A stretch of DNA of 64,000 nt from positions 27,404,001 to 27,468,000 of the forward strand of contig OY740800.1 of assembly GCA_963514005.1 (NCBI GenBank). The letters are read 5' to 3'. The translations under genes were made by a program, and so were the position numbers. Source of the stretch: Raja brachyura (lineage: Eukaryota). The notes under the pieces were generated by a model that was given only the letters and a program-made list of their open reading frames with translations, was not told the DNA's origin and did not search any database. This document shows, piece after piece, positions 1 through 64,000 of this stretch (positions within the stretch are counted from its first letter, which is position 1; the number at the start of each line of letters is the position of its first letter).

Positions 1-262
1 GATTAATTTACCACCTACAGATGGAGCGGTTCACACCAAGACTGTTGCCTTCTCTGGCATCGACCCAGAGGCTGCAGTGGGTTGTAGGATTCAATTACAA
101 TGTCACGCAATAAACCCTGGCAGATGGTGGAAAACCAAGATAAAATTCTGCAAACAGCAGATGTGGCTGTGAGGGCAGAGAGAGAAACAAATAAAATAAC
201 ATTGAGTCCTTTCCTGTTCCTGTATTTACAGTCACACAGCAAAGGAACAATCCTTAAGCCCA

Positions 263-396
263 AGTGTTAAAGAAGGAACTGCAGATGCTGGAGAATCGAG
301 GGTTACACAAAAAGCTGGAGAAACTCAGCGGGTGCAGCAGCATCTAAGGAGCGAAGGAGATAGGCGACGTTTCGGGTCGAGACCCTTCTTCAGACT
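263..396 (-). mobile_element. Penelope-like (PLE) derived short repeat with minimal hammerhead ribozyme core (young copy)
   Basis: Minus strand reads CTGAAGA-A-GGGT-CTCG-ACCC-GAAA-C-GTC (366-393). Differs from the reverse complement of 60346-60476 by one 1-nt indel. Confidence 0.85.
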
Positions 397-955
397 CACT
401 TGCGCATGCTGACCAAGGTGCCCCATCTAAGCAAGTCCCATTCGCCCACGTTTCCCATCCATGTACCTGTCCATGTGTGTTTAAAATGTTGTTATTGTAC
501 CTGCCTAAACTAGGATAGGAAAGGTTACGAAAGGTTTAGAGGGTTAAGGACCAAACACGGGAAAATGTAACGAGCTAAAATGGGGTATCTTGGATGAGTT
601 GGACCAAAGGGCCTGGCTTGGTGCTGTAAGACTCTACCTTCTCTGGCACCATCCTCTGTGTGAAAAAGTTGCCCCTTGGGTTTCTATTAAATCTTCCTCC
701 TCTCACTATAAACCTATGCCCTCTGTATCTTAATTCCCCAATTCTGGGTAAAAGACTCTGGACATTAACCCTGTCTATTCCCTTGATGATTTTATACACC
801 TCTACAAGACCACTGGTCAGCCTCCTGTGCCTCAAGGAATAAAGTCCGAGCTTGCAAAACCTCTCATAGCTCAGGCCCTCGAGTCCTGGCAACATTATTG
901 TTAATCTTCTCTTCGCTCTTTCCAGCTTAATGGCATCTTTCCTATAGCAGAACAC
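397..955 (-). mobile_element. CR1-clade (HER1-like) LINE 3' fragments
   Basis: ORF 575-958 gives the CR1 ORF2 C-terminus (GLSYE..LGLYSL..RRL..GHRF..FFTQR) followed by the typical 3' UTR. Confidence 0.85.
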
Positions 956-1094
956 CACCTTACTTAAGGAAGGAGATGCCTGATAAGGGGTAGCTGCAGA
1001 GAAGGTTCACCAGATCGACTTTTTGTTTAAAGGAATGAGATGTAATCCTGTTGAAGCATACAGGATTCTGAAGGTGAATGACAGGTTAGAGACT

Positions 1095-1530
1095 GATAGA
1101 ATGTCACGAGGCATATGTACCGGCAATGGAACAACAACATTCTAACTTGCTGCAGCTTAACAGGCTCGTAAACACATTTACACGCTGACAAGTATATAAC
1201 AATCCATAACATGATAAATTGATAATCAGTAATATCAGTTATCCATAATAGTGCAAAACCAAAATCCATAGTGCAACCAAATAAAATGTCCATAGTAAAT
1301 CATAGTTGCTGAGGTTAGTGTTTTGCAGGGTTCAAGAGCCTTATGGTTTTTGGGAAGAAGGTGTTCTTGAACCTGGAAGTCCAGGTTTTCAGGCCTTCTT
1401 CCTGATGGTAGCGGCGTGATGAGAGCGTGACCAGGGTGGTGTGGGTCTTTGATGATGCTGGCTGCCTTTTTGAGGCAACGCTTCCTGTAGATCTCTTCGA
1501 TGTTGGGGAGGTCGGTATCCATGATGGACC
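1095..1530 (-). mobile_element. Rex1/Babar-like LINE 3' fragment
   Basis: ORF 1235-1522 contains DLPNIEEIY..RCLKKAASIIKDPHHPGHAL..LPSGRR, a recalled C-terminal motif of this clade. The same motif recurs at 20075-20290 and 38640-38880. Confidence 0.7.
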
Positions 1531-1619
1531 GGGGAATGTCTATCTCTCTGCGTATTTCTCATTAGTTCCGAATGTCTCTTCAAGAGGGAGTGTATGGGGG
1601 GGGGGGGGGGGGGGTCATT

Positions 1620-2070
1620 TCTGAATAAGTTCATAAATTGTAGGAGCAGGACTAGGCCATTCAGCCCATCAAATTCACACCACCATTCAATTATGGCTGA
1701 TCTATCTTTCACTCACATTCTTTCTCTCCCATTCTCATGCCTTCCCACCATAACCCCGGACACCCGTACTAATCACAAATCTATCATTCTCCACCTTAAA
1801 AATCGCCCTTGAGTTGGCCTCCACAGCCGTCCGTGGCAATGAATTCCGCAGATTCACCACCCGCTGACTAAAGAAATTCTTCCCCATCTTCCTTTCTAAA
1901 GGTACGTTCTTTTATTCTGAGGCTATGGCCTCTGGTCCTGGAATCTCCCACTAGTGGAAGCATTCTCACCACATCCATTCTATCCAGACCTTTCACCGAT
2001 AAGTTTTCAATGAGGTTCCTCCTCATCCTTCTAAACTCCACTGGTACAGGCCCAGTGCCATCACACGCTC
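1620..2070 (-). mobile_element. CR1/HER1-like LINE 3' fragment
   Basis: Similar to the reverse complement of 3950-4390. Confidence 0.8.
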
Positions 2071-2759
2071 ATGAGGTGTCACCCAGTGGGGATGGAGGCG
2101 GGGAGCAGAGGCGCAGAACAGGCAGCGATGCAGAGCTGGAGCCAAGATCAGATCTGCCACCATTGTACTGAATGGCACGGGTTTGAGCGGCTACTCTGCT
2201 CTTATTCCTTCAGCTCCACTGTTCTTATGCAGTGTCATATGTACTTTATAAGATCCACAAACTATTTGGAGGTAGAACAGTTGAGCCCTCCTTGTGTTCA
2301 AGCCAATATTTACACTATTTATTCTTTAATCAAAAAGAGATCATGTTTATCGATTTCTGGAACTTGTTGGCTGCCCTTATAACTTAAAGATCCCCAGAGA
2401 CCACACTTCAAAATATGATATTGCTTTTCATTGAAGAACAAGCGCTGCAGATGTGAAACGCTGTGGATGAGAAAAGACATTGTAAATGTCAGCTCTGCTT
2501 TCTGCGCAATCTTCCCTCGCCAGAGCTTACCTCCCAGAATAACTAACTGCGTCCCATTCAACATCACAAGCTGGCTTCAACTCTCATTCCAGCTCACAGA
2601 TGAAGAAGACATTGCCTCCATCAGCCATGGAAAAAACTACCTCTTGAAACCACCCATTACAAATCAAATCAGGTGACTATTTGGGATGACTATCATTCAA
2701 ACACATTTAAAGACAATATTAATTTCAGAAATGGTTTCAAACACAAAGGATGTTATGGC

Positions 2760-3290
2760 TGATGGGGATGGGGATGGGGGGGGGAAGCATAAATAGACGG
2801 GGTGGGGCAAAGCCTGGCAAGAGATAGGTGGATACAGGTGGGGGGGAAGGAGTTGCTTGGCAGATGGGTGGAGCAAATGACAATAGACAATAGGTGCAGG
2901 AGTAGGCCATTCGGCCCTTCGAGCCAGCACCACCATTCAATGTGATCATGGCTGATCATCCACAATCAGTACCCCGCTCCTGCCTTCTCCCCATATCCCC
3001 TGACTCTGCTATTTTTAAGAGCCCTTTCTAGCTCTCTCTTGAAAGCATCCAGAGAACCTGCTTCCACCGCCCTCTGCGGCAGAGAATTCCACAGCCTCAC
3101 TCACCACAAAGGCTGGAGGTGAAGGTGGCAAAAGGATGTCATATATGGAGAGAAGAGGAGGGAAATGTAAAGCCAGAGGGTGGGATGTGGGTGGAAAGGG
3201 TCAGGAGGAAGGGGAAGAGGGGTGATAAAAGGGAAAGAGGGGCTTGGGGGTGTGAGGGGGGGGGGGGGTGGGAGACATAGTGGGTGTTCG
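2760..3290 (-). mobile_element. Penelope 3' remnant interrupted by a young HER1-like 3' end (about 2878-3100)
   Basis: Flanks match the 14100-14340 repeat. The insert starts with the GACAATA tail repeat and matches 20612-20830 and 24170-24380. Confidence 0.7.
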
Positions 3291-3725
3291 ATCTCTTATT
3301 CTTCTAAACTCTAATTAATAAGGAATTTACTCGATCTCTCCTCATATGCAAACCTTTGCTACTCATTATGTAAGAAGACACATACACCTGCCAGATAGAA
3401 ATCATATGGTTCAGTAAGAATAAGGGGCTGAAAGAACTAACTAGCCAACATTGGTCCTCTGTATAACGAGGAAATACCGGCAAGTGAGCCTAATATAAGA
3501 GGTGGAGAAATCATCGGAGAAGATTGTTCGCGATAGGATTGACTCACATCTGGAAAAAACCATGGATTGATTAGGGACAGACAGACAGCATGGTTTTGTG
3601 CAGGGGAGGTCATGGCTTACAAATTTGATGATTTTTGTGGAGGTGACAAAGATGATTGATGAGGTTAGGGCAATGGATGCTGTCTATCTACATGGGCATC
3701 AGTAAAGCTTTCAGAAAGATCTCTC

Positions 3726-4394
3726 CAGTGAAGAAAGCCAATGGTATGTTAGCTTTCATAGCAAAAGGATTTGAGTATAGGAGCAGGGAGGTTCTACTTC
3801 AGTTGTATAGGGTCTTGGTGAGGCCACACCTGGAGTATTGCGTACAGTTCTGGTCTCCAAATCTGAGGAAGGACATTATTGCCATAGAGGGAGTGCAGCG
3901 AAGGTTCACCAGACTGATTCCTGGGATGTCAGGACTGTCTTATGAACAAAGACTGCATAGACTCGGTTTATACTCTCTAGAATTTAGGAGATTGAGAGGG
4001 GATCTTATAGAAACTTACAAGATTCTTAAGGGGTTGGACAGGCTAGATGCAGGAAGATTGTTCCCGATGTTGGGGACGTCCAGGACAAGGGGTCACAGCT
4101 TAAGGATAAGGGGGAAATCCTTTAGGTCCGAGATGAGAAGGAATTTTTTCACACAGAGAGTGGTGGGTCTCTGGAACTCTCTGCCACAGAGGGTAGTTGA
4201 GGCCAGTTCATTGGATATATTTAAGAGGGAGTTAGATGTGGCCCTTGTGGCTAAGGGGATCAGAGGGTATGGAGAGAAGGTAGGTACGGGATACTGAGTT
4301 GGATGATCAGCCATGATCATATTGAATGGCGGTGCAGGCTCGAAGGGCCGAATGGCCTATTCCTGCACCTAATTTCTATGTTTCTATGTTTCTC
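3726..4394 (+). mobile_element. Young 5'-truncated CR1/HER1-like LINE
   Basis: Uninterrupted frame VKKANGML...RPHLEYCVQFWSP...RGHSLRI...FFTQRVV..WNSLP...GTGY* (stop at 4297), then 3' UTR and a (TTTCTATG)n tail. Confidence 0.92.
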
Positions 4395-4801
4395 ATGGTT
4401 GACTGATCCAGAAGATTAAGGTTCATGGGATCCATAAAGAATCTGTAGCCGAGATTTAAAATTGGCCGTGCCCATAGAGGACAGATAGTAGTGGTGGAGG
4501 AGTGTTATTCAAGGTGGAGGTGTGTGACCTGTGGGGTTCTGCAGAGATCTGTAATGGGCCCTCTGTCGTTTGTGATATACGTATATGATTTGGAAGAAAA
4601 TGTTGTTTGTTGATTAGTAATTTTGTAGAAGACATAAAATTGGTGGTTATGGGTACTGAGGAGAGTTGTCAAAGAATTCTGCAGGATATATACCAGTTCG
4701 AAATATGGGCAGAGAAATGACAGACGGAGGTAAGTGCGAAATGTTCCACTGTGGAAGGTCAAATGTAAGAGGAAACTATATCGTTAATGGTAGGACCATT
4801 A

Positions 4802-5080
4802 TGCCCCTGTCCCACTTAGGAAACCTGAACGGAAACCTCTGGAGACTTTGCGCCCCACCCAAGGTTTCCGTGCGGTTCCTGGATGTTTTTGTCCTCCGGC
4901 AACCACCTTCAACTAGCATCGCAACCCGCTTCGACTAAAAAAATACCGATTTTTAAAACGGAAACCACTTTCGACCATTAGGGAGACTGAGCAAAACCTC
5001 CGGGAACCGCACAAAAACTTTGGGTGGGGCGCAAAGTCTCCAGAGGTTTCCGTTCAGGTTTCCTAAGTGGGACAGGAGCA
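4802..5080. mobile_element. Non-autonomous PIF/Harbinger-type MITE
   Basis: About 75-bp TIRs (TGCCCCTGTCCCACTTAGGAAACC... / ...GGTTTCCTAAGTGGGACAGGAGCA). TTA TSD at 4799-4801 and 5081-5083. Confidence 0.9.
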
Positions 5081-5240
5081 TTAGGAACATTAATGTAAAG
5101 AGGGATTTTGAAGTCCAAGTCCATTATACCCTGAAAGTAGCAACACAAGTATATGAAGTAGTAAATAAGGCATATGGCATATTTGCCTTTATCAATCGGG
5201 GGATTGAGTCTAAAAGCTGGTAAATCACGTTGCAGCTTTA

Positions 5241-5332
5241 TGAAGAAGGGTTTCGACCCAAAATGTTGCCTGTTTCCTTCGCTCCATAGATGCTGCCTCA
5301 CCCGCTGAGTTTCTCCAGCAATTTTGTCTACC
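5241..5332 (+). mobile_element. PLE-derived hammerhead repeat (degenerate core)
   Basis: TGAAGAAGGGTTTCGACCCAAAATGTT. Probable TSD GCAGCTTT / GTAGCTTT (5232-5239, 5333-5340). Confidence 0.75.
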
Positions 5333-6469
5333 GTAGCTTTTTGAAACTTTGGTTAAGCCACATTTAGAGAACTGTGTGCAGTTCTGGTCACCCCACTTGG
5401 GGATGGATGTGGAGGTTATGGATTGGATACACAAGAGGTTTACCAGAATGCTGCTTGGTTTACAGGGTATAAACTTTAAGGAGGTTGGAGAAACTTGGAT
5501 AGTTTTCTCTAGAACATTGGAGGTTGATGAAGACCCGACAGGGCTGCGCAAGATGTTAGCGAGACCACACTTGGAGTCGTGTGTGCAGTTCTGGTCATCC
5601 TGCTATAGGAGGCGTCTTTAAGTTGGAGAAGATGCACTTCCCGAGTGCAGCGTTTACAGGGACGAAGACTTGAGCAACACTTGTACTGACCTGCTCTCAT
5701 TGGACAGCAGCTGTAAACAAACCTCCCAACCTGCTGCTGTGACACCATCACCATATTAACTTTGCATCACCTATTACTCAGGAACGCCATGCACAGCTGG
5801 TCAGAACACTTGTAAATCACAAAGAGTCGGAGGAACTCAGCCGGTCATGCAGCATCTGTGGAAGGAATGGACAGATGAGGTTTCTGGTCAGGATCCTCCA
5901 TCAAACATCACCCATTCCCTCCACAGATGCTGTCTGACCCACTGAGTTCCTCCAGCACTTTGTGTTTTGCACAAGATTCCAGCACCTGCAGTTTCTTGTG
6001 TCTGCAGGAATACCTGTAGTTCATCACCGTGTCCTATGCTCAGTGACATAACGAATCCGGGCATTGCCACATGCACTAAACACAATCCTGTCATCGCTGA
6101 ACATCAAGTCCTCCAGTTTGACCCAGGCCGATGTAATTGATGCCTTTTAATAACTGAGTTTGAGTGTTGCTTTTCTTGATTTCCTTGCCAATTAATAATA
6201 GGTTGTAAGTGGGTGCTGAATCCGTCAATGATTCAACGGTGTCATGCGTGGATTAAGTCTGGAGTGGATGGAATGACTAAAACAACAGCAGAAACACCGA
6301 GAATTTCAAGAAACAGGAGAATCAAACAGCTGGAAAATCTGTATAAAATTAGGCTTTTTATAGATTGCTTCCTGCAGAGTGACAAACTGCAGAAAGATCA
6401 CGCCACTGAAGGCCATGCTCAGCGTTCATCTGATGGACGAGGGTGCAGAGAATTCCTATAGCTCCGAAT

Positions 6470-6850
6470 TTCTAGGGCAGAATTAGGCATTCAGCCTATC
6501 AAGTCCACTCCGCCATTCATTCATGGCTGCTCTATCTCGTTCTCAACCCATTCTCCTGCCTTCGCCCCATAACCCTTGGACACCCTTACTAATCAGGTAT
6601 CTGTCAACCTCTGCCTTAAAAATATTGCCCTGGCCTCCACAGCCGTCTATAGCACCCCTTACAATCTCATTGACCCAAACTACTTTAAAAAAATGTTTAT
6701 TTACTCTCTGGGTAAAAAGTTTTTTCAGCTCAGTCTTAAATGACCTCCCCTTTATTCTCAGACTGTGGCCCCTGGTTCTGGACTCACCCAACATTGGGAA
6801 CATTTTTCCTGCATCTAGCTTGTCCAGTCCTTTTATAATTTTATATGTTT
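6470..6850 (-). mobile_element. CR1/HER1-like LINE 3' fragment
   Basis: ORF 6543-6803 reads MFPMLGESRTRGHSLRIKG..FTQRV. Confidence 0.85.
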
Positions 6851-7049
6851 CAGCAGTTCAAGCAGCATCCATTGGGAGAAGAAACGGTGAACAGTTTGTA
6901 TCAGGACTGAGATTGGAGAGGGGAGGGATGAGATAGGAGCAATAGATTCAGATTGAAAAAGTGTTCCGACCCAAAGCGTAGTCTGTCCATTCCATCCACA
7001 GATGCTGCCTGACTCACTTTGTTCCTCCAGCACTTTGTTTTTGCATTTA

Positions 7050-7700
7050 GCCAAGTCCATGGCTCCCTGAAAGTGGCAATGCGTAGATAGGGAGATAAAG
7101 TAGACTTATGGTCTACTTGCCTTCAGTAGTTGGGATGTTAAGTGTAAATGTTGGAAAGTCACATTGCAGCTTCATAAAACGTTAGTTAGTGTGTGTTTGG
7201 AGTATTGTGTGCAGTTTGGTCGTCATTACAGGAAAAATGCGGAAGCTTTGGAGAGGGTGTAGAAGAGGTTCACCAGGATCTTACCTGCATTACAGGGCAT
7301 TAGCCTTAAGGAGAGATTGGGGGTAAAATTTGATTATTTGCTCTGGAGTGTCAGAAGCTAAGGTAAGATCTGATAGAAGCAAGTACAATGATTAGAATTG
7401 GTAGGGGAGATAGTCTTTCCCAAAGATTGTCAAAGACTAGTGGGTGCAGCTTTAAGTTAAGAGGGGCAAAGTGTAAAGGAGATGTGCGTGGCAAGTTTCT
7501 TTACACAGAGGGTGGTGGGTGCCTGGAACACGTTGCCGGTGGTCATGGTGGCAGATAAAATAGTCACTTTTAAGAGGTTTGTAGATAGGAACATGGATAT
7601 GTAGAGAATGGAGGAATATGGATCACGTGCAGGTAGATGGGATAGGTTAAATTGAGTTCATGGTGGGCCGAACGGCCAACGCTGTATTGGTCTGTGTTCT
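7050..7700 (+). mobile_element. Degenerate CR1 LINE 3' fragment
   Basis: TTGGAGTATTGTGTGCAGTT and TTACACAGAGGGTGGTGGGTGCCTGGAAC motifs shared with other copies in the window. Confidence 0.8.
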
Positions 7701-8852
7701 ATAACTGACCAATTCACCACCACTTTTACCCATCCAGTTCAGAGATGGGCAATAAATCCTGGCCTTGCCAATAACACCCAGATCATGACAGATGAGGGGC
7801 AAGCTGGGTACTGTGAAGATGGGGTTTTGATGGCATTGTGGCCAACAACTCAAACATTTTCCCTGAAATTCGTCGATAGCCGCTTCAGACTTTGATTCAT
7901 TTTCTATTACTAAAATCATTACATTTATCTTTAAATTAATCCCAAAAGCAATTGGGTCACGTAGAATATATTACATTTACGATATTTATTCAGAGAATTG
8001 CACAGAAACCTTCAAAGTATCGATCTGGTGTAAAATTTGCAATCCCAGATTATCAAATATTAAGTTGCTGGCAGATTTCACCAAATGTTAAATGAATCAG
8101 AGCCGCTCTGTGGGCTCTGAATAGACATGAGGCAGAGCTGACTCTCAATATCACCTCTCATGAGCCATCAGCGTTTGTCAATGCAAAACCTTGGCGTTAC
8201 AATCCATGCTTCACATCGAATTAGCTCTCATTAAAGTGACATTGTGTGCCTTTCAAGTTGTTAATCGGCCTCAGTGTTGGTCAGTCCCGATGTCATTGTA
8301 ATCAGAAAAATTAATCACACGAAGCAGCTATAGAAACAAAAAGCATTCATTCGATACAATGCGACTTACGCATTTGTTCCTCGTTAATTGCCATTATGGG
8401 TCCCATTTTAAAAGGCAGTGCTGATTAATAACAGTGTCCCTGTTACCATACTGATCATTAGTCTTGGTCGATCTCTGAGATGCCTGAGTGAAAAATTGTA
8501 TTGCAGAATTAAGCCATTTATAAGTGGACACAAAATGCTGGAGTAACTCGGTGGGTCAGGCTGCATCCCTGGAGAACATGGATCGGTGAGGTTTCAGTTC
8601 GGGACTCTTCCTCGAAAAGAAGAGGTACTTGAGATGCGGCATGGAGATGGTGGCCAAAAGACCTGTTTGTGTCCCATGGGTTGCTCTATGTTCTGTTGCT
8701 CTATGATTCTATCTGAACTGCAATTTTACTTATTTTGTCGACTGAATAGTGGTTTAACTTAAAAATAGCAAGTTATGAGTTCAAAAAGACATAAAACCAC
8801 GTCAAATGTTGACTGAATCACTAAACTCTCAAGGAGCTGGATATATTTCTTG

Positions 8853-10135
8853 CTAGACTAAGTGGGGCCCATTGGGTTCCTGTCACACAGGAGGCTTGGT
8901 CCCCCAACGCAATATTCCACCACTCACCCATAGCCCCCAACTGCACAGGCGCAGCTCATTTCCCCTCATCCCAAGCACTCTCTCCCCCTCCGCTCCTTTC
9001 CCCTCTCCTCCTCCCCTCCCCAATCCCTCCCTCACCTCTCTCTCCCTCTCCTTTCCCCTACCCTCAGTCATTCCCTCCCTCCCTCCATAACTCCCCTCCC
9101 TACCCCTCTTTTTTCCCTCTATCCCCCACCTCCCTCACTCCTCACCTCCCCTATCCCCCCACTATCCCACCTCACCTCCCCCACTGCCGTCCTCTCCCTC
9201 TATTCCCCACTCCCTACCACCCCCACTCCCCCCTCCTCTACTCCCCTCTCCTCTCCCTCGATTCCCCCTCCTCCCCCACTCTCCCTCCTCCCTCTTTTTT
9301 TCCCTCTCCTGCCCTCCCCCAAACCCTCCCTCACCTCTCCTTTCCCATACCCTCAGCCACTCACTTCCTCCCTCCATAAATCCTCTCCCCTCCTCTCCCT
9401 CTATCCCCTCTCCTCCCCCACTCTCCCTCACCAGGATCTCGAGGTTGCTGCTCCTCTCCCCAGAGGAGCATCAGCCGTCGGCGCGGATCCTCAGCCTGGC
9501 CGCGCCAGCATGTTTGCGGGGGGGTGGAGAGCTCGGATAAAAGACGGGGGAAGAGCCATGGGGGAGAGGGTGGGTGTCACGGGGGAGGGGGGGCAGGAGC
9601 CAGCGAGGGGGACCAGAGTGGAAGGGGCTGGAGCTGTGGGGCATTACGATGGCGGTGCGTTTGGGACTCACAGCATGCGCTGGACGCTCTCCTCCGCTGG
9701 GATCAGATCTCCGCTTTCCCTTCGCTGACATGTGCTGTGCCGCGCCGGGCCGCGCCGCCTCCGGTCCCTCCGAAAATTGTGACCGGTTGAAGACTTCTGA
9801 CGGCCACCCACAGCGTCCCTCAGCTCCAGTAAAGACGCAATGGCGCAGGAAGGGGCAGACCGTCGCGCGGAGTGACAGGTGAAGAGACCAATCCGCGCAG
9901 CACTGACTGGCAGGAGAGGAGATCAATCTGCACACGTGCAGTTTTTATGATTTTTAAACCTCGCTAACTTTTACAATATACCACTGATCAGAACAAAACT
10001 TATTGCATTTGCAGCACAGGAAAACAGTGAGTGAGATGACGAAAAATCGTACCGCTATCGCGTACCGTTTTTATGCAAATAGGAAAACCGCACAAACCAG
10101 AAGACCACAAGATCAGAGTTCCAGTCATGTCTAGA
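8853..10135 (-). mobile_element. Non-autonomous Helitron-like element
   Basis: On the minus strand: A|TC 5' end at 10135, GC-rich hairpin (GGGGCCC-ATT-GGGTTCC on +, 8864-8880) shortly before a terminal CTAG (8853-8856), no TIRs and no TSD. The base after CTAG is C, not the canonical T. Confidence 0.65.
8977..9430. repeat. C/T-rich polypyrimidine low-complexity tract with internal duplications
   Basis: About 450 bp that is nearly all C/T. The unit CCCTCCCTCACCTCTC..TACCCTCAG..CCCTCCATAA occurs at about 9025-9090 and 9324-9380. Confidence 0.9.
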
Positions 10136-10409
10136 TGGATTGATATTACAGAAATATCTCCTAGTGTTGTTCAGAAACCTCATATTTTATTGCCTGCTCT
10201 TCAGATAAATTTCCATAACAAAAGGAAACGACCAAACAGTCCTGAATCACTGAGACAGCTTCAGACTAATAAAAGTCACACAAATTACACTCTCCAGGAA
10301 ACTTTGCAAAGGCTAATGCAAATGACTCTCCCGAGCAGGCAGTGGTGGAGTAGGACATAGTCGGCAATGAATGTAACAGCCCATCAGAGGACCATTGATC
10401 TGCACGTTC

Positions 10410-10710
10410 GTGGCACAGTGGCACAGCGGTGGAGTTGCTGCCTATACATCGTCAGAGACCCGCGTTCTATACTGAGTACAGGTGCTGTTTGTATGGAGTC
10501 TGCTCATTCTCCCTGTGACCTGCGTGGGTTTTCTCCGGGTGCTCCAGTTTCCTCCCACACTCCAGGTTTGTAGGTTAAATGACTTGTGTAAATTGTTCTG
10601 GGTGTGTCGGATACAATTAGTGCGCAGGATGATTGCTGGTCGGCGTGGACTTGGTGAGTCAAAAGTCCTGCGGCCACATTGTATCCCTGAACTAAACTCT
10701 ACAGTAAACT
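10410..10710 (+). mobile_element. tRNA-derived HE1/V-SINE-like SINE
   Basis: A-box-like TGGCACAGCGG head, V-domain-like core (GTGGGTTTTCTCCGGGTGCTCCAGTTTCCTCCCACA) and CR1-like 3' tail. Confidence 0.85.
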
Positions 10711-11799
10711 AACCCACCGCTTGCACGCCACACATTGGGTGAGTCCAGGGGTTAGCTGCGCCAAGTTCTCTCCTCCCCTCAACTGCTGCACGCTCCAGAG
10801 CTTTTCATCATTATCCTCCGGCTAGGCAGGAGTCACAGAGCTGTACAGCACCGAAAGAGGCCCTTTGGCCCATCTAGTCCATGCTGATCAACTTGGCATA
10901 CTAGGTTAATCCCATTTGCTTGTATTTGGCCCATATTCCTCTCAACCCTTCTGTCAACATTCAATGGTTTAATTGTACATTATTGTCATGTGTACCTACC
11001 TATAGTGACATTTTTCTTTTGCATACAGTTCAGTGACAATCCTACTATACATTAAGCACAACTATACTGTGTACAATAGTGTAAGATAGTGGACCACACT
11101 GACTCAGTACACAAGCGTCGCCGCTTTTAGATGCCATCATGTATCCTTCAAGCCCAAACATTTTTCCATATATGTCCATATATTATCCAAATATCTTTTA
11201 AAAGTTAAAATTGTGACCACTTCTATAACATCCCCCTGGCAGTGCATTCCAGACTTGGACTACCCAAGAAGGAAGGGAAAGGAAGAGGAAAAAGAGGAGG
11301 AGGGAGAGGGAAGGAGAATGACCCAAGTTTGGAGGTGGGGATGTTTGCTGATGATTGCACAGCGACTTATTCCAGTCATAACTTTGCAGCAACTAAGGCA
11401 AGCCCCTATTCATACAACAAGACCCGACAAACCTCAGTCATGAGCTGATAACATTTAAAGTAAAGTCAAAGGGTTGTAGAATCAATTCTCCCCGATCACT
11501 ATCCAGGCACAGATTTCACCAACAATCTACTTCCTTCGTTTTCTACAAAAAAGCCACTGCACCTCATGCTGCTCACGGTGCAGGCATGGGACCTACCTAC
11601 ACTCAGGAAGTGGCTGAGGCTGGGATAATAACAACAATAAAAGATATTTGGATAGGTACACGGACAGGAAAGGTGTAGAGGGATGTGCGGCAGGTACAGG
11701 TAAGCGGGACACGTTTGCTTGGCTACTTGGTCGGCACGGATTAATTGTGCTGAGTGCCCCTTTTTGTGCTGCATGCCCAAATTGCAAGAAATTGCAGAA

Positions 11800-12037
11800 A
11801 TTGTAGGCCGCAAGGATGGGCCGATGACGCTGCTCGGAGGAAAGCTGCCTCTCGGACCAGGTAAGGACTGTGAAATACTGTTTCCCCTACCCCCCCCCCC
11901 CCCCCCCCCCACCATCACACATAGAAAGGATAGACCTCCAAACAAAACACTTTTTAACATACTAAAATGTTTTTTAAAGTAGTGAAAGGACGGACAGCTG
12001 CAGGCAGGGCAGCCATACCCAACAGGACGGCGCCCCC
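11800..12037 (-). repeat. Unclassified interspersed repeat fragment with poly-C run, possibly a retroelement 5' end
   Basis: Sharp GC-rich start GGGGGCGCCGTC on the minus strand and a C run of about 21 nt at 11890-11910. Family not identified. Confidence 0.3.
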
Positions 12038-12739
12038 TTTCTTCTCTTCTCCCCACTCCTTAAACAGCTCTGCAGTTACTTACAGATTCCAGGAGCTTGC
12101 ACAGCAGATGCCAAGGAGGTGGACCTCAGCATCTTGATGTCAAGTAATTGATCAATTCTTAATAATATCATCAGCATCCATCATGCATTTAAATTACAGC
12201 TGTCCTTGCCCCCTGTTCCAGAAGAGAGCATAAGCCCTTGGATGCTGTCTAGCTAGCAAGCACAGTGATTCTAACTTCTTCCAGTCAGCCTGCACTCTAA
12301 TTAGGACACGATATGATAGAACTTTATTTATATATAGGGGATGTGCAAAGAATGGGGGGGGGGGGGGGGGGGGGGATGCTCCGCAGTTTGAGGAGCATCC
12401 TCCCCTCCAAGACCACCTCCCGTGGATCCAACTCCGCCCCCAGGACGGAGCCAGCCTTCCTGATGAGTTTGTTCATCTTAAATTACAATGAAACAGAGCA
12501 CAAGGGAGACCCCCACTGCCCTCAGAGTGTACAGGAGTCTACATCCATCTAAGAGCAGGGAGAAGGCATGGATCCATGATCCACCACATTCAACCTGCCA
12601 TCCGCTCACTGTGTCTGTGCATCCGAAAGCATTTGGGTCTTACCTGGCCCTTCCCATTCCCACCTTCTCTGCAACGTAAAACAAACTTGTTTTCTCACTT
12701 TCGCAGTTCTGATGAAAGGTCTTTCACCTGAACCAGAAG

Positions 12740-13195
12740 CAGATGGATGTTACGGGGATGTTGCCAGGGTTCGAGGGGTCCCTGAGCTCCAGGGAGAGGT
12801 TGAGCAGGCTAGGACTCTACTCCTTGGCACCGTAGGAAGATGAGAGGTGATCTCATAGACGTGTATTAAAATTACGAGAGGAATAGATTGGGTAGACACA
12901 CTGAGTCTCGAGAACTAGAGGACATAGCTTTAAGTTGAGGGGGGGAAGATTTAAATGGAATCTGAGGGGTAACCTTTCCACACAGAGGGTGGTAGGTGTA
13001 TGGAACGAACTGCCAGAAGAAGTAGAGGCAAATACTATAACAGCATTTCCAAGGCATTTGGACAGCAAGAGTGATCGGATGGGTTCGACAGATATGGGCC
13101 AAACGCAAGTAAATGGGACTGGTTCAGATGGGGCATCTTGGTGGGCATGGACAGCTGGGTCAAGGGGCCTGATTCCCTGCTGTATGACTCCATCA
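12740..13195 (+). mobile_element. CR1 LINE 3' fragment
   Basis: ORF 12935-13243 reads RGN..TQRVVGVWNELPEEV. Confidence 0.85.
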
Positions 13196-13974
13196 TTCTA
13201 TGTTACCGAGCTGGGAACACACGTGTCAGGTGTCAGGGTCTGACGTCAGCGCAGGGAAAGGTGTGAAGCAGAGGTCCTGTAACAAACCACTTGCTGGATG
13301 ATTACATTCCCCAGTTAGTAATCTCGGGTTAAGTGAGGTTACCGCTCAATAGCTCTGAGAAGGTTACAGCTTCCTAAGACAGCTACTGTATTTCCTGCCT
13401 TTCAGTTATATGCGAGCGAAGGTCAGGTTCGCCCCAGAGACAACAGGCATCAGCAAAAGGCCAACCCCTCTGGTGGGTCGACCCCTTCAATCTCCGGTCT
13501 GCAGCAAAAGTCATTGTGGCCCCCGGCAATATGGCGCAAATACCAAGAGCACGTCCAGTCAAAAATAATGATCCTCAGCATCGCCCGTCCCAATCTTGCA
13601 CACGACGGCGGTGGAGGGAATGGATTCAAAGGTCTGATTCATGGAGCAGAGAACAGTACAGCACAGCAACAGGCCCTTCAGCCCACAAAGTCCGTGCCCA
13701 ACATGACGGCAGATTATACCTATGCCTGGTTACAATTCTGTCCTCTCCATCTGAAAAGCTTCAAGTTCCGTCAGTAACCTGTCAGGAGGCTGTATATGGC
13801 TCAATCAGGTATTATCTTTCCACTGGCTGGATAGCACGCAACAAAAGGTTTTCACTGTACCTTGGTACTCGTGACAAGAAACTAAACTGTATAGACCCTG
13901 CATTGATGTAGGACAGGCCATACATTTCCAGGCCCGCAGGGAACAGAGTGAGTGATGCGCGGATGACAATTGTG

Positions 13975-14420
13975 CGGGCACAAGGAATTGCAGACGCTGG
14001 TCTACAAAAAAGACACAAAATGCTGGAGTAACTCAGCAGGTCAGGCAGCATCTGTGGAGAACATGATGTTTCGGGTCAGGACCCTTCTTCAGACTGATTG
14101 TGGTGAGGGGTGGGGGGGGGGGGAGAAAGCAGGAAGGGAGTTGAGGACCGGACAAAGCCCGGCAAGTGACAGGTGGATACAGGTGATAAGGGTTTTTCAC
14201 CGGCAGATGGATGGACAAGAGGGTGGAGTTAAAAAGACAAAAGATGTGATTTATGGATAGATGTGCGAATTGTGAAGCAAGAGGAAGGAATATAAGTGGG
14301 AGGGGAGGGGAAGGGGTAAGAGCAGGGTCAAAAGGAATGAGGGGAAGTTGGTGTTTGAAGGTTAGTTGCTGAAAACTGTAGAATTCAACGTTCCTACTGT
14401 TGGGTTGTAAGCTGCCCTTT
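13975..14420 (-). mobile_element. Penelope-like element 3' region including hammerhead core (14065-14092)
   Basis: End of a GIY-YIG-like coding tail (GGCAGCTTACAACCCAAC..GTTGAATTCT on minus), pyrimidine-rich UTR, then CTGAAGAAGGGTCCTGACCCGAAACATC. Confidence 0.75.
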
Positions 14421-15883
14421 CGGTATCGATCAGCCCTGATCGTACTGAATAATGGGGCAGGCTTGCGGGGCCGACTGGCCTACTCCTGCTCCTGTTCTCC
14501 AATGTTCTTGGCTTTGTAGCCCAGCCTCTGTAGAACTATTGGAAACGTTCAGTCTCAAACTCTTGATGTCGCCCTGGATGGGTTTGCAGGCATGGGGCAC
14601 TGGGACTAATTGGATGAGCCCTCTGCTGGTTCTACGACCCAGTGCAAGGCTGGGAGGGGCAGTGCTGAACCATCCACCACTCTCTGCCGCCCACCCAGAG
14701 GGGGCTAGAGCCCAGCTGAGGGGGGCTCTCTTTTCCGTGCAATTCTTGGCAACAAGTGACCACTTAGGCAGCAAATGATGTGAGACGCACTTGTCTCTCT
14801 CTACCTGTGGCAGATGAGAACCACTGTACCTCGATGTGCAGTCTAGTTTCCCTGACAACAGACGCACTTTGGTTCAAGATTTAGTTAAAAAAAAACACAA
14901 CAGCTCAACAGCCAGCAATTCTGAAGCTGAAACCACATTTAAGTGATATTCCCTTTTTTTGGCAGGCTTGCGAACATCTGTGAATGACAAACGAGGTTTA
15001 GTAAAAGCTGCCAATTGTTCCATTGATTGATGATTATGTGTCCAGAGGCACTTAAAGAGAAATAGCATGGCATGCAAATAGCTGCTTGCACCCTGTACTC
15101 CACATACACAACATATTTCAGCAGTCTATCGCTATCCTCCTAAAGAGTCAGACCAACCTTCTGGCTATTTACTACGCCACCGAACTTTCAAATTACAAGA
15201 TAAAATGCGGCGTATCCAGTCAAACCCAGTAATCTGAAGCAGAAACTATTACTTATAGATATTCACCCTCTTCTCTCTGCTTGGAATTATGCTGCAGTCA
15301 AGCCTCCTGTCCTCCCTCTCTTGATCTGCCCTTGTTTCTTCCCCTCCTCTTGTGGTCATCCAGCATTCCATTAAACTGTGAGCAAAACACAAAGTGCTGG
15401 AGGAACTCAGCGGGTCAGACAGCAACTGTGGAGGGAATTGACAGGTGACGTCTCGAGTCAGGATCCTTCTTCAGACTGTGTTTCCTTTAAACCATGTTTC
15501 CCTTGACCCTTCTCCGTGGGAACCTGTTCCACACCCTTGTTACTGTCCACATACAGGTGTTCTCCTGGATTTACCCGGATTGATTAGTGATCGAGAGCCT
15601 ACACCCAATCCCAGGCTACCCATCCCAACCCCCCCCCCCCCCTCCCCCCCTTCAGGAAGAGAAAACTGCGCTCACTCCTTCCAGTTCCGCAGCCGCTTTT
15701 CAATCCACGTGGCCATTATCACTTCACTCAAGGGCTTTAATTTTGTCAACAAGTTCATTATGTTGCAGGTTAACAACTGCTTCTGAACGTGAACATTAGG
15801 CACCTTACTAATGAAAGTAATCAGCAACAAAGCTGATGTCTGTGGCCGGAATCAGCAGCCAGACAATGGCAGAGGATGACTAA

Positions 15884-16162
15884 AGACACAGTGGCGCAGC
15901 GGGTAGAACCGCTACCTCGCAGCGCCAGAGACACGGAATTGTTCCTGACTTAGGGTGCTGTCTGTCTGGAGTTTGCATGTTACTCCTGTGACCGTGTGGG
16001 TTTCCTCCACGTGTTCCAGTTTCCTCCCACATCCCAAAGACGTGTGGTGTTATGGGTTAATTGGCCTCTGTACATTGCCCCGAGTGTATAGGCAGTGGAT
16101 GAGAAAGTGAGATAATATAGAACCAGTTTGAATGAGTGACCGGCGGTCGGCATGGACTCAGT
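15884..16162 (+). mobile_element. HE1/V-SINE-like SINE
   Basis: CACAGTGGCGCAGCGG head and V-domain core. Confidence 0.8.
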
Positions 16163-16440
16163 GGAATCAATGTTCCTACCGTTGGGTTGTAATCCACCTG
16201 AGCGGAATACAAGGTGCTGTTCCTCCAGTGTGCGTGTGGCCGCACTCTGGTAATAGAGGAAACACGGGACAGATAGATTAGTATGGGCATGGAAACGGGA
16301 GTTAAAATGGTCAACGACAGGGAGAACGTGCCACAAGGCAGTGGAGCAGTCTGAGAGCCGGACAGTTTTAGCAACTGTGCAGCTTGGAGGGTAGGGAGAG
16401 CCCATGTTTGAATTCCACTGGGTCGAACTTCCGGTGATTT
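16163..16440 (-). mobile_element. Penelope GIY-YIG endonuclease C-terminal remnant
   Basis: ORF 15980-16405 contains VVDHFNS..H.HTNLSV....TRTLEEQHLVFR.G.LQPNGRNID. Confidence 0.75.
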
Positions 16441-16469
16441 ACGTTCAACCCAACATCCTTTGTAGAAAT

Positions 16470-16925
16470 GTGTATATGCATTTGCTGGCCAAGCTGAAAA
16501 ATATCACAAACCCCCTGCTGGACCCTCTGCAGTTTGCATACCGGGCCAATAGATCTGTGGATGATGCAGGCAACCTAGGCCTGCACTTCATCCTCCAGCA
16601 CCTAGACCGCCACGGGACCAATGCGAGAGTCCTGTTTGTTGATTTTAGCTCTGCATTCAACACCATTGTGCCAGAGCTTATACACTCCAAACTCTCCAAG
16701 TGCCTGGACCCCTCTGTCAGTAGATCACCAACTTCCTGACAGACCGGAAGCAGCATGTGAGGCTGGGAAAGCATATCTCGGACCCGCAAACGCTCAACAT
16801 AGGAGCAACGCAAGGCTGCGTACTCTCCCCTCTCCTCTACTCTCTCTGCACCAACGACTGCACCTCCACAGACACCTCTGTCAAGCTTCTCACGTTTGCG
16901 GATGACACAACCGTGATTGGACTGT
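16470..16925 (+). mobile_element. Rex1/Babar-like LINE RT fragment (frameshifted)
   Basis: LDPLQFAYRANRSVDDA..LFVDFSSAFNTI, then GATQGCVLSPLLYSLCTND..FADD. Confidence 0.85.
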
Positions 16926-17091
16926 ATGTCGTGTTATTACTTGCGAGCGGAGCAGCAAGGCAATTTACTTGGACAATAAACATATTCATTCATTCACAGG
17001 AGCCAAGATTCAGGGTTGAGCCACTGTTCTGGCTGCTGCTGAATTATCAACAAGTTGTTGACTTGACCAAGTTCTGGCTCTTTTCTTCAGA

Positions 17092-17370
17092 CTTGAGGGA
17101 TACAGCGCAGAAACAGGCCCTTCAGCCCACCGAGTCCGTGCCAACCAGCGATCACCCCATACACTAGCACTATCCTACACGCTAGGGACAATTTACTATG
17201 TACAGAAGCCAATGAACCGACAAACCTGTACTTCTTTAGGATGTGGGAAGAAAGCGGAGCACCCGGAGAAAACCCACGGGGTCACAGGGAAAATGTGCAA
17301 ACTCCGTACAGACAGCACTTATAGTCAGGATCAGGAGGCAGCAACTCTACCACTGCACCACTGTGACGTC
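17092..17370 (-). mobile_element. HE1/V-SINE-like SINE
   Basis: Similar to 32325-32644. Confidence 0.8.
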
Positions 17371-18103
17371 CCAACTTGTCAACTCCTGGGCTGTACTGTC
17401 CCAGTTTAACTCATGTGGTCCCAGACCCTCTGCATGTAGAATCACATCAGTGCACGGCAAAGGAGTTAAAAATATCTCCACGGCAGGAGTAACCAATTGG
17501 TAAATAAAAGGACCATCACAGCTGAGCTATTAACATGAGTTCCGAACATTGTGTGTTTATCTGCAGACAATGAGATGAACACAGTTGCACCACAGTTGAA
17601 TCTCAGCACCACCACCCCAAGGTTAATTATTATCGAGAACGTGTCAATGATGAGTGCAAGCTCTGCCTTTCTGACGACCAGTGCTCACTCCTTGTACCAG
17701 CAGAAAGCTGAGGTGATGGTGGAATTAAAGACACATGCGCTGACAATAACAGGCTTTGTGCAGAGCCTCAGTTCCCTGCACAGCAGCAGGGCACCAAACA
17801 TTACTGGTCAGTGAAGGAGTTGATGCTGGAATCGAGGTCAAAGGTAATTTTAATTTAATTTGAAAATGCCCCAGCGCATCAGGTTGCAGATGGTAGGAGT
17901 GGGGAGAGAAGCGTGGTTGCAATTTGGGCTCTGTACCAGAACTGGTCAGTGTGAACAGGCAGAATTCAGGATGTGTCACCTTCACCTGGTGCTAACACTG
18001 GAGCCCTGGTGGATGTCTCTGTGACACCCTTCCTGCCAGCCCCACTCACCCAAAAACAATTGAAAGGGATTATGAGTGATTTATGGGAAACTGTGTCATA
18101 TAA

Positions 18104-18325
18104 GGGGTGGCACAGTGGTGCAGGGGTAGAGATGCTGCCTTATAACGATTGAGACCCAGGTTGAATCCGGACTACGGGTGCTGTCTGTACGGAGTTGGTC
18201 AATGTCCTCCCTGTGACCTTGTGGGTTTCCTCCGGGCGCTCCAGTTTCCTCCCACACTCCAAAGACATACAGGTTTGTTAATTAATTGGCTTCGGTAAAA
18301 ATTGTTAAATAGTGCTAGTGTGCAG
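18104..18325 (+). mobile_element. HE1/V-SINE-like SINE, followed by a PLE hammerhead repeat (18341-18440)
   Basis: GGGTGGCACAGTGGTGCAG head, B-box-like GGTTGAATCC, and V-domain. Confidence 0.8.
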
Positions 18326-19999
18326 AGTCTGAGTCTGTAGAGTCTGAAAAAAGGTCTCGACCCGAAACATCACACGTTCCTTCGTTCCAGAGATGCTGCC
18401 TGTCCCACTGAGTTACTCCAGCATTTTGCATCCGTCTTCAAAGTCTAAAAGATATCCATTCACCCCATTGTGTTCCTGCCAGACAAATAAAGAGTTATTT
18501 AGCTTCCTCGTACACCGAGGGACAGTGTTAACACCCTCGCTGACAGCGAAACCCAGACTCTACCACTCCCCTCATCTCCTCTCCTGCAATCACTGCACCT
18601 CTCAAATGGCTGATCTACTGTAACCTCAACTCCCCACTCCTCTCTATCCCCGGTAACCTTTCACTGTTCACCTAATTGTATGACTGACCTGGCCAGTGAA
18701 TTTCACTACACCAATTGGTAATAAATGAACTTATGAAACTCCCTGATCATGAATCAACTCGTCTCTGGCTGAAAAATATTCACAGATTCTGCTTCTGCTG
18801 TCCTTTGAGAAAAATAAATCCAAAGATCCAGGATCCTCTGAGAGAAAATAAATATTTCTCCTCCCTTCTGTCTTACATTGGTGAGAATTTATTTTGAAAC
18901 AGTGACCCTGAGCTCTCGGATTCTCCCATAAGAGAATTCACCCTCTCCAGACCCGTCAGCATTTCACGTGTTTCAGTGAAGGCCCTTCTGATATAACATA
19001 GCTCATGGAACAGTACAGCACAGGAACAGGGCTTTTGGTCACAATGTACGCGCTGAACATAATACCGTTAAACTAATCTCCTCTGCCTGCACATGATCTA
19101 TATCCCTCCATTCCCTGCATATCCATGTGCCCATCTAAAAGTCTTTTAAAATGCCACTATCACACCTGCCTCCATCTCCACCCCTGGCAGCACCCAGCTC
19201 TCACTGTGTGAAAAAACTTGCCCTGCACATTTCCTTTAACCTTTACCCGTCTTACCTGGATGAGTTGGGCCAAAGGAGCTGTTGTACACCTCTGTAGAAG
19301 CTCTCACTGCCAGTTTTCCCTTTTCTTAGCAGTCTCCTCTCATATTAATTTTTTCTTCTTGTTATTAATTTTTGGATAGCCTCTGCTGAACTCTAATATC
19401 TTCCCTTGTTTTATGTGGCAACATTCTGAGCCTTTTCCTTAAAGTCATGCTGTCTCTAATTGCTCCTGTAATCCATGGCTGGATCACTGAAAGTCCTGTA
19501 AACCTTGAGGTGTTGGCCATTGCCTTTCTATGGACAACCAATCCTTGACACTTTCAGTGTTCCTTCTCCTTGCACTGATTTCAGGCTGAACTTCAGCCAC
19601 TTGCACACTTGGTGTAAAATACTCTTGCGTTTTCTTGATTTTAATCATTTGCCCCAAACATAACCCCTGACATTATGTTTAAATTCTCCATCACCCATCC
19701 TCCATGAATCCAGACAACAAAAGGTGCTGCTCAGCAGGTCAGGCAGCGTCTGTGGAAAGAGAAAAATACAAATCAACATTTCAGGTGGAAATCCTTCCAC
19801 AGATGCTGCCTGACTTGCTGTGTGTTTCCAGCACTTTCTATTTTTATTTCAGGTTTCCAGCCTCAGCATTATTCTGAACGTCAACAGAATGTGTCAGTTG
19901 TGCCCCTCTTGCAGTCTCAAAGTGCCTTTATTTTCATTGAAATTTAAAGAGATTTGGCGAGTCACCAAATTCACCAAGAAACTTTAATGAAGTGCTGTC

Positions 20000-20290
20000 G
20001 CAAGTATTCCGATTGGTTGCATCGTTACCTGGTGCAGCAATTCCAATGCATGGATACGCAGGAGGCTGCAGAGAGTGGTCGACACAGCCCTCCTCGCCAT
20101 CGAAAGCATTGACACCAGGCGCTGCCTGAAGAAGGTGGCATCTACCATCAAGGATCCTCACCATCCAGGCCGTGCCCTCTTCTCACTGCTACCGTCGGGC
20201 AGTGGGTACAGAAGCCTGAAGTCCCACACCACCAGGTTCAGGAACAGCTACTTTCCTACAACCATCAAGTTCATGAACAACCCTCACTAC
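20000..20290 (+). mobile_element. Rex1/Babar-like LINE 3' coding remnant
   Basis: RRCLKKVASTIKDPHHPGRALFSLLPSGSGYRSLKSHTTRFRNSYFPTTI. Confidence 0.75.
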
Positions 20291-20611
20291 CCTAATCCTA
20301 CCTCGGCAACAAAATGCACTAGATCACCTCTTGCAGTGCTATTGTCTTTTTTTTCTAATTTTCTTTTTGCAGGTATGTTTTATTAATTTTTCAACAGACT
20401 TCTTTCTTTTTACCGACTTGCAGAATGTTATGCATGATTTATATTTTTGTTTGCTGTCTGAGTCTGTGATGCTGCTGCAAGCAAGATTTTCATTGTACTT
20501 ATGCATATGACAATACAATTGACTTGCCTTGACTAACAAATGCAGCGAATTGAAGGAGAGTCAATGCATGAGACCAGCATCTAATGCTATCGGGCTCTCA
20601 CTCGGCACCTT

Positions 20612-21370
20612 TTAGACAATAGACAATAGGTGCAGGAGTAGGCCATTCGGTCCTTCGAGCCAGTACTGCCATTCACTGTGATCATGGCTGATCAACCACA
20701 TTCTGTACCCCGTTCCTGCCTTTTCACCATATCTCCAGACTCCGCTATCTTTAAGAGCTCTATCTAACTCTCTCTTGAAAGCATCCAGAGAATTCGCCTC
20801 CGCTCCCTTCTGAGGCATTCCACAGATTCACAACTCTCTGAGTAAAAACGTTTTTTCTCATCTCTATTCTAAATGGCCTACCCCTTATACTTAAACTGTG
20901 GCCCCTGGTTCTGGATTCCCCGACATCGGGAACACGTTTCCTGCCTCTAGCATGTCCAATCCCTTAATAATCTTATATGTTTCAATAAGATCACCACTCA
21001 TCCGTCTAAATTCCAGAATATACAACCCCAACTGCTCCATTCTATCCACATATGACAGTCCCGCCATCCTGGGAATTAACTTCGTGAACCTACGCTGCAC
21101 TCCCTCAATAGCAAGAATGTCCTTCCTTAAATTTGGAGAACAAAACTGCACACAATACTCCAGGTGTGGGCTCTGTACAAATGCAGAAAGACCTCTTTGC
21201 TCCTATACTCAACTCCTCTTGTTATGAAGGCCAACTTGCCATTCGCTTTCTTCACTGCCTGCTGTACCTGCATGCTTACTTTCAGTGAGTGATGAACAAG
21301 GACCCCCAGATCTCTTAGTACTTCCCCTTTTCCCAACTTGACACCATTCAGATCATAATCTGTCTTCAAT
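20612..21370 (-). mobile_element. CR1/HER1-like LINE, 5'-truncated
   Basis: ORFs 21127-21387, 20891-21151 and 20612-20818 are consecutive frameshifted pieces of the ORF2 C-terminus. (CTATTGT)n tail. Confidence 0.9.
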
Positions 21371-21459
21371 GTACAGTGTCCAGACATTCTGTTGTCTCAA
21401 ACCACAGGATTGAATGAGGCCACAAGTCACACAAACATTAGTGATAGGGAAAGGGGGCT

Positions 21460-22250
21460 TGGAATCATAGAGCACAACTAAGATGCCCCATTTACACTAA
21501 ACACATTTGCCTGTGTTTGGTTCATAGCCCTCTAAACCTTTCCTATCTGTGTACTTGTCTAAGTGTATTTTAAATGTTATATTGTACCTGCCTCAACTAA
21601 CTCCTCTGGCAGCTCATTCCATAAACCCACCACTCTGTGTGAAAAAAATTGCCCCTCAGGTTCCTATTAAGTCTTTCCCCTCTCACCTTAAACCTGTGCC
21701 CCCTGATTCTTGATTCCCCTCCCCTTGATTCCCAACCACGGGTGAAAATGGAGGAGGACTGACTGAATTTTGTGCCTTCTATCACAATGATGAATGCTGT
21801 GGTGGGTGTTTTTGTGGTAAATTTCTATTGTGTATTGTGTGTTCTTTTTTATTGCAACGCTGCTGGCAAGTTCATTTCATTGCACTTCATTGTGTAAGTG
21901 ATGAATAAATCTGACTATTGACTGGCTAAAAGCCTCTGTGCATTCACCCTATCTGCTGTATTCTCCTCATGATTTTATGCACCTCTATAAGATAATCCCT
22001 CAGCCTCCTGTGCTCCAAGGAATAAAATCCTAGCTTTCCCAACCTGTCCCTGTACCTCAGGCCCTCGAGTCCTAGCAACATTCTCGTAAATCCTTCTAGT
22101 TTAATGGCATCTTTCCAAAAGCAGGGTGACCCAGACTGAACTCAATTTTTGAGGTGCGACCTCACAATATCCTGTACAACTGTAACATAAATATACACAA
22201 TACCCTGGCTAACGTTTTCTTCACCATCCTATCTACCTGCGATGCTACGT
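21460..22250 (-). mobile_element. Older CR1 LINE 3' fragment, interrupted at about 21740-21925
   Basis: ESRIRGHRFKVRGERLNRNLRGNFF motif. The CR1 sequence resumes after the interruption. Confidence 0.75.
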
Positions 22251-22969
22251 TCAGGCTTAAACACCAGTCAGTATCATTAAGTGTACACTTTGACATAAAT
22301 CGCCTGTTCAAACTTAGTCAGGACTGTCATAATAATTTTCAATCTCTGCATTCCGTAGCTGTCAGGGTGAATAATTAAACACGCCAATGTTATTTTAAGG
22401 TGACTTTTTGCTCCACCAAGACCCTGGTCACACGCACTGGAAGGTGGTTGAGCTTCAGACTGGGTTGTTCGAGCAACACTAAGCCCACTCATCACTCTCT
22501 TAGACAAGCCTTCCACCCACTAACATCCAGCATGAGCAATATTGCTCACATTTAAAGAGACTTAATTGAAGTGCCCTTTATCGATATGATGCAGATCTGT
22601 AATTACAATGCCGTTAATTATGCAGCAACATTAATATTTTTATTGTCTATCATTCCATCCTCATCCAAAAAATGTGGCAAATTCCCTCACTCACCATAAG
22701 CTGTTCATCTAAAAGCCTGCAAATACTCAAAAGACTGACGCCCTTCCCCAGAGTGGCCAGAATGGCTTTAACCCGTTCACACCCTGGGGCAGCCATGTCC
22801 TAACTGGGAGCTCCATGCTCCCCAATCTCTCGGCTTCCCACTCTGCACCAATGGCCCTGCCTTCAGCTACCTGGGCGGCAAGCTCTGGAATTCAACGTCC
22901 AACCCTCGTTCATCCTTGAATCCCATCTGTTTCTGACCGAACTTCTGACCGAAGCTCCGCTCGTGCTTC

Positions 22970-23820
22970 AAGAACCCGAGGACATGGGTTTAAGGTGAGG
23001 GGAGCAAAGATCGGAACCTGAGGGGCAACATTTTCATGCAAAGGGTGGTGGGCATATGGAACGAGCTGCTGGAGGAGATAGTTGAGGTAGGTACAATCAT
23101 AACGTTCGATAAACATTTGGACAGGATAGGTTTAAAGGTGCATGGGCTAAACGCAGGCATGTGGGATTAATGTAGATGGGGCATGTTGGTTGGTAAGGGT
23201 CCACTCCCTCAGCACTGCCCCTCCCACAGTGCACACTCCCTCAGTGTTTCCCTCTTGTCCATTGAGTCAGAGAGACATATAGCACGGAAACAGATCCCTT
23301 GGCAATCTAACCAATGTCCTTATCTAAGCTGGTCCTATTTACCTGCTTTTGGCTCAAATCTCTTTAAGCCTTTCATATCCATGTATCTGTCCAACTGTCC
23401 TTCAGATGTTGTTGTTGTACCAGCCTTAACTACCTCCTCTGGTATAGTCTCAGCAACCCCACCAATCCCAACCCACTGCCCCCGCACTCTTACCCTCTGC
23501 CCCTACCAAACCTCACACACCTCTCCCACCATGCAGCCGCTCACCCCAGGCCAACAATGCACACACACTCCCCAAAACACTGTCCTTTTAATGTTGTTAT
23601 TGTGCTAGCCTCAACTACCTCTTCTGTTTCCATACACCTGCCACCCTCTGAGTGAAAATATTGCCCCTCAGGATCCTGTTACATTCCCCCCCCCCCCTCA
23701 CTCTAGACCTATTTCTGATTAACCTACCCTGGGGTTAGTTGTGAATTCATCCTATCTATACCTCTCATGATTTTATACACCTCAATAATGTCAGCCTTCA
23801 GCCTCCTGCGCTCCCAGGAT
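22970..23820. mobile_element. Two opposed CR1 3' fragments (+ at 22970-23195; - at 23260-23820)
   Basis: Both match the CR1 3' consensus seen elsewhere in the window. Confidence 0.7.
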
Positions 23821-24169
23821 CCGAGCTCTTGTTGCTATGTTACAGACAGTGTTTGTGTCACTCGATGTTCAGTCTCAGCTCTCTAATTTGTTGCACGTAC
23901 TCCAAACTCTGCAGAAATATTTATCTCCATTTTCCAAAGTGCCCGAAAGTTGAAGGAGGCCTGACGAATGTATTTTTTCTGAAGTCTTGGAACAAGCAAC
24001 ACATTGTCCTTCCCCACTGAACCTGTGTGAAGATAACAACCACCCCACAGTGACTGTGATCTTGTCTGTCTTCCAGCCGGATATAATTTCCCCAACACCG
24101 GCTCCAAAATTGTGATTAGGATGCCATGTGATGTGTCTGAACCCAGACCCAGTGAGTGAGGGAAGGAAT

Positions 24170-24742
24170 AGGCAATAGACAATAGGTGCAGGAGGAGGCC
24201 ATTTGGCCCTTCGAGCCAGCACCGCCATTCAATGTGATCATGGCTGATCATCCCCAATCAGTACCCCGTTTCTGCCGTCTCCCCATATGCCCTGATTCCG
24301 TTATTTTTAAGAGCCCTATCTAGCCCTATCTTGAAAACATCCAGAGAACCTGCTTCCACCGCCCTCTGAGGCAGAGAATTACAGACTCACTACTCTCTGT
24401 GAGAAAAAGTGTTTCCTCGACTCCGTTCTAAATGGCTTACTCCTTATTCTTAAACTGTGGCCCCTGGTTCTGGACTCCCCCAACATCGGGAACATGTTTC
24501 CTGCCTCTAGCATGTCCAAGCCCTTAACAATCTTATATGTTTCAATGAGATCCCCTCTCATCCTTCTAAACTCCAGAGTGTACAAGCCCAGCTGCTCCAT
24601 TCTCTCAGCATATGACAGTCCCGTCATCCTGGGAATTAACCTTGTAAACCTACGCTGCACTCCCTCAGTAGCAAGAATGTCCTTCCTCAAATTAGGGGAC
24701 CAAAACTGCACACAATACACCAGGTGTGGTCTCACTAGGGCT
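24170..24742 (-). mobile_element. Young CR1/HER1-like LINE, 5'-truncated
   Basis: ORF 24379-24735 reads RPHLVYCVQFWSPNLRKDI...RGHSLRI...FFSQRVV. (CTATTGT) tail. Confidence 0.9.
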
Positions 24743-24744
24743 CA

Positions 24745-25360
24745 CAAGGAAGACAGACACAAAGGGCTGGAGTAACTCGGAGGGTCTGTCAGCATCTCCG
24801 GAGAAAAAGGATGGATGACCCGGGAAAAAGGTCAGAACAAAGCAGGACCTGCAACAGATGAACAAGGAAGGATGGAGCCCATAATGGTCCATTGTTTGTT
24901 TTTGCCAAACATTATTTTAATCAATTATTTACCAAAATGATATGTACAATGCAAAGCAATACCAACAAACCCACCACCATTATACAAAGTATGACAAATA
25001 TTCTTAAATACGAAATAAACTAGTATACAACTAATCAGCATCCTTATTAAGGATGCTTTAATGGCCCATTATTGGCTGGGGAAGAGGTAATGTCGAAGAG
25101 GTACAAGGATGCGAACTGTGGAACTGGTAGGATGACTAGGAAAGGAATGCAGGCTTACTTGAAATTAGAGAAATCAATTTTCATACCGTTGGGTTGTAAG
25201 CTGCCCAAGTGAGAAATTAGGTGATGTTCCTCCAATTTGCATGTGGCCTCACTCTGACAGTGGAGGAGGCCTAGGACAGAAAGGTCAGCATGGGAATAGG
25301 ATGGGGCGTTAAAATGTCTGGAAGCTGGGAGATTACGTAGGCCAAGGCAGACTGAGAGAA
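24745..25360 (-). mobile_element. Penelope-like 3' remnant with internal insertion
   Basis: GIY-YIG tail-like sequence at 25150-25320 (GGAGGAACATCACCTAATTTCTCACTTGGGCAGCTTACAACCC on minus) and the terminal repeat at 24750-24815. Confidence 0.65.
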
Positions 25361-25384
25361 GTTGGGTTGGGTCTGCCTGACAGT

Positions 25385-25780
25385 ATTCTCAGCAAGACCA
25401 CAAATCCCAACACCCTCTCCCGTACTCCCTCACCCTCCCCCCACCAAACCTCACACACCTCTCCCTCCACTCACTCCCTCACCCCAGCCCACAAATCCAC
25501 ATACACTACTCCCACACCCTCTGCCCCCCCTTCACCCCTCCACCAAACCTCACACACCCCTCCCTCCATATAGCCCCTCACTCCTCCCACCAACCCCCCA
25601 TATACCTAACCTCACTTTCCTTTCACTTCTCCCTCCACCTGCCCCACTTTCCTCTTCATCCCCTCCCCCCCCCCCATGGACCCTGCATACCTACCCATCG
25701 CCATCACTCCATTCCCCATTGCTCCACAACTGAATTGCCCCCCCCCCCCACACACACCCCCATTACCCTCTCTCCTCATT
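25385..25780. repeat. C-rich low-complexity tract
   Basis: CCACCAAACCTCACACACC repeated at 25441 and 25540. A similar short tract lies at 23455-23575. Confidence 0.8.
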
Positions 25781-26219
25781 TGAAAGTGCGATCCAATTGG
25801 TCTCCTGTGCCCTGGGAATTTTCCTGCATTTATCCATTCCCTACTGATGAAGTCTAATTGAGTCAGAAGAAGGGTTCCGACCCGAAACATCACCTATTCA
25901 AGTTCTCCAGAGATGCTGCCTGACCCATTGAGCTACTCGAGCATCTATGTTGTTTGAGTCTATTCCCTGCTGGTGGCTTCAGTTGAATCTGCTCCCCTCC
26001 CCTCACCTTCCAAACCAAACCAACCCCCTGTGTACAGTGAAGCCTCCCCTCCCTGGGTCTGCCACTTCCCCTCTGGTATCATCTCCTGCCGCTGGGAATG
26101 GACTCTTCTCCCAAAACCACTTTCCTTTCGAATGCCTCATCAGATAGTTGACTGAGCTTTCCCGCTCAATCTCAGCCTCTCCATTCTCGGAATAAATTTT
26201 TGGTCGGCCACATTCCTAG

Positions 26220-26765
26220 TCTTCCGTGCAGTTCTGGCCGACACGTTAGAGGAAGGATGTGGGGGCTTTGGAGGGGATGCGGAAGAGGTTAACAGGATGT
26301 CGTGTCTGGATTGGAGGGATTATCTATAAAGGGAGGATGGATATACTTGGATTGTTTTCTGTGGAGTGTCAGCGGGCGAGGGGAGACCAGACAGAAGTGT
26401 ATAAAAGGATGATAAGCATTGATGGGGTAGGCAGTCAGGACCTCATCCCCAGGGTGGAAACATCATAGTTAGATGGTGAGATGGGCAAAGTTTAAAGGAA
26501 ATGTTAACACAGAGGGTGTATAACCCTTTTTTGTGTAACCCTTAACACAGAGGATGATGGGTGCCTGGAATGTGCTGAAGGGGGTTGGTGGTGGAAGCAG
26601 ATATGATAGTGGTGTTTAAGACACATTTACAGACACATGTGAACAGACAGGGAATGCAGAGATATAGGCCATGTGCAGGCAGATGGGATTAGTTTAAATT
26701 GGGATTGTGACTAGCACAAGCATTGTGGGCCGAAAGCCCTGTTCCTGTGCGGCGCTGTTCTATGC
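26220..26765 (+). mobile_element. Degenerate CR1 LINE 3' fragment
   Basis: GTGCAGTTCTGG..GGAAGGATGTG..GGATTGTTTTCT..TGCCTGGAA motifs. Confidence 0.8.
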
Positions 26766-27006
26766 CCTCTCCACAGAAGAAAATGCCTGGATTTGTTCTA
26801 AATAAATCCCCTCCTTACTTGCACAAATGCAGCAAGAGACCCTTCCACCCATTGTTCCATGCTGCTCTCAAGCAGAACAATACCACCACAGTGTCATTCC
26901 CCCTCTCCTTATACCCCCGCAACTTATTCTCTCTGCCTCATCAACTCCTCTTTGGTTCTTTACACCACTAACCTACCATAAATATTGGTGCACTCACACT
27001 CTTGGT

Positions 27007-27060
27007 GGGGTGGAAGATTGCAACCTTCACGTGGTCCGCCCTGTTTCGTCTAATGCAATC
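27007..27060 (+). ncRNA. Minimal HDV-like self-cleaving ribozyme (predicted)
   Basis: P1 GGGGUGG/CCGCCCU with G1-U wobble; P2 GAUUGCA/UGCAAUC; P3 ACC/GGU; L3 UUCACGU (fits UYCHCGY); G27043 for P1.1; J4/2 CUAA with putative catalytic C27050; P4 replaced by a short loop. Confidence 0.8.
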
Positions 27061-27140
27061 AACGCGACGTGCACAGACAGAAGGTCAAATAGAACAAGTT
27101 GTCCTGCAACATTAGGCTGTGCACGCCACACGAAAGAAGA
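27007..27140 (+). mobile_element. 134-bp non-autonomous retroposon (SINE-like) with 5' HDV-like ribozyme and GAA tail
   Basis: Perfect 11-bp TSD ACACTCTTGGT (26996-27006, 27141-27151). Ends CACACGAAAGAAGA. No tRNA A/B boxes and no ORF. Confidence 0.85.
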
Positions 27141-27414
27141 ACACTCTTGGTTTCTGCTCTAACAGTTACTTTAAAGATTTGCTTCTCTTGTTTCTCCCCA
27201 TGCTTCATGCCTCACTCAGCCTTTTAGTTACTTCCCCATATTAAATTTAACCTACTGCGTCTGCCCTTTTCATCAATTTGTTTTTGTCCTCCTGAATCCT
27301 GTCACTACCTGCTGTACAGTGCTGTGTCAGACCTACATCCAGGACACTAATTGGACACAAAATAAACCTTATTTCACATTTACTCCCTTCTAGTCTGTTT
27401 CTAAAGAAACAGTC

Positions 27415-28265
27415 ATACTGTGGCAGAGATGTACAGCATGGAAACAGGCCCTTCAGCCCTCCTTGTCCAAGTGACCAAGTTGGCATATTGTGCTAGTCCC
27501 ATTTGCCTGCATTCGGCCCATGTCTCTCTAAACCCTTCCTACCCATATATCTGACAAAAATGATTTAAAGGTTGTAATTGTATCCGCTTCTTAAGTTTCC
27601 TCTGGCAGCTCATTCAAAATATGACTATCCTCTGAGTGAAAAGGTTACCCTGAGGGCCGTATTAAATCTCCCCCCTCCTTAAACCAATGCTCTCTAGTTT
27701 TCGAATCCTCTATACTGGCTAAAAGACTGTGAGCTTTCACTTTATCCACGCCCCTCATCATAAAGTTCTAAGTGATAGGAGCAAACTTAGGCCATTAGGC
27801 CCATCATGTCTACTCCACCATTCAATCATGGCTGACCTATCTCTCCCTCCTAACCCCATTCTCCTGCCTTATCCCCATAACCCTTGACACCCATAACACT
27901 TGATAATCCTCATGATCTTGTGCACCTCAATAAGTTCTCCCCTCAACCCCATAGACTCCAAAGAAAAAATCTCAGCCTAATCAACCTCTTGAGATAACAA
28001 AAGCCCACAAGCACAGGTAACATCCTGGTAAAGATCTTCTGCACCCTTTATAACTTAATGACATCCTTCCTATAGCTGGGTGACCAGAACTGCACAAAAT
28101 CCTCCAAGTGTGGTCCCACCAACAACTTGTACAGCTGCATCTTGATATCCCAACTTGATATCACAACGTTTGTACTCAATACCCTTCCCAATGAAGTCAA
28201 GCATGCCAAAGACCTTCTTCGCCACCTGGTCTATCAGACTCACCACTTTGAGAGAAACATGCACC
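27415..28265 (-). mobile_element. CR1 LINE 3' fragment with a nested second CR1 3' end (about 27760-27895)
   Basis: ORF 28070-28291 reads KKVFGMLDFIGKGIEYK. 3' UTR motifs present. Confidence 0.8.
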
Positions 28266-29139
28266 TGTCTGGTTTTGTTCTTTGAAGGCAAATGTCAGCA
28301 GTTCCGAGACAAATTTTGCAAACTTAGGATCCTGTAGCTGATTGCACAACCAGCGGAGATGGGAAGACAAAAAAATAACCTTCATCCATCATCTCCTATC
28401 ACTTTAGCATTAATTATATTTTCAGAAGAAAAGATTTAAAAGCCAACATTAATAAACAGGCCACTTAGTAAAATAATTCACCATCACACCTCAGTGTTTG
28501 GCAATGAAATTAGAACTTTCAAAACTCAATTACCTTGAATTAAATTGTTGCTAATGAACTATTCCTGAGTCTGGAGTAGGGTCTCAACCTATTACGTCAT
28601 ATATCCATGTTCCCCAGAGATGCTGCCTGGCCTGCTCAGTTATACCAGCATTCTGCATACTTTTATATGTTAACTAGCATCTGCAGTTCCTTGCTTCTGC
28701 TAACTGTTTCTCTCAGTTTGATTCTATTTTTGCACTGGGCAAGTAGAACAAATGAATGATCCAATTACTCACAGTGGTCTGAAGAAGGGTCCCAACCCGA
28801 AATGTCACCTATCCAGGTTCTGCAGAGATGCTGCCTGGCCCGTTGAGTTACTCCAGCACATTGTGTTTCTTTTACTTACAGCAATGTGTCCATGCATGGC
28901 GTTCCAGCCGGGATATGCTAACTCCTGGGATGTCACCAAAAGAGCACTTAAAGACAAATCCTCTACCAAACCTTAATATCCAGTGAGAAATGGGACCACA
29001 CTTAAGCAGGAGATGTTCCACAGGTTGATCAAAGCTCAGAATCAGATGCTGCTATAGAGAGTGAGAGAGGGGTATGGAGTGCGATGAGGGAAGTGCAGAA
29101 GGTAGGAACAGGCAGACTCCACCATCCAGCCTTCATTCA

Positions 29140-29910
29140 GTTAAGTGTGAGGTGTAACATTTTTGGAAGTCAAATCAGGGCAGGATCTAAACAGGATCTA
29201 AAGCCCTGGAGATGGTTGTAGAGGAGAGGGATCTAGGAGTACAAGTACATAGATCTCTGAACGTGGCATTGCAGGTAGATAGGATGGTCAAGAAGGCTTT
29301 TAGTACATTGACATTAATCGGTCAGATTATTGAGTACAAATGTTGGGACATTGTATTACAATTGTACAAGACATGTGTGAGGCTGCACTTGGAGTATTGT
29401 GTTCAGTTTTGGATGCACTGCTACAGGAAAAATGCCATTAAGGTGGAAAGTGTGCTGAGAAGATTTGCAAGAATGTTGCTGAGACTTGAGGGCCTGAACT
29501 ACAGGGAGAGGTAGGGCAGACTAGGACATCTTTCCTTGGAGCGTAGGACGCAATGATCTTCAAACAGTGTATAAAATCATGAGGGAAATAGTTGTGGAGA
29601 ATGCAGAGAGTCTTTTACCGAGAGTAAGAGAATCAATAACTGAAGAGCCGGAATTTAAGGTGAGGGAGGAAGGATGTAATAGGAACTTGAGGGCAACGTT
29701 TTTCACACAGAGGGTGGTAGGTATATGGAACAAGCTGCCAGAGGAGAGGGTTGAGGCAGTAATAGCAACATTTAAAAGGCATTTGGTACATGGATTGGAA
29801 GGGTTTCGAGGGGTATGGGTCAAATGTAAGCAAATGGGACTAGCTCAGTATGACAACTTGGTCATCATGGACAAGATGGGCCGAAGGGCCTGTGCTGTAC
29901 AGCTCTATGA
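29140..29910 (+). mobile_element. CR1 LINE 3' fragment
   Basis: ERDLGVQVH...RLHLEYCVQFW and FFTQRVVGIWNKLPE. Confidence 0.88.
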
Positions 29911-30558
29911 CTTCCCAGCCTCCCGAATGCAGTCACATCTTTGCAATCTCCCCGCACCTCTCAGGATCAGGAAGGTTTATTTCAGGTAGTGAATTGTGCT
30001 CCAGGCAGTTTGTTTTGATGTGAGTATCTTGCTGCATACTCCAATGTTTAATCAGCTCTAATTTGTTTATGCTTGGATTGGAAGAGTTGAATTTTCTTTC
30101 TTGACAACACTCCAGATGAGGAAGACCCTGGCTCTCCTGTGGCAGTACTGCCCCCTAAAGCTCAGTTTTAGTACATCAGTCTTGCTGAGACATTCTCTGA
30201 TATTTGGCATATCAATTCAATGATACATCAATGTTGCGATGGTTTGTTTATTGCCACGTGGTCCGAGATACAGTGAAAAGCTGTTTCTGCGTGTTATCCA
30301 GTCAAATCACACTGTACATGAATACGTGTATTTTACCACATATTCATAAATACCACAGGGGCAATGGATGAGAAAGTGAGGTAACATAGAACTAGTGTGA
30401 ACAGGTGATCATTGGTCAGTTGGACCATGTGTGGACCGAAGGGTCTGCTTCCATGCTGTATTTATAATCTACATTAAAACTAAAACATTTAATCCACTGG
30501 AATAGTATGCAGAGTCACCATGCTCGAAGGTGTGCTGGTGTGAAGGTGCGAGACACTG

Positions 30559-30787
30559 ATAGAAACATAGAAACATAAAAAATAGGTGCAGGAGTAGGCC
30601 ATTCGGCCCTTCGAGCCTGCACCGCCATTCAATACGATCATGGCTGATCATCCAACTCAGTATCCTGTACCTGCCTTCTCCCCATACCCCCTGATCCCTT
30701 TAGCCACAAGGGCCACATCTAACTCCCTCTAAAATATAGCCAATGAACTGGCCTCAACTACCTTCTGTGGCAGAGAATTCCACAGAT
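30559..30787 (-). mobile_element. Young HER1-like 3' end inserted in a short degenerate minisatellite of about 30 bp
   Basis: Near-identical to 36300-36525. GTGCGAGACAC recurs on both sides (about 30547, 30822, 30854). Confidence 0.8.
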
Positions 30788-31739
30788 AAAACAATTCCAC
30801 TGGTGGTGTCCCAGTGTGAGAGTGCGAGACACTGATGGTTTCCCAGTATGAGTGTGCGAGACACACACAAGTATCCACATGTGCAGCCAGACATGCCAGG
30901 TGTGTGATACATCCCAATCTCTTCTGAGATTCCACTGTCACAGGAGCCCAACTCCCACCAACTCCATGTGTATAACTCTGTGTGGTCTCAAAAAATGGCT
31001 GGGTGTGCCGGAGACAGTAAAGGCCGCGGACCTGACAACATCCCCACTGTGGTTCCGGAGACCTCCCCTCCAGTGCTCTCTGTGCCTCTGGCCAAGCTGC
31101 TCCCCTCCAGCGCCAACACTGGCATCTGCCCAACTATATGGAAAACGATCAGTCTGAAGAAAGGTCCCGATCAGAAACATTGTCTGTCCATTGCCTCCGC
31201 CGATGCTCACTGACTCACTCAGTTTCCCTAGCATTTTATTTAGTTTACCCAAAGGGTCTTCAATAGAGTCATAGAGCATGGAAACAGGATATTCGGCCCA
31301 GCTTGCCCATGCCGACCAAGGTGCCCCATCTACACTACCCCACCTATTGCAACAAGATCAACCCTCATTTTGCTAAACTCCACAAAGAATCCAGTGCGCT
31401 GAGGAAACTGCAGCAATGCACAGAGCAAGAGAAAGAGTGCAGAGGCAAAGCAGTCAGTGACTGCTGAGATCCAAAGTGATAATACCAATAAAAATGCACA
31501 GGACATTAAAATGTAAGTAATCCAGTTCATAGCTGCAAATCTGATGAAACAAACAGATTCATTAAAAATTGATTAAACTCATGAATGGATTTAATTGGTT
31601 AGCACTCACATTTTGCATATCTGCTCAATACTGACTGCTTGATAATCCTCCCGCAGAGGTCAATTTATTTTCATAAAGAATAGATTTTGAGTTCTAATCT
31701 GTGTTTAAATAATGAGTGCATGGTCCATCTGAGAGTCAC

Positions 31740-32305
31740 AGTCACAGAGTTCTGCAGCACAGAAATATGCCCTTCGACCCACCTTGTCCATGCCAGCAGT
31801 TGCATTTTGAGCTAGTCCCATATGATTGCATTTGACCCCAGCACTCTGAACTCTTTCTATCCATAATATCTGCCCAAATATCTTTTAATTTATTCCACTT
31901 CTATAGCTTCCTCTGGCAGCTCTTCCAGATACAGATTACCCTCTGAGTGAAAAGTTGCTCCTGAGGACCCTCTTAGAATTCTTCCCTCTCACCTTATTCC
32001 TATACTCTGGAAAAAAGACTGAGAGTGTTTACTTTATTATCATGCACACCTCAGTAAAGTCACCCTTTGGTCTCCTATGCCCCATAGAAAACAATCCCAC
32101 CTATCCAACTGCTCCCTCTAACTCAAGCCCACAAGCCCAGATAACATCCTGGTGAAGGTAGACAAAAATGCTGGAGAAACTCAGCGGGTGCAGCTGCATC
32201 CATGGAGCAAAGGAAATAGGCAACGTTTCGGGCCAAAACCCTTCTTCAGACTGATCCTGGTGAATCTCCTCTTCATCCTTTCCAACCTAATGACATCCTT
32301 CCTGT
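31740..32305 (-). mobile_element. Old CR1 3' fragment hosting the 32157-32253 insertion
   Basis: CR1 sequence ACATCCTGGTGAATCTCCTC is restored when the insert is removed. Confidence 0.75.
32157..32253 (-). mobile_element. 97-bp PLE-derived hammerhead repeat with perfect TSD
   Basis: TSD ATCCTGGTGAA (32146-32156, 32254-32264). Core CTGAAGA-A-GGGT-TTTG-GCCC-GAAA-C-GTT on minus (32222-32249). Confidence 0.88.
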
Positions 32306-32324
32306 ATGTTCACTGAGCTGCAGT

Positions 32325-32644
32325 TTAGTTTTAGTTTAGTTTCGAGATACAGCACAGAAACAGGCCCTTCGGCCCACCGAGTCCGCACCGACCAATCATC
32401 CCGGTACATTAACACTATCCTACACACACTAGGGATAATTTACACATACACCAAGCCAATCAGCCTACGTGTACATCTTTGGAGTGTGGGGAGAAACCGA
32501 AGATCTCAGAGAAAACCCACGCGGTCACGGGGAGAACATACAAACTCCTTACAGACAGCACCCATAGTCGGGATCGAACCCGGGTCTCCAGCGCTGCAAG
32601 CGCTGTAAGGCAACAACTCTGCCGCTGCGCCACCATGGCCACCC
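32325..32644 (-). mobile_element. Young full-length HE1/V-SINE-like SINE with intact Pol III boxes
   Basis: A box TGGCGCAGCGG (32622-32632), B box GGTTCGATCCC (32570-32580), V-domain and (AAACT)n tail. Confidence 0.9.
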
Positions 32645-32950
32645 TTCGCCACCAACACAGTTGAGAAAATGTGGATAAATTATTTCATTTTAAAAAAACA
32701 TCAAGATATTTCAAAGTCCCAGAGAAGTGTGAATTAGGTCTAGTGTAAGGAATTACTTCATCAAGGCATCCCAGGATGGAGATGAAGGAGAAGGTCTCGG
32801 GATAAGAGGGTATTATTTAATTGCTGTCACTTTAATGTATTTTCTCTCTTCTACCTCTAGGGGAAGATACAGGAGCTTGAAGCACAGACATCGAACAGCT
32901 TCTTACCCACATCTATTGGACTCCTGAAACAATCGGCACAACATTGATGA

Positions 32951-33109
32951 AGATAGACACAAAATGCTGGAGTAACTCAGCAGGACAGGCAGCATCTGTA
33001 GAGAGGAGGGATGGGTGACATTTCGGGTCTCAACCCAAAGCATCAGCCATTCCTTTTCTCCAGAGATGCTGCCTGTCCCGCTGAGTTACTCCAGCATAAG
33101 TATCTATCT
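32951..33109. repeat. Palindromic head-to-head PLE repeat
   Basis: Arms AGATAGACAC..ATGCTGGAGTAACTCAGC and GCTGAGTTACTCCAGCAT..TATCTATCT. Axis lies in GGGT-CTCA-ACCC (33025-33036). Confidence 0.85.
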
Positions 33110-33364
33110 AAATGCGTGGGAAGAAACTGCAGATGCTGGTTTACACTGTTGAGGCGGGTCAGGCAGCTTCTCTGGACAGAAGGTCGAGGGACCCAAAATC
33201 TCACTCATTCCTGTGTTCCAGAGATGCTGCCTGGCCCGTGGAGATCCTCTAGCATTATGTGTCTAAATCTAAATGCACTGAGTTCTGCTTAGTTCCATAT
33301 ACCCACCAACCTCTGTGAGAAAATAATGCCACTTCGCTTTCTATTGTTTTTTTCTCTTTTCACC

Positions 33365-33750
33365 TTCAGAGGTTGAACAAACTTGGATTGTTTTCTCAGG
33401 CGTATAGGTTAAGGGAAGACCTGATAGAAGTTTATAGAATTCGAGGGGCAGAGATAAAGAAGACTACTAGAGTTATTAGAGAACATAGTTTTAAGGTGAG
33501 AGGGGTAAAGTTTTAGGGAGATGAGCTGGGCAAGTCTTTTACATTGTGGGTGGTGGGTGCTTGGAACACACTGCCAGGGTGGTGGTGGAAGCAGATGCAA
33601 TAGTGGCATTTAAATAAACATATGAAACGTGCGGGGAATAGAGGGATATAGACCTTATGCCGTGAGGTAAGATTAGTTTACATTAGCATTCTGTTGGCAT
33701 ACTCAGGGCTGAAGAGTCTGTTCCTGTGTTATACATTTCCATGTTCTATG
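33365..33750 (+). mobile_element. Degenerate CR1 3' fragment
   Basis: AAACTTGGATTGTTTTCT..TTTAAGGTGAGAGGGG motifs. Confidence 0.75.
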
Positions 33751-34702
33751 TTTTTATAGAGAAATTGAATTGAATAAAAATGAAAATAAAATGTCATCTT
33801 TAAAATTGCAATGCTCAAGTTTAATAGAATAATCAACATCTCCATTTGTGGCATCTGAATATTGTGAATATTCCTTCTATGCCTGCAGAGAAGGTCTAAT
33901 TGGTTCAGCAGGAGAGTTGGAAGCAGTCATATAACACAGTGTGTAGCTTTGCAATCCTCACTGGCCACTGGGGGCCTCTGTGATTCAGGTTACTTCTCCC
34001 TGATTGAATGTTTAAACATTAATGACTTACAGCAAAAGCAATTCCTGCCTTGGCACATGTGGGTGAATTAAACAGAGAAGTCAGGAAGAGGGACGCCTCC
34101 GTTTTTCCTAATTTAACTTCCGTGCAGCAGCCATTGTGTGGATTTTTTTGCCCCAGCTGTGTTCACCAACTCACTCCCAAGGATTAAAATCACCCTCTCC
34201 GCTCTCCGCAGAACCCTGCAACAGGGTCCCAACCTGAAACGTCGCCTGTCCATGTTCTCCACAGATGCTGCCTGACCTGCTGAGTTACTCCAACACTCTG
34301 CACCTTCTATTGTCAACCAGCATCTGCAGTTTTTTTTAAGCTGCATTTTTTATTTTCACTAAATATTCGATAAGTTCACTGTCAACCACACACCTTTGCT
34401 GCCTGGCCAAGCTGTAATTCCACACCAATGCTCTACCTAAACGATTGACGATTTTGAGTATGCTGTATTCCCAACAATTACTTTATAATCCATTGGGCTT
34501 TGTCCTCCAGAGGGAGCCAAATGGCCAAGAATCTCTAAGCAGCCGGCCACAGACCAATTAGATGAAAACTACTGAGACATGGGATGCAGATGCTGCAATC
34601 TGGAGCACAAACAAATGCCTGGAGGAACACGGCGGGTCGAGCAGCATCTGTGCGGGGGAAAGAATTGTCGAAGTTTCCATTAGGAACCCTGCATCATACT
34701 TT

Positions 34703-34972
34703 AGAAGTTGGAGACACAGCACAGAAACAGGCCCTTTGGTCCTCCAAGTCCGCGCTGACCAGCGATCATTAACGCAATTCTGCACAACTTACCAAAAGCC
34801 AATTAACCTACAAACCTGTCTTTGGGGTGAGGGAGGAAGCCAGAGCACCCTGAGAAAACCCACGCGGTTAAAGGGAGAAAGTACAAACTTCATACAGATA
34901 TCACCCGTGCTCAGGATCGAACCTGGGCCTCGAGCGCTATAAGGCAGCAACTCTACCGCTGCACCTCTGTGC
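34703..34972 (-). mobile_element. HE1/V-SINE-like SINE
   Basis: B box GGTTCGATCC on minus. Similar to 32325-32644. Confidence 0.8.
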
Positions 34973-36299
34973 TGCAGGATTTAAGATTACTGACACATCC
35001 TGGATAAACAACAAAAACATTTTTGTAACCTGTGTTTTCACACAAGGAGATAAAGTCCAAGAAAGTAAAGTTGCCTTGAAATGTTTTGAGTTTATCCAAT
35101 ACAAAGTGCGTGGAAAAGAATTGTGAGAATGAAAATACATGAAAGGTAGATAGCGAGGGGGTTCTGATGATTCATTTCCTGCCCAGACACTGCAATGAAA
35201 TATAATGAGTCACACACTTAAATGCGGCCTTACCATTAGATAACAAACCATTTCCTCAATGGAACAGAATATTTGGCAACTTGGAATCCTGCGCATGGAA
35301 TGGAACCCACGCTCAAGTTAATATTAACTTAATAAAGGAAAGCATGGAGATTTGGAGATGTGTGATGCTTGCCATAAGGGTAACAGAATACCAGGAATAA
35401 GTTCCTATCTTTTTATTAAAGACTGTTCCTAAATCTCTCACATCAATCAGAGGAAGCAGTAATTTAGCATCCTTACCAAACGGTGGCCGAAATGTAACAA
35501 AGCTACTTTTCAGCTGAAGGCTAACTGAAGGGTTGCACCTTGAACAGGGCAGCATCATTCAGACCTAAAGTACTGGAGTAACTCAGCAGGTCTGGTTGCT
35601 GAAGAAGTGTACCGACCCGAAACATCACCTATCCATGTTCTCCAGGGATGCTGCATGTCCTGCTGCGTTACTCCAGCACTCTGTGTCTATGTAAACCAGC
35701 ATCAGCAGTTCCTTGTATCTACAATACTCATTCAGTCCTGAAGAACGCAGCAAGAGCGAAGTACACCCCCCCTGTTCTCCATCAGTCTGAAGAAGGGTCG
35801 CAACCTGATATGTCTTCCCATTCCCTGCAGAGATGCTGCCTGACCTGCTGAGTGTTTCTAGCAATTTGTTTTTTTGCTCCAGATGCCAGCATCTGTAGTC
35901 TCTTGTGTCTCCATTGTGTTTATGTGGCTGGTCCTGTTCAGTTTCTGGTCAATGGTGACCTCTAAGACAGTGGGGGGCTCAATGATGAAAATGAAATCTT
36001 TACTTCTTACACTAAATCAAAATAGACATGATTTAGTCTAGAATAAAGATATGGAAATGTTAGAGGGATATCAGGCCACCATACATTGTGTAAAACGATG
36101 TTAGAAAAATACTTGCCACGTGCGACAAATTAGTGACAACAATGAAAATAAAATAACACGTCTCTACATGGGCTGGTGCCTCCTTATCTTGAACACCAAT
36201 TAAATAAAAACTTGCTTCTTTGGAAAAGAACTAGTCGAGTCTTGTATTAAGTAGCAATTCAAGTGATAGTACATCACGTCTTCATTGGTAAAAATAAAT

Positions 36300-36789
36300 A
36301 GAAACATAGAAACATAGAAAAATAGGTGCAGGAGTAGGCCATTTGGCCCTTTGAGCCTGCACCGCCATTCAATGTGATCATGGCTGATCATCCAACTCAG
36401 TATCCCGTACCTGCCTTCTCTCCATATCCCCTGATCCCTTTGGCCACAAGTGCCACATCTAACGCCCTCTTAAATATAGCCAATGAACTGGCCTCAACTA
36501 CCTTCTGTGGCAGAGAATTCCAGAGACTCACGACTCTCTGTGTAAAGAATGTTTTCCTCATCTCGGTCCTAAAGGAATTCGCCCTTATCCTTAGACTGTG
36601 ACCCCTTGTTCTGGACTCCCCCAACATCGGGAACAATCTTCCAGCATCTAGCTTGTCCAACCCCTTAAGAATTTTATAAGTTTCTATAAGATCCCCCCTC
36701 AATCTTCTAAATTCCAGCGAGTACAAGCCGAGTCTATCCAATCTTTCCTCATATGAAAGTCCTGACATCCCAGGAATCAGTCTGGTGTT
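36300..36789 (-). mobile_element. Young CR1/HER1-like LINE 3' end
   Basis: Intact frame (ORF 36397-36792) close to the protein of 3900-4297, with the same tail repeat. Confidence 0.92.
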
Positions 36790-38881
36790 CAAGAATTGTC
36801 GTTAATGTTTGTTGATTCATTCTCATTTTGCCCAGTCTCTCCCTGTCGCTAAGCTCGCTTGACCAGTGGTTGTGTTTTTGTTTATGTTCATGTAATCAGG
36901 AAAATTTCAATCTTACTTCAAAATAGTCACGTTAATACATTGCTGCATGCACCAGGCTCAGAGTGAGCAGCCCAGAGCTGCTTGGGAATGCAGAGCATAC
37001 AGTTCAACCTGTCACAGTGAGTGGTGTAGATCACAATGTTAGGGCGCTAGACTTGAATTTCACAGAAGTGCTTAAGGGGGTCAGGAAGAAATTTCACACA
37101 TTTTCATCTTCTTTGATGTTATGCCTGTGGTTAGTCAATTCCACTGGGAAATTAATTAAACGAGGGGTAAAACAAAACGACATGGTTTTCTGTTGAAACG
37201 CCGACCGGATTGTTTCGGCATCCAATCCTGCTATCGAAAGAAAGCAACAGCTTTGGAAAGGTTCCTGTAAGAGGCTGAAAATGTAAACCTAAGGTTACAG
37301 AAAAAAGCTCAATCACCTGGAGCTCCTGCATGGAGAAGGGCAAAGTGGAATTTAATGCAGATTTGTCAAATTCTGTGAAGTTTTGAAATCAAAGAAACAA
37401 TGATAATTTCTCGGTGAACCCGGAACAAGGAGGCACGAGCCCAGGAAGCCGGACAATGGATATTGTCCGAGTGTGGATAGTCGTTAGAAGCAGTCTTGAA
37501 ACAGCTTTTCTGAGCCAGAAATGACAACATCATATAGTTGGTAATTAGCAAAAAACACTGGTAATTTGAAGAATGAAGCAAAGATATGGAAAGGATGGGA
37601 GGAAAAAAGGAAGGAAGAAGTCAGGCAGAGTATACACCATAAGAAAAATTCCGCATATCGCATTACGAAAATTAACATGCAATGTTGATTTGTGCAGGTG
37701 CTGCTGTTATGGAGCACAATCCTCCAGCTAACCTGTTTTTCCTGGCACAGTTGTACACATGTTTGGCAGCAAGAGGGTGATCTATTATTTGATGCGTCGG
37801 TACATCTCTGTGTCTTGTTGATTCTTCTTCTTCTCCCCAGATTCCAAGGCATACAGCCAGTTGATTAAAGGGCATTGAAGGACCTGCTGACTTTAAGGCC
37901 CCTGTGCAGACCAGTTGCCCAAGACTCAATTGCGATCGCAGTCCTTTCCCTTGCAACTGGGAAGATACTGTAAACAGAGATTAAAGAGAACAGGATGAGC
38001 AGTAATATGCGGAGGTGGGACTCACAGCAAGCGGGCAGGTCTATCTTGGTCATTAGTGGGACAATTCCTATGCCAGAAGCTTTGCAATAATCAATGTTTG
38101 GGAATCCAGCATTTTTCCAAGGAGGTTATAAGAGAAATCTGTTGATGGTGTATAGAGCAGGGGGGTGACTGCATTACCAATAGCACCCAAGGTGTCATGG
38201 AGGCTTGGTATTAGGATCTGTCTGAAGAAGAGTCTAGACCCGAAACGTCATCTATCCATGTTCTCCAGAGATACTGCCCGACCTGCTGAGTTATTCCAAC
38301 ACTTTGTGTCCTTTTGTGGTCTCACGATGATTGTGGTCAAGAGTGGTAACTAGATCTCGGTTACAAATTAACAAACTGCTGGAAGAACTCAGCAGGTCAG
38401 CCTGCATCCGTGGAGGCAGAGCAGGAATTTACATCTCGGGTTGAGAACATGTAGTACGACTCGATAACAAGATGTGATTGCCTTTTGACAGAATGACCTG
38501 GTTTAAACTGGGTGTAGGGTTCAGCAAGACTGCAGCATCCCTCATGACTTACGTTGCCATTGATTGCAAATGGATTGGATTGCAGCTACCAAATGTCAAC
38601 TCTCCTGTGCCGTTGAATCCAAAAGGGGCTGCACTCCCTCAGCATGGCCTCATGTTCTGGTATGGTAAGTCCAGGGCACAGGAATGCAAGAGGCTGCAGA
38701 GTGGTGGACTCATCTACATGAGGAGCTGCCACCAAAAGGCAGCATCTAACATCGATGGTTCCACACCATCCGGGCCATGCCTTCTTCTCAGTGCTACCAT
38801 TGGGCAGGAGATACAGAAGCTTGAAGTCTCACACCACCAGGTTCAGGAACAAATAATTTCCTACAACCATCAGGTTCTTGA

Positions 38882-40320
38882 TTAGGGAAATTGATCCACC
38901 AACAGTCATAAAACACAAAATACCTGAAACATGAAATTAAGGTGACGAGTGGGAGGATTGGGGATGTGCAAAGATTTGGTGGGGGGGGGGGGGGGGTCAG
39001 TCTACCCCATGGCAGAAGTGGAAGGAGTTGTACAATTTGATGTACAGGGAAGAAGGATCTCCTGTGGCGTTCTGTCCTGCATCTTGGTGGAACCAGTCTG
39101 TTGCTGAAGGTTGACCACTGTGTCATGGAGGGGGTGAGCTGTATTGTCCAGCATGCTCTGCCGTTTGAGGAGCATCCTCCCCTCCAAGACCATTTCCCAT
39201 GAATCCAACTCCACCCTCAGGATGGAGCCAGCCTGCCTGAAGTGTTTGTTAATCCCATTGCCATCCGCCGCCTTCGCCCTGCTGCCCCAGCACACGACAG
39301 CAAAGAAGACGGCACTGGCTACCACCGATTGGTAGAACATCTGCAGCATCTTACTGAAGATGTTGAAGGAGCGGAGCCTCCTCAAAATGTATAGCTGGTT
39401 CAGTCATTTCTTGCACAGAGCCTCAGCGTTCCTGGACCAGTCCAGTTTACGGTCGAGGTATACTCCAAGGTACTTGTACTCCCTGGTAAAGTGTACATTC
39501 ACACCATTGATGGGGACTTGGGACAGGGGTGTTCCTCTCCTCCTAAAGTCTACCACTATCTCCTTAGTCTTGTCGGTGTTGAGCTGCAGCTGATTCAGCC
39601 CACACCACTCAACAAAGTCGTTGACTGCACCTCTGTATTCAGCTTCCCTCCCCTCACTGATGCAGCCCACAATTGCAGTCATCTGAAAACTTCTTCAGCT
39701 GGCAGGAGACCGAGATATATCTGAAGTCCGTGGTGTAGATGGTGAACAGGAAGGGAGAGAGGACCGTCCCCTGTGGGGCCCATGTGTTGCTCACCACCAT
39801 GTCCAAGACACAGTTCTGTAGCCTGACATATTGTGGGTGCCTAGTCAGGTAGGTGGTGATCCAGGACACCAATGGAGCATCCACCCGCATCTTCATCAGT
39901 TTTCTTCATCTGATGCAGGCCTGATGGTGTGAAACGCACTAGAGAAGTCAAAAAACATGTCTCTCACAATGCTTCATGGCTTATCCAGGTGAGCATAGGA
40001 ACGATGGAAAAGATGGATGATGGCGTCCTCATCCCCCATCTTTATTTATAAGCAAAGGGGGTCCAGGTATCGTTTACCCAGGGGTGCACGTGAGTGAGTA
40101 CCAGTGTCTCCAAGGACTTCATGATGTGTGAAGTCAGCGCCATCGGTCTGTAGTCATTGGAGGAGCTGGGGCACATCCTATTTAGTACAGGAACCAGGCA
40201 GGTGGTCTTCCACATCACAGGGACTCCAAGCTCAGGCTTAGGTTGAAGATATGTTGGAATAGTCCGCACAACTGGCTGGCACACGCCTTGAGTACCCTAG
40301 GGCAGATTTCATCGGGACCA
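38882..40320 (-). mobile_element. Rex1/Babar-like LINE, RT to 3' end, frameshifted
   Basis: WKTTCLVPV..NDYRPMALTSHIMK; APQGTVLSPFLFTIYTTD..KFSDD; LQLNTDKTKEIVVDFRR..YKYLGV; RRLRSFNI..MFYQSVVAS. A fragment of the same family is at 12310-12480. Confidence 0.88.
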
Positions 40321-40468
40321 GTGACCATTGTAATCCTGCCTTGACAATGGAACACATTTGACCAATTATTTCTATGGTTTACTTACTGATCAGTTTTAAT
40401 TTCAGGGTGTTCAGAAACATAGTCAAGTCAAATTTATTGTCATCTGCACAGTGAGGTACAGGTGCTGT

Positions 40469-40760
40469 GCGGCACAGTGGCGCAGTGGTAGAGTTATTGC
40501 CTTGCAACACCAGAGACCTGGAATCATCCTGACTGTGGTGCAGTCTGTATGGAGTTTGCATGTTCTCCCTGTGACCGCGTGAGTTTGCTCACGGTACTCC
40601 CACACTCCAAAGACGTCTGCATTTGTAGGTTAAATGGCTTCTGTAAATTATTCCTATTGCGTTGGATAGAACTAGTGTTCAGGTGATCGCTGGTCGGTGT
40701 GAACTGAGTAGGCCGAAGAGCCTGTTTCCACTCTAGGCCAGTTCGTATCCCTGAACTAAA
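40469..40760 (+). mobile_element. HE1/V-SINE-like SINE
   Basis: GGCACAGTGGCGCAGTGG head and V-domain core. Confidence 0.8.
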
Positions 40761-41614
40761 CAACGAAAATATTGCTTGCAGCAGCTTAAATGGCCCGTAA
40801 TTGTAAAGCAGACAGATGAAAAATATAATTATCATAAAGTTCAATAAATTAATAACCACATAACACTAGATCACTAGGTAGTATCAAATGATGGGACAAA
40901 TGATCATTCAAGAAGATTTCAGGTGGCCCAGAAAGATACCTCCGGCAGGTCTGGACCCAGAGGAATCCCCCCCTCTGCAATATGCCTTTGATAATGGGCA
41001 GTGTTGTCACCCCTAGTCTCTCCCCTATGGTTAGTTGCAGCTGTCTCCAGCCAATACCCCTTTCTCCTGCTGTGGGGGAGAAGGGTTAAAAGGGACGAGT
41101 TGGCTGTAGGAACTTCAACCTGAAATGACCACCACAGATGCTACCTCGCCTTTAGTTTTTTTTCAATGACACTACAGAATTGGGGCACAAAACATTCACA
41201 CACTCTAATTCCCCAACCTCTTTACAGGGTCTATCCCATGTCGCTGTTATGATACGATAAAACTTTATTTATCTCAGGAGGGAAATTGGTCTGCCAACAG
41301 TCCTAAAACACAAGAGAGGAAAGAGAAACAGAATGAAATTGAAAGTGGCAGAAAAAGTAAGCAATGAAGACTAACCATAATGAAGACATCCCAGGGTCAA
41401 ATAAAGTCATTTGAAACTCTGTGTGACTATCTTCCCACGTTCTAATTATTGCCAATTACAGTCTCCTGTGAATCAGAGACAATGTTATGGTGAAATGGTG
41501 ACATCACCACAGTCACTCACAATCTCCAAAGCACTTTCAAGAGTATTTTTATTTTTGATTTGAATTCATCCTGTTTAATTGACACTGAACAAACTATCAG
41601 GGAAGGTAAGGCTG

Positions 41615-43602
41615 CTTCTTCTTGCAAATGAAACATAAACCAAAGGAATTGTTAGATCTCAAGCCGGGTGTTGAGCAGCCAGTTTGTTGTCTCTGCGTCA
41701 ATGTCTGCCAGGCCCTGAGCTCCATTTCGTGGGTGGTAGAGCGGACACACAGAGATGACATGGTTGGCGGTCTGTTGTTCTGCTCCGCATTCACAGGCTG
41801 GGCTCTGGCGGAGTCCCCATCTCCACATGCTGGCATTGAAACGCCCAACTCCAGTACCAAGTCTGTTGAGCTTCACCCATGCTCCTCTGGGGAGTTTAGA
41901 CCCTGGACAGCTTTTATCTGGTGAAGAGATGTAGCTGTGTAATGGAAATGGGTTAGCCTTCCACTCCTGTGACCACTTGGTGGCTATCCAGTGTGCCTTT
42001 GTCTCAGTTGGCTGGATGGATGCTAGGAATTGTTTTCCAAAGGAGCAAAGGGGTGACCGGACTCTGCTCTCGGCTGATAGCCTGATGGAGGAGGTGATCT
42101 GGTCCATGGCACGGCGAGATAGTGCCAGGGTTGCTGCTTGCCTTCGGATCCCTGTTGGCAGACTGCCTGCAAGTATAGGGAGCTGCTCGACTGGAGTATG
42201 TTGATAGCACCCAGTGATGGTTCACAACGTGCTGTTCAGGCTCATGTCTACCAGGCTAGTATGCCTACTTCTACTCCATACTGGTGTGCAGTACTCAGTT
42301 GGGGCATACACAAGAGCTAAGGCAGAGGTGCGAAGAGTTGATGGACTAGCTCCCCAATTTGTTCCTGCCAGGCGTTGGATGAGGCCGCTACGTGCCATGA
42401 CCTTGTCGCGGAGACCAGCCAGGTGTTGACGAAATGTAAGCGACCTGTCCATCTTTACGCCGCGATAAGTGGGTGTTTGTTGGAAGTCCAAGCGCCTGTT
42501 GTTAACGAAGACAGCCAGCTCTCGCTTAGCTTCCTTGGTGTTTAGATGGAATGTTGTTGACACTGTTTTGCCTTCGCTTAGCTTTAAGGGGCTGTCCCAC
42601 TTGGGCGACCTAATCTGCGAGTTAAGAAGAGTGTTTTCGACCTTCAAGCTTGAGGGCACTCACCTGGAAAGCCTCGAGCTGGATCGACCGTCCGTGTTGA
42701 AACCGCGAGCTGGATCGATCGACCGCACACACACACACAAACACATCGCAAACGCGGGGCCCAGAGAAAGCGGAGAAGCGCTGTCTGCACGATGAATAGG
42801 AAGGTAAACGGAGAAAAGGGGTAGAGAAGCGGTGAGAAGGGTCTAGAAGGGGAGAGAAAGAGAGAAGGGGATAGAAAGGGAGAGAAGGGGGGAGAAGGGG
42901 AGAGGAGGGGTGAGAAGGGGAAAGAAGGGGGGAGAGAAAGGGGGCAGAAGGGGAGAGAAGGGGGGGAAGAAGGGGGGGGGAGCCGGTCGGTTTTCCTTGG
43001 TCCTGAAAATTCCAAAGAGCCAGTCAAAATGCCCGGTCAGCGAAGGAGATTGCCTATGGCTGCCCTAGACTGCCTGTAACTAAATAGTGACCCCGCTCCA
43101 CTGCACTACGAGTCAAAAAGAACCATGCCGACCAAATTTTTCAAAATGCTGAAAATGTTTCCGCAACCTAGCTGAGGCCACGAGTATTCAGGAACTTCCC
43201 TCGAACATGGTGGAGAGTTCCAGCGACCTCATAGGACCTCCTAGGACCATGTGTGGACCATGCGGTGAGTTTGAATGTCGAAGACAATCTTCTAAACTCA
43301 CAGATTAGGTCGCCCAAGTGGGACAGCCCCTTTAGACGCCACTGTCGTAGGTATACTGCCAAAGTCCACTTGCTTTGACTCAGGGAGCTTTTGATTGTCT
43401 TCCACTCTTTGTGTCTCATCAGGATGGCTAGATCATCAGCATACCAATAGTTTCCAGCGATGGTCTCTGGGAGGTCATGGATGTACACGTTGAAAAGCAG
43501 CGGAGCCAAGACGGATCCCTGTGGGACGCCATTCTTCAGTCTACGTAGCCCACTCTGCTATCCATCACTGGTCTTAACCACAAAGCTGCGGTTTGATATC
43601 AC
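41615..43602 (-). mobile_element. 5'-truncated Vingi/Ingi-like (I-group) LINE: RT C-terminal half and CCHC zinc finger, split by a MITE
   Basis: NGVPQGSVLAPLLFNVYIHDLP..YADD; RLAGTNWGASPSTLRTSALALVY..EYCTPVW; LNRLGTGVGRF..CECGAEQQTANHVISVC; short 3' UTR and GAAGAAG tail. No RNase H seen. Clade assignment is from recalled motifs. Confidence 0.75.
42587..43331. mobile_element. Non-autonomous PIF/Harbinger-type element with internal purine-rich tract
   Basis: TIRs AGGGGCTGTCCCACTTGGGCGACCTAATCTG / CAGATTAGGTCGCCCAAGTGGGACAGCCCCT. TTA TSD at 42584-42586 and 43332-43334. G/A tract at 42800-42981. Confidence 0.9.
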
Positions 43603-44003
43603 TCTCTGCAGCTTTTGATATAAGGCTATGAATTAGTCAGGCATTGAATTACGCTGATAAACCATTCTGAGTATTAATATCACGCGGCTCAATCCCCACC
43701 AAAGCCTCATGGTTAATTCACGTCTGTAGACTCCAGAATATTTCCGCTGTCACACAGAGTATTACCGATCAGTTTCTGTTCAGAGCTATCCAGGAACATG
43801 GTCAAATCAAGTCAAGTGGAGTTTATAGTCATATAACAAGCATGGTGAGGTACAGGCATAAGTTTGGGCAGTAGCACCACAGGCACATAGACTCAGACAA
43901 CAAACAAAAATAAATTATTCATAAACACTGCCGTGAAAAGAAAGACTGTGCAACACAAAAACAAAATATTGGAGTAAAAGTACACAATTAAATAACAATT
44001 AGA

Positions 44004-44132
44004 AACCCTAAAGAAGGGTTTCAGCCCGAAACGTAGCCCATTTCCTTCGCTCCATAGATGCTGCCTCACCCGCTGAGTTTCTCCAGCATTTTTGTCTACC
44101 TTCGATTTTCCAGCATCTGCAGTTCCTTCTTA
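44004..44132 (+). mobile_element. PLE-derived hammerhead repeat (mutated core)
   Basis: CTAAAGAAGGGTTTCAGCCCGAAACGTA. Flanking direct repeat AACAATTAGA (43994-44003, 44133-44142). Confidence 0.8.
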
Positions 44133-44324
44133 AACAATTAGATAACATGTCCATGTTAGTGCAAGAGGGGGTCTATGGTGTTCCATTGACGAGGTAGGAT
44201 TAGGGTTGTGTGTGTTGGTTCAAGAACCTGATGGTTGTAAGAAAGTATATTTAAGGAGCGGCCAGAGGAGGTAGTTGAGGTAGGTGTAATAACAACATTT
44301 AAAATAAATTTTGACTGGTATATG

Positions 44325-45122
44325 TAGGTATGTTACAAAACTTACCTTGAGCAGTGCTGCAGTTCTGCCGCTCCCCGTGTGCGTGATTTTGACGCCGTTC
44401 AGAGGGGGGCGTGTTTAAAGTGCCGTTTTTCCACAGACTGGGCAAATCGATCCATATTAGGCGATTTCGTTGCTGAAGAAAAATCACTCCGACATTTCAT
44501 TCATGAAGGTATTTTTAAATTACGCTAGATTATTTATTAACTAGAGCAATTTAAAAATCATCTTCTAAAGCCGTGAGCACCAACAACGGGAAGGATTTTA
44601 TGTAGGGGAGAAAATAAAGTGCACAGTTTATTTTTACATTAAAACTTGGTTTTTAGGAAGCATTTAATCACATTTCATGTTGCGAAATGGGGACAAAAAA
44701 AATGTATGAACCGGCAGTGTTTTTCATGCCGACTTCACCGCAAACCGCAACGTTCTAAACCACATTCCACTAAACCGCATTCCACTAAAACCCACTCGCT
44801 AGTTGATTTAAATGGCCATTAATTTACAGGAATTAAACACTAAATTCCTTCCTTTTGGCCTATAAATTCATGAAAATGAGATTTAAAAATCATGTTATAT
44901 TGTGAATTATTGTGTGAATGTTATTTGGACACTTAGGCAATTAAAAAAAGTTTATCTTTTCTTAAGAAATGGATTGATATTTTGATCTAGTAATTGAATT
45001 TTGTAATTAGCTACAATTAGGTAACTAACGAATTATATGCTTTAATTTCAGGTCATCCAAGTAAGATTGTTTCATATTTGTTTCAGAATGCTTCAATCTA
45101 TAATAATTTTGTAACATTGCTA
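44325..45122. mobile_element. 798-bp non-autonomous DNA transposon with 16-bp imperfect TIRs and 7-bp TSD
   Basis: TAGGTATGTTACAAAA ... TTTTGTAACATTGCTA (14/16 match). TSD GTATATG (44318-44324, 45123-45129). Interrupts a CR1 3' fragment. Confidence 0.88.
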
Positions 45123-45559
45123 GTATATGGATAGGAAAGGCATATATGGATCAAACGTGGACAAATTAGACTAGCTCAGGTCAATGGAGACATGTTGGGC
45201 CAAAAGGTCTCTTTACGAATTCTAAGTGAGATTAATTGAGTTTTGTGTATTGTCACGTGTACAGTGAAAAGCTTTTGTTGCGTTGGTGACGGTAGATATA
45301 AAGGGCAGCACCTAAGTGCAGGGCCGATGGGCCGGCATTTCCCAGCGGTCGACATCGGGCTTCCTGGCCTCCCGCCCCCACCGACACAGCGCTACTCCGC
45401 CCCACGTCCCGCCCCCTCGCCAGACTGACAGGCGGCTCGACCAATCCCGCAGCCGGGTGTCCGCCTCCAGCGGATCCGCCTCTTCCGCGCTAGACGGACA
45501 GTTGCGGCGTCCAATCAGAGCTGCTGAGCGGCGAAAGAGGGCGGGAGTCACGTGACGCG

Positions 45560-45742
45560 TGTGGGCGGTGCTTGCCGAGGCGCCGAGTGAGGGGCGGCCG
45601 CCGAGTGTCCCCGAGTCCACGCAGCGCCTAGTGAGGGGCGGCCGCCGAGTGTCCCCGAGTCCACGCAGCGCCGAGTGAGGGGCGGCCGCCGCCTCCTTCT
45701 CCCCGCCCCCCGAGAGCGGGCGCTGCCGGTGGCCGGGAGCAG
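45560..45742 (+). other. Probable non-coding first exon (start approximate)
   Basis: No ATG. Ends at strong donor CAG|GTATGT (intron starts 45743). Downstream sequence looks T-rich on +, consistent with a + strand intron. Confidence 0.6.
45580..45691 (+). repeat. 44-bp GC-rich tandem repeat, 2.5 copies
   Basis: GCGCCGAGTGAGGGGCGGCCGCCGAGTGTCCCCGAGTCCACGCA starting at 45580, 45624 (1 mismatch) and 45668 (24-nt partial). Confidence 0.95.
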
Positions 45743-48479
45743 GTATGTGCCGATACAGTCAGTGGCGGCGTCCGCGCGTTCTCGGGACAGTAGATGGGGT
45801 GGTGAGGAGAGGGGGCACTTACGGAATGCGCGCCACGCGAGAGGGCCGTGTGGTGACCTAACGGCCGCACGCTCCGGGAGTTGTGAGGTGGTGCGCGCGC
45901 CCGCTCCCGCTCCCGCTCGGCCCCTCAGCCGGCGGACGGGGTAGGGGGAGGCGCGGGAGCGCACGTCTCCCCAGGTCACGGTGAGTGGATGTCACAACCC
46001 GTGTCACACACATCGCGCCGGTTCCTCCGCGGCCCCGGGGTCCTCGAGGAAGAATGCGAGCTCCCGATCACTGAACATTTGCACGCTCCCTCACCAGGGG
46101 TGAAGTGGAATGTGTGCTCGTGACCGTGGGGTGGGGGTGGAGGAGGAAGAGGGATATCTCTGATACCTTTGGTGGACACAATATGCTTGAGTAACTCAGC
46201 GGAACAGGCTGTAACTCTGGAGAGAAGGAATGGGTGACGTTTCGGGTCGAGACCCTTCAGACATTTGGGTTTGGGGTCACTGCGGTGTGTTAACTTAATC
46301 ATGGGGTCTCCATCTCCCCCCCCCCCCCCCCCAGTGGCTTGACTGGAGGAGGAGGAGAGGGGGGGGGGAGGGTGACTGCCAGAGAGTGATGTGGTTCAAA
46401 CCCTCCTTATACAGTTCTTCTGGTCTCTCCCCCTCACTGTATTCCTCTGCCAGTTCCCTGCCTGGGCTTGGGTTAACTTGAAACATAAGAGAGTCTGTTC
46501 TCTGCACACATGCCAATTGCTGTGGGTTTCCTGAAATTTGTTTGAAATTACAACTGTAGACAGGACTACCTTTAAAATGGCTCGGACCAACAGTACTTTT
46601 CAATTTTGGAAATGATGAATTGTTGTATATGTACGGTAGGTCAGTCAGCATCTGTAAATAACTTAATGAATCTAGTGTGTAAGGCGGATGAACTGCATAT
46701 GCTGGTTTAAACCGAAGATAGACACAAAAAGCTGGAGTAACTCAGCGGGGCAGGCAGTGTCTCTGGAGAGAAGGAATTTATTAAGATAGAAGGAATGGGT
46801 GATATTTTTCAGACGGACTCGACCTGAAACATCACCCATTCTATCTTAATAAATCCAGTGTTTGGCTTATACTTTTTGATTTACTGTTCTGTTGTGCCAT
46901 CATTACAGATCTGAGTGAAGCTTTAAACTGTCTGATGTAATTCACATGAATAGGGTCAGTGTTAAGTAATGGAATAAATGCTGCAAGTACACAGGTTTTC
47001 TGTAAATAGAAATCTCGTCATCCCACAAGTGTCAAATGCTTTCTGTTGTTATTTCACTTGCAGTTATAAAATGTTCACAGTTATCTTTTGCAGATGTAGC
47101 AACTGAGACCATTCAAAGGGTTGTTGACTTTGTTGATATTTAATCTATTGGAATACAAAATTATAATCTGAGTATCATGTGGACAAATATATTGAAATAT
47201 CATCTGGCAGCATAATCCTACAATTGCGAGTCATATTTTGAATAGAAACCACAGTTTAATGAAATCCTGTACTTCAAAGTGCATTAGATTTTCATGGGAT
47301 GGAAATAGACTGGAATGAGTTCCATCTCATCATTTGTGGCCAGTAAGAAATGCAGGCTAGGTATAGGAGCTGTTACCAAATTGGAAGTTGGTGGGGACAA
47401 GTATTTTTGGATATGTATTTTTATGGAGCCAGTTGCTGCAAACAAAAATGGACTGAGTTTCTGTTTATATGTCTAGCTGTAATGGGCAGTTGGCACTGAG
47501 GTGCTTTAATTGACTTTATACCTCATGTTTACTGACTGTCCTCTCCTTTTGTGGCTTGTTAATCAGGATGCACACTGCAGGAATGGAAGACTTTGTTGTA
47601 TTGATTATTTCTCCCCCTTGGTATAATTACCCATGTACTTGGGAAAACTAAAGACCTATTGCTATTTAAATTGTTCACCATGTTATTTTTGGTATGGTTG
47701 AATGCTGGTTTGACAGTTAACCCAGAAGTATGTGTAGCAACTCTGTCCTGTTTATTGTGAAGTTGCACTGGAAAAGCCATGGGCTGACATTGGGAACCTG
47801 TCTTGTTTACTACTTTATCATCCCTACCCAGACAGTCTATCTATTTCATCATGGTTGGCTGATAATACCCACACAATGGGCCAAGCGGGCTCCCATCTCA
47901 GCAGAGGGGAATAAACGTGACCTTGCAGAGACTGCTCATTCAGTGGAATATTTGAAAAATGTATAAGATGAAGTGGCACTTTGTGTGGCACTGCGGTCTT
48001 TCTGTGGGAGAAAGGGAAAGCAACGTACTATGGTATTGGAAATCTGGGGGGGGGAGAGAAAATAATGATAACTTGTATATGGTCGGGCAGCATTTGTGAA
48101 AATGAAAAAGGTTATTCAAGCTTCTATTTTATGTACAGGTTGGACTCTGGGAAGTAGGTGGAAAGATTTGTGCTTGTAATTCAAGCACAAATGAATCTTG
48201 GGTATATTTTGTCAAACTGGCCTGCTTCTCAAGTAGAAATACGTTATTGATTTATATTGTTGCATGAATTTGGCTGGTTAAATATGCTTTCTTTACCTAA
48301 TCTGGTCTCGGACTCCACATTCACTAATATGGACCAACTGCCTTTTGCAATGGCCAAAAATGCTACTGGGGGAGTTGTCCAATACTGCTGCATTAAAACA
48401 GAATGAATCCAGACAGAATACCCAGCAGGATCACTGAATTTGGATGTGTCAAAGTTGTTTTCAACCATCTTAAACGTGC

Positions 48480-49840
48480 AAAGCCCTCCTTGCAAGCACC
48501 TTGGAACACGAGTCCAAATTGAGAGCGCTATCCCACGGATTAACCCTGCAACAGCATCGCATGAAGTCTCATGGCATCAGGTCAACCATCAAAACCTCAT
48601 GCTTTCCATTTACCATCCTCCCTCAGCTGAATTAGTCATCCTTCACGTTGAACAACATTTTGGAGAAGTGCTGAAAGAAACAAGAATGTACACTGAGTGA
48701 TGAACTTCAGTTTCCATCACGAAGGGTGGTACCACGACTGACCAAGTTGGCTGACTCACCAAGAACATTGTTACTAGACTGAGACTGCAGCATGTGGTGT
48801 GTGAATCAACACAAGAGAATCATTCTTGACATTAATAATCTACTTGTAGCAAATGCGTCCATTCATTCTTTGCCATCAGTGTTGGTATAACTGACCACTG
48901 ATTCGGTATATATACTCCATATAGTAAACAAAAAACACCTGATGTCTGTTTGCCGCAATGTCTATAGGACCTGGCAACATTCTGACTGTCATTACTGAAG
49001 ACCTGTCTCCAGAACGAGCTTGGCTTGTAGTCAACTCCTTACAGTTACCACAGAGTGGAAAATTGCTAGGATATATCCAGTTCACAGCAAACGGGACAAA
49101 TGAAATCCAGCTAATTATACACTTGTTAATCAGTGGCACTTACTCACCAATATTTACTGGTTTTGGTTTTGCCAGGACCACTGCATCAAAACGCAGCAAA
49201 TGCTTGGTTCAAACAGCAACCAGAGAGCTGCATGGGTGGGGTGGGAGCTACTGTCCTTCATATCAATGCATAATTTGATTGAGGCATTAAAAAACCATGG
49301 TTGAAATAAACTTTGGTGGACACCAAGTGGAAAATACTCCCAATAAGTTGTGGTTGTGGTTCTTACAGGTAAAGTATACCAGCCCTGCAGGCATTTCTCA
49401 GGGCGAGGTCATGGCCCAGCTACCTGAAGCAACTTCATCAATGATCTTCCATAAGTGGGGATGTTCATTGTGAAACGTTCAAGTTCATTTTTTTGTTTTT
49501 AGCAAATGTGACGGTCGACCCCTGCATACAGCGAGACCTGGATGACAAATTAGTTTTGTTAATAACATTAATGCCATAAGTGCCATGTGAATACCATCTC
49601 CAATGAAAAGTTCTTGCCAACTGCTCATTATATTCAAAGCCCAATGTTAGCATTCTTCCAGCTGTTGCAGATGCTAAGACACTCAACTGGATTGGCAATG
49701 TAAATGCTGTGGCTATAAGGACAGGTCAGAAGTTAGATATTCTTGGTACTGATGTCTGTTGGCCAGCCAAAGCTTTTTTACAAGGCACAAGTAAGAGGCA
49801 TGATGGAAAGCTCTCTGCTTTCCTGGACTCCAACAAAGAA
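48480..49840 (+). mobile_element. Ancient, heavily deleted CR1/L2-group LINE (APE endonuclease to RT remnants)
   Basis: HEVSWHQV..NLMLSIYHPPSAE..HVEQHFGEVL (ORF 48440-48700). Downstream DNA resembles a recalled shark LINE family. Confidence 0.55.
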
Positions 49841-52800
49841 AGGGCGCTTAGTGTTTTATGTGGTCACAATGGACCAAGGGGTCTATGTCTATTCTATATG
49901 ACTATTGACTATCCAGGACTTGGTTAAAATGACAAGTGTTGGATGAACTCAAAATGGGCCAGGCAGCATCTGTGGAGGGAAAGGACAGATGACATATCGA
50001 GTCAGAGCCTTTTGTCAGACCGAAGAAAGATCCAGCCTACCTCATTGCACCTCTATGTGGAGCAGCCATACTGAGCCCCATATCTCAGCACTGAGTAGCA
50101 GAATCCCACTCAGTATAAATCCTCTTGGCAACTCTACGTTCCAGCCCCTTCAACCTGCAGATGCTGTTAAGTGTTTCCAGCACTTTTGTTTTTGTTTTAA
50201 AACTTTATATATTTTTTCAAACAATTTCAGAGTGATGCAGTTAAGAGGTGCATCTGCAAGATCATGATCATAGCGATGCTCTGTAGGAAGTTGATATCTC
50301 TGGAGTGGTACCTCTAAGATGGTAACTGTTAGTCTGCTATAAGCGTATCTAACTTTAAATTTGAGCTCTTGTTCTGAGTTATTTAAAGATTGCCACCACT
50401 TGTAAAAATTGCAGGCATTTCAAATTTTAATTGCACAACATATGTGTACTTTCATGCAACATTGAGTGCAATGTTGATGCTTTTTCATACGTTTTGCTTC
50501 AGTGAAAACATGAGATGGAACACATTTTAAGACTTCACCAATGAATAATTGCTGAAATATTTTCAATTTCATTTGATATCTATTCTTTCGAAAATTATGA
50601 ATATTTTAGAACCACGTAGCATGTGCACATTGTTGGATTTTGCATTCATATTTGATTTCTTTATTGAATGTATTAAATATTTAATTATTTAATTCATTTC
50701 CCCTCAAAGCCACTACCAACATCAAATAGCACATTATTCAATGTACAAACACATCATTCAGCAAACTGTAGGAGGCATAAGAATCAAACTTGCATTCATC
50801 AGTCATCTCAAGATAACAATAACATTTTTCACATTTCTGACAGAATATAACATCACTTTGAGAATAAATGATCATGGATTAAATTGACCCGTCCTAACGT
50901 AAAGCTCAGCAGAACATTGGCCCAATTTACTGTGATGATTCTTAGAGATTCAGTTCATTTACTTCACACTGCAAGAAACCTAATGCTCAGATAAAATGTA
51001 TATAAACCTAGGTTAGTTTTTGAAATCACTCCTTGAGATACTGGATAAACTGTTTTAATTATTTTATGAACACATGGACTATATAAATGGTTCCAGCTTG
51101 CTATAATTTTCCGATTCTCCAGAGATGCAACAAAGGTACCAGAGCACGAGAAGGAACCAAAGCACTATGCCCTTCTTCAAAAAGGTGTTAGGACTTGCCA
51201 GGCAATGACAGGCCAATTGGTTTTAGCTTGGTTATGTGGAAGGTCTTGGAAACAATGGGGTGATTGTGCAGCTAGTTGGACGGCAGTTCTGTGCAAAGCA
51301 GCTGACTAACTGTAGCGTGCAGGTTAGCACATTTCTGTCTTCCCACAGCTTTGCATTCCAATGGGGAAGCTAGGAACATGCTAACGATCTGATACCAACA
51401 TACCCGACCTCCTACTCTGTCACTGAGCTCAGCATCAAATCTGAGGCTGGGTGTAGTCAAGTTGAGTGAGAGCCGAGATTCAATTTGCATGAAACACACG
51501 GTGCTGGAGTAACTCGGTGGGTAGGTCCTTTTATTTTTGTAGCTGCTGAGTTACTTCAGCACTTTGTCTTTTTTGTGAACCAGCATAGTTCCATGTTTTG
51601 TAAACCAGCATAGTTCCTTGTTTTGACGGTTCATATGTGGTTTCTTAGCCCGTGGGTGTAATGCAATGCCCTGGGATCACCAACCTAGATTTACGATGCA
51701 GTTTTTTTCCTTTATTAAGCAGCATTAAAGCTTTGTTTTTATACTGCTACTTCAAATTTATTTGATCTGTTTTTAAATGTCCGATAAGCAATAAAAACAG
51801 TTTAAAGGACCTTTTTATGCACAAGCCGTTTCAATAAATGGGCTTGAGGTGGTCTGGGACGGAGCCCGAGGCTGTGTCACTAAAGGCGTAGTTGCCACTT
51901 GGGGGCCACTCTGCTTTGTGAGGTCCCGAGTTTGATTTGTAAAAGGTTATTGTGGTCATAACTGTAACCAATTGCTGTGGTTTAACAAGAATGGGCCAAC
52001 GCAAGGACACTCAACTAGATCAATAATCAGTAAACATGGCCCGTCTTGACCCGAAACGTCATCCATTCCTTCTATCCAAAGATGCTGTCTGTCCTGCTGA
52101 GTTACCCCAGCATTTTGTGTCTATCTTCAATGTAAATCAGCATCTGCAGTTCCTTCCTACACAGTCCCAATAACATCCTTGTGAATCTTTCTTTCATCCT
52201 TTCCAGCTTAATGACATCCTTCCTAAAGCTTGGTGACCAGAATTACACATTATGCTCCAAGCGTGGGCTCACCTACAGTTTGTACAAAGGCTATATGATG
52301 TCCCAGCTCCTGTACTTGATGTCCTGACCGATGAAGGCAAGTGTACTAGACGCCTTCACCTCCCCGTCTGCCCATGTTGTCATTGTCCTAAAATGGCGGT
52401 ACGTGCTCTCAAGCTTTGTATTTTCTGTTCAACGGAATACCATGCCTGATCTGATTGTAATCTCACAATCCTGTCTACCCTCTGTACTGTAACTTATCTT
52501 CCTCAAGTTAATGGGTTTTAAATTGCACAAGAGATGGGTTTTAAATTGCACAAGAACCCAAGAAAGAGGCAAAGGTAGACCACTGAAGTCTTTGAGACAA
52601 CTCAATCCCCACCTCTCATATCTGATCAAAATTGTTCCCCTTTATTTTTGCATTGTGATCATGGCTTCTAGATTCTCCCACAAAATGAACCATGTCCACC
52701 TCCAAGACCCCTTAGGAGCTTGTGTTTCAATCAAACTCCCTCTCCCTCTTCTGAACTCCAGGCCTATCCTGCTCAACCTTTTCATGTTAGGCAACCCTTC

Positions 52801-54654
52801 CATTTCAGATATTAGTCCTGTAAATCTTTGAAAATGCGTTAACATTTTTTAAAATACTAGACTAGTAACATACACAGCCCCCTAGATATGATCTCATCAG
52901 TGCCCTGTATTCTTCAAAATGTAAGGATGATAAGTGTAATATTAGTTGTCTGATATCAAATTAAATTTGCATGACTATTTTAATGCATTGGATACTAAGC
53001 TTTATTTCAATACCTCGTGCAGCAATGTCGAATAGAGATGCATTGCTTCAGGCCAATCTGTGATTTTATTTAGCCCTTGCCTGATCCTTCTCAAGGGTCT
53101 CTTTCTGTCATGAGTTATCAACATTTCTCTTTGGAAACACTGAAGTGTATTGTATTGTCTTGAAAACAACGTTTTTCTCCTGCATTAGTGGCCTACTTGA
53201 GGTCAGTTGATCATATTTCCCACTATATCTCAGCTCTGTTCTCCAATGTATTAAGTTACTGGTTTCAATTAGACTATGATTTGTAAAATTCATGTGATGA
53301 ATTATAAAATGTTATTCACATAGTTTGTACTTGTGTATGCTTCTTTGTAGGTTAAAGTAGTATAGGGTTGTTAAGTGTACACTGTTAAGTGTTCTGAAAA
53401 ATGTTGACCTGAAATGCATTGAAATATTCTGTGATAAAAATGAGAAGCTGGTTTGGGGTTGCTTCAAATGCTGCTCTGGACTGACCACCAGCTGTCCCAG
53501 ATTGATGGGATCATAACTAAGTTTTGTTCTTTGTTGCTTTCACCTGGTAATATTAGTTTCCTCTGCTGTGATATATATCCCTCCCATCATCAATCAACCA
53601 CTTGTTGACAGTGGGAACTTGGGCTGGGCTGGGTTGGATTGGTGATTTGAACCTGTATACTGCTGTAAATAATTTATCTTTATACGGTGTTCATTTTATG
53701 TAAGGAAATCTGTGTGTAATGCATGAATTTGTCTGAGCTTTGCCAGATTATTGATTTACTGCGAAAGTGGCTCTGTTAGATCAGCTATTGCAAAGGCTTT
53801 GGGCATTCACAAAGTTTGAAAATGGGAAATTGCCAAAATACTATGGAATATATGTAAGAGTTCTAATGGAAGCCAAAGCAGCTGACATCTGCTAAAAGCA
53901 ACTGCAGTCCAAATTGCCAGATATTTTCCCTCTTGACAATATTTTGTATGTTAAAATAAATTCCAAGGTAGTTATTCATGATAAAACTCACTTACTATCT
54001 TAGTTTTGTGGTCTGTTTAAATTGAGCTCTGTCAGTGTTTGCCATTGTCATAAATTGAACCTATTGATTTGAGTTGTTGTAAATTGTATGATGAATTGGA
54101 TGTGACAACTGAGTTTACATTTTCTATTGCAATTGAATCTATTAAAGATGCATTTTTGAAAGTTTTTAGGAAATCTAAAGGGATAGGTTTGATATCCCAT
54201 CCAAAAAGGCCATTCAATATCATTGACTTGTTGATCTGTTTGCTTGGTATAAGTGTTAATGAGTAAGCTGCAGCGATGCTTTTAAGTATGTAACTTTGTA
54301 TGGGAAGTTTTGGCAATGAGATTCGCCAAACAAATTGTAGTCGCGAAATAAGGAATTATTCAATAAGATGTGAACTTTTATAAGGAATCTTTATTGTTTC
54401 TAAGGTGATTGTTCACCTTTGCTTCCTTGAGATGGTAAATCTACTTCTACACTTGTCACTATTAATATGAAACAGGTTCCCAGTATAATTGTTGGGATTA
54501 TTGGCTGAGTTTGGCTATAAATGTCTGGGAATATTATTGTATATTGAGGGAAAATTCTGTATTGATTTGTATATTGAAATAATTTGAGCAGCATAGTGCC
54601 TCACGGCTCCAGCGACCCTGGTTTAATCTTGTGCTGAGTGTCTGTTCTGAGTGA

Positions 54655-55600
54655 TGGAATCATAGAATTGTACAGCATGAAAATGGGCTAATCATGGGCA
54701 CCGTTTTGCACAAACTGCATTGCCCATTTTATACAGTAGAGTAATATACAGTGTGTAAACAGGCCCCTCGGCCCAACTTGCCCACACCGGCAAACCTGTC
54801 CCAGCTGTACTAGTCCCACCTGCCTGTGCTTGGTCCATATCCTTTGAAACTTCTCCTATAAATGTACAGAGCTGCCAAGTAGTACGGATTTTCTGTATTT
54901 TGTACAGAAATGCGATCAGAATACAGATGTACGAATTTGCTTTGTAAAATACAGATTTTTTAAACATCAGCCCAACTTTCTGTTTCACTTTTTTTCAGCA
55001 AAATGGCACCGTGTAAAAATACTGAATTCCTTCAGCAAAATACTGATTTTCAGGTACTAGAATACTGAAATCCTCTGACAAAACTTGTCAGCTCTGCATG
55101 TACCTGTCTAACTGTTTCTTAAACATTAGGATAATCCCAGCCTCAACTACCTCCTGCGGCAGCTTGTTCCATACACCCACCACCCTTTGTGTGAAAATAG
55201 CTCTCTATTTCTGTGATTCAAATATTAATCAATACACTTAAATGCTGTCAGTTATCTATTATTACTTCAACCTCTTTCAGGCAGTGCATTCTAGGAACTC
55301 GCCACTCTTTGAGTGAAGATGGCCCACCTCATCTCCCGTGAATCTTTTTCCCCTTGCTTAAACCTTTGCCCTCTAGTTTTATGTACCTCTATTGGGAAAG
55401 GTTGCTGCAGTCTACCCTATCTATACCCTTCATCATTTTATATACCTCAAACATGTCCCTCTGCTCCAGGAGAAAACAGACCCAGCTTGTCCGGTCCCTC
55501 CTCCCAATTCCAGAAAACATCCTGGTGAATCTGGTCTGCATTCTGTCCAGCACTAGCATCCTTTCTTTCGTCTGACCGGGACTGCACGTAGTAAATCTCG
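54655..55600 (-). mobile_element. CR1 3' fragments
   Basis: CR1 3' UTR and LDRMQTRFTRM..EVYKMMKGIDRVD (ORF 55389-55640). Confidence 0.75.
54867..55096. mobile_element. 230-bp hAT-like MITE
   Basis: TIRs CAGAGCTGCCAAGT / ACTTGTCAGCTCTG (13/14 match). Apparent 6-bp TSD AATGTA / CATGTA. Interrupts the CR1 motif CCTATCCATGTACCTGTC. Confidence 0.8.
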
Positions 55601-56504
55601 GAGCATGGTTATAATGACAGAACCCTCCCAAAGTTAACAATTTCTATAGTTTATTATTTTCTCCATGAACTTAAAGCCGTTCCAACTTTGTGTAAAGGTT
55701 TGACACTGCGCTGTGCAATGAAAGGATATTGTTTAACCACATTGTGCAGAAGAACTCCTGGTTACTCCATCACAACCTGCTTACCCTGAGGTGGGGAAGT
55801 ATCATTGTCAGGTTAAAGCGTACAAAATCATTTGGGCACGAGGCAGCTGGGAACAGTAGATCCTTGCAACTCTGTAGTCCAAGATGAAATCAGTTGACAG
55901 GTGCTTCTAAAGCATGCACAAGTCCTTTTTTTTTAATGTGGATGACATTAAGGTCAGTTTTTATTGCTCATTCTGGACCTTGAGAGGTTGGCAGTGACCT
56001 GTTGTGAATCACTGCAGTCTTTCTAGTATTTCATTGCAGAAAGTGGCAGTGTATTTATAGTTTATCAATTTGAGGATATTCTGAAAGTTAGCCATGGGTT
56101 CATCAGAGCAAAGTCACTGTGTGGAATTACTGTGTTGACAAGGGACTGTCAAGGGTTATGGTAATGAAACTCAAATCTGATGGAATTCCAGTTATCCATT
56201 TGTTGGATACTGATTATTTGTGTCTTGCATCTGTTTTAGTGGTGAAAGGAAATGGGTTGATTCCTGAGGACTTTGTGTCGTGAGGGAATGGGAGTCGGAT
56301 TATTTTATCTTCAGGACTAGCATGACTGAATCTATTCATCTTCTGCACCACAGAAAAAATCTTAGAACCAGTGGATTGTCAGCTAATAACAATGTATATT
56401 TCTGTAGTTTTATTTCGCTCGTGTAATTGATAGTTGTGTAAATATAGGTAACCACAATGAAAGTATGTATGGTTCCGTGAGTGCCATTTACCACGGAGTC
56501 CAGA

Positions 56505-56840
56505 GGCCGAGTTCAAGTTTCATTACAGAGACTCGAACGCAAACATCTAGGGTGACACCACATGCAGTACTGCAGAGCTGCAAAACTTTCAGATGAGACA
56601 ATATACTTTGATCCCTTGCGCACATAAAATAAAGAAAATGTGGAGTTGCTTCTAGTGTTGTGCTGATATTTATCTTTCAATCAACATAATTTGAACAATG
56701 ACCAGGTTGATGTCGTGTGTGTTTCTGGCAATTTGCTGTGTGCAAATTAACTGCTGCATCTCCTACTCTGGCAGTGATGTACTTCAGACGTTGTCATTAG
56801 TTGGAAAAGTATCTGAAGATGTGAAAGATGAAAACATAAG
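56505..56840 (+). mobile_element. Ancient Deu-domain SINE (SacSINE1/AmnSINE1-like), degenerate
   Basis: TTTCAGATGAGAC..GATCCC..ATATTTATCTTTCAATCAACAT..TTGCTGTGTGCAAATT..TCCTAC resembles the recalled Deu-domain consensus. Confidence 0.6.
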
Positions 56841-57592
56841 AATCAAGAACAGGAATACACCTTTTTTTGGTTGTCCCTTTGAGCTGCATCACCATTAAGA
56901 TCAAAGCCTTCTTGTACTATCCCCGTGGCCCTTAACTTCCGATGGTACTATATAAATTCAGACTCTGGACATTCCAGAGAGTAAGGTAGAGCTAGTTGAC
57001 CGATTCACTCCTAACCAGAGTGGTGGAGAAAAAATAGCACTGAAATTAAGGAGGACTATTAGGTTTTTTTTCCCTCTTTAGCTGTAATACTACATTCTGC
57101 ACTGTTTCCTTTCTCTTTTTGCACTGTGGTGCTCTTGGTAGGATCTGCCTGGATAGTATGCAAAACAGTTTTCACCAAATCTCTGTCACCTGACAATAAT
57201 AAATCAATATATCAAAGTAGGAGCTGGAAAATAGAGATTTAATTTAGTCCATGGTACCTCTTCCGCCATGATTAATTCATGGACAAACTGAAAATATTTT
57301 CACATTTTGTCCCTGCATTCCTTGATGCCTGTGGCAAAGAATCGCAGATTCAATGAAAATTAGAAGAAAAATGCAGATCTCTAGAAATCTGCAACAAAGC
57401 AGAAAATACTGGAAAAACTCAGCAGTTCATGCAGCGTGAAGGGTCTTTGTCGCAGATATAACACTCTTTCTCTTTCCATCTACCCTACCTGACAGTTTCT
57501 GTTGTCTGTATATCATCTCAGATGTAAAGTATTATCTAGCATCGAAGGTATTTTGTAAAATAGTTTTAAATTTCTGTTACATTTTTAAATTA

Positions 57593-57907
57593 TTTTAGTT
57601 TAGAAATACAGCACGGAAACAGGCACCTTCGGCCCACCAAGTCCGCACCGATCAGTGATCTCTGCACAACAGCACTATTCTACACACACTAGGGACTAGA
57701 CACACACACTTGCATTTATACCAAGCCAATTAACCTACAAACCTGTACATCTTTGGAGTATGGAGGAAACCGATGATCTCTGAGAAAACCCATGCGGTCA
57801 CGGGGAGAACGTACAAACTCCGTACAGGCAGCACCCGTAGTCTGGATCAAACCCAGGTCTCTGGCACTGTAAGGTAGTAACGCTGCCACTTTGCTACTAT
57901 GTCGCCC
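57593..57907 (-). mobile_element. HE1/V-SINE-like SINE
   Basis: Close match to 32325-32644. Confidence 0.85.
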
Positions 57908-58434
57908 TTTGGTTGTTAAGTATTTCTAAATTTCATTAATAAAATGCCTGTTTTTATTTTCAAGCTATTTTTAAGCAATGTCGCCTTGTCCTAGACCCTG
58001 TCCCATTAGTTTATTTGTGTACTGTCTGGCTTTAACCTTCTAAATTTCAATTAATTCAACTCTAGTCTGTAATTTACCCCATGTAGTTGCATGTCTGAAT
58101 CTTTATCCTGGAGAATTGGAATCAATTTAGGAGGAGCTGAGAAAGTGCAGAAAGCATTAGTGAGCTTTATTTATTGCCCTTCAAATAATGGCTGTATTAT
58201 TCAATGAGAAAGGAATTGGATGCATGTAATGAGTGTAATATAATAATGGAGACTTCAATAGACTGAATAGATCAAATTAATGGTGATGAGGCAGACTAAT
58301 TTGTGGATTATATGAACGTTTTCCAGATCAATATGTCAAGGAACCAACACAATAATGGCTATTTCAGCTTCATTACTGTGCAGTGAAAAGGGGTTAATTG
58401 ATATTCTTGGTGTAGAATGGCCTTTAGGGAAAAT

Positions 58435-59450
58435 AGAGCCATACAGCATGAAGACAGGCCCTTCAGCATAACTTACCCACACCAACCAACATGCCCCATC
58501 TACACTAGTCCCACCTGTATTTTTGCCCCATATTCCTCCAAACCTAACTATACCTGTCAAAATGCTTTTTTAAACGTTACGATAGTACCTTCCTCAATTA
58601 CAACCTCCAGCAGCTCATTCCATGCACCCACTACCCTTTGTGTAAAATAAAACGTTTCTCCTCTGGTTCCTATTAAATCTTTTCCCCCTGACCTTACACC
58701 TATGTCCGCAGATTCTCAATTCCCTACTCTGGGCATAAGTTTTTTTTTGCCAAAGGAGGCAAAATCATTGGCCTAGAAAATACATAATTTTCCATTCCAA
58801 GTAACATTGTTAGATCTAAGAGAGTCTTAAGTATATAACTAGGAGAAATCATAAGAGTGTGAAAAGGGAGGTGGTTGTGGTTAATTGGGAAACTATGTTA
58901 AAGGGAAGTATGGTGGGCAGAAATAATAATGGATATGATAATGAAATCCTTTAAAATACATTAGGAAAAGTAGGTTGTCCATGGCTAACAGACAAAATGA
59001 AGGAGTATGAAACCAAAGGAAGGGATTTATAAATTTACCAGAAATAGCAATGGCATGAGGATTGGAGCACTTTAGAACCTGGCATAGTGAAATTAATAAA
59101 GAAAGGGATGATAAAATATAACATAACACTATGAAAAACACAAAATAAGCACAGAGCCTTCCTACTCTGTAAGAATGAAAAGACTAGTAAGGGCAAACAC
59201 AGATCCCTTCCAGATGCAGGGAGAATTCGCAATGGGAATAAAGAAATTGCAGAGAAATTAAATAATTGTGTGAGTGTCTTCACAAAAAAAAACACAGTAA
59301 GCATGCCAGAATGATGAAGGAACAAAGGGTGAGGAAATGGAGAAAAGTACAATGAGTGAAATAGAAGTATAGAAATGAATACAGCACACACTGATAAGAC
59401 CCAAGGACCGATGATCTATTGCAGTGTTTTGAAAGAGGTGTCAGAAATAG
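58435..59450. mobile_element. CR1 fragments: 3' end on - (58435-58735) and old internal piece on + (58740-59450)
   Basis: 3' UTR motifs, plus degenerate ORF2-like GNKEIAEKLNNCVSVFT..D KTQGP. Confidence 0.65.
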
Positions 59451-60345
59451 ATTATTTAAAGGAGGAGGAACCAGTACCAGGTGTTGAAATTAAGTGTTCT
59501 TTGTTGTAGGGAAAGTGTTCATGTGGTTTGAAGATGGTGTTGCACAGCTGGGCCTCTGTATAGATGCACAGGGCATTGTTGCTGCTAGTCACCACGAATC
59601 AAAGGTAGCATATTCATTTGATTAAAATTACTGTGAAAATAACAGTAAAATGCCTGTTTGTTCTTGTGCAATTAAACATTGTACTCTAGTTGTTTTGTAA
59701 TGCATACTCTTAAAAATAATTTGGAGGCAGGGTATGATTGAAGGAAAATGCAGATTCGCACTGTTACTGAAATTACCTTGCCCTTTTGTTTCGACATGCT
59801 CTTGCATTTTGCCTGGGGAGGGTGAAGTAGAATTGTTGCCATGTTTACAAAACTGTTTAAGACTGCTTCAAAACAAAGTCCATTTTGAATTATCGGTTTA
59901 TACAGATCCCATTAAGCTCATCAAGCCCTGGTATTTTTGTTGCTCATGAACAAATTCACTCCTTGGGGAAAATGTTCATTCCAAGTCAGAAATTACATTC
60001 TAAAATCAGCATTATTGCCAGATACCAAACCATAAGGGATAAAAATGTGCACGGAAGAAAGCTTTCAATTGGCAGAAGGACATGGCAAGTTGTTTTAAAG
60101 AGCTCTTCTTGAAGCTATAGCAGTTTAGAAAATGAATTTTACTACCAACCCCTCTTTTTTGATATTCTGACTTTTTTTTAAATTTTGCAATAACAGTGGA
60201 CCAAGCTTGGTCGATCTTCAGAATATGTATATGTATGCAAGTAAATAGATCTACTAATTGACTTGCTGAACTGGATATTTTTACTAGAACAAAAATTCTG
60301 CAGCAAGTGTTAGTGTGGTGGCTGAGGGCTAACGTGTGTAAACTA

Positions 60346-60476
60346 TCTGAAGAAGGGTCTCGACCCGAAACGTCGCCTATCTCCTTCGCTCCTTAGATGC
60401 TGCTGCACCCGCTGAGTTTCTCCAGCTTTTTGTGTACCCTCGATTCTCCAGCATCTGCAGTTCCTTCTTTAACACT
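60346..60476 (+). mobile_element. Young PLE-derived repeat with intact minimal hammerhead core (60347-60374)
   Basis: CTGAAGA-A-GGGT-CTCG-ACCC-GAAA-C-GTC. Possible TSD TAAACT (60339-60344, 60476-60481). Confidence 0.88.
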
Positions 60477-60789
60477 AAACTGTTTGCATGCTGTTTGCCA
60501 GAATTACAAATGGAATCTCATTTTTGCATGCTTATTCATCTGAGGAACATTTAATTAAGCAACAGTGCCTTTGGCAGATTCTTGGAGCACGTGATTTAAA
60601 GTTGGCAGTTTTAATTATTCTGAAACTTTGCTTTTTTTTTGCAACAGTTTACTCGCTTGTACTCCTACACTGGAGGAACTACATATTGTGGATGGGGCAT
60701 CTTGGTCAGCATGGACAAGTTATGCCGAACAGCCTGTTTCCATGCTGTCTGACTCTGTGACATATAGCATGCCATACATTGACTTCAGC

Positions 60790-61085
60790 TGTTCCATTTT
60801 AACAGCCCCTCCATACTGTGGAACGTTATTTACTGACTACACATCACATGCGACAAACAACCGCTGGTTTTCCTCTACGCTGGAGTTACCAAATGCAGAG
60901 TGGGCGACCACTTTGCAGAATACCTTCTTCGGTCCACCAGCATGTCTCAAACTGTTCAGTTCCCTTTCACTTCATTACTCTAATGGATTCCCACCCGAAC
61001 CTCAATTGCAAGCCTGAAATACACAATCTAATTTTCCCTCCATGAAGATTACTGCCCTTGGGAATCAATATGAAATTCAAAATTC
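60790..61085 (+). mobile_element. Degenerate Penelope GIY-YIG remnant
   Basis: CTCTACGCTGGAG..CCAAATGCAGAGTGGGCGACCACTTTGCAGAA resembles LYIGETKRRLGDRFAEH-type coding sequence. Confidence 0.55.
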
Positions 61086-61564
61086 AATATTTGTAAGACA
61101 TTATATCTTTGGATTAAAGATTTAAACACTGGATATAAATAGGCAGTGCAAATCGCGGTCGACACAAGTTTACAATAAATCAATAAACCGCTTGTCTTTT
61201 TGTTTTGGTAAATTGCTATAATTTAGACAAATCTTGGCAGACGTGGACTTAGACTAAGTTGATTACAGGAAGCCAAATCCAGTTAACCATTCCACTTTAA
61301 AAGCTGCTACATAACCATTTAAGTTTAAATTGAGGAGCCCGGTATTTGAAAGGAGATTGTAAATTTAACAATCTTGATGCTAGTTTTGAAGTAAATAGAA
61401 ACACACATCAGAATCTAAACATAACAGGGTAAGGGAAATATTAAGTGTAGTGGGTTTTATTCTTGTAGTCCTAGAATGGTGAAGAGGCAATTAAGCTTGG
61501 TGAAAGATCTATCCAATTATTCCTTACCCCACGCATCTCTCTCAATTTCCTGGCTCAAATACAA

Positions 61565-62190
61565 GAAAGAAACTTGTATTCATGACCTCGGGACATGTGA
61601 ACTACTTTTCAATCAATGAAGCACAACTGAAGTGTTAAAAAAGGAACTGCAGATGCTGGAAAATCGAGGGTACACAAAAGGCTGGAGAAATTCAGCGGGT
61701 GCAGCAGCATCTAAGGAGCGAAGGAGATAGGCAACGTTTCGGGCCGAAACCCGGCCCGAAACGTTGCCTATCTCCTTCGCTCCTTAGATGCTGCTGCACC
61801 CGCTGAGTTTCTCCAACCTTTTGTGTACCCCCAAGCACAACTGAAGAGCAGTCACTGTTGTAATGGAGGACACGTGGCAACTGATTTACACATAATACAA
61901 TCCCACAAACAGAAATGTGATATGATTAGATAATCTGTTTTTAGTGATGTTAATTAAGGGATAAATACAGGCCGATCACTCTGGACAGCTCCCTTGCTGC
62001 TTGAAATAGTGTCCGATTCTTTTGCATCTGCTTGAGAGTGCAAATGGGGGCCTGGTTTAGCATCTCAGTTGGTAGATGGAATCTTTGACTGTCGAGCAAA
62101 CCAACCCTCCCCCCACTTTCCACGCCTGTGTAACACTGGAGTGTTTGCTCATTTCTTGTGCTTAAATCGCTGGGGACTTGTACTTGACAG
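61565..62190 (-). mobile_element. Deu-domain SINE (SacSINE1-like) interrupted by a PLE palindrome
   Basis: Minus strand TATTTATCCCTTAATTAACATCACTAAAAACAGATTATCT..TTTGTGGGA..CATTACAACAGTGACT. Confidence 0.7.
61633..61832. mobile_element. Palindromic PLE insertion with 14-bp TSD
   Basis: 79-bp arms at 61668-61746 and 61752-61830 (2 mismatches), 5-nt spacer. TSD AAGCACAACTGAAG (61619-61632, 61833-61846). Confidence 0.92.
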
Positions 62191-64000
62191 ATGAAAAGAA
62201 TGTCTTTCAGTAACTGGTGGAAAGCCACAGGGAATGCTGTGGGACCTCGGCTATTTATAACCTGTTAATGACTTGTATAAAGCAACTGCCTACTCCAGGC
62301 AAAGTTGTTGATCATATGAAGATAAGTGGGTTAGCAAGTTATGAGAGGATACAAAGATTCTGCAAAAGGATTTAGATAGGATACGTGAGTGTGCAAGAAA
62401 TTGGCAGTATAACGTGGGAAATGTGAATAAGGGTCCCAAGCAGAAACGTCACTCCTCCCCATCCTTTTTCTCCAGAGATGCTGCCTGACCCACTGCAATT
62501 TCTCTAGTTTTTCTATTCCTCGCTCGCACTACCTTGTACTTGCGAATAGCACACAAACAAAGCTTTTCACAGTATCTTGATACACGTGATAATAAGAATC
62601 TGATACCAATACCAATTAGGAATCTGAAATCTTCTACACTAGAATTAAGGAGGTGGAGTCATTAAATAAATCCAAAGCAGGCATTTGACCCAAATGGTAC
62701 TCAAAGGTGATATAAGTAATATTGAGGTAAAAGTTTGATTGGTCATGATCTAATGAAATGGTGCAACATGCTGGAGGAACTCTAGCCTGTTCTAGCTCCC
62801 AATTCTTGTGTTCTTTAACAGCTTAATAAATCGTTGTTTCAAAGGGATGGTTGCTTACATAAAAGTGCTGGCCAAGTATTTTGTGGTTTATGATGTTGGA
62901 TTGTTGGTCTCTGGTACTGTGTAATATGAGGAGTTAGAATTTGGACAAGACAGAAGTTTTAGTTGTACCAGGTGGGACTGGAAGTGCTTGAAATAAAAAA
63001 AATATTATAAAGCTTTCAATATTTATTCTGTTGTGCTACAGCAAGTAAGAATTTCATTGCTCTGTCTGGGACAGATGACAATAAAACACTCTTGACCCTT
63101 GAATAATTTGATGTTTACTGCTGGTTAAGGTAATGCATGTCTGATTTCAATATTTTTTTTTTAAATGTATGCTTTTAAAAAGTGTTATTTCTTCATGTTC
63201 CAACTGGATCTAATTTGCACAACACCAATTCCGTTAATTAGAGGAGGCGGGCAGAGGTTACTGAACGCTAGTAATTTGTGTAAATTGAATTGAATTAAAT
63301 AAAATTGTATTTGGTTTGCATTACCGTGGATCTCATGGTACAAATAGAACTAATTGATTTTATTAATATAAAACTCTACAGTACTGCCTATTGACTAATG
63401 CAGTGCCTAATTATTGTTGGTCTGACGAGGTTAGATACTGTAGTTTAAGACAGTAAATGTCTAAGAATGCCAGCTGCTTTTCCTTCCTGTGACTCGGGTC
63501 TGGCTTTGGTAGGATAATTACGTTCATTGGTTAATGTACAATTACATTACCCATGTCTATAAATCATTTAATTATTACTACATTCAATAACTACAACTAC
63601 GGTTGCAATATGAATCGGCTCTGAAATGTAATGTATCTGCATGGCTATGACCATTGGGAATAGGAATATTTCAATAAGTCGGCTATCTTTTCAGTCAGCT
63701 GTTTCAGAATCACATTCAATGTAAAACAGTTTATATGGAACAGTGCAAGGAAGGTCCAAAATTTATTTGAGATTTTTATTTATTCCTCCTGGAAGCTGGT
63801 GTCAATGAACTGGGTTCAAATTGTAGATTGTCGTGATTTGCTTCATGTGTGGCATTCACTGTTGTCTCCGTTCCCTTCGTGTGTTTCTTAACTATGTTGG
63901 CAATACTTTGATGTTACTTCATTAAATAACTACTTTGTTGTCCAGCAAGCTGAAAAAGTATATACAGGTATCTACCTCACAAACCTGATGTGACCTGATC

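Follow-up and report, generated by a model that had tools for sequence, protein, structure and literature searches.

Minimal hammerheads have been known since 2014 to occur by the thousand in the ends of Penelope-like elements (PLEs), where the published range of helix I starts at 2 bp (PMC4209133). For the anole element PAc, reverse transcription is initiated internally at two sites that bound a tail, and both strands are extended; HHR cleavage occurs only with protein, and HHR mutants still insert (PMC11167929). We analyzed a 64,000-nt stretch of DNA (the window), in which a reading made from the letters alone had proposed very abundant Penelope-derived short repeats with minimal hammerhead cores. 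As stated, that finding is ordinary because minimal hammerheads in PLE ends were already known. The earlier reading did not mention the tail, inverted pairs, target site duplications (TSDs), parent remnants or sharp 5′ edge of the repeats.

A profile search of the window recovered 40 copies of the short repeat at E<1e-3 (21 plus, 19 minus; 3750 bp in total, or ~6% of the window), and the best E-value across 20 block shuffles of the window was 0.21. A covariance model made from 23 of the copies gave 37 matches at the same threshold. The abundance claimed by the sequence-only reading is therefore real, although its figure of more than 20 copies was too low. The five cores it ranked best (366-393, 14065-14092, 32222-32249, 38222-38249 and 60347-60374) lie exactly where it placed them, and its degenerate cores were found within 1–2 nt at most. 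One of these, at 12709, is a core-only stub of the CUGAUGA type without the 3′ block and is not among the profile matches. The repeats are solo or inverted copies of several subfamilies (Table 1), and no tandem arrays of the unit were found in the window.

Table 1. Repeat copies and parent remnants in the window, numbered from its first nucleotide (strand "." for insertions with arms of both orientations).
Position	Strand	Description
263..397	-	young solo copy, tailed; core 366-393 intact, 4-bp helix II, palindrome, 2-bp helix I; near-identical to copy 60347
2762..3290	-	parent spacer-only remnant; other repeat inserted at ~2881-3103; local score 169 vs shuffle maximum 71 (14092 spacer); stops at ATCAG, the point where short copies start, at the CAG that precedes the core
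5240..5335	+	solo, untailed; core from position 0-1; possible 6-bp TSD
5811..5998	.	head-to-head pair, tailed on the plus arm only
6850..7047	.	plus copy with degenerate core (C3 6953), faced by weak minus fragment
8521..8613	-	solo, untailed, core broken
12680..12733	+	CUGAUGA core-only stub after pyrimidine tract ending CAG; no 3′ block; by eye
13981..14097	-	hammerhead, 3′ block and tail of long copy; core intact, palindrome broken
14098..14371	-	parent pyrimidine/C-rich spacer (3′ UTR), contiguous with core
14372..14425	-	last codons of PLE GIY-YIG endonuclease
15381..15478	-	solo, untailed; GAAA box mutated
16166..16324	-	isolated remnant of GIY-YIG C-terminus
18340..18438	+	solo, untailed; G8 mutated
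19716..19868	.	old head-to-head pair; 12-nt arm overlap; plus arm tailed
24751..25154	-	spacer (AT-rich insert inside) joined to 3′ block; catalytic core deleted
25155..25361	-	GIY-YIG C-terminus and its stop codon
25860..25951	+	solo, untailed; U4 mutated
28567..28693	+	solo, tailed; core broken
28776..28870	+	best-formed hammerhead: intact core, 4-bp helix II, U-G at 15.2-16.2, 3-bp helix I; untailed
31150..31244	+	solo, untailed; core letters intact, helix II 3/4
32157..32253	-	solo, untailed, core intact; 11-bp TSD (32146-32156, 32254-32264), which places the 5′ end 4 nt ahead of C3
32949..33269	.	compound insertion, two head-to-head pairs; first junction centered on helix II hairpin
34217..34335	+	solo, tailed; first box broken
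34585..34700	-	old solo copy; partial tail
35559..35715	.	head-to-head pair; tail on plus arm (C3 35599)
35783..35908	+	solo, tailed; 7-bp TSD ending 5 nt before C3
38216..38316	+	solo, untailed; core intact, helix II 3/4
38365..38446	-	old truncated copy
44008..44133	+	solo, tailed; 10-bp TSD
46168..46262	-	solo, untailed; first box with deletion
46690..46844	.	rearranged head-to-head insertion; tail on minus arm, plus arm reduced to a stub
49932..50022	-	old solo, untailed
51490..51591	.	short coreless head-to-head pair; tail on plus arm
52043..52157	+	solo, tailed; start inside helix II
57372..57437	-	old 3′ fragment; partial tail
60346..60477	+	young solo, tailed; intact core, 1-bp helix I; possible 6-bp TSD
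61633..61832	.	young head-to-head insertion, tailed on the minus arm only; 14-bp TSD (61619-61632, 61833-61846)
62423..62511	+	old solo, untailed

The derivation from Penelope is supported by the order of sequences within the window, GIY-YIG C-terminus, spacer and hammerhead repeat. Copies 14092 and 24751, both on the minus strand, extend upstream through a ~300-nt pyrimidine-rich spacer into the GIY-YIG C-terminus, and the parent order reads endonuclease (EN) end, ~300-nt spacer, minimal hammerhead, conserved ~65-nt block and optional ~30-nt tail. The endonuclease end at 14372..14425 matches 25206-25169 at 87% over 38 nt, and the C-terminus at 25155..25361 is 50–63% identical to the C-termini of the nearest relatives retrieved. 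The nearest relatives of the endonuclease remnants match PF01541 and carry GIY-YIG, CCHH, a CX2-5CXXC linker (the Neptune/Nematis-type zinc linker) and RT-thumb sequence, the last of these upstream of EN in relatives P0017 and P0136. A GIY-YIG/CxxC pattern was present in 26 of 150 protein matches, ten of which also had the linker pattern. The linker and CCHH were seen in the nearest relatives only, the window remnants beginning downstream of them, and the window pieces of the endonuclease alone gave no GIY-YIG Pfam match. In P0031, an unrelated database gene model, EN end, spacer and repeat follow one another in identical order (E 8e-5); one of the 150 EN relatives matched the repeat at E<1e-3. 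The translated repeat matched no protein, and a search of the PDB was empty.

The autonomous RT plus GIY-YIG parent envisaged in the sequence-only reading was not recovered at full length, either in the window or by protein searches. A Pfam scan of 395 of the 411 window ORFs with at least 58 aa (16 of low complexity were set aside) returned no GIY-YIG family match and four RVT_1 matches, which, judging by family features of their translations, we take for non-LTR elements that have no relation to the repeat. The RT of this element is absent from the window, as is any full pLTR-ORF-pLTR element. Judged by sequence, the repeats are very probably the 3′ extremities (pLTR end, with or without the tail) of several EN+ PLE subfamilies with the Neptune/Nematis-type linker.

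Two 3′ ends ~30 nt apart were observed: 22 of the 40 matches end at +80 to +109 from C3 (13 of them at +90 to +94) and 18 at +110 or beyond. Among 12 neighbor pairs, nine were head-to-head, two tail-to-tail and one direct. One tailed and one untailed arm were combined in six of the nine head-to-head pairs and two tails in none (the 33025 arm was judged by eye). The inverted junctions lie at the complementarity between 5′ end and block (19716/19792) or at helix II (32949/33025, 61641/61751). TSDs of 11 and 10 bp flank two solo copies, whereas mismatched controls never exceeded 8 bp (n=552), and the longest TSD, which was read by eye, encloses a head-to-head insertion. The repeats thus show the hallmarks of EN+ PLEs, namely an optional 30–40-nt tail, inverted 5′-truncated copies and TSDs of variable length, the TSD being short or missing in most other insertions.

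For this one window, we consider it highly probable that the repeats are 3′-terminal EN+ PLE fragments that arose by internal initiation and have decayed neutrally. By analogy with the anole PLE, which belongs to the Poseidon clade and was studied in vitro, the scattered repeats are most likely inert products of internally initiated reverse transcription of uncleaved RNA. The PLE protein would nick the target DNA and initiate cDNA synthesis at either of two internal positions of the RNA, which would account for the two 3′ ends; RT would copy the uncleaved RNA through the hammerhead and usually halt just 5′ of the core. Extension of both target strands, or folding back of the cDNA, would generate a head-to-head pair under one TSD, typically with one arm tailed. 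Any role of the hammerhead would lie in the parent RNA, as a dimeric or protein-assisted ribozyme, and the scattered copies would be dead on arrival and decay neutrally. Against this explanation count the lack of an RT-containing or full-length parent among the window ORFs and protein matches, and the TSDs: one longer than any control was present in only 2 of 24 solo copies, and 8 of 24 had none.

The column majorities of 23 aligned copies have the core letters, the extra base after A9, G10.1-C11.1 and the 15.2-16.2 palindrome, and the assignment to minimal type I hammerheads of the PLE kind agrees with the consensus in PMC4209133. The extra A was present in all 23 core-bearing copies, and the earlier caveat about helix I was right; this helix measures 0–3 bp. 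The core is intact in 8 of 23 copies; core, helix II and palindrome are all kept in 4. Some of the cores ranked best have intact core letters and fall short elsewhere: in 14065-14092 the palindrome is broken by a C-A mismatch at 15.2-16.2, 38222 has only 3 of 4 helix II pairs and 60347 only 1 pair in helix I. The copy at 28779, listed as degenerate, is in fact the best formed of all. Variety in loop II is largely CpG decay (CG 10, TG 5 and CA 6 in the 23 copies), which has also affected the 15.2-16.2 palindrome (CG 11, TG 4, CA 5) and G12.

The sequence-only reading described a kept stem beside a varying loop; selection behind this pattern is not supported. None of the four helix II pairs has changed on both sides, and no covariation measure for the hammerhead rose above shuffles in these 23 decayed copies, a sample of little power; RNAalifold predicted no consensus pairs. 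Nor is the core better kept than the block downstream: departures from consensus at non-CpG positions numbered 21/205 in the core and 41/506 in that block (Fisher p=0.38, comparing individual copies, not subfamily consensi). Scanned with the Rfam covariance models, neither the complete window nor two short stretches gave a hammerhead at E<=10, and the miRNA-type Rfam matches in the window are inverted pairs or low-complexity tracts. On these sequence data, ribozyme activity of the scattered copies is not supported. That they are active ribozymes, possibly acting on host transcripts, would be in keeping with the four copies that retain all elements, with 28779, for which a hammerhead-like minimum is predicted (P(helix II) 0.91-0.95), and with the weak cleavage of minimal PLE hammerheads as dimers described in parts of PMC4209133 and of the review PMC6765202. 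We consider this very improbable: P(helix II) is <=0.06 in the two youngest copies, helix I is minimal, no copy has a tandem partner with which to dimerize in cis, and in all 13 copies tested the active-type dimer lay 10–40 kcal/mol above the cofold minimum. Excess conservation and strand bias are likewise missing, and one intact young core sits in sense within a probable intron.

The 5′ ends are sharply placed. Of 24 solo copies, 18–19 start inside a ~9-nt stretch directly 5′ of the core and 20 extend to +2 or beyond in the 5′ direction; three stop at +10, +11 and +49, and none starts at the cleavage site. Copy 24751 is an internal deletion, 14092 alone clearly enters known spacer and 34216 is marginal. 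Sequence common to the copies fades at -4 to -6, and TSDs fix the ends of two copies at -4. This pile-up hints at a template with a fixed end or at a strong stop of the RT; it is not predicted by ordinary random 5′ truncation and to that extent counts against the fragment explanation. A spliced template is not favored because no upstream exon common to the copies was seen. In a variant of the unlikely strong-stop reading described below, the spacer would itself be an intron (GT overlaps the stop codon and CAG immediately precedes the core), and the fragment consisting of spacer alone would be a retroposed excised intron. If the transcript began a few bases before the core, internally primed RT near the mRNA 5′ end would run off and leave a fixed-length, strong-stop-like copy, long copies deriving from the downstream terminal repeat; this would refine the fragment explanation, not replace it. 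The CAGU context before the core resembles an initiator consensus. The position of the 5′ ends and the fading of common sequence agree with run-off, as do the internal promoters of PLE pLTRs and an Inr-like motif (parts of PMC2377424 and PMC3846280, respectively). However, the Drosophila start, 46 nt before a 75-nt intron ending at helix I, is well upstream (parts of PMC4209133 and PMC2377424), the 5′ ends scatter over ~9 nt, upstream extension is testable against four spacer pieces only, and the profile was trained on these same copies and stops at -4; we regard run-off as somewhat unlikely. A reasonable possibility, although not the outcome we expect, is that the template is long and RT halts on leaving the folded hammerhead into the C-rich tract, or that the cDNA snaps back there. 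A C-run lies immediately upstream of the core in the parent, the first core bases are predicted to pair with the block ~45 nt downstream, and the inverted junctions fall on that complementarity or on helix II, but folding z-scores are weak (-2.2 to +1.75 in 12 copies tested) and two copies pass the point.

Uniform length, several subfamilies and two near-identical young copies 60 kb apart would also suit a short non-autonomous element, similar to a SINE or retrozyme, that propagates itself through mobilization of its own ~130-nt RNA in trans, and retrozymes have been proposed as PLE derivatives (bioRxiv 10.64898/2026.07.22.740005). In an alignment of 14 tailed copies, 93% of cells in the 3′ domain can pair, and in one subfamily the tail end is predicted to pair with the 5′ end. 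Yet covariation was looked for in this domain and none was seen, copies linked to the parent have the same end sequence, and the 5′ end precedes the core instead of lying at the cleavage site expected for a ribozyme-processed monomer. With no tandem arrays and no canonical helix I, such an element is quite improbable; a tRNA-SINE origin was rejected, as no tRNA head was found. We also think it unlikely that the short copies are the fossil record of a strong-stop-like step of PLE replication, in which RT, initiating within the RNA, starts ~95 or 125 nt away from a fixed 5′ end directly ahead of the hammerhead core and runs off it, so that most insertions are a fixed ~100/130-nt unit. The head-to-head pairs may, on the same reading, be the two-strand product of a protein dimer, each start site giving one arm. 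If true, such a step would explain the thousands of solo minimal hammerheads in metazoan genomes and show that the template used for copying escapes cleavage by the ribozyme. Since so much of the window consists of PLE ends, this genome provides PLE insertion junctions in very large numbers, and the 5′-end pile-up and one-tail-per-pair pattern could be used genome-wide, without bench work, to address PLE copying and the ribozyme's part in it.

Among known systems, non-LTR retrozymes (PMC7229834; bioRxiv 10.64898/2026.07.22.740005) are likewise short, non-coding and PLE-related with a type I hammerhead, but they form tandem arrays (with canonical hammerheads in PMC7229834), whereas the repeats here are solo or inverted with minimal cores. 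The minimal PLE hammerheads (Cervera and de la Pena 2014, PMC4209133) share CUGANGA with one extra base, G10.1-C11.1, GAAA, NUH and a palindromic 15.2-16.2 without loop 3, and are mostly single and dispersed; helix II of 4 bp and helix I of 2–3 bp place our repeats at the short end of the published table. The portion of its supplementary text that was searched contains no chondrichthyan terms. Neptune/Nematis-clade EN+ PLEs, as described in parts of Craig et al. 2021 (PMC8557442), have the C-terminal GIY-YIG, CCHH and CX2-5CXXC linker seen here in relatives, together with 5′ truncation, inverted head-to-head copies and a 30–40-nt tail at one end. Unlike them, our repeats show no microsatellite targeting evident by eye, and the same parts of that paper do not describe a sharp 5′ edge. 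PAc, a Poseidon of Anolis (Frangieh et al. 2024, PMC11167929), belongs to another clade and its ORF begins at stem II, a region that here carries a 1-nt indel between subfamilies and has no conserved frame or protein match. In both, however, two 3′ ends bound the tail and copies span the cut site, the ends lying at comparable distances downstream of it, ~65 and 95–105 nt in our repeats and 85–92 nt at the main site of PAc.

The repeats are real, derive from a Penelope-like element (PLE) and are of a known kind. The sequence-only reading had claimed more than 20 copies, a figure that was exceeded: a profile trained on 25 trimmed copies, with training copies matching by construction, recovered 40 matches at E < 1e-3 (21 plus, 19 minus, 3750 bp), and the best E among 20 block shuffles was 0.21. 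At the same threshold, a first profile from 8 seed copies gave 39 matches and a covariance model built from 23 copies, in which training copies again match by construction, gave 37. The five best cores lay exactly where that reading had placed them. Its degenerate copy at 12709 does have a core, present as a stub, but by eye the remainder of the repeat is absent. The suggested covariance-model search for hammerheads yielded no matching Rfam hammerhead model at E ≤ 10.

Counted from C3, the core follows 4–6 common upstream bases and runs through a 4-bp helix II, GAAA and a two-base palindrome to NUH, the cut site lying after +27. Next come a variable linker and a conserved block reaching about +90; some copies also have a tail that runs to about +120–131. 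The predicted extra A was present in all 23 aligned copies, and assignment to the minimal PLE hammerhead type held, as the core agrees with the consensus in the available part of the PMC4209133 supplement. Tailed copies can form an outer stem of 8 bp and an inner hairpin of 4 bp, with pairing in 93% of cells against 24–54% for slid controls. This figure supports the structure weakly because the structure was derived from the very copies scored; no covariation was found in it. In a young subfamily (263–397 (-) and 60346–60477 (+)) the end of the tail can pair with the element 5′ end, and the modelled RNA would close as a rod burying the core.

Penelope derivation was borne out by two copies that run upstream into the end of a protein. 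In the copy at 13981–14097 (-), the last codons are followed by a ~275-nt pyrimidine-rich spacer and then the core; the order at 24751 (-) is the same with the core deleted, and a third protein remnant lies at 16166–16324. A two-sequence profile matched 253 proteins at E ≤ 1e-3 (150 of them listed). Among the matches listed, 8 of 21 scanned proteins had a GIY-YIG match at E ≤ 0.01, one exceeding the curated cut-off, and several others were host gene models carrying a mis-joined piece. Five database proteins (P0001, P0007, P0032, P0073 and P0130), gene models for ordinary vertebrate genes, include the C-terminus of the PLE endonuclease as one predicted exon, and these exons are probably annotation artefacts. 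Seven aligned relatives, two with RT-thumb sequence, share a CX2-5CXXC linker, a pair of cysteines lying between the GIY-like and YIG-like strands, and histidines further downstream; this is the Neptune/Nematis pattern as described in the accessible text of PMC8557442. Atlas placed one relative among RT/GIY-YIG clusters (0.96–0.97). In gene model P0031 the endonuclease end, spacer and repeat are read through in the same order as in the window. No full-length parent was found in window ORFs or by protein searches.

All core letters were intact in 8 of 23 copies, and helix II and the palindrome as well in 4 of 23. Helix I, described as 2–3 bp, was indeed short, but ranged from 0 to 3 bp (23 copies). 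The dispersed copies decay neutrally. Mean column identity was 0.87 in the core versus 0.85 in the downstream block, and the core proved no better kept than that block (non-CpG departures 21/205 vs 41/506, p = 0.38, in individual copies rather than subfamily consensi). Loop II, said to vary over a kept stem, did have lower identity, at 0.66, but a CpG makes up two of its four bases and decays as CpGs in the core do. Hammerhead covariation was not above shuffles, and no tandem copies occur in the window. Of 13 copies modelled, 3 had a predicted helix II probability above 0.8 and the two youngest reached no more than 0.06; the predicted minimum fold of the copy at 28776–28870 (+) was hammerhead-like. 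The active-type dimer was disfavoured in 13/13 by a nearest-neighbour model, which takes no account of tertiary contacts or of help from protein. For the minimal PLE hammerhead class, weak cleavage of dimers is described in the available text of PMC4209133 and PMC6765202. We infer that the dispersed copies are inactive as ribozymes.

The 3′ ends were bimodal, with 22 of 40 falling at +80 to +109 and the other 18 reaching at least +110 (the profile ends at +121). Neighbouring matches ≤ 60 nt apart formed nine head-to-head pairs, two tail to tail and one direct. Six of the nine head-to-head pairs had one tailed and one untailed arm (the 33025 arm was assessed separately), two were tailless, one had a tail facing a stub, and none was two-tailed. 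A single 14-bp target-site duplication (TSD) encloses the youngest such pair. Junction repeats of the 24 solo copies include 11, 10 and 7 bp, with 8 copies lacking any; the control maximum was 8 bp in 552. Tails, inverted pairs and TSDs are known PLE features in the accessible text of PMC8557442 and PMC3846280. The available part of PMC11167929 attributes the tail to two sites of internal RT initiation, describes extension of both strands and cleavage only with protein, and reports that ribozyme mutants leave insertion unaffected. Priming inside uncleaved RNA probably generated the window copies.

The 5′ edge is narrow. Twenty of the 24 solo copies extend to +2 or further 5′. Just one clearly enters the known spacer, with a second marginal case; three end at +10 to +49, and no solo copy begins at the cut site. 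Common sequence ends gradually at −4 to −6, the youngest two copies, which are near-identical, diverge at −1, and TSDs place two 5′ ends at −4; therefore 18–19 of 24 ends fall within about 9 nt, for one window, a profile ending at −4 and four spacer pieces for extension. The edge may reflect run-off from the transcript start, and an internal promoter is described in the available text of PMC2377424; it may also come from RT stalling or fold-back, or from dedicated short masters. We found no report of the edge or of this PLE lineage in the literature as far as accessible, with subscription papers and Repbase outside the search.

The window is animal DNA in which LINE fragments are plentiful, and its repeat types suggest a cartilaginous fish. 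If the CpG island at 45320–46060 is promoter and first exon, repeat copies beyond it would be intronic.

Other features of the window
Position	Strand	Feature	Assignment
45320-46060		CpG island: CCAAT box, GTCACGTGAC E-box, 44-bp tandem repeat, donor-like site near 45744	Probable promoter and exon 1 of a gene on the plus strand
41650-43620	-	Non-LTR retrotransposon remnant, about 2 kb, RVT_1 E 4e-9	Family differs from abundant CR1-like pieces
16395-17164	+	RT fragment, weak RVT_1 match	Further LINE family
39005-39905	-	RT fragment, weak RVT_1 match	Further LINE family
3656-4297, 20600-21200, 24335-24775, 36300-36800		Many LINE 3′ ends	CR1-like
15950-16080, 17198-17333, 18166-18297, 32473-32600		Second abundant interspersed repeat, ~150 bp, copies 69-81% identical	Probably SINE
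34798-34957, 40500-40649, 57725-57877		Further copies of second repeat, included in the 69-81% range	Probably SINE

The terminal repeat possibly contains an intron, judging from its sequence. At 25153–25160 (-) a GTAAG resembling a splice donor overlaps the stop codon of the endonuclease, and at 12690–12708 (+) a pyrimidine tract with CAG precedes the core. A spacer-only PLE fragment at 2762–3290 (-) covers nearly all of the interval between a point just past the stop of the ORF and the CAG ahead of the core, ending where the 5′ edge of short copies falls; it may have arisen by deletion or be an intron that was retroposed. Compared with the minimal hammerheads in the available part of PMC4209133, the helices of the window copies lie at the short end of the published table. 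The same source describes a Drosophila intron that ends at helix I; here the CAG before the core occupies a comparable place, and the donor-like GT sits at the stop codon.

What the first reader, a model, noticed from the sequence alone, without database searches (positions are those of the whole stretch)
41615..43602. Vingi/Ingi-like LINE as candidate autonomous partner of the ribozyme-headed SINE
Seen: an RT plus CCHC zinc-finger LINE unlike the CR1 and Rex elements around it. It ends CATTTGCAAGAAGAAG, and the 27007 element ends CACACGAAAGAAGA (10 of 14 positions match, same GAA tail). Known: Ingi-clade elements carry 5' HDV-like ribozymes and spawn short non-autonomous derivatives, and Vingi has a patchy distribution attributed to horizontal transfer. 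Inference: the 134-bp element derives from, or is mobilised by, this LINE family or a relative, giving a two-component ribozyme retro-system. This LINE copy is 5'-truncated, so its own 5' end cannot be inspected here.
Basis: partly seen in the sequence, partly recalled or inferred. Interest (0 to 1): 0.75.

Follow-up and report, generated by a model that had tools for sequence, protein, structure and literature searches.

The report
Ribozyme-headed mini-retroelement has another parent
The broken jumping gene in this window is not the parent of the nearby tiny self-cutting-RNA repeat; the parent is a distant cousin elsewhere in the genome, and all four cousin families start with a self-cutting RNA fold and have ends that may pair with each other.

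Summary
The LINE at 41615-43601 (minus strand) is real: a 5'-truncated copy of a Vingi-type family ('A'), split by an unreported 745-bp DNA transposon. Its full-length relatives (3.1 kb, APE-RT-CCHC, no RNase H) begin with their own HDV-like ribozyme. The parent is another family, 'D' (about 40% RT identity to A): one 3.1-kb copy carries both termini of the short element, and the c subfamily equals D's first 85 and last 42 nt. So the short element (over 12,500 copies) is an internal-deletion derivative of the RIME/NARTc/SIDE kind, headed by a 54-nt HDV-like fold with almost no P4. All four Vingi-type families found start with an HDV fold at nucleotide 1, with compensatory helix changes. Each also shows modest complementarity between the stretch after the ribozyme and its own 3' UTR, predicted in advance for one family. 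Cleavage and pairing are untested. Known kind; the possible end pairing is the new lead.

The parts
41615..42586 (-). Family-A LINE, 3' part: RT thumb region, C-terminal domain, 3' UTR and GAA tail (frames broken)
   Evidence: 86-89% to six long genomic copies; ORFs
41745..41795 (-). CCHC zinc finger (Cx1Cx7Hx4C) near the end of the ORF
   Evidence: read from the 189-aa ORF 41652-42221; C, C, H, C invariant in 23 homologues
42587..43331 (.). 745-bp non-autonomous DNA transposon inserted into the LINE; 65-nt TIRs, TTA duplicated (42584-42586, 43332-43334); PIF/Harbinger-like by its target site (recalled)
43332..43601 (-). Family-A LINE, 5'-most surviving part, within the RT domain; 5' truncation point about 43601
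   Evidence: RVT_1 E 2.4e-9; BLAST ends at 43601 in 5 of 6 long copies
41607..41613 (+). possible 7-bp target-site duplication of the LINE (second copy 43621-43627); weak, about 19 unaligned bases lie between it and the LINE
27007..27140 (+). 134-bp non-autonomous element, subfamily a; internal-deletion derivative of LINE family D (not of the window LINE)
27007..27060 (+). 54-nt HDV-like ribozyme fold: P1 1-7/30-36 (G1-U wobble), P2 10-16/48-54, P3 17-19/27-29, one-pair P1.1 (22/37), 7-nt link in place of P4, presumed catalytic C at 44 (27050)
   Evidence: only descriptor match on both strands of the 64-kb window; Rfam HDV model matches end to end but at 14.9 bits against a cut-off of 44
27068..27125 (+). 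8-bp stem between 27068-27075 (from the LINE 5' UTR) and 27118-27125 (from the LINE 3' UTR): the possible end-pairing
   Evidence: folds in subfamilies a, b, c and in the window copy; 99% of cells paired in 30 copies, no two-sided change
27104..27140 (+). 3' part derived from the last codons, 3' UTR and GAA tail of family D
   Evidence: 34 of 38 identical to a family-D end, 0 of 1000 shuffles
26996..27006 (+). 11-bp target-site duplication of the short element (second copy 27141-27151)

Best explanation
The genome holds at least four deeply split Vingi-type LINE families (A-D). The window LINE is a dead, truncated copy of A. The 134-bp element arose from family D by an internal deletion that kept the 5' ribozyme with the adjoining 5' UTR and the last 36-42 nt with the GAA tail (shown). 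It then spread on its own, as subfamilies c, b and a, to more than 12,500 copies (shown). Mechanism (inferred from R2, L1Tc/NARTc): a copy is read as part of a longer host or self-started transcript; the HDV-like fold cuts just before G1 and gives a fixed 5' end; a Vingi protein, most simply D's, binds the 3' end and copies the RNA into a nicked site by target-primed reverse transcription, leaving a 10-13-bp duplication. The short RNA is mostly copied whole, so most new copies keep the ribozyme, while most LINE copies lose theirs.
For: L313 is one 3.1-kb copy with ORF homology from APE to finger and both termini of the short element (92% over 65 nt, 79% over 38 nt). 29 of 30 family-D 3' loci carry the short element's 3' end. 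15 of 20 fetched family-D 5' ends carry the ribozyme core before LINE-specific UTR (read by eye). Subfamily c equals D's first 85 and last 42 nt without a difference at majority level. Public contigs of two further coded organisms cover all 30 bins of L313, and three of four runs show joints that skip about 2,965-3,000 nt between its two ends. Pattern-sampled copies: short element 9.6-10.7% pairwise, D 5' ends 9.3%, A 5' ends 15%. 22 of 30 copies sampled by their 3' end start within the first 5 nt. The three changes fixed in the ribozyme of subfamilies a and b all fall at tolerated places (33% of single changes would).
Against: Self-cleavage is not shown; no raw reads were served. Rfam gathering score is not reached. 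Only 8 of 30 sampled copies keep every pair and core base. Which protein moved subfamilies a and b is inferred: their middle is rearranged, they share a P1 change not seen in sampled D 5' ends, and the last 15 nt of subfamily a match family B (14 of 15) as well as D. Best-hit 3' samples give the same spread for A, B and D (8.0-8.3%), so age does not cleanly exclude A or B as helpers. TSD lengths do not separate the families.
Confidence: 0.88

Rival explanations
1. The short element derives from, or was chiefly moved by, the window's family A.
For: Same GAA tail and similar TSD length; shared ribozyme core, 21 of 26 letters, above 1000 of 1000 shuffles; subfamily b ends in letters close to A's last dozen.
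Against: No 3' similarity without the tail (984 of 1000 shuffles as good); the shared core is the constrained P3/L3 of the fold; D matches both ends far better; A makes its own deletion derivatives (L073, L079); A 5' ends look older.
Confidence: 0.04
2. Born from D, but subfamily a later switched to family B as its helper, its terminal letters drifting toward B's.
For: Window copy and a family-B end agree in 14 of the last 15 letters, 1 of 1000 shuffles; B copies are 89-94% alike over 1.4-2.8 kb, so B was active in a similar period.
Against: Without the tail the B match is reached by 78 of 1000 shuffles; the same terminus stands in an unrelated Vingi-type element (L331); subfamily a keeps 34 of 36 of D's last letters.
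Confidence: 0.12
3. The 5' 54 nt are kept for another job (internal promoter as in Pr77, protein binding, 5' protection) and the minimal fold cuts poorly or not at all.
For: P4 is reduced to 7 nt and P1.1 to one pair; low Rfam score; the trypanosome Pr77 is both promoter and ribozyme (PMC4035085, passages seen).
Against: In all four families the element starts exactly at the first base of P1; helices are kept through two-sided changes across families, including P3 and P1.1; a C-N-A motif stands before P2' in all four.
Confidence: 0.15
4. The 5'/3' complementarity is base composition or chance, with no role.
For: Family A is not significant against shuffles (192 of 2000); in five single decayed copies the post-ribozyme window ranks only 15th to 151st of about 530-610 windows by duplex energy; no two-sided change within the short-element family; three of four cases were seen by eye before testing.
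Against: The cognate pair is best in 4 of 4 rows and columns by two measures; shuffles reach it in 49, 15 and 8 of 2000 for B, C, D; 2 of 477 body windows reach the terminal score; family C was predicted beforehand (note; result).
Confidence: 0.5

Closest known systems
Vingi clade LINEs (Vingi-1_EE, Vingi-1_Acar) and their internal-deletion derivatives
   Same: [quoted passage not shown]
   Different: No named Vingi sequence was on hand for the tree. PMC5786205 lists six clades with 5' ribozymes and Vingi is not among them; here four Vingi-type lineages have one. The two primary papers (PMC3002237, PMC3308841) were not held, so an earlier report cannot be excluded.
RIME/ingi and NARTc/L1Tc of trypanosomes (Pr77 HDV-like ribozyme)
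   Same: Short element made of the 5' ribozyme and the 3' end of its LINE, moved in trans (PMC4035085, passages seen).
   Different: L1Tc encodes RNase H; its ribozyme lies in 77 nt, here 54 nt with almost no P4; the host here is an animal with a 2.7-Gb genome and the copy number exceeds 12,500.
R2 SIDEs (short internally deleted elements)
   Same: Ribozyme plus 3' end, no ORF, moved by the full element's protein (PMC6765202, passages seen; PMC3414825, abstract start only).
   Different: R2 is site-specific in 28S rDNA with an RLE nuclease; this family is APE-type, dispersed, with 10-13-bp TSDs.
Minimal HDV-like ribozymes (microbiome type, Rfam RF02682) and the one-pair P1.1 of CPEB3
   Same: Same order of helices; RF02682 aligns over its whole length.
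   Different: Score far below the family cut-off; comparison with CPEB3 and with P4-less ribozymes is recalled, not tested.

Membership tests
Vingi clade (window LINE, family A) | single compact ORF with APE and RT, about 3 kb | tested here: met
   long copies about 3.1 kb with homology from just after the 5' UTR to the finger; Pfam APE and RT on pieces; nearest database proteins are 989-1039 aa APE-RT. All copies seen have broken frames.
Vingi clade (window LINE, family A) | no RNase H domain | tested here: met
   no RNase H hit in the C-terminal pieces or in P0001, while P0050 has one
Vingi clade (window LINE, family A) | RT groups with named Vingi elements | tested here: inconclusive
   A-D fall in one group of RNase-H-less proteins apart from RNase-H-bearing and CR1-looking rows (SH-aLRT 99 in the 73-row quick tree, 83 in the 28-row tree); no named Vingi, Ingi, Nimb, I or Jockey reference was available
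Ingi clade | RNase H domain present | tested here: not met
Non-autonomous partner of family A | short element shares both termini with family A | tested here: not met
Bipartite non-autonomous LINE (SIDE, RIME/NARTc kind), parent D | 5' end and 3' end both come from one LINE family | tested here: met
Bipartite non-autonomous LINE (SIDE, RIME/NARTc kind), parent D | spreads as its own family, with tail and TSD, no ORF | tested here: met
   12,528 exact hits of a 21-nt pattern, reversed control 0; TSD of 6 or more in 66 of 79 copies, median 11; subfamilies
Bipartite non-autonomous LINE (SIDE, RIME/NARTc kind), parent D | moved in trans by the parent's protein | not testable with these tools
   inferred from shared ends
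SINE in the strict sense | head from tRNA, 7SL, 5S or snRNA with a Pol III promoter | tested here: not met
   the element is LINE-derived from nucleotide 1; no other Rfam match at E up to 10
HDV-like ribozymes | nested double pseudoknot P1, P2, P3, P1.1 with G1 and a C in J4/2 | tested here: met
   descriptor met at nucleotide 1 of families A-D and once in the 64-kb window (descriptor written from my knowledge of the fold)
HDV-like ribozymes | Rfam gathering score of a curated HDV family | tested here: not met
   14.9 of 44 bits, E 3.8
HDV-like ribozymes | self-cleavage 5' of G1 | not testable with these tools
   only contigs were served, no raw reads

The most novel reading that the evidence does not exclude
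Vingi-type LINE RNAs close into a loop: after the 5' HDV-like ribozyme cuts, the stretch right behind it pairs with the element's own 3' UTR. This two-ended signal differs by family, would explain why Vingi derivatives keep both ends and why the deletion joints lie at the far end of the stem, and would be a design rule for Vingi-based RNA gene writers; the 54-nt fold would be an unusually small HDV-like ribozyme spread in over 12,500 copies in an animal genome.
Probability: 0.4. Interest if true: 0.7.

Novelty: new member of a known kind. Interest (0 to 1): 0.46.

Why it matters
PMC5786205 (section 23 read) notes that only RTE, Ingi, Vingi and R2 make two-ended non-autonomous elements, lists ribozymes for three of them but not Vingi, and calls the cause unknown. 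Four independent Vingi-type lineages with a 5' HDV fold fill that gap, and the possible 5'/3' pairing gives a testable second cause. Vingi-1 is being developed as an all-RNA gene writer whose donor carries both UTRs (PMC13708176, passages seen); a natural 134-nt template that out-copied its parent many times over shows which parts suffice. The case also warns that a shared GAA tail and nearness in the genome do not name a partner.

Tried and rejected
Family A as parent: rejected. Families B and C as parent: B and C 3' ends and B 5' end match no better than shuffles apart from the terminal motif; C's 5' end differs in P1, P2 and P4. A search for 3' termini lacking the upstream five letters gave 26 hits, none with Vingi-type coding sequence running into the terminus. 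The pattern was mis-registered and became a plain 3'-anchored sample (6,065 hits), used as such. The parent came to light through the rare subfamily c (62 hits; 1 of 30 loci was a LINE). L258 and L275 proved truncated inside RT. TSD length does not separate families: found in 4 of 14 A, 2 of 5 B, 3 of 13 D copies, 10-12 bp (crude boundaries). Covariation inside the short-element family is uninformative: no two-sided change, 500 of 500 shuffles as high (one search had one helix misplaced). Duplex energy on single decayed copies does not rank the terminal pairing first. PDB holds only distant L1, R2 and group II RTs. In-vivo cleavage: no raw reads; RNA-labelled contigs run on into flanks and cannot show ends. 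The careful 73-row tree did not finish; both trees are quick trees. Earlier findings of this scan: three look-ups, nothing.

Full report
Observation. The window lies in a 2.7-Gb animal genome, G000; its flanking repeats look to me like those of a cartilaginous fish (recalled, not tested). The LINE runs on the minus strand from 43601 to 41615. It has an RT piece, a C-terminal CCHC finger and a GAA tail. The span is not all LINE: 42587-43331 is a 745-bp element with 65-nt inverted ends and a TTA duplication, which leaves about 1.24 kb of LINE. The short element is 27007-27140 with an 11-bp duplication.

The window LINE's family (A). A search with its 3' kilobase gave 1,862 candidates, 40 scored, 85-90% identical. 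Of ten extended copies, five reach about 3.1 kb. Their 5' ends share a fold-forming stretch; a 24-nt pattern found 51 places, and 19 of the 30 fetched were family-A 5' ends. The ORF holds APE and RT and no RNase H, which fits the description of Vingi in PMC13708176 (passages seen). The second is not: it shares only the P3/L3 core (21 of 26 letters) with the short element.

The short element's family. A 21-nt core pattern has 12,528 exact hits, reversed control 0. Copies fall into subfamilies a (window type), b and a rare c. TSDs of 6 or more were found in 66 of 79 copies, median 11. In 30 copies sampled by their 3' end, 22 start within the first five letters and 8 keep every pair and core base. 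Public runs of seven coded organisms hold 0.73-1.00 of its words; 8 of 23 rows may be the window's own source.

Finding the parent. A search with a distant protein (44 of 124,937 candidates scored) showed families B (17 of 30 loci) and C (2 of 30) beside A (11 of 30); neither has the short element's ends beyond the terminal motif. The middle of subfamily c reads like the last codons of a Vingi ORF, so I searched it (62 hits). One of 30 loci, L234, is a truncated LINE whose finger domain runs straight into the short element's 3' end. This family D has 706 candidates for its last 249 coding letters, and 29 of 30 loci carry the shared 3' end (two pairs are duplicates). Walking upstream gave a 5' end, L287; a pattern for the LINE-specific UTR gave 28 places, and 15 of the 20 fetched carry the ribozyme core in front of it (by eye). 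L313 is a single 3.1-kb copy with both termini and ORF homology over residues 3-998 of a 998-aa relative. At majority level subfamily c equals D's first 85 and last 42 letters; b and a keep 81 and 72 letters of the 5' end, with a few changes, and 36 of the 3' end. Laying four public runs on L313 showed cover in all 30 bins for two runs and joints skipping about 2,965-3,000 letters in three.

Relationship of the families. RT identity: A-B 59-61%, A-D 38-41%, A-C 39-40% (decayed copies, stops as X). A tree that holds A and D together is rejected (p-AU 4e-5, 28 rows, quick tree). In the 73-row quick tree A-D lie in one RNase-H-less group apart from RNase-H-bearing and CR1-looking rows. A, B and C are each closer to outside proteins than to one another (A 80% to P0003, B 78% to P0029), which suits separate arrivals but proves nothing without names. 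Ages are only roughly known: pattern-sampled pairwise distances are 9.6-10.7% for the short element, 9.3% for D 5' ends and 15% for A 5' ends, but best-hit 3' samples give 8.0-8.3% for A, B and D alike (nine copies of one duplicated locus were left out of subfamily c).

The ribozyme. A descriptor written from my knowledge of the HDV fold matches at nucleotide 1 of all four families and once in the 64-kb window, at 27007-27060. Across families P1 is kept through two-sided changes at four of seven pairs, P2 differs wholly, P3 has one two-sided change, and the P1.1 pair is C-G in A, C, D and T-A in B. Lengths are 90, 85, 95 and 54 nt for A, B, C, D; in D and the short element only seven letters stand where P4 would be. 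The three changes fixed in subfamilies a and b (positions 8, 32, 45) fall in a linker, as a wobble and beside the presumed catalytic C; a third of single changes would be tolerated, so this is a hint of selection only. Against: Rfam gives 14.9 of 44 bits, there is no covariation inside the young family, and cleavage could not be looked at.

A lead: pairing of the two ends. By eye, the stretch behind the ribozyme is complementary to the 3' UTR in A, B and D. I wrote down the prediction for C before seeing its 5' end; C then showed both the fold and the complementarity. On majority termini (one copy for C's 3' end) the cognate pair is best in 4 of 4 rows and columns by letter score and by duplex energy; shuffles reach the letter score in 192, 49, 15 and 8 of 2000 for A, B, C, D; 2 of 477 body windows reach it. 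The combined p of 6e-5 overstates, since three cases were picked by eye. On single decayed copies the cognate mean is still best in each row, but the post-ribozyme window ranks only 15th to 151st along the element. The short element keeps the stem, subfamily b lengthens it to ten pairs, and the deletion joint of subfamily c lies at its far end. I put this at 40%.

How it most likely works. Shown: origin by internal deletion from D, independent spread, tail and TSD, fold at nucleotide 1. Inferred from R2 and L1Tc/NARTc (PMC6765202 and PMC4035085, passages seen): release from a longer transcript by self-cleavage, then target-primed reverse transcription by a Vingi protein in trans. D is the simplest helper; B is a possible later helper of subfamily a; A is unlikely.

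Against what is known. Two-ended non-autonomous LINEs are described for RTE, Ingi, Vingi and R2; Vingi is absent from that paper's list of ribozyme-bearing clades (PMC5786205, passages and section 23; PMC4494074, PMC5753468, PMC3391268 passages, add no ribozyme report). Searches for Vingi with ribozyme (6 papers), Vingi alone (36 listed), HDV-like ribozyme with non-autonomous, with minimal and vertebrate (one preprint's passages read), Ingi-HDV-fish-SINE and end pairing (listings only) showed no report of a Vingi ribozyme or of 5'/3' pairing; one search returned only unrelated papers. The two key primary papers were not held and Repbase is not searchable here, so absence from print is not established.

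Verdict. The window LINE is an ordinary dead Vingi-type copy; the short element is a new member of the RIME/NARTc/SIDE kind, derived from family D. The added value lies in four separate Vingi-type ribozymes, a very small one in very many copies, and a testable end-pairing idea. Interest 0.46.

Noticed in passing
window 42587-43331: Non-autonomous DNA transposon with 65-nt TIRs, TTA duplication and a 10-nt purine-rich repeat inside; related elements sit in other loci (L230, L071) and similar ends interrupt ribozymes or short elements at TTA/TAA sites (L077, L100, L091, L155, L157).
   Followed up: partly
L079:1480-1600 and L073:1479-1890: Family A makes its own two-ended derivatives: one of about 115 nt (ribozyme plus the last dozen letters, with a 7-bp duplication) and one of about 410 nt; copy numbers unknown.
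   Followed up: partly
L282, L285, L289, L290, L294, L295, L301, L308, L309 (family D), L081 (A), L328 (C): Many copies have an inverted 5' part, often joined at the very 5' end of the element, as in twin priming (term recalled).
   Followed up: partly
short element positions about 90-106, subfamilies a and b: The abundant subfamilies gained a new 7-bp hairpin in the rearranged middle (folds in b); the rare subfamily c, closest to the parent, lacks it.
   Followed up: partly
G000:C1:14.79-14.95 Mb: Ten pairs of short elements in opposite orientation, 1.4-1.6 kb apart, repeat along 160 kb: a block amplified in tandem.
   Followed up: no
L223, L228, L235, L239-L242, L245, L246: One subfamily-c copy carried with its flanks in a duplicated segment, often near contig ends (9 of 30 loci).
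   Followed up: no
L329-L332: Partial Vingi-type ORFs (39-43% to the query) in contigs filed as archaeal and bacterial genome bins, probably animal contamination; L331 ends in the same 14 letters as the window's short element.
   Followed up: partly
L293 (about 300-440) and L069/L043: Subfamily-a copies inserted in the 5' region of a family-D LINE and beside the 5' break of a family-A copy; useful for ordering the bursts.
   Followed up: no
P0003, P0029: Unnamed database proteins are 80% and 78% identical in RT to families A and B, far closer than the families are to each other: a hint of horizontal transfer.
   Followed up: partly
window 3656-4297 and 39374-39776: Pieces of other LINE RTs; the first reads like the end of a CR1-type ORF2 (recalled).
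   Followed up: no
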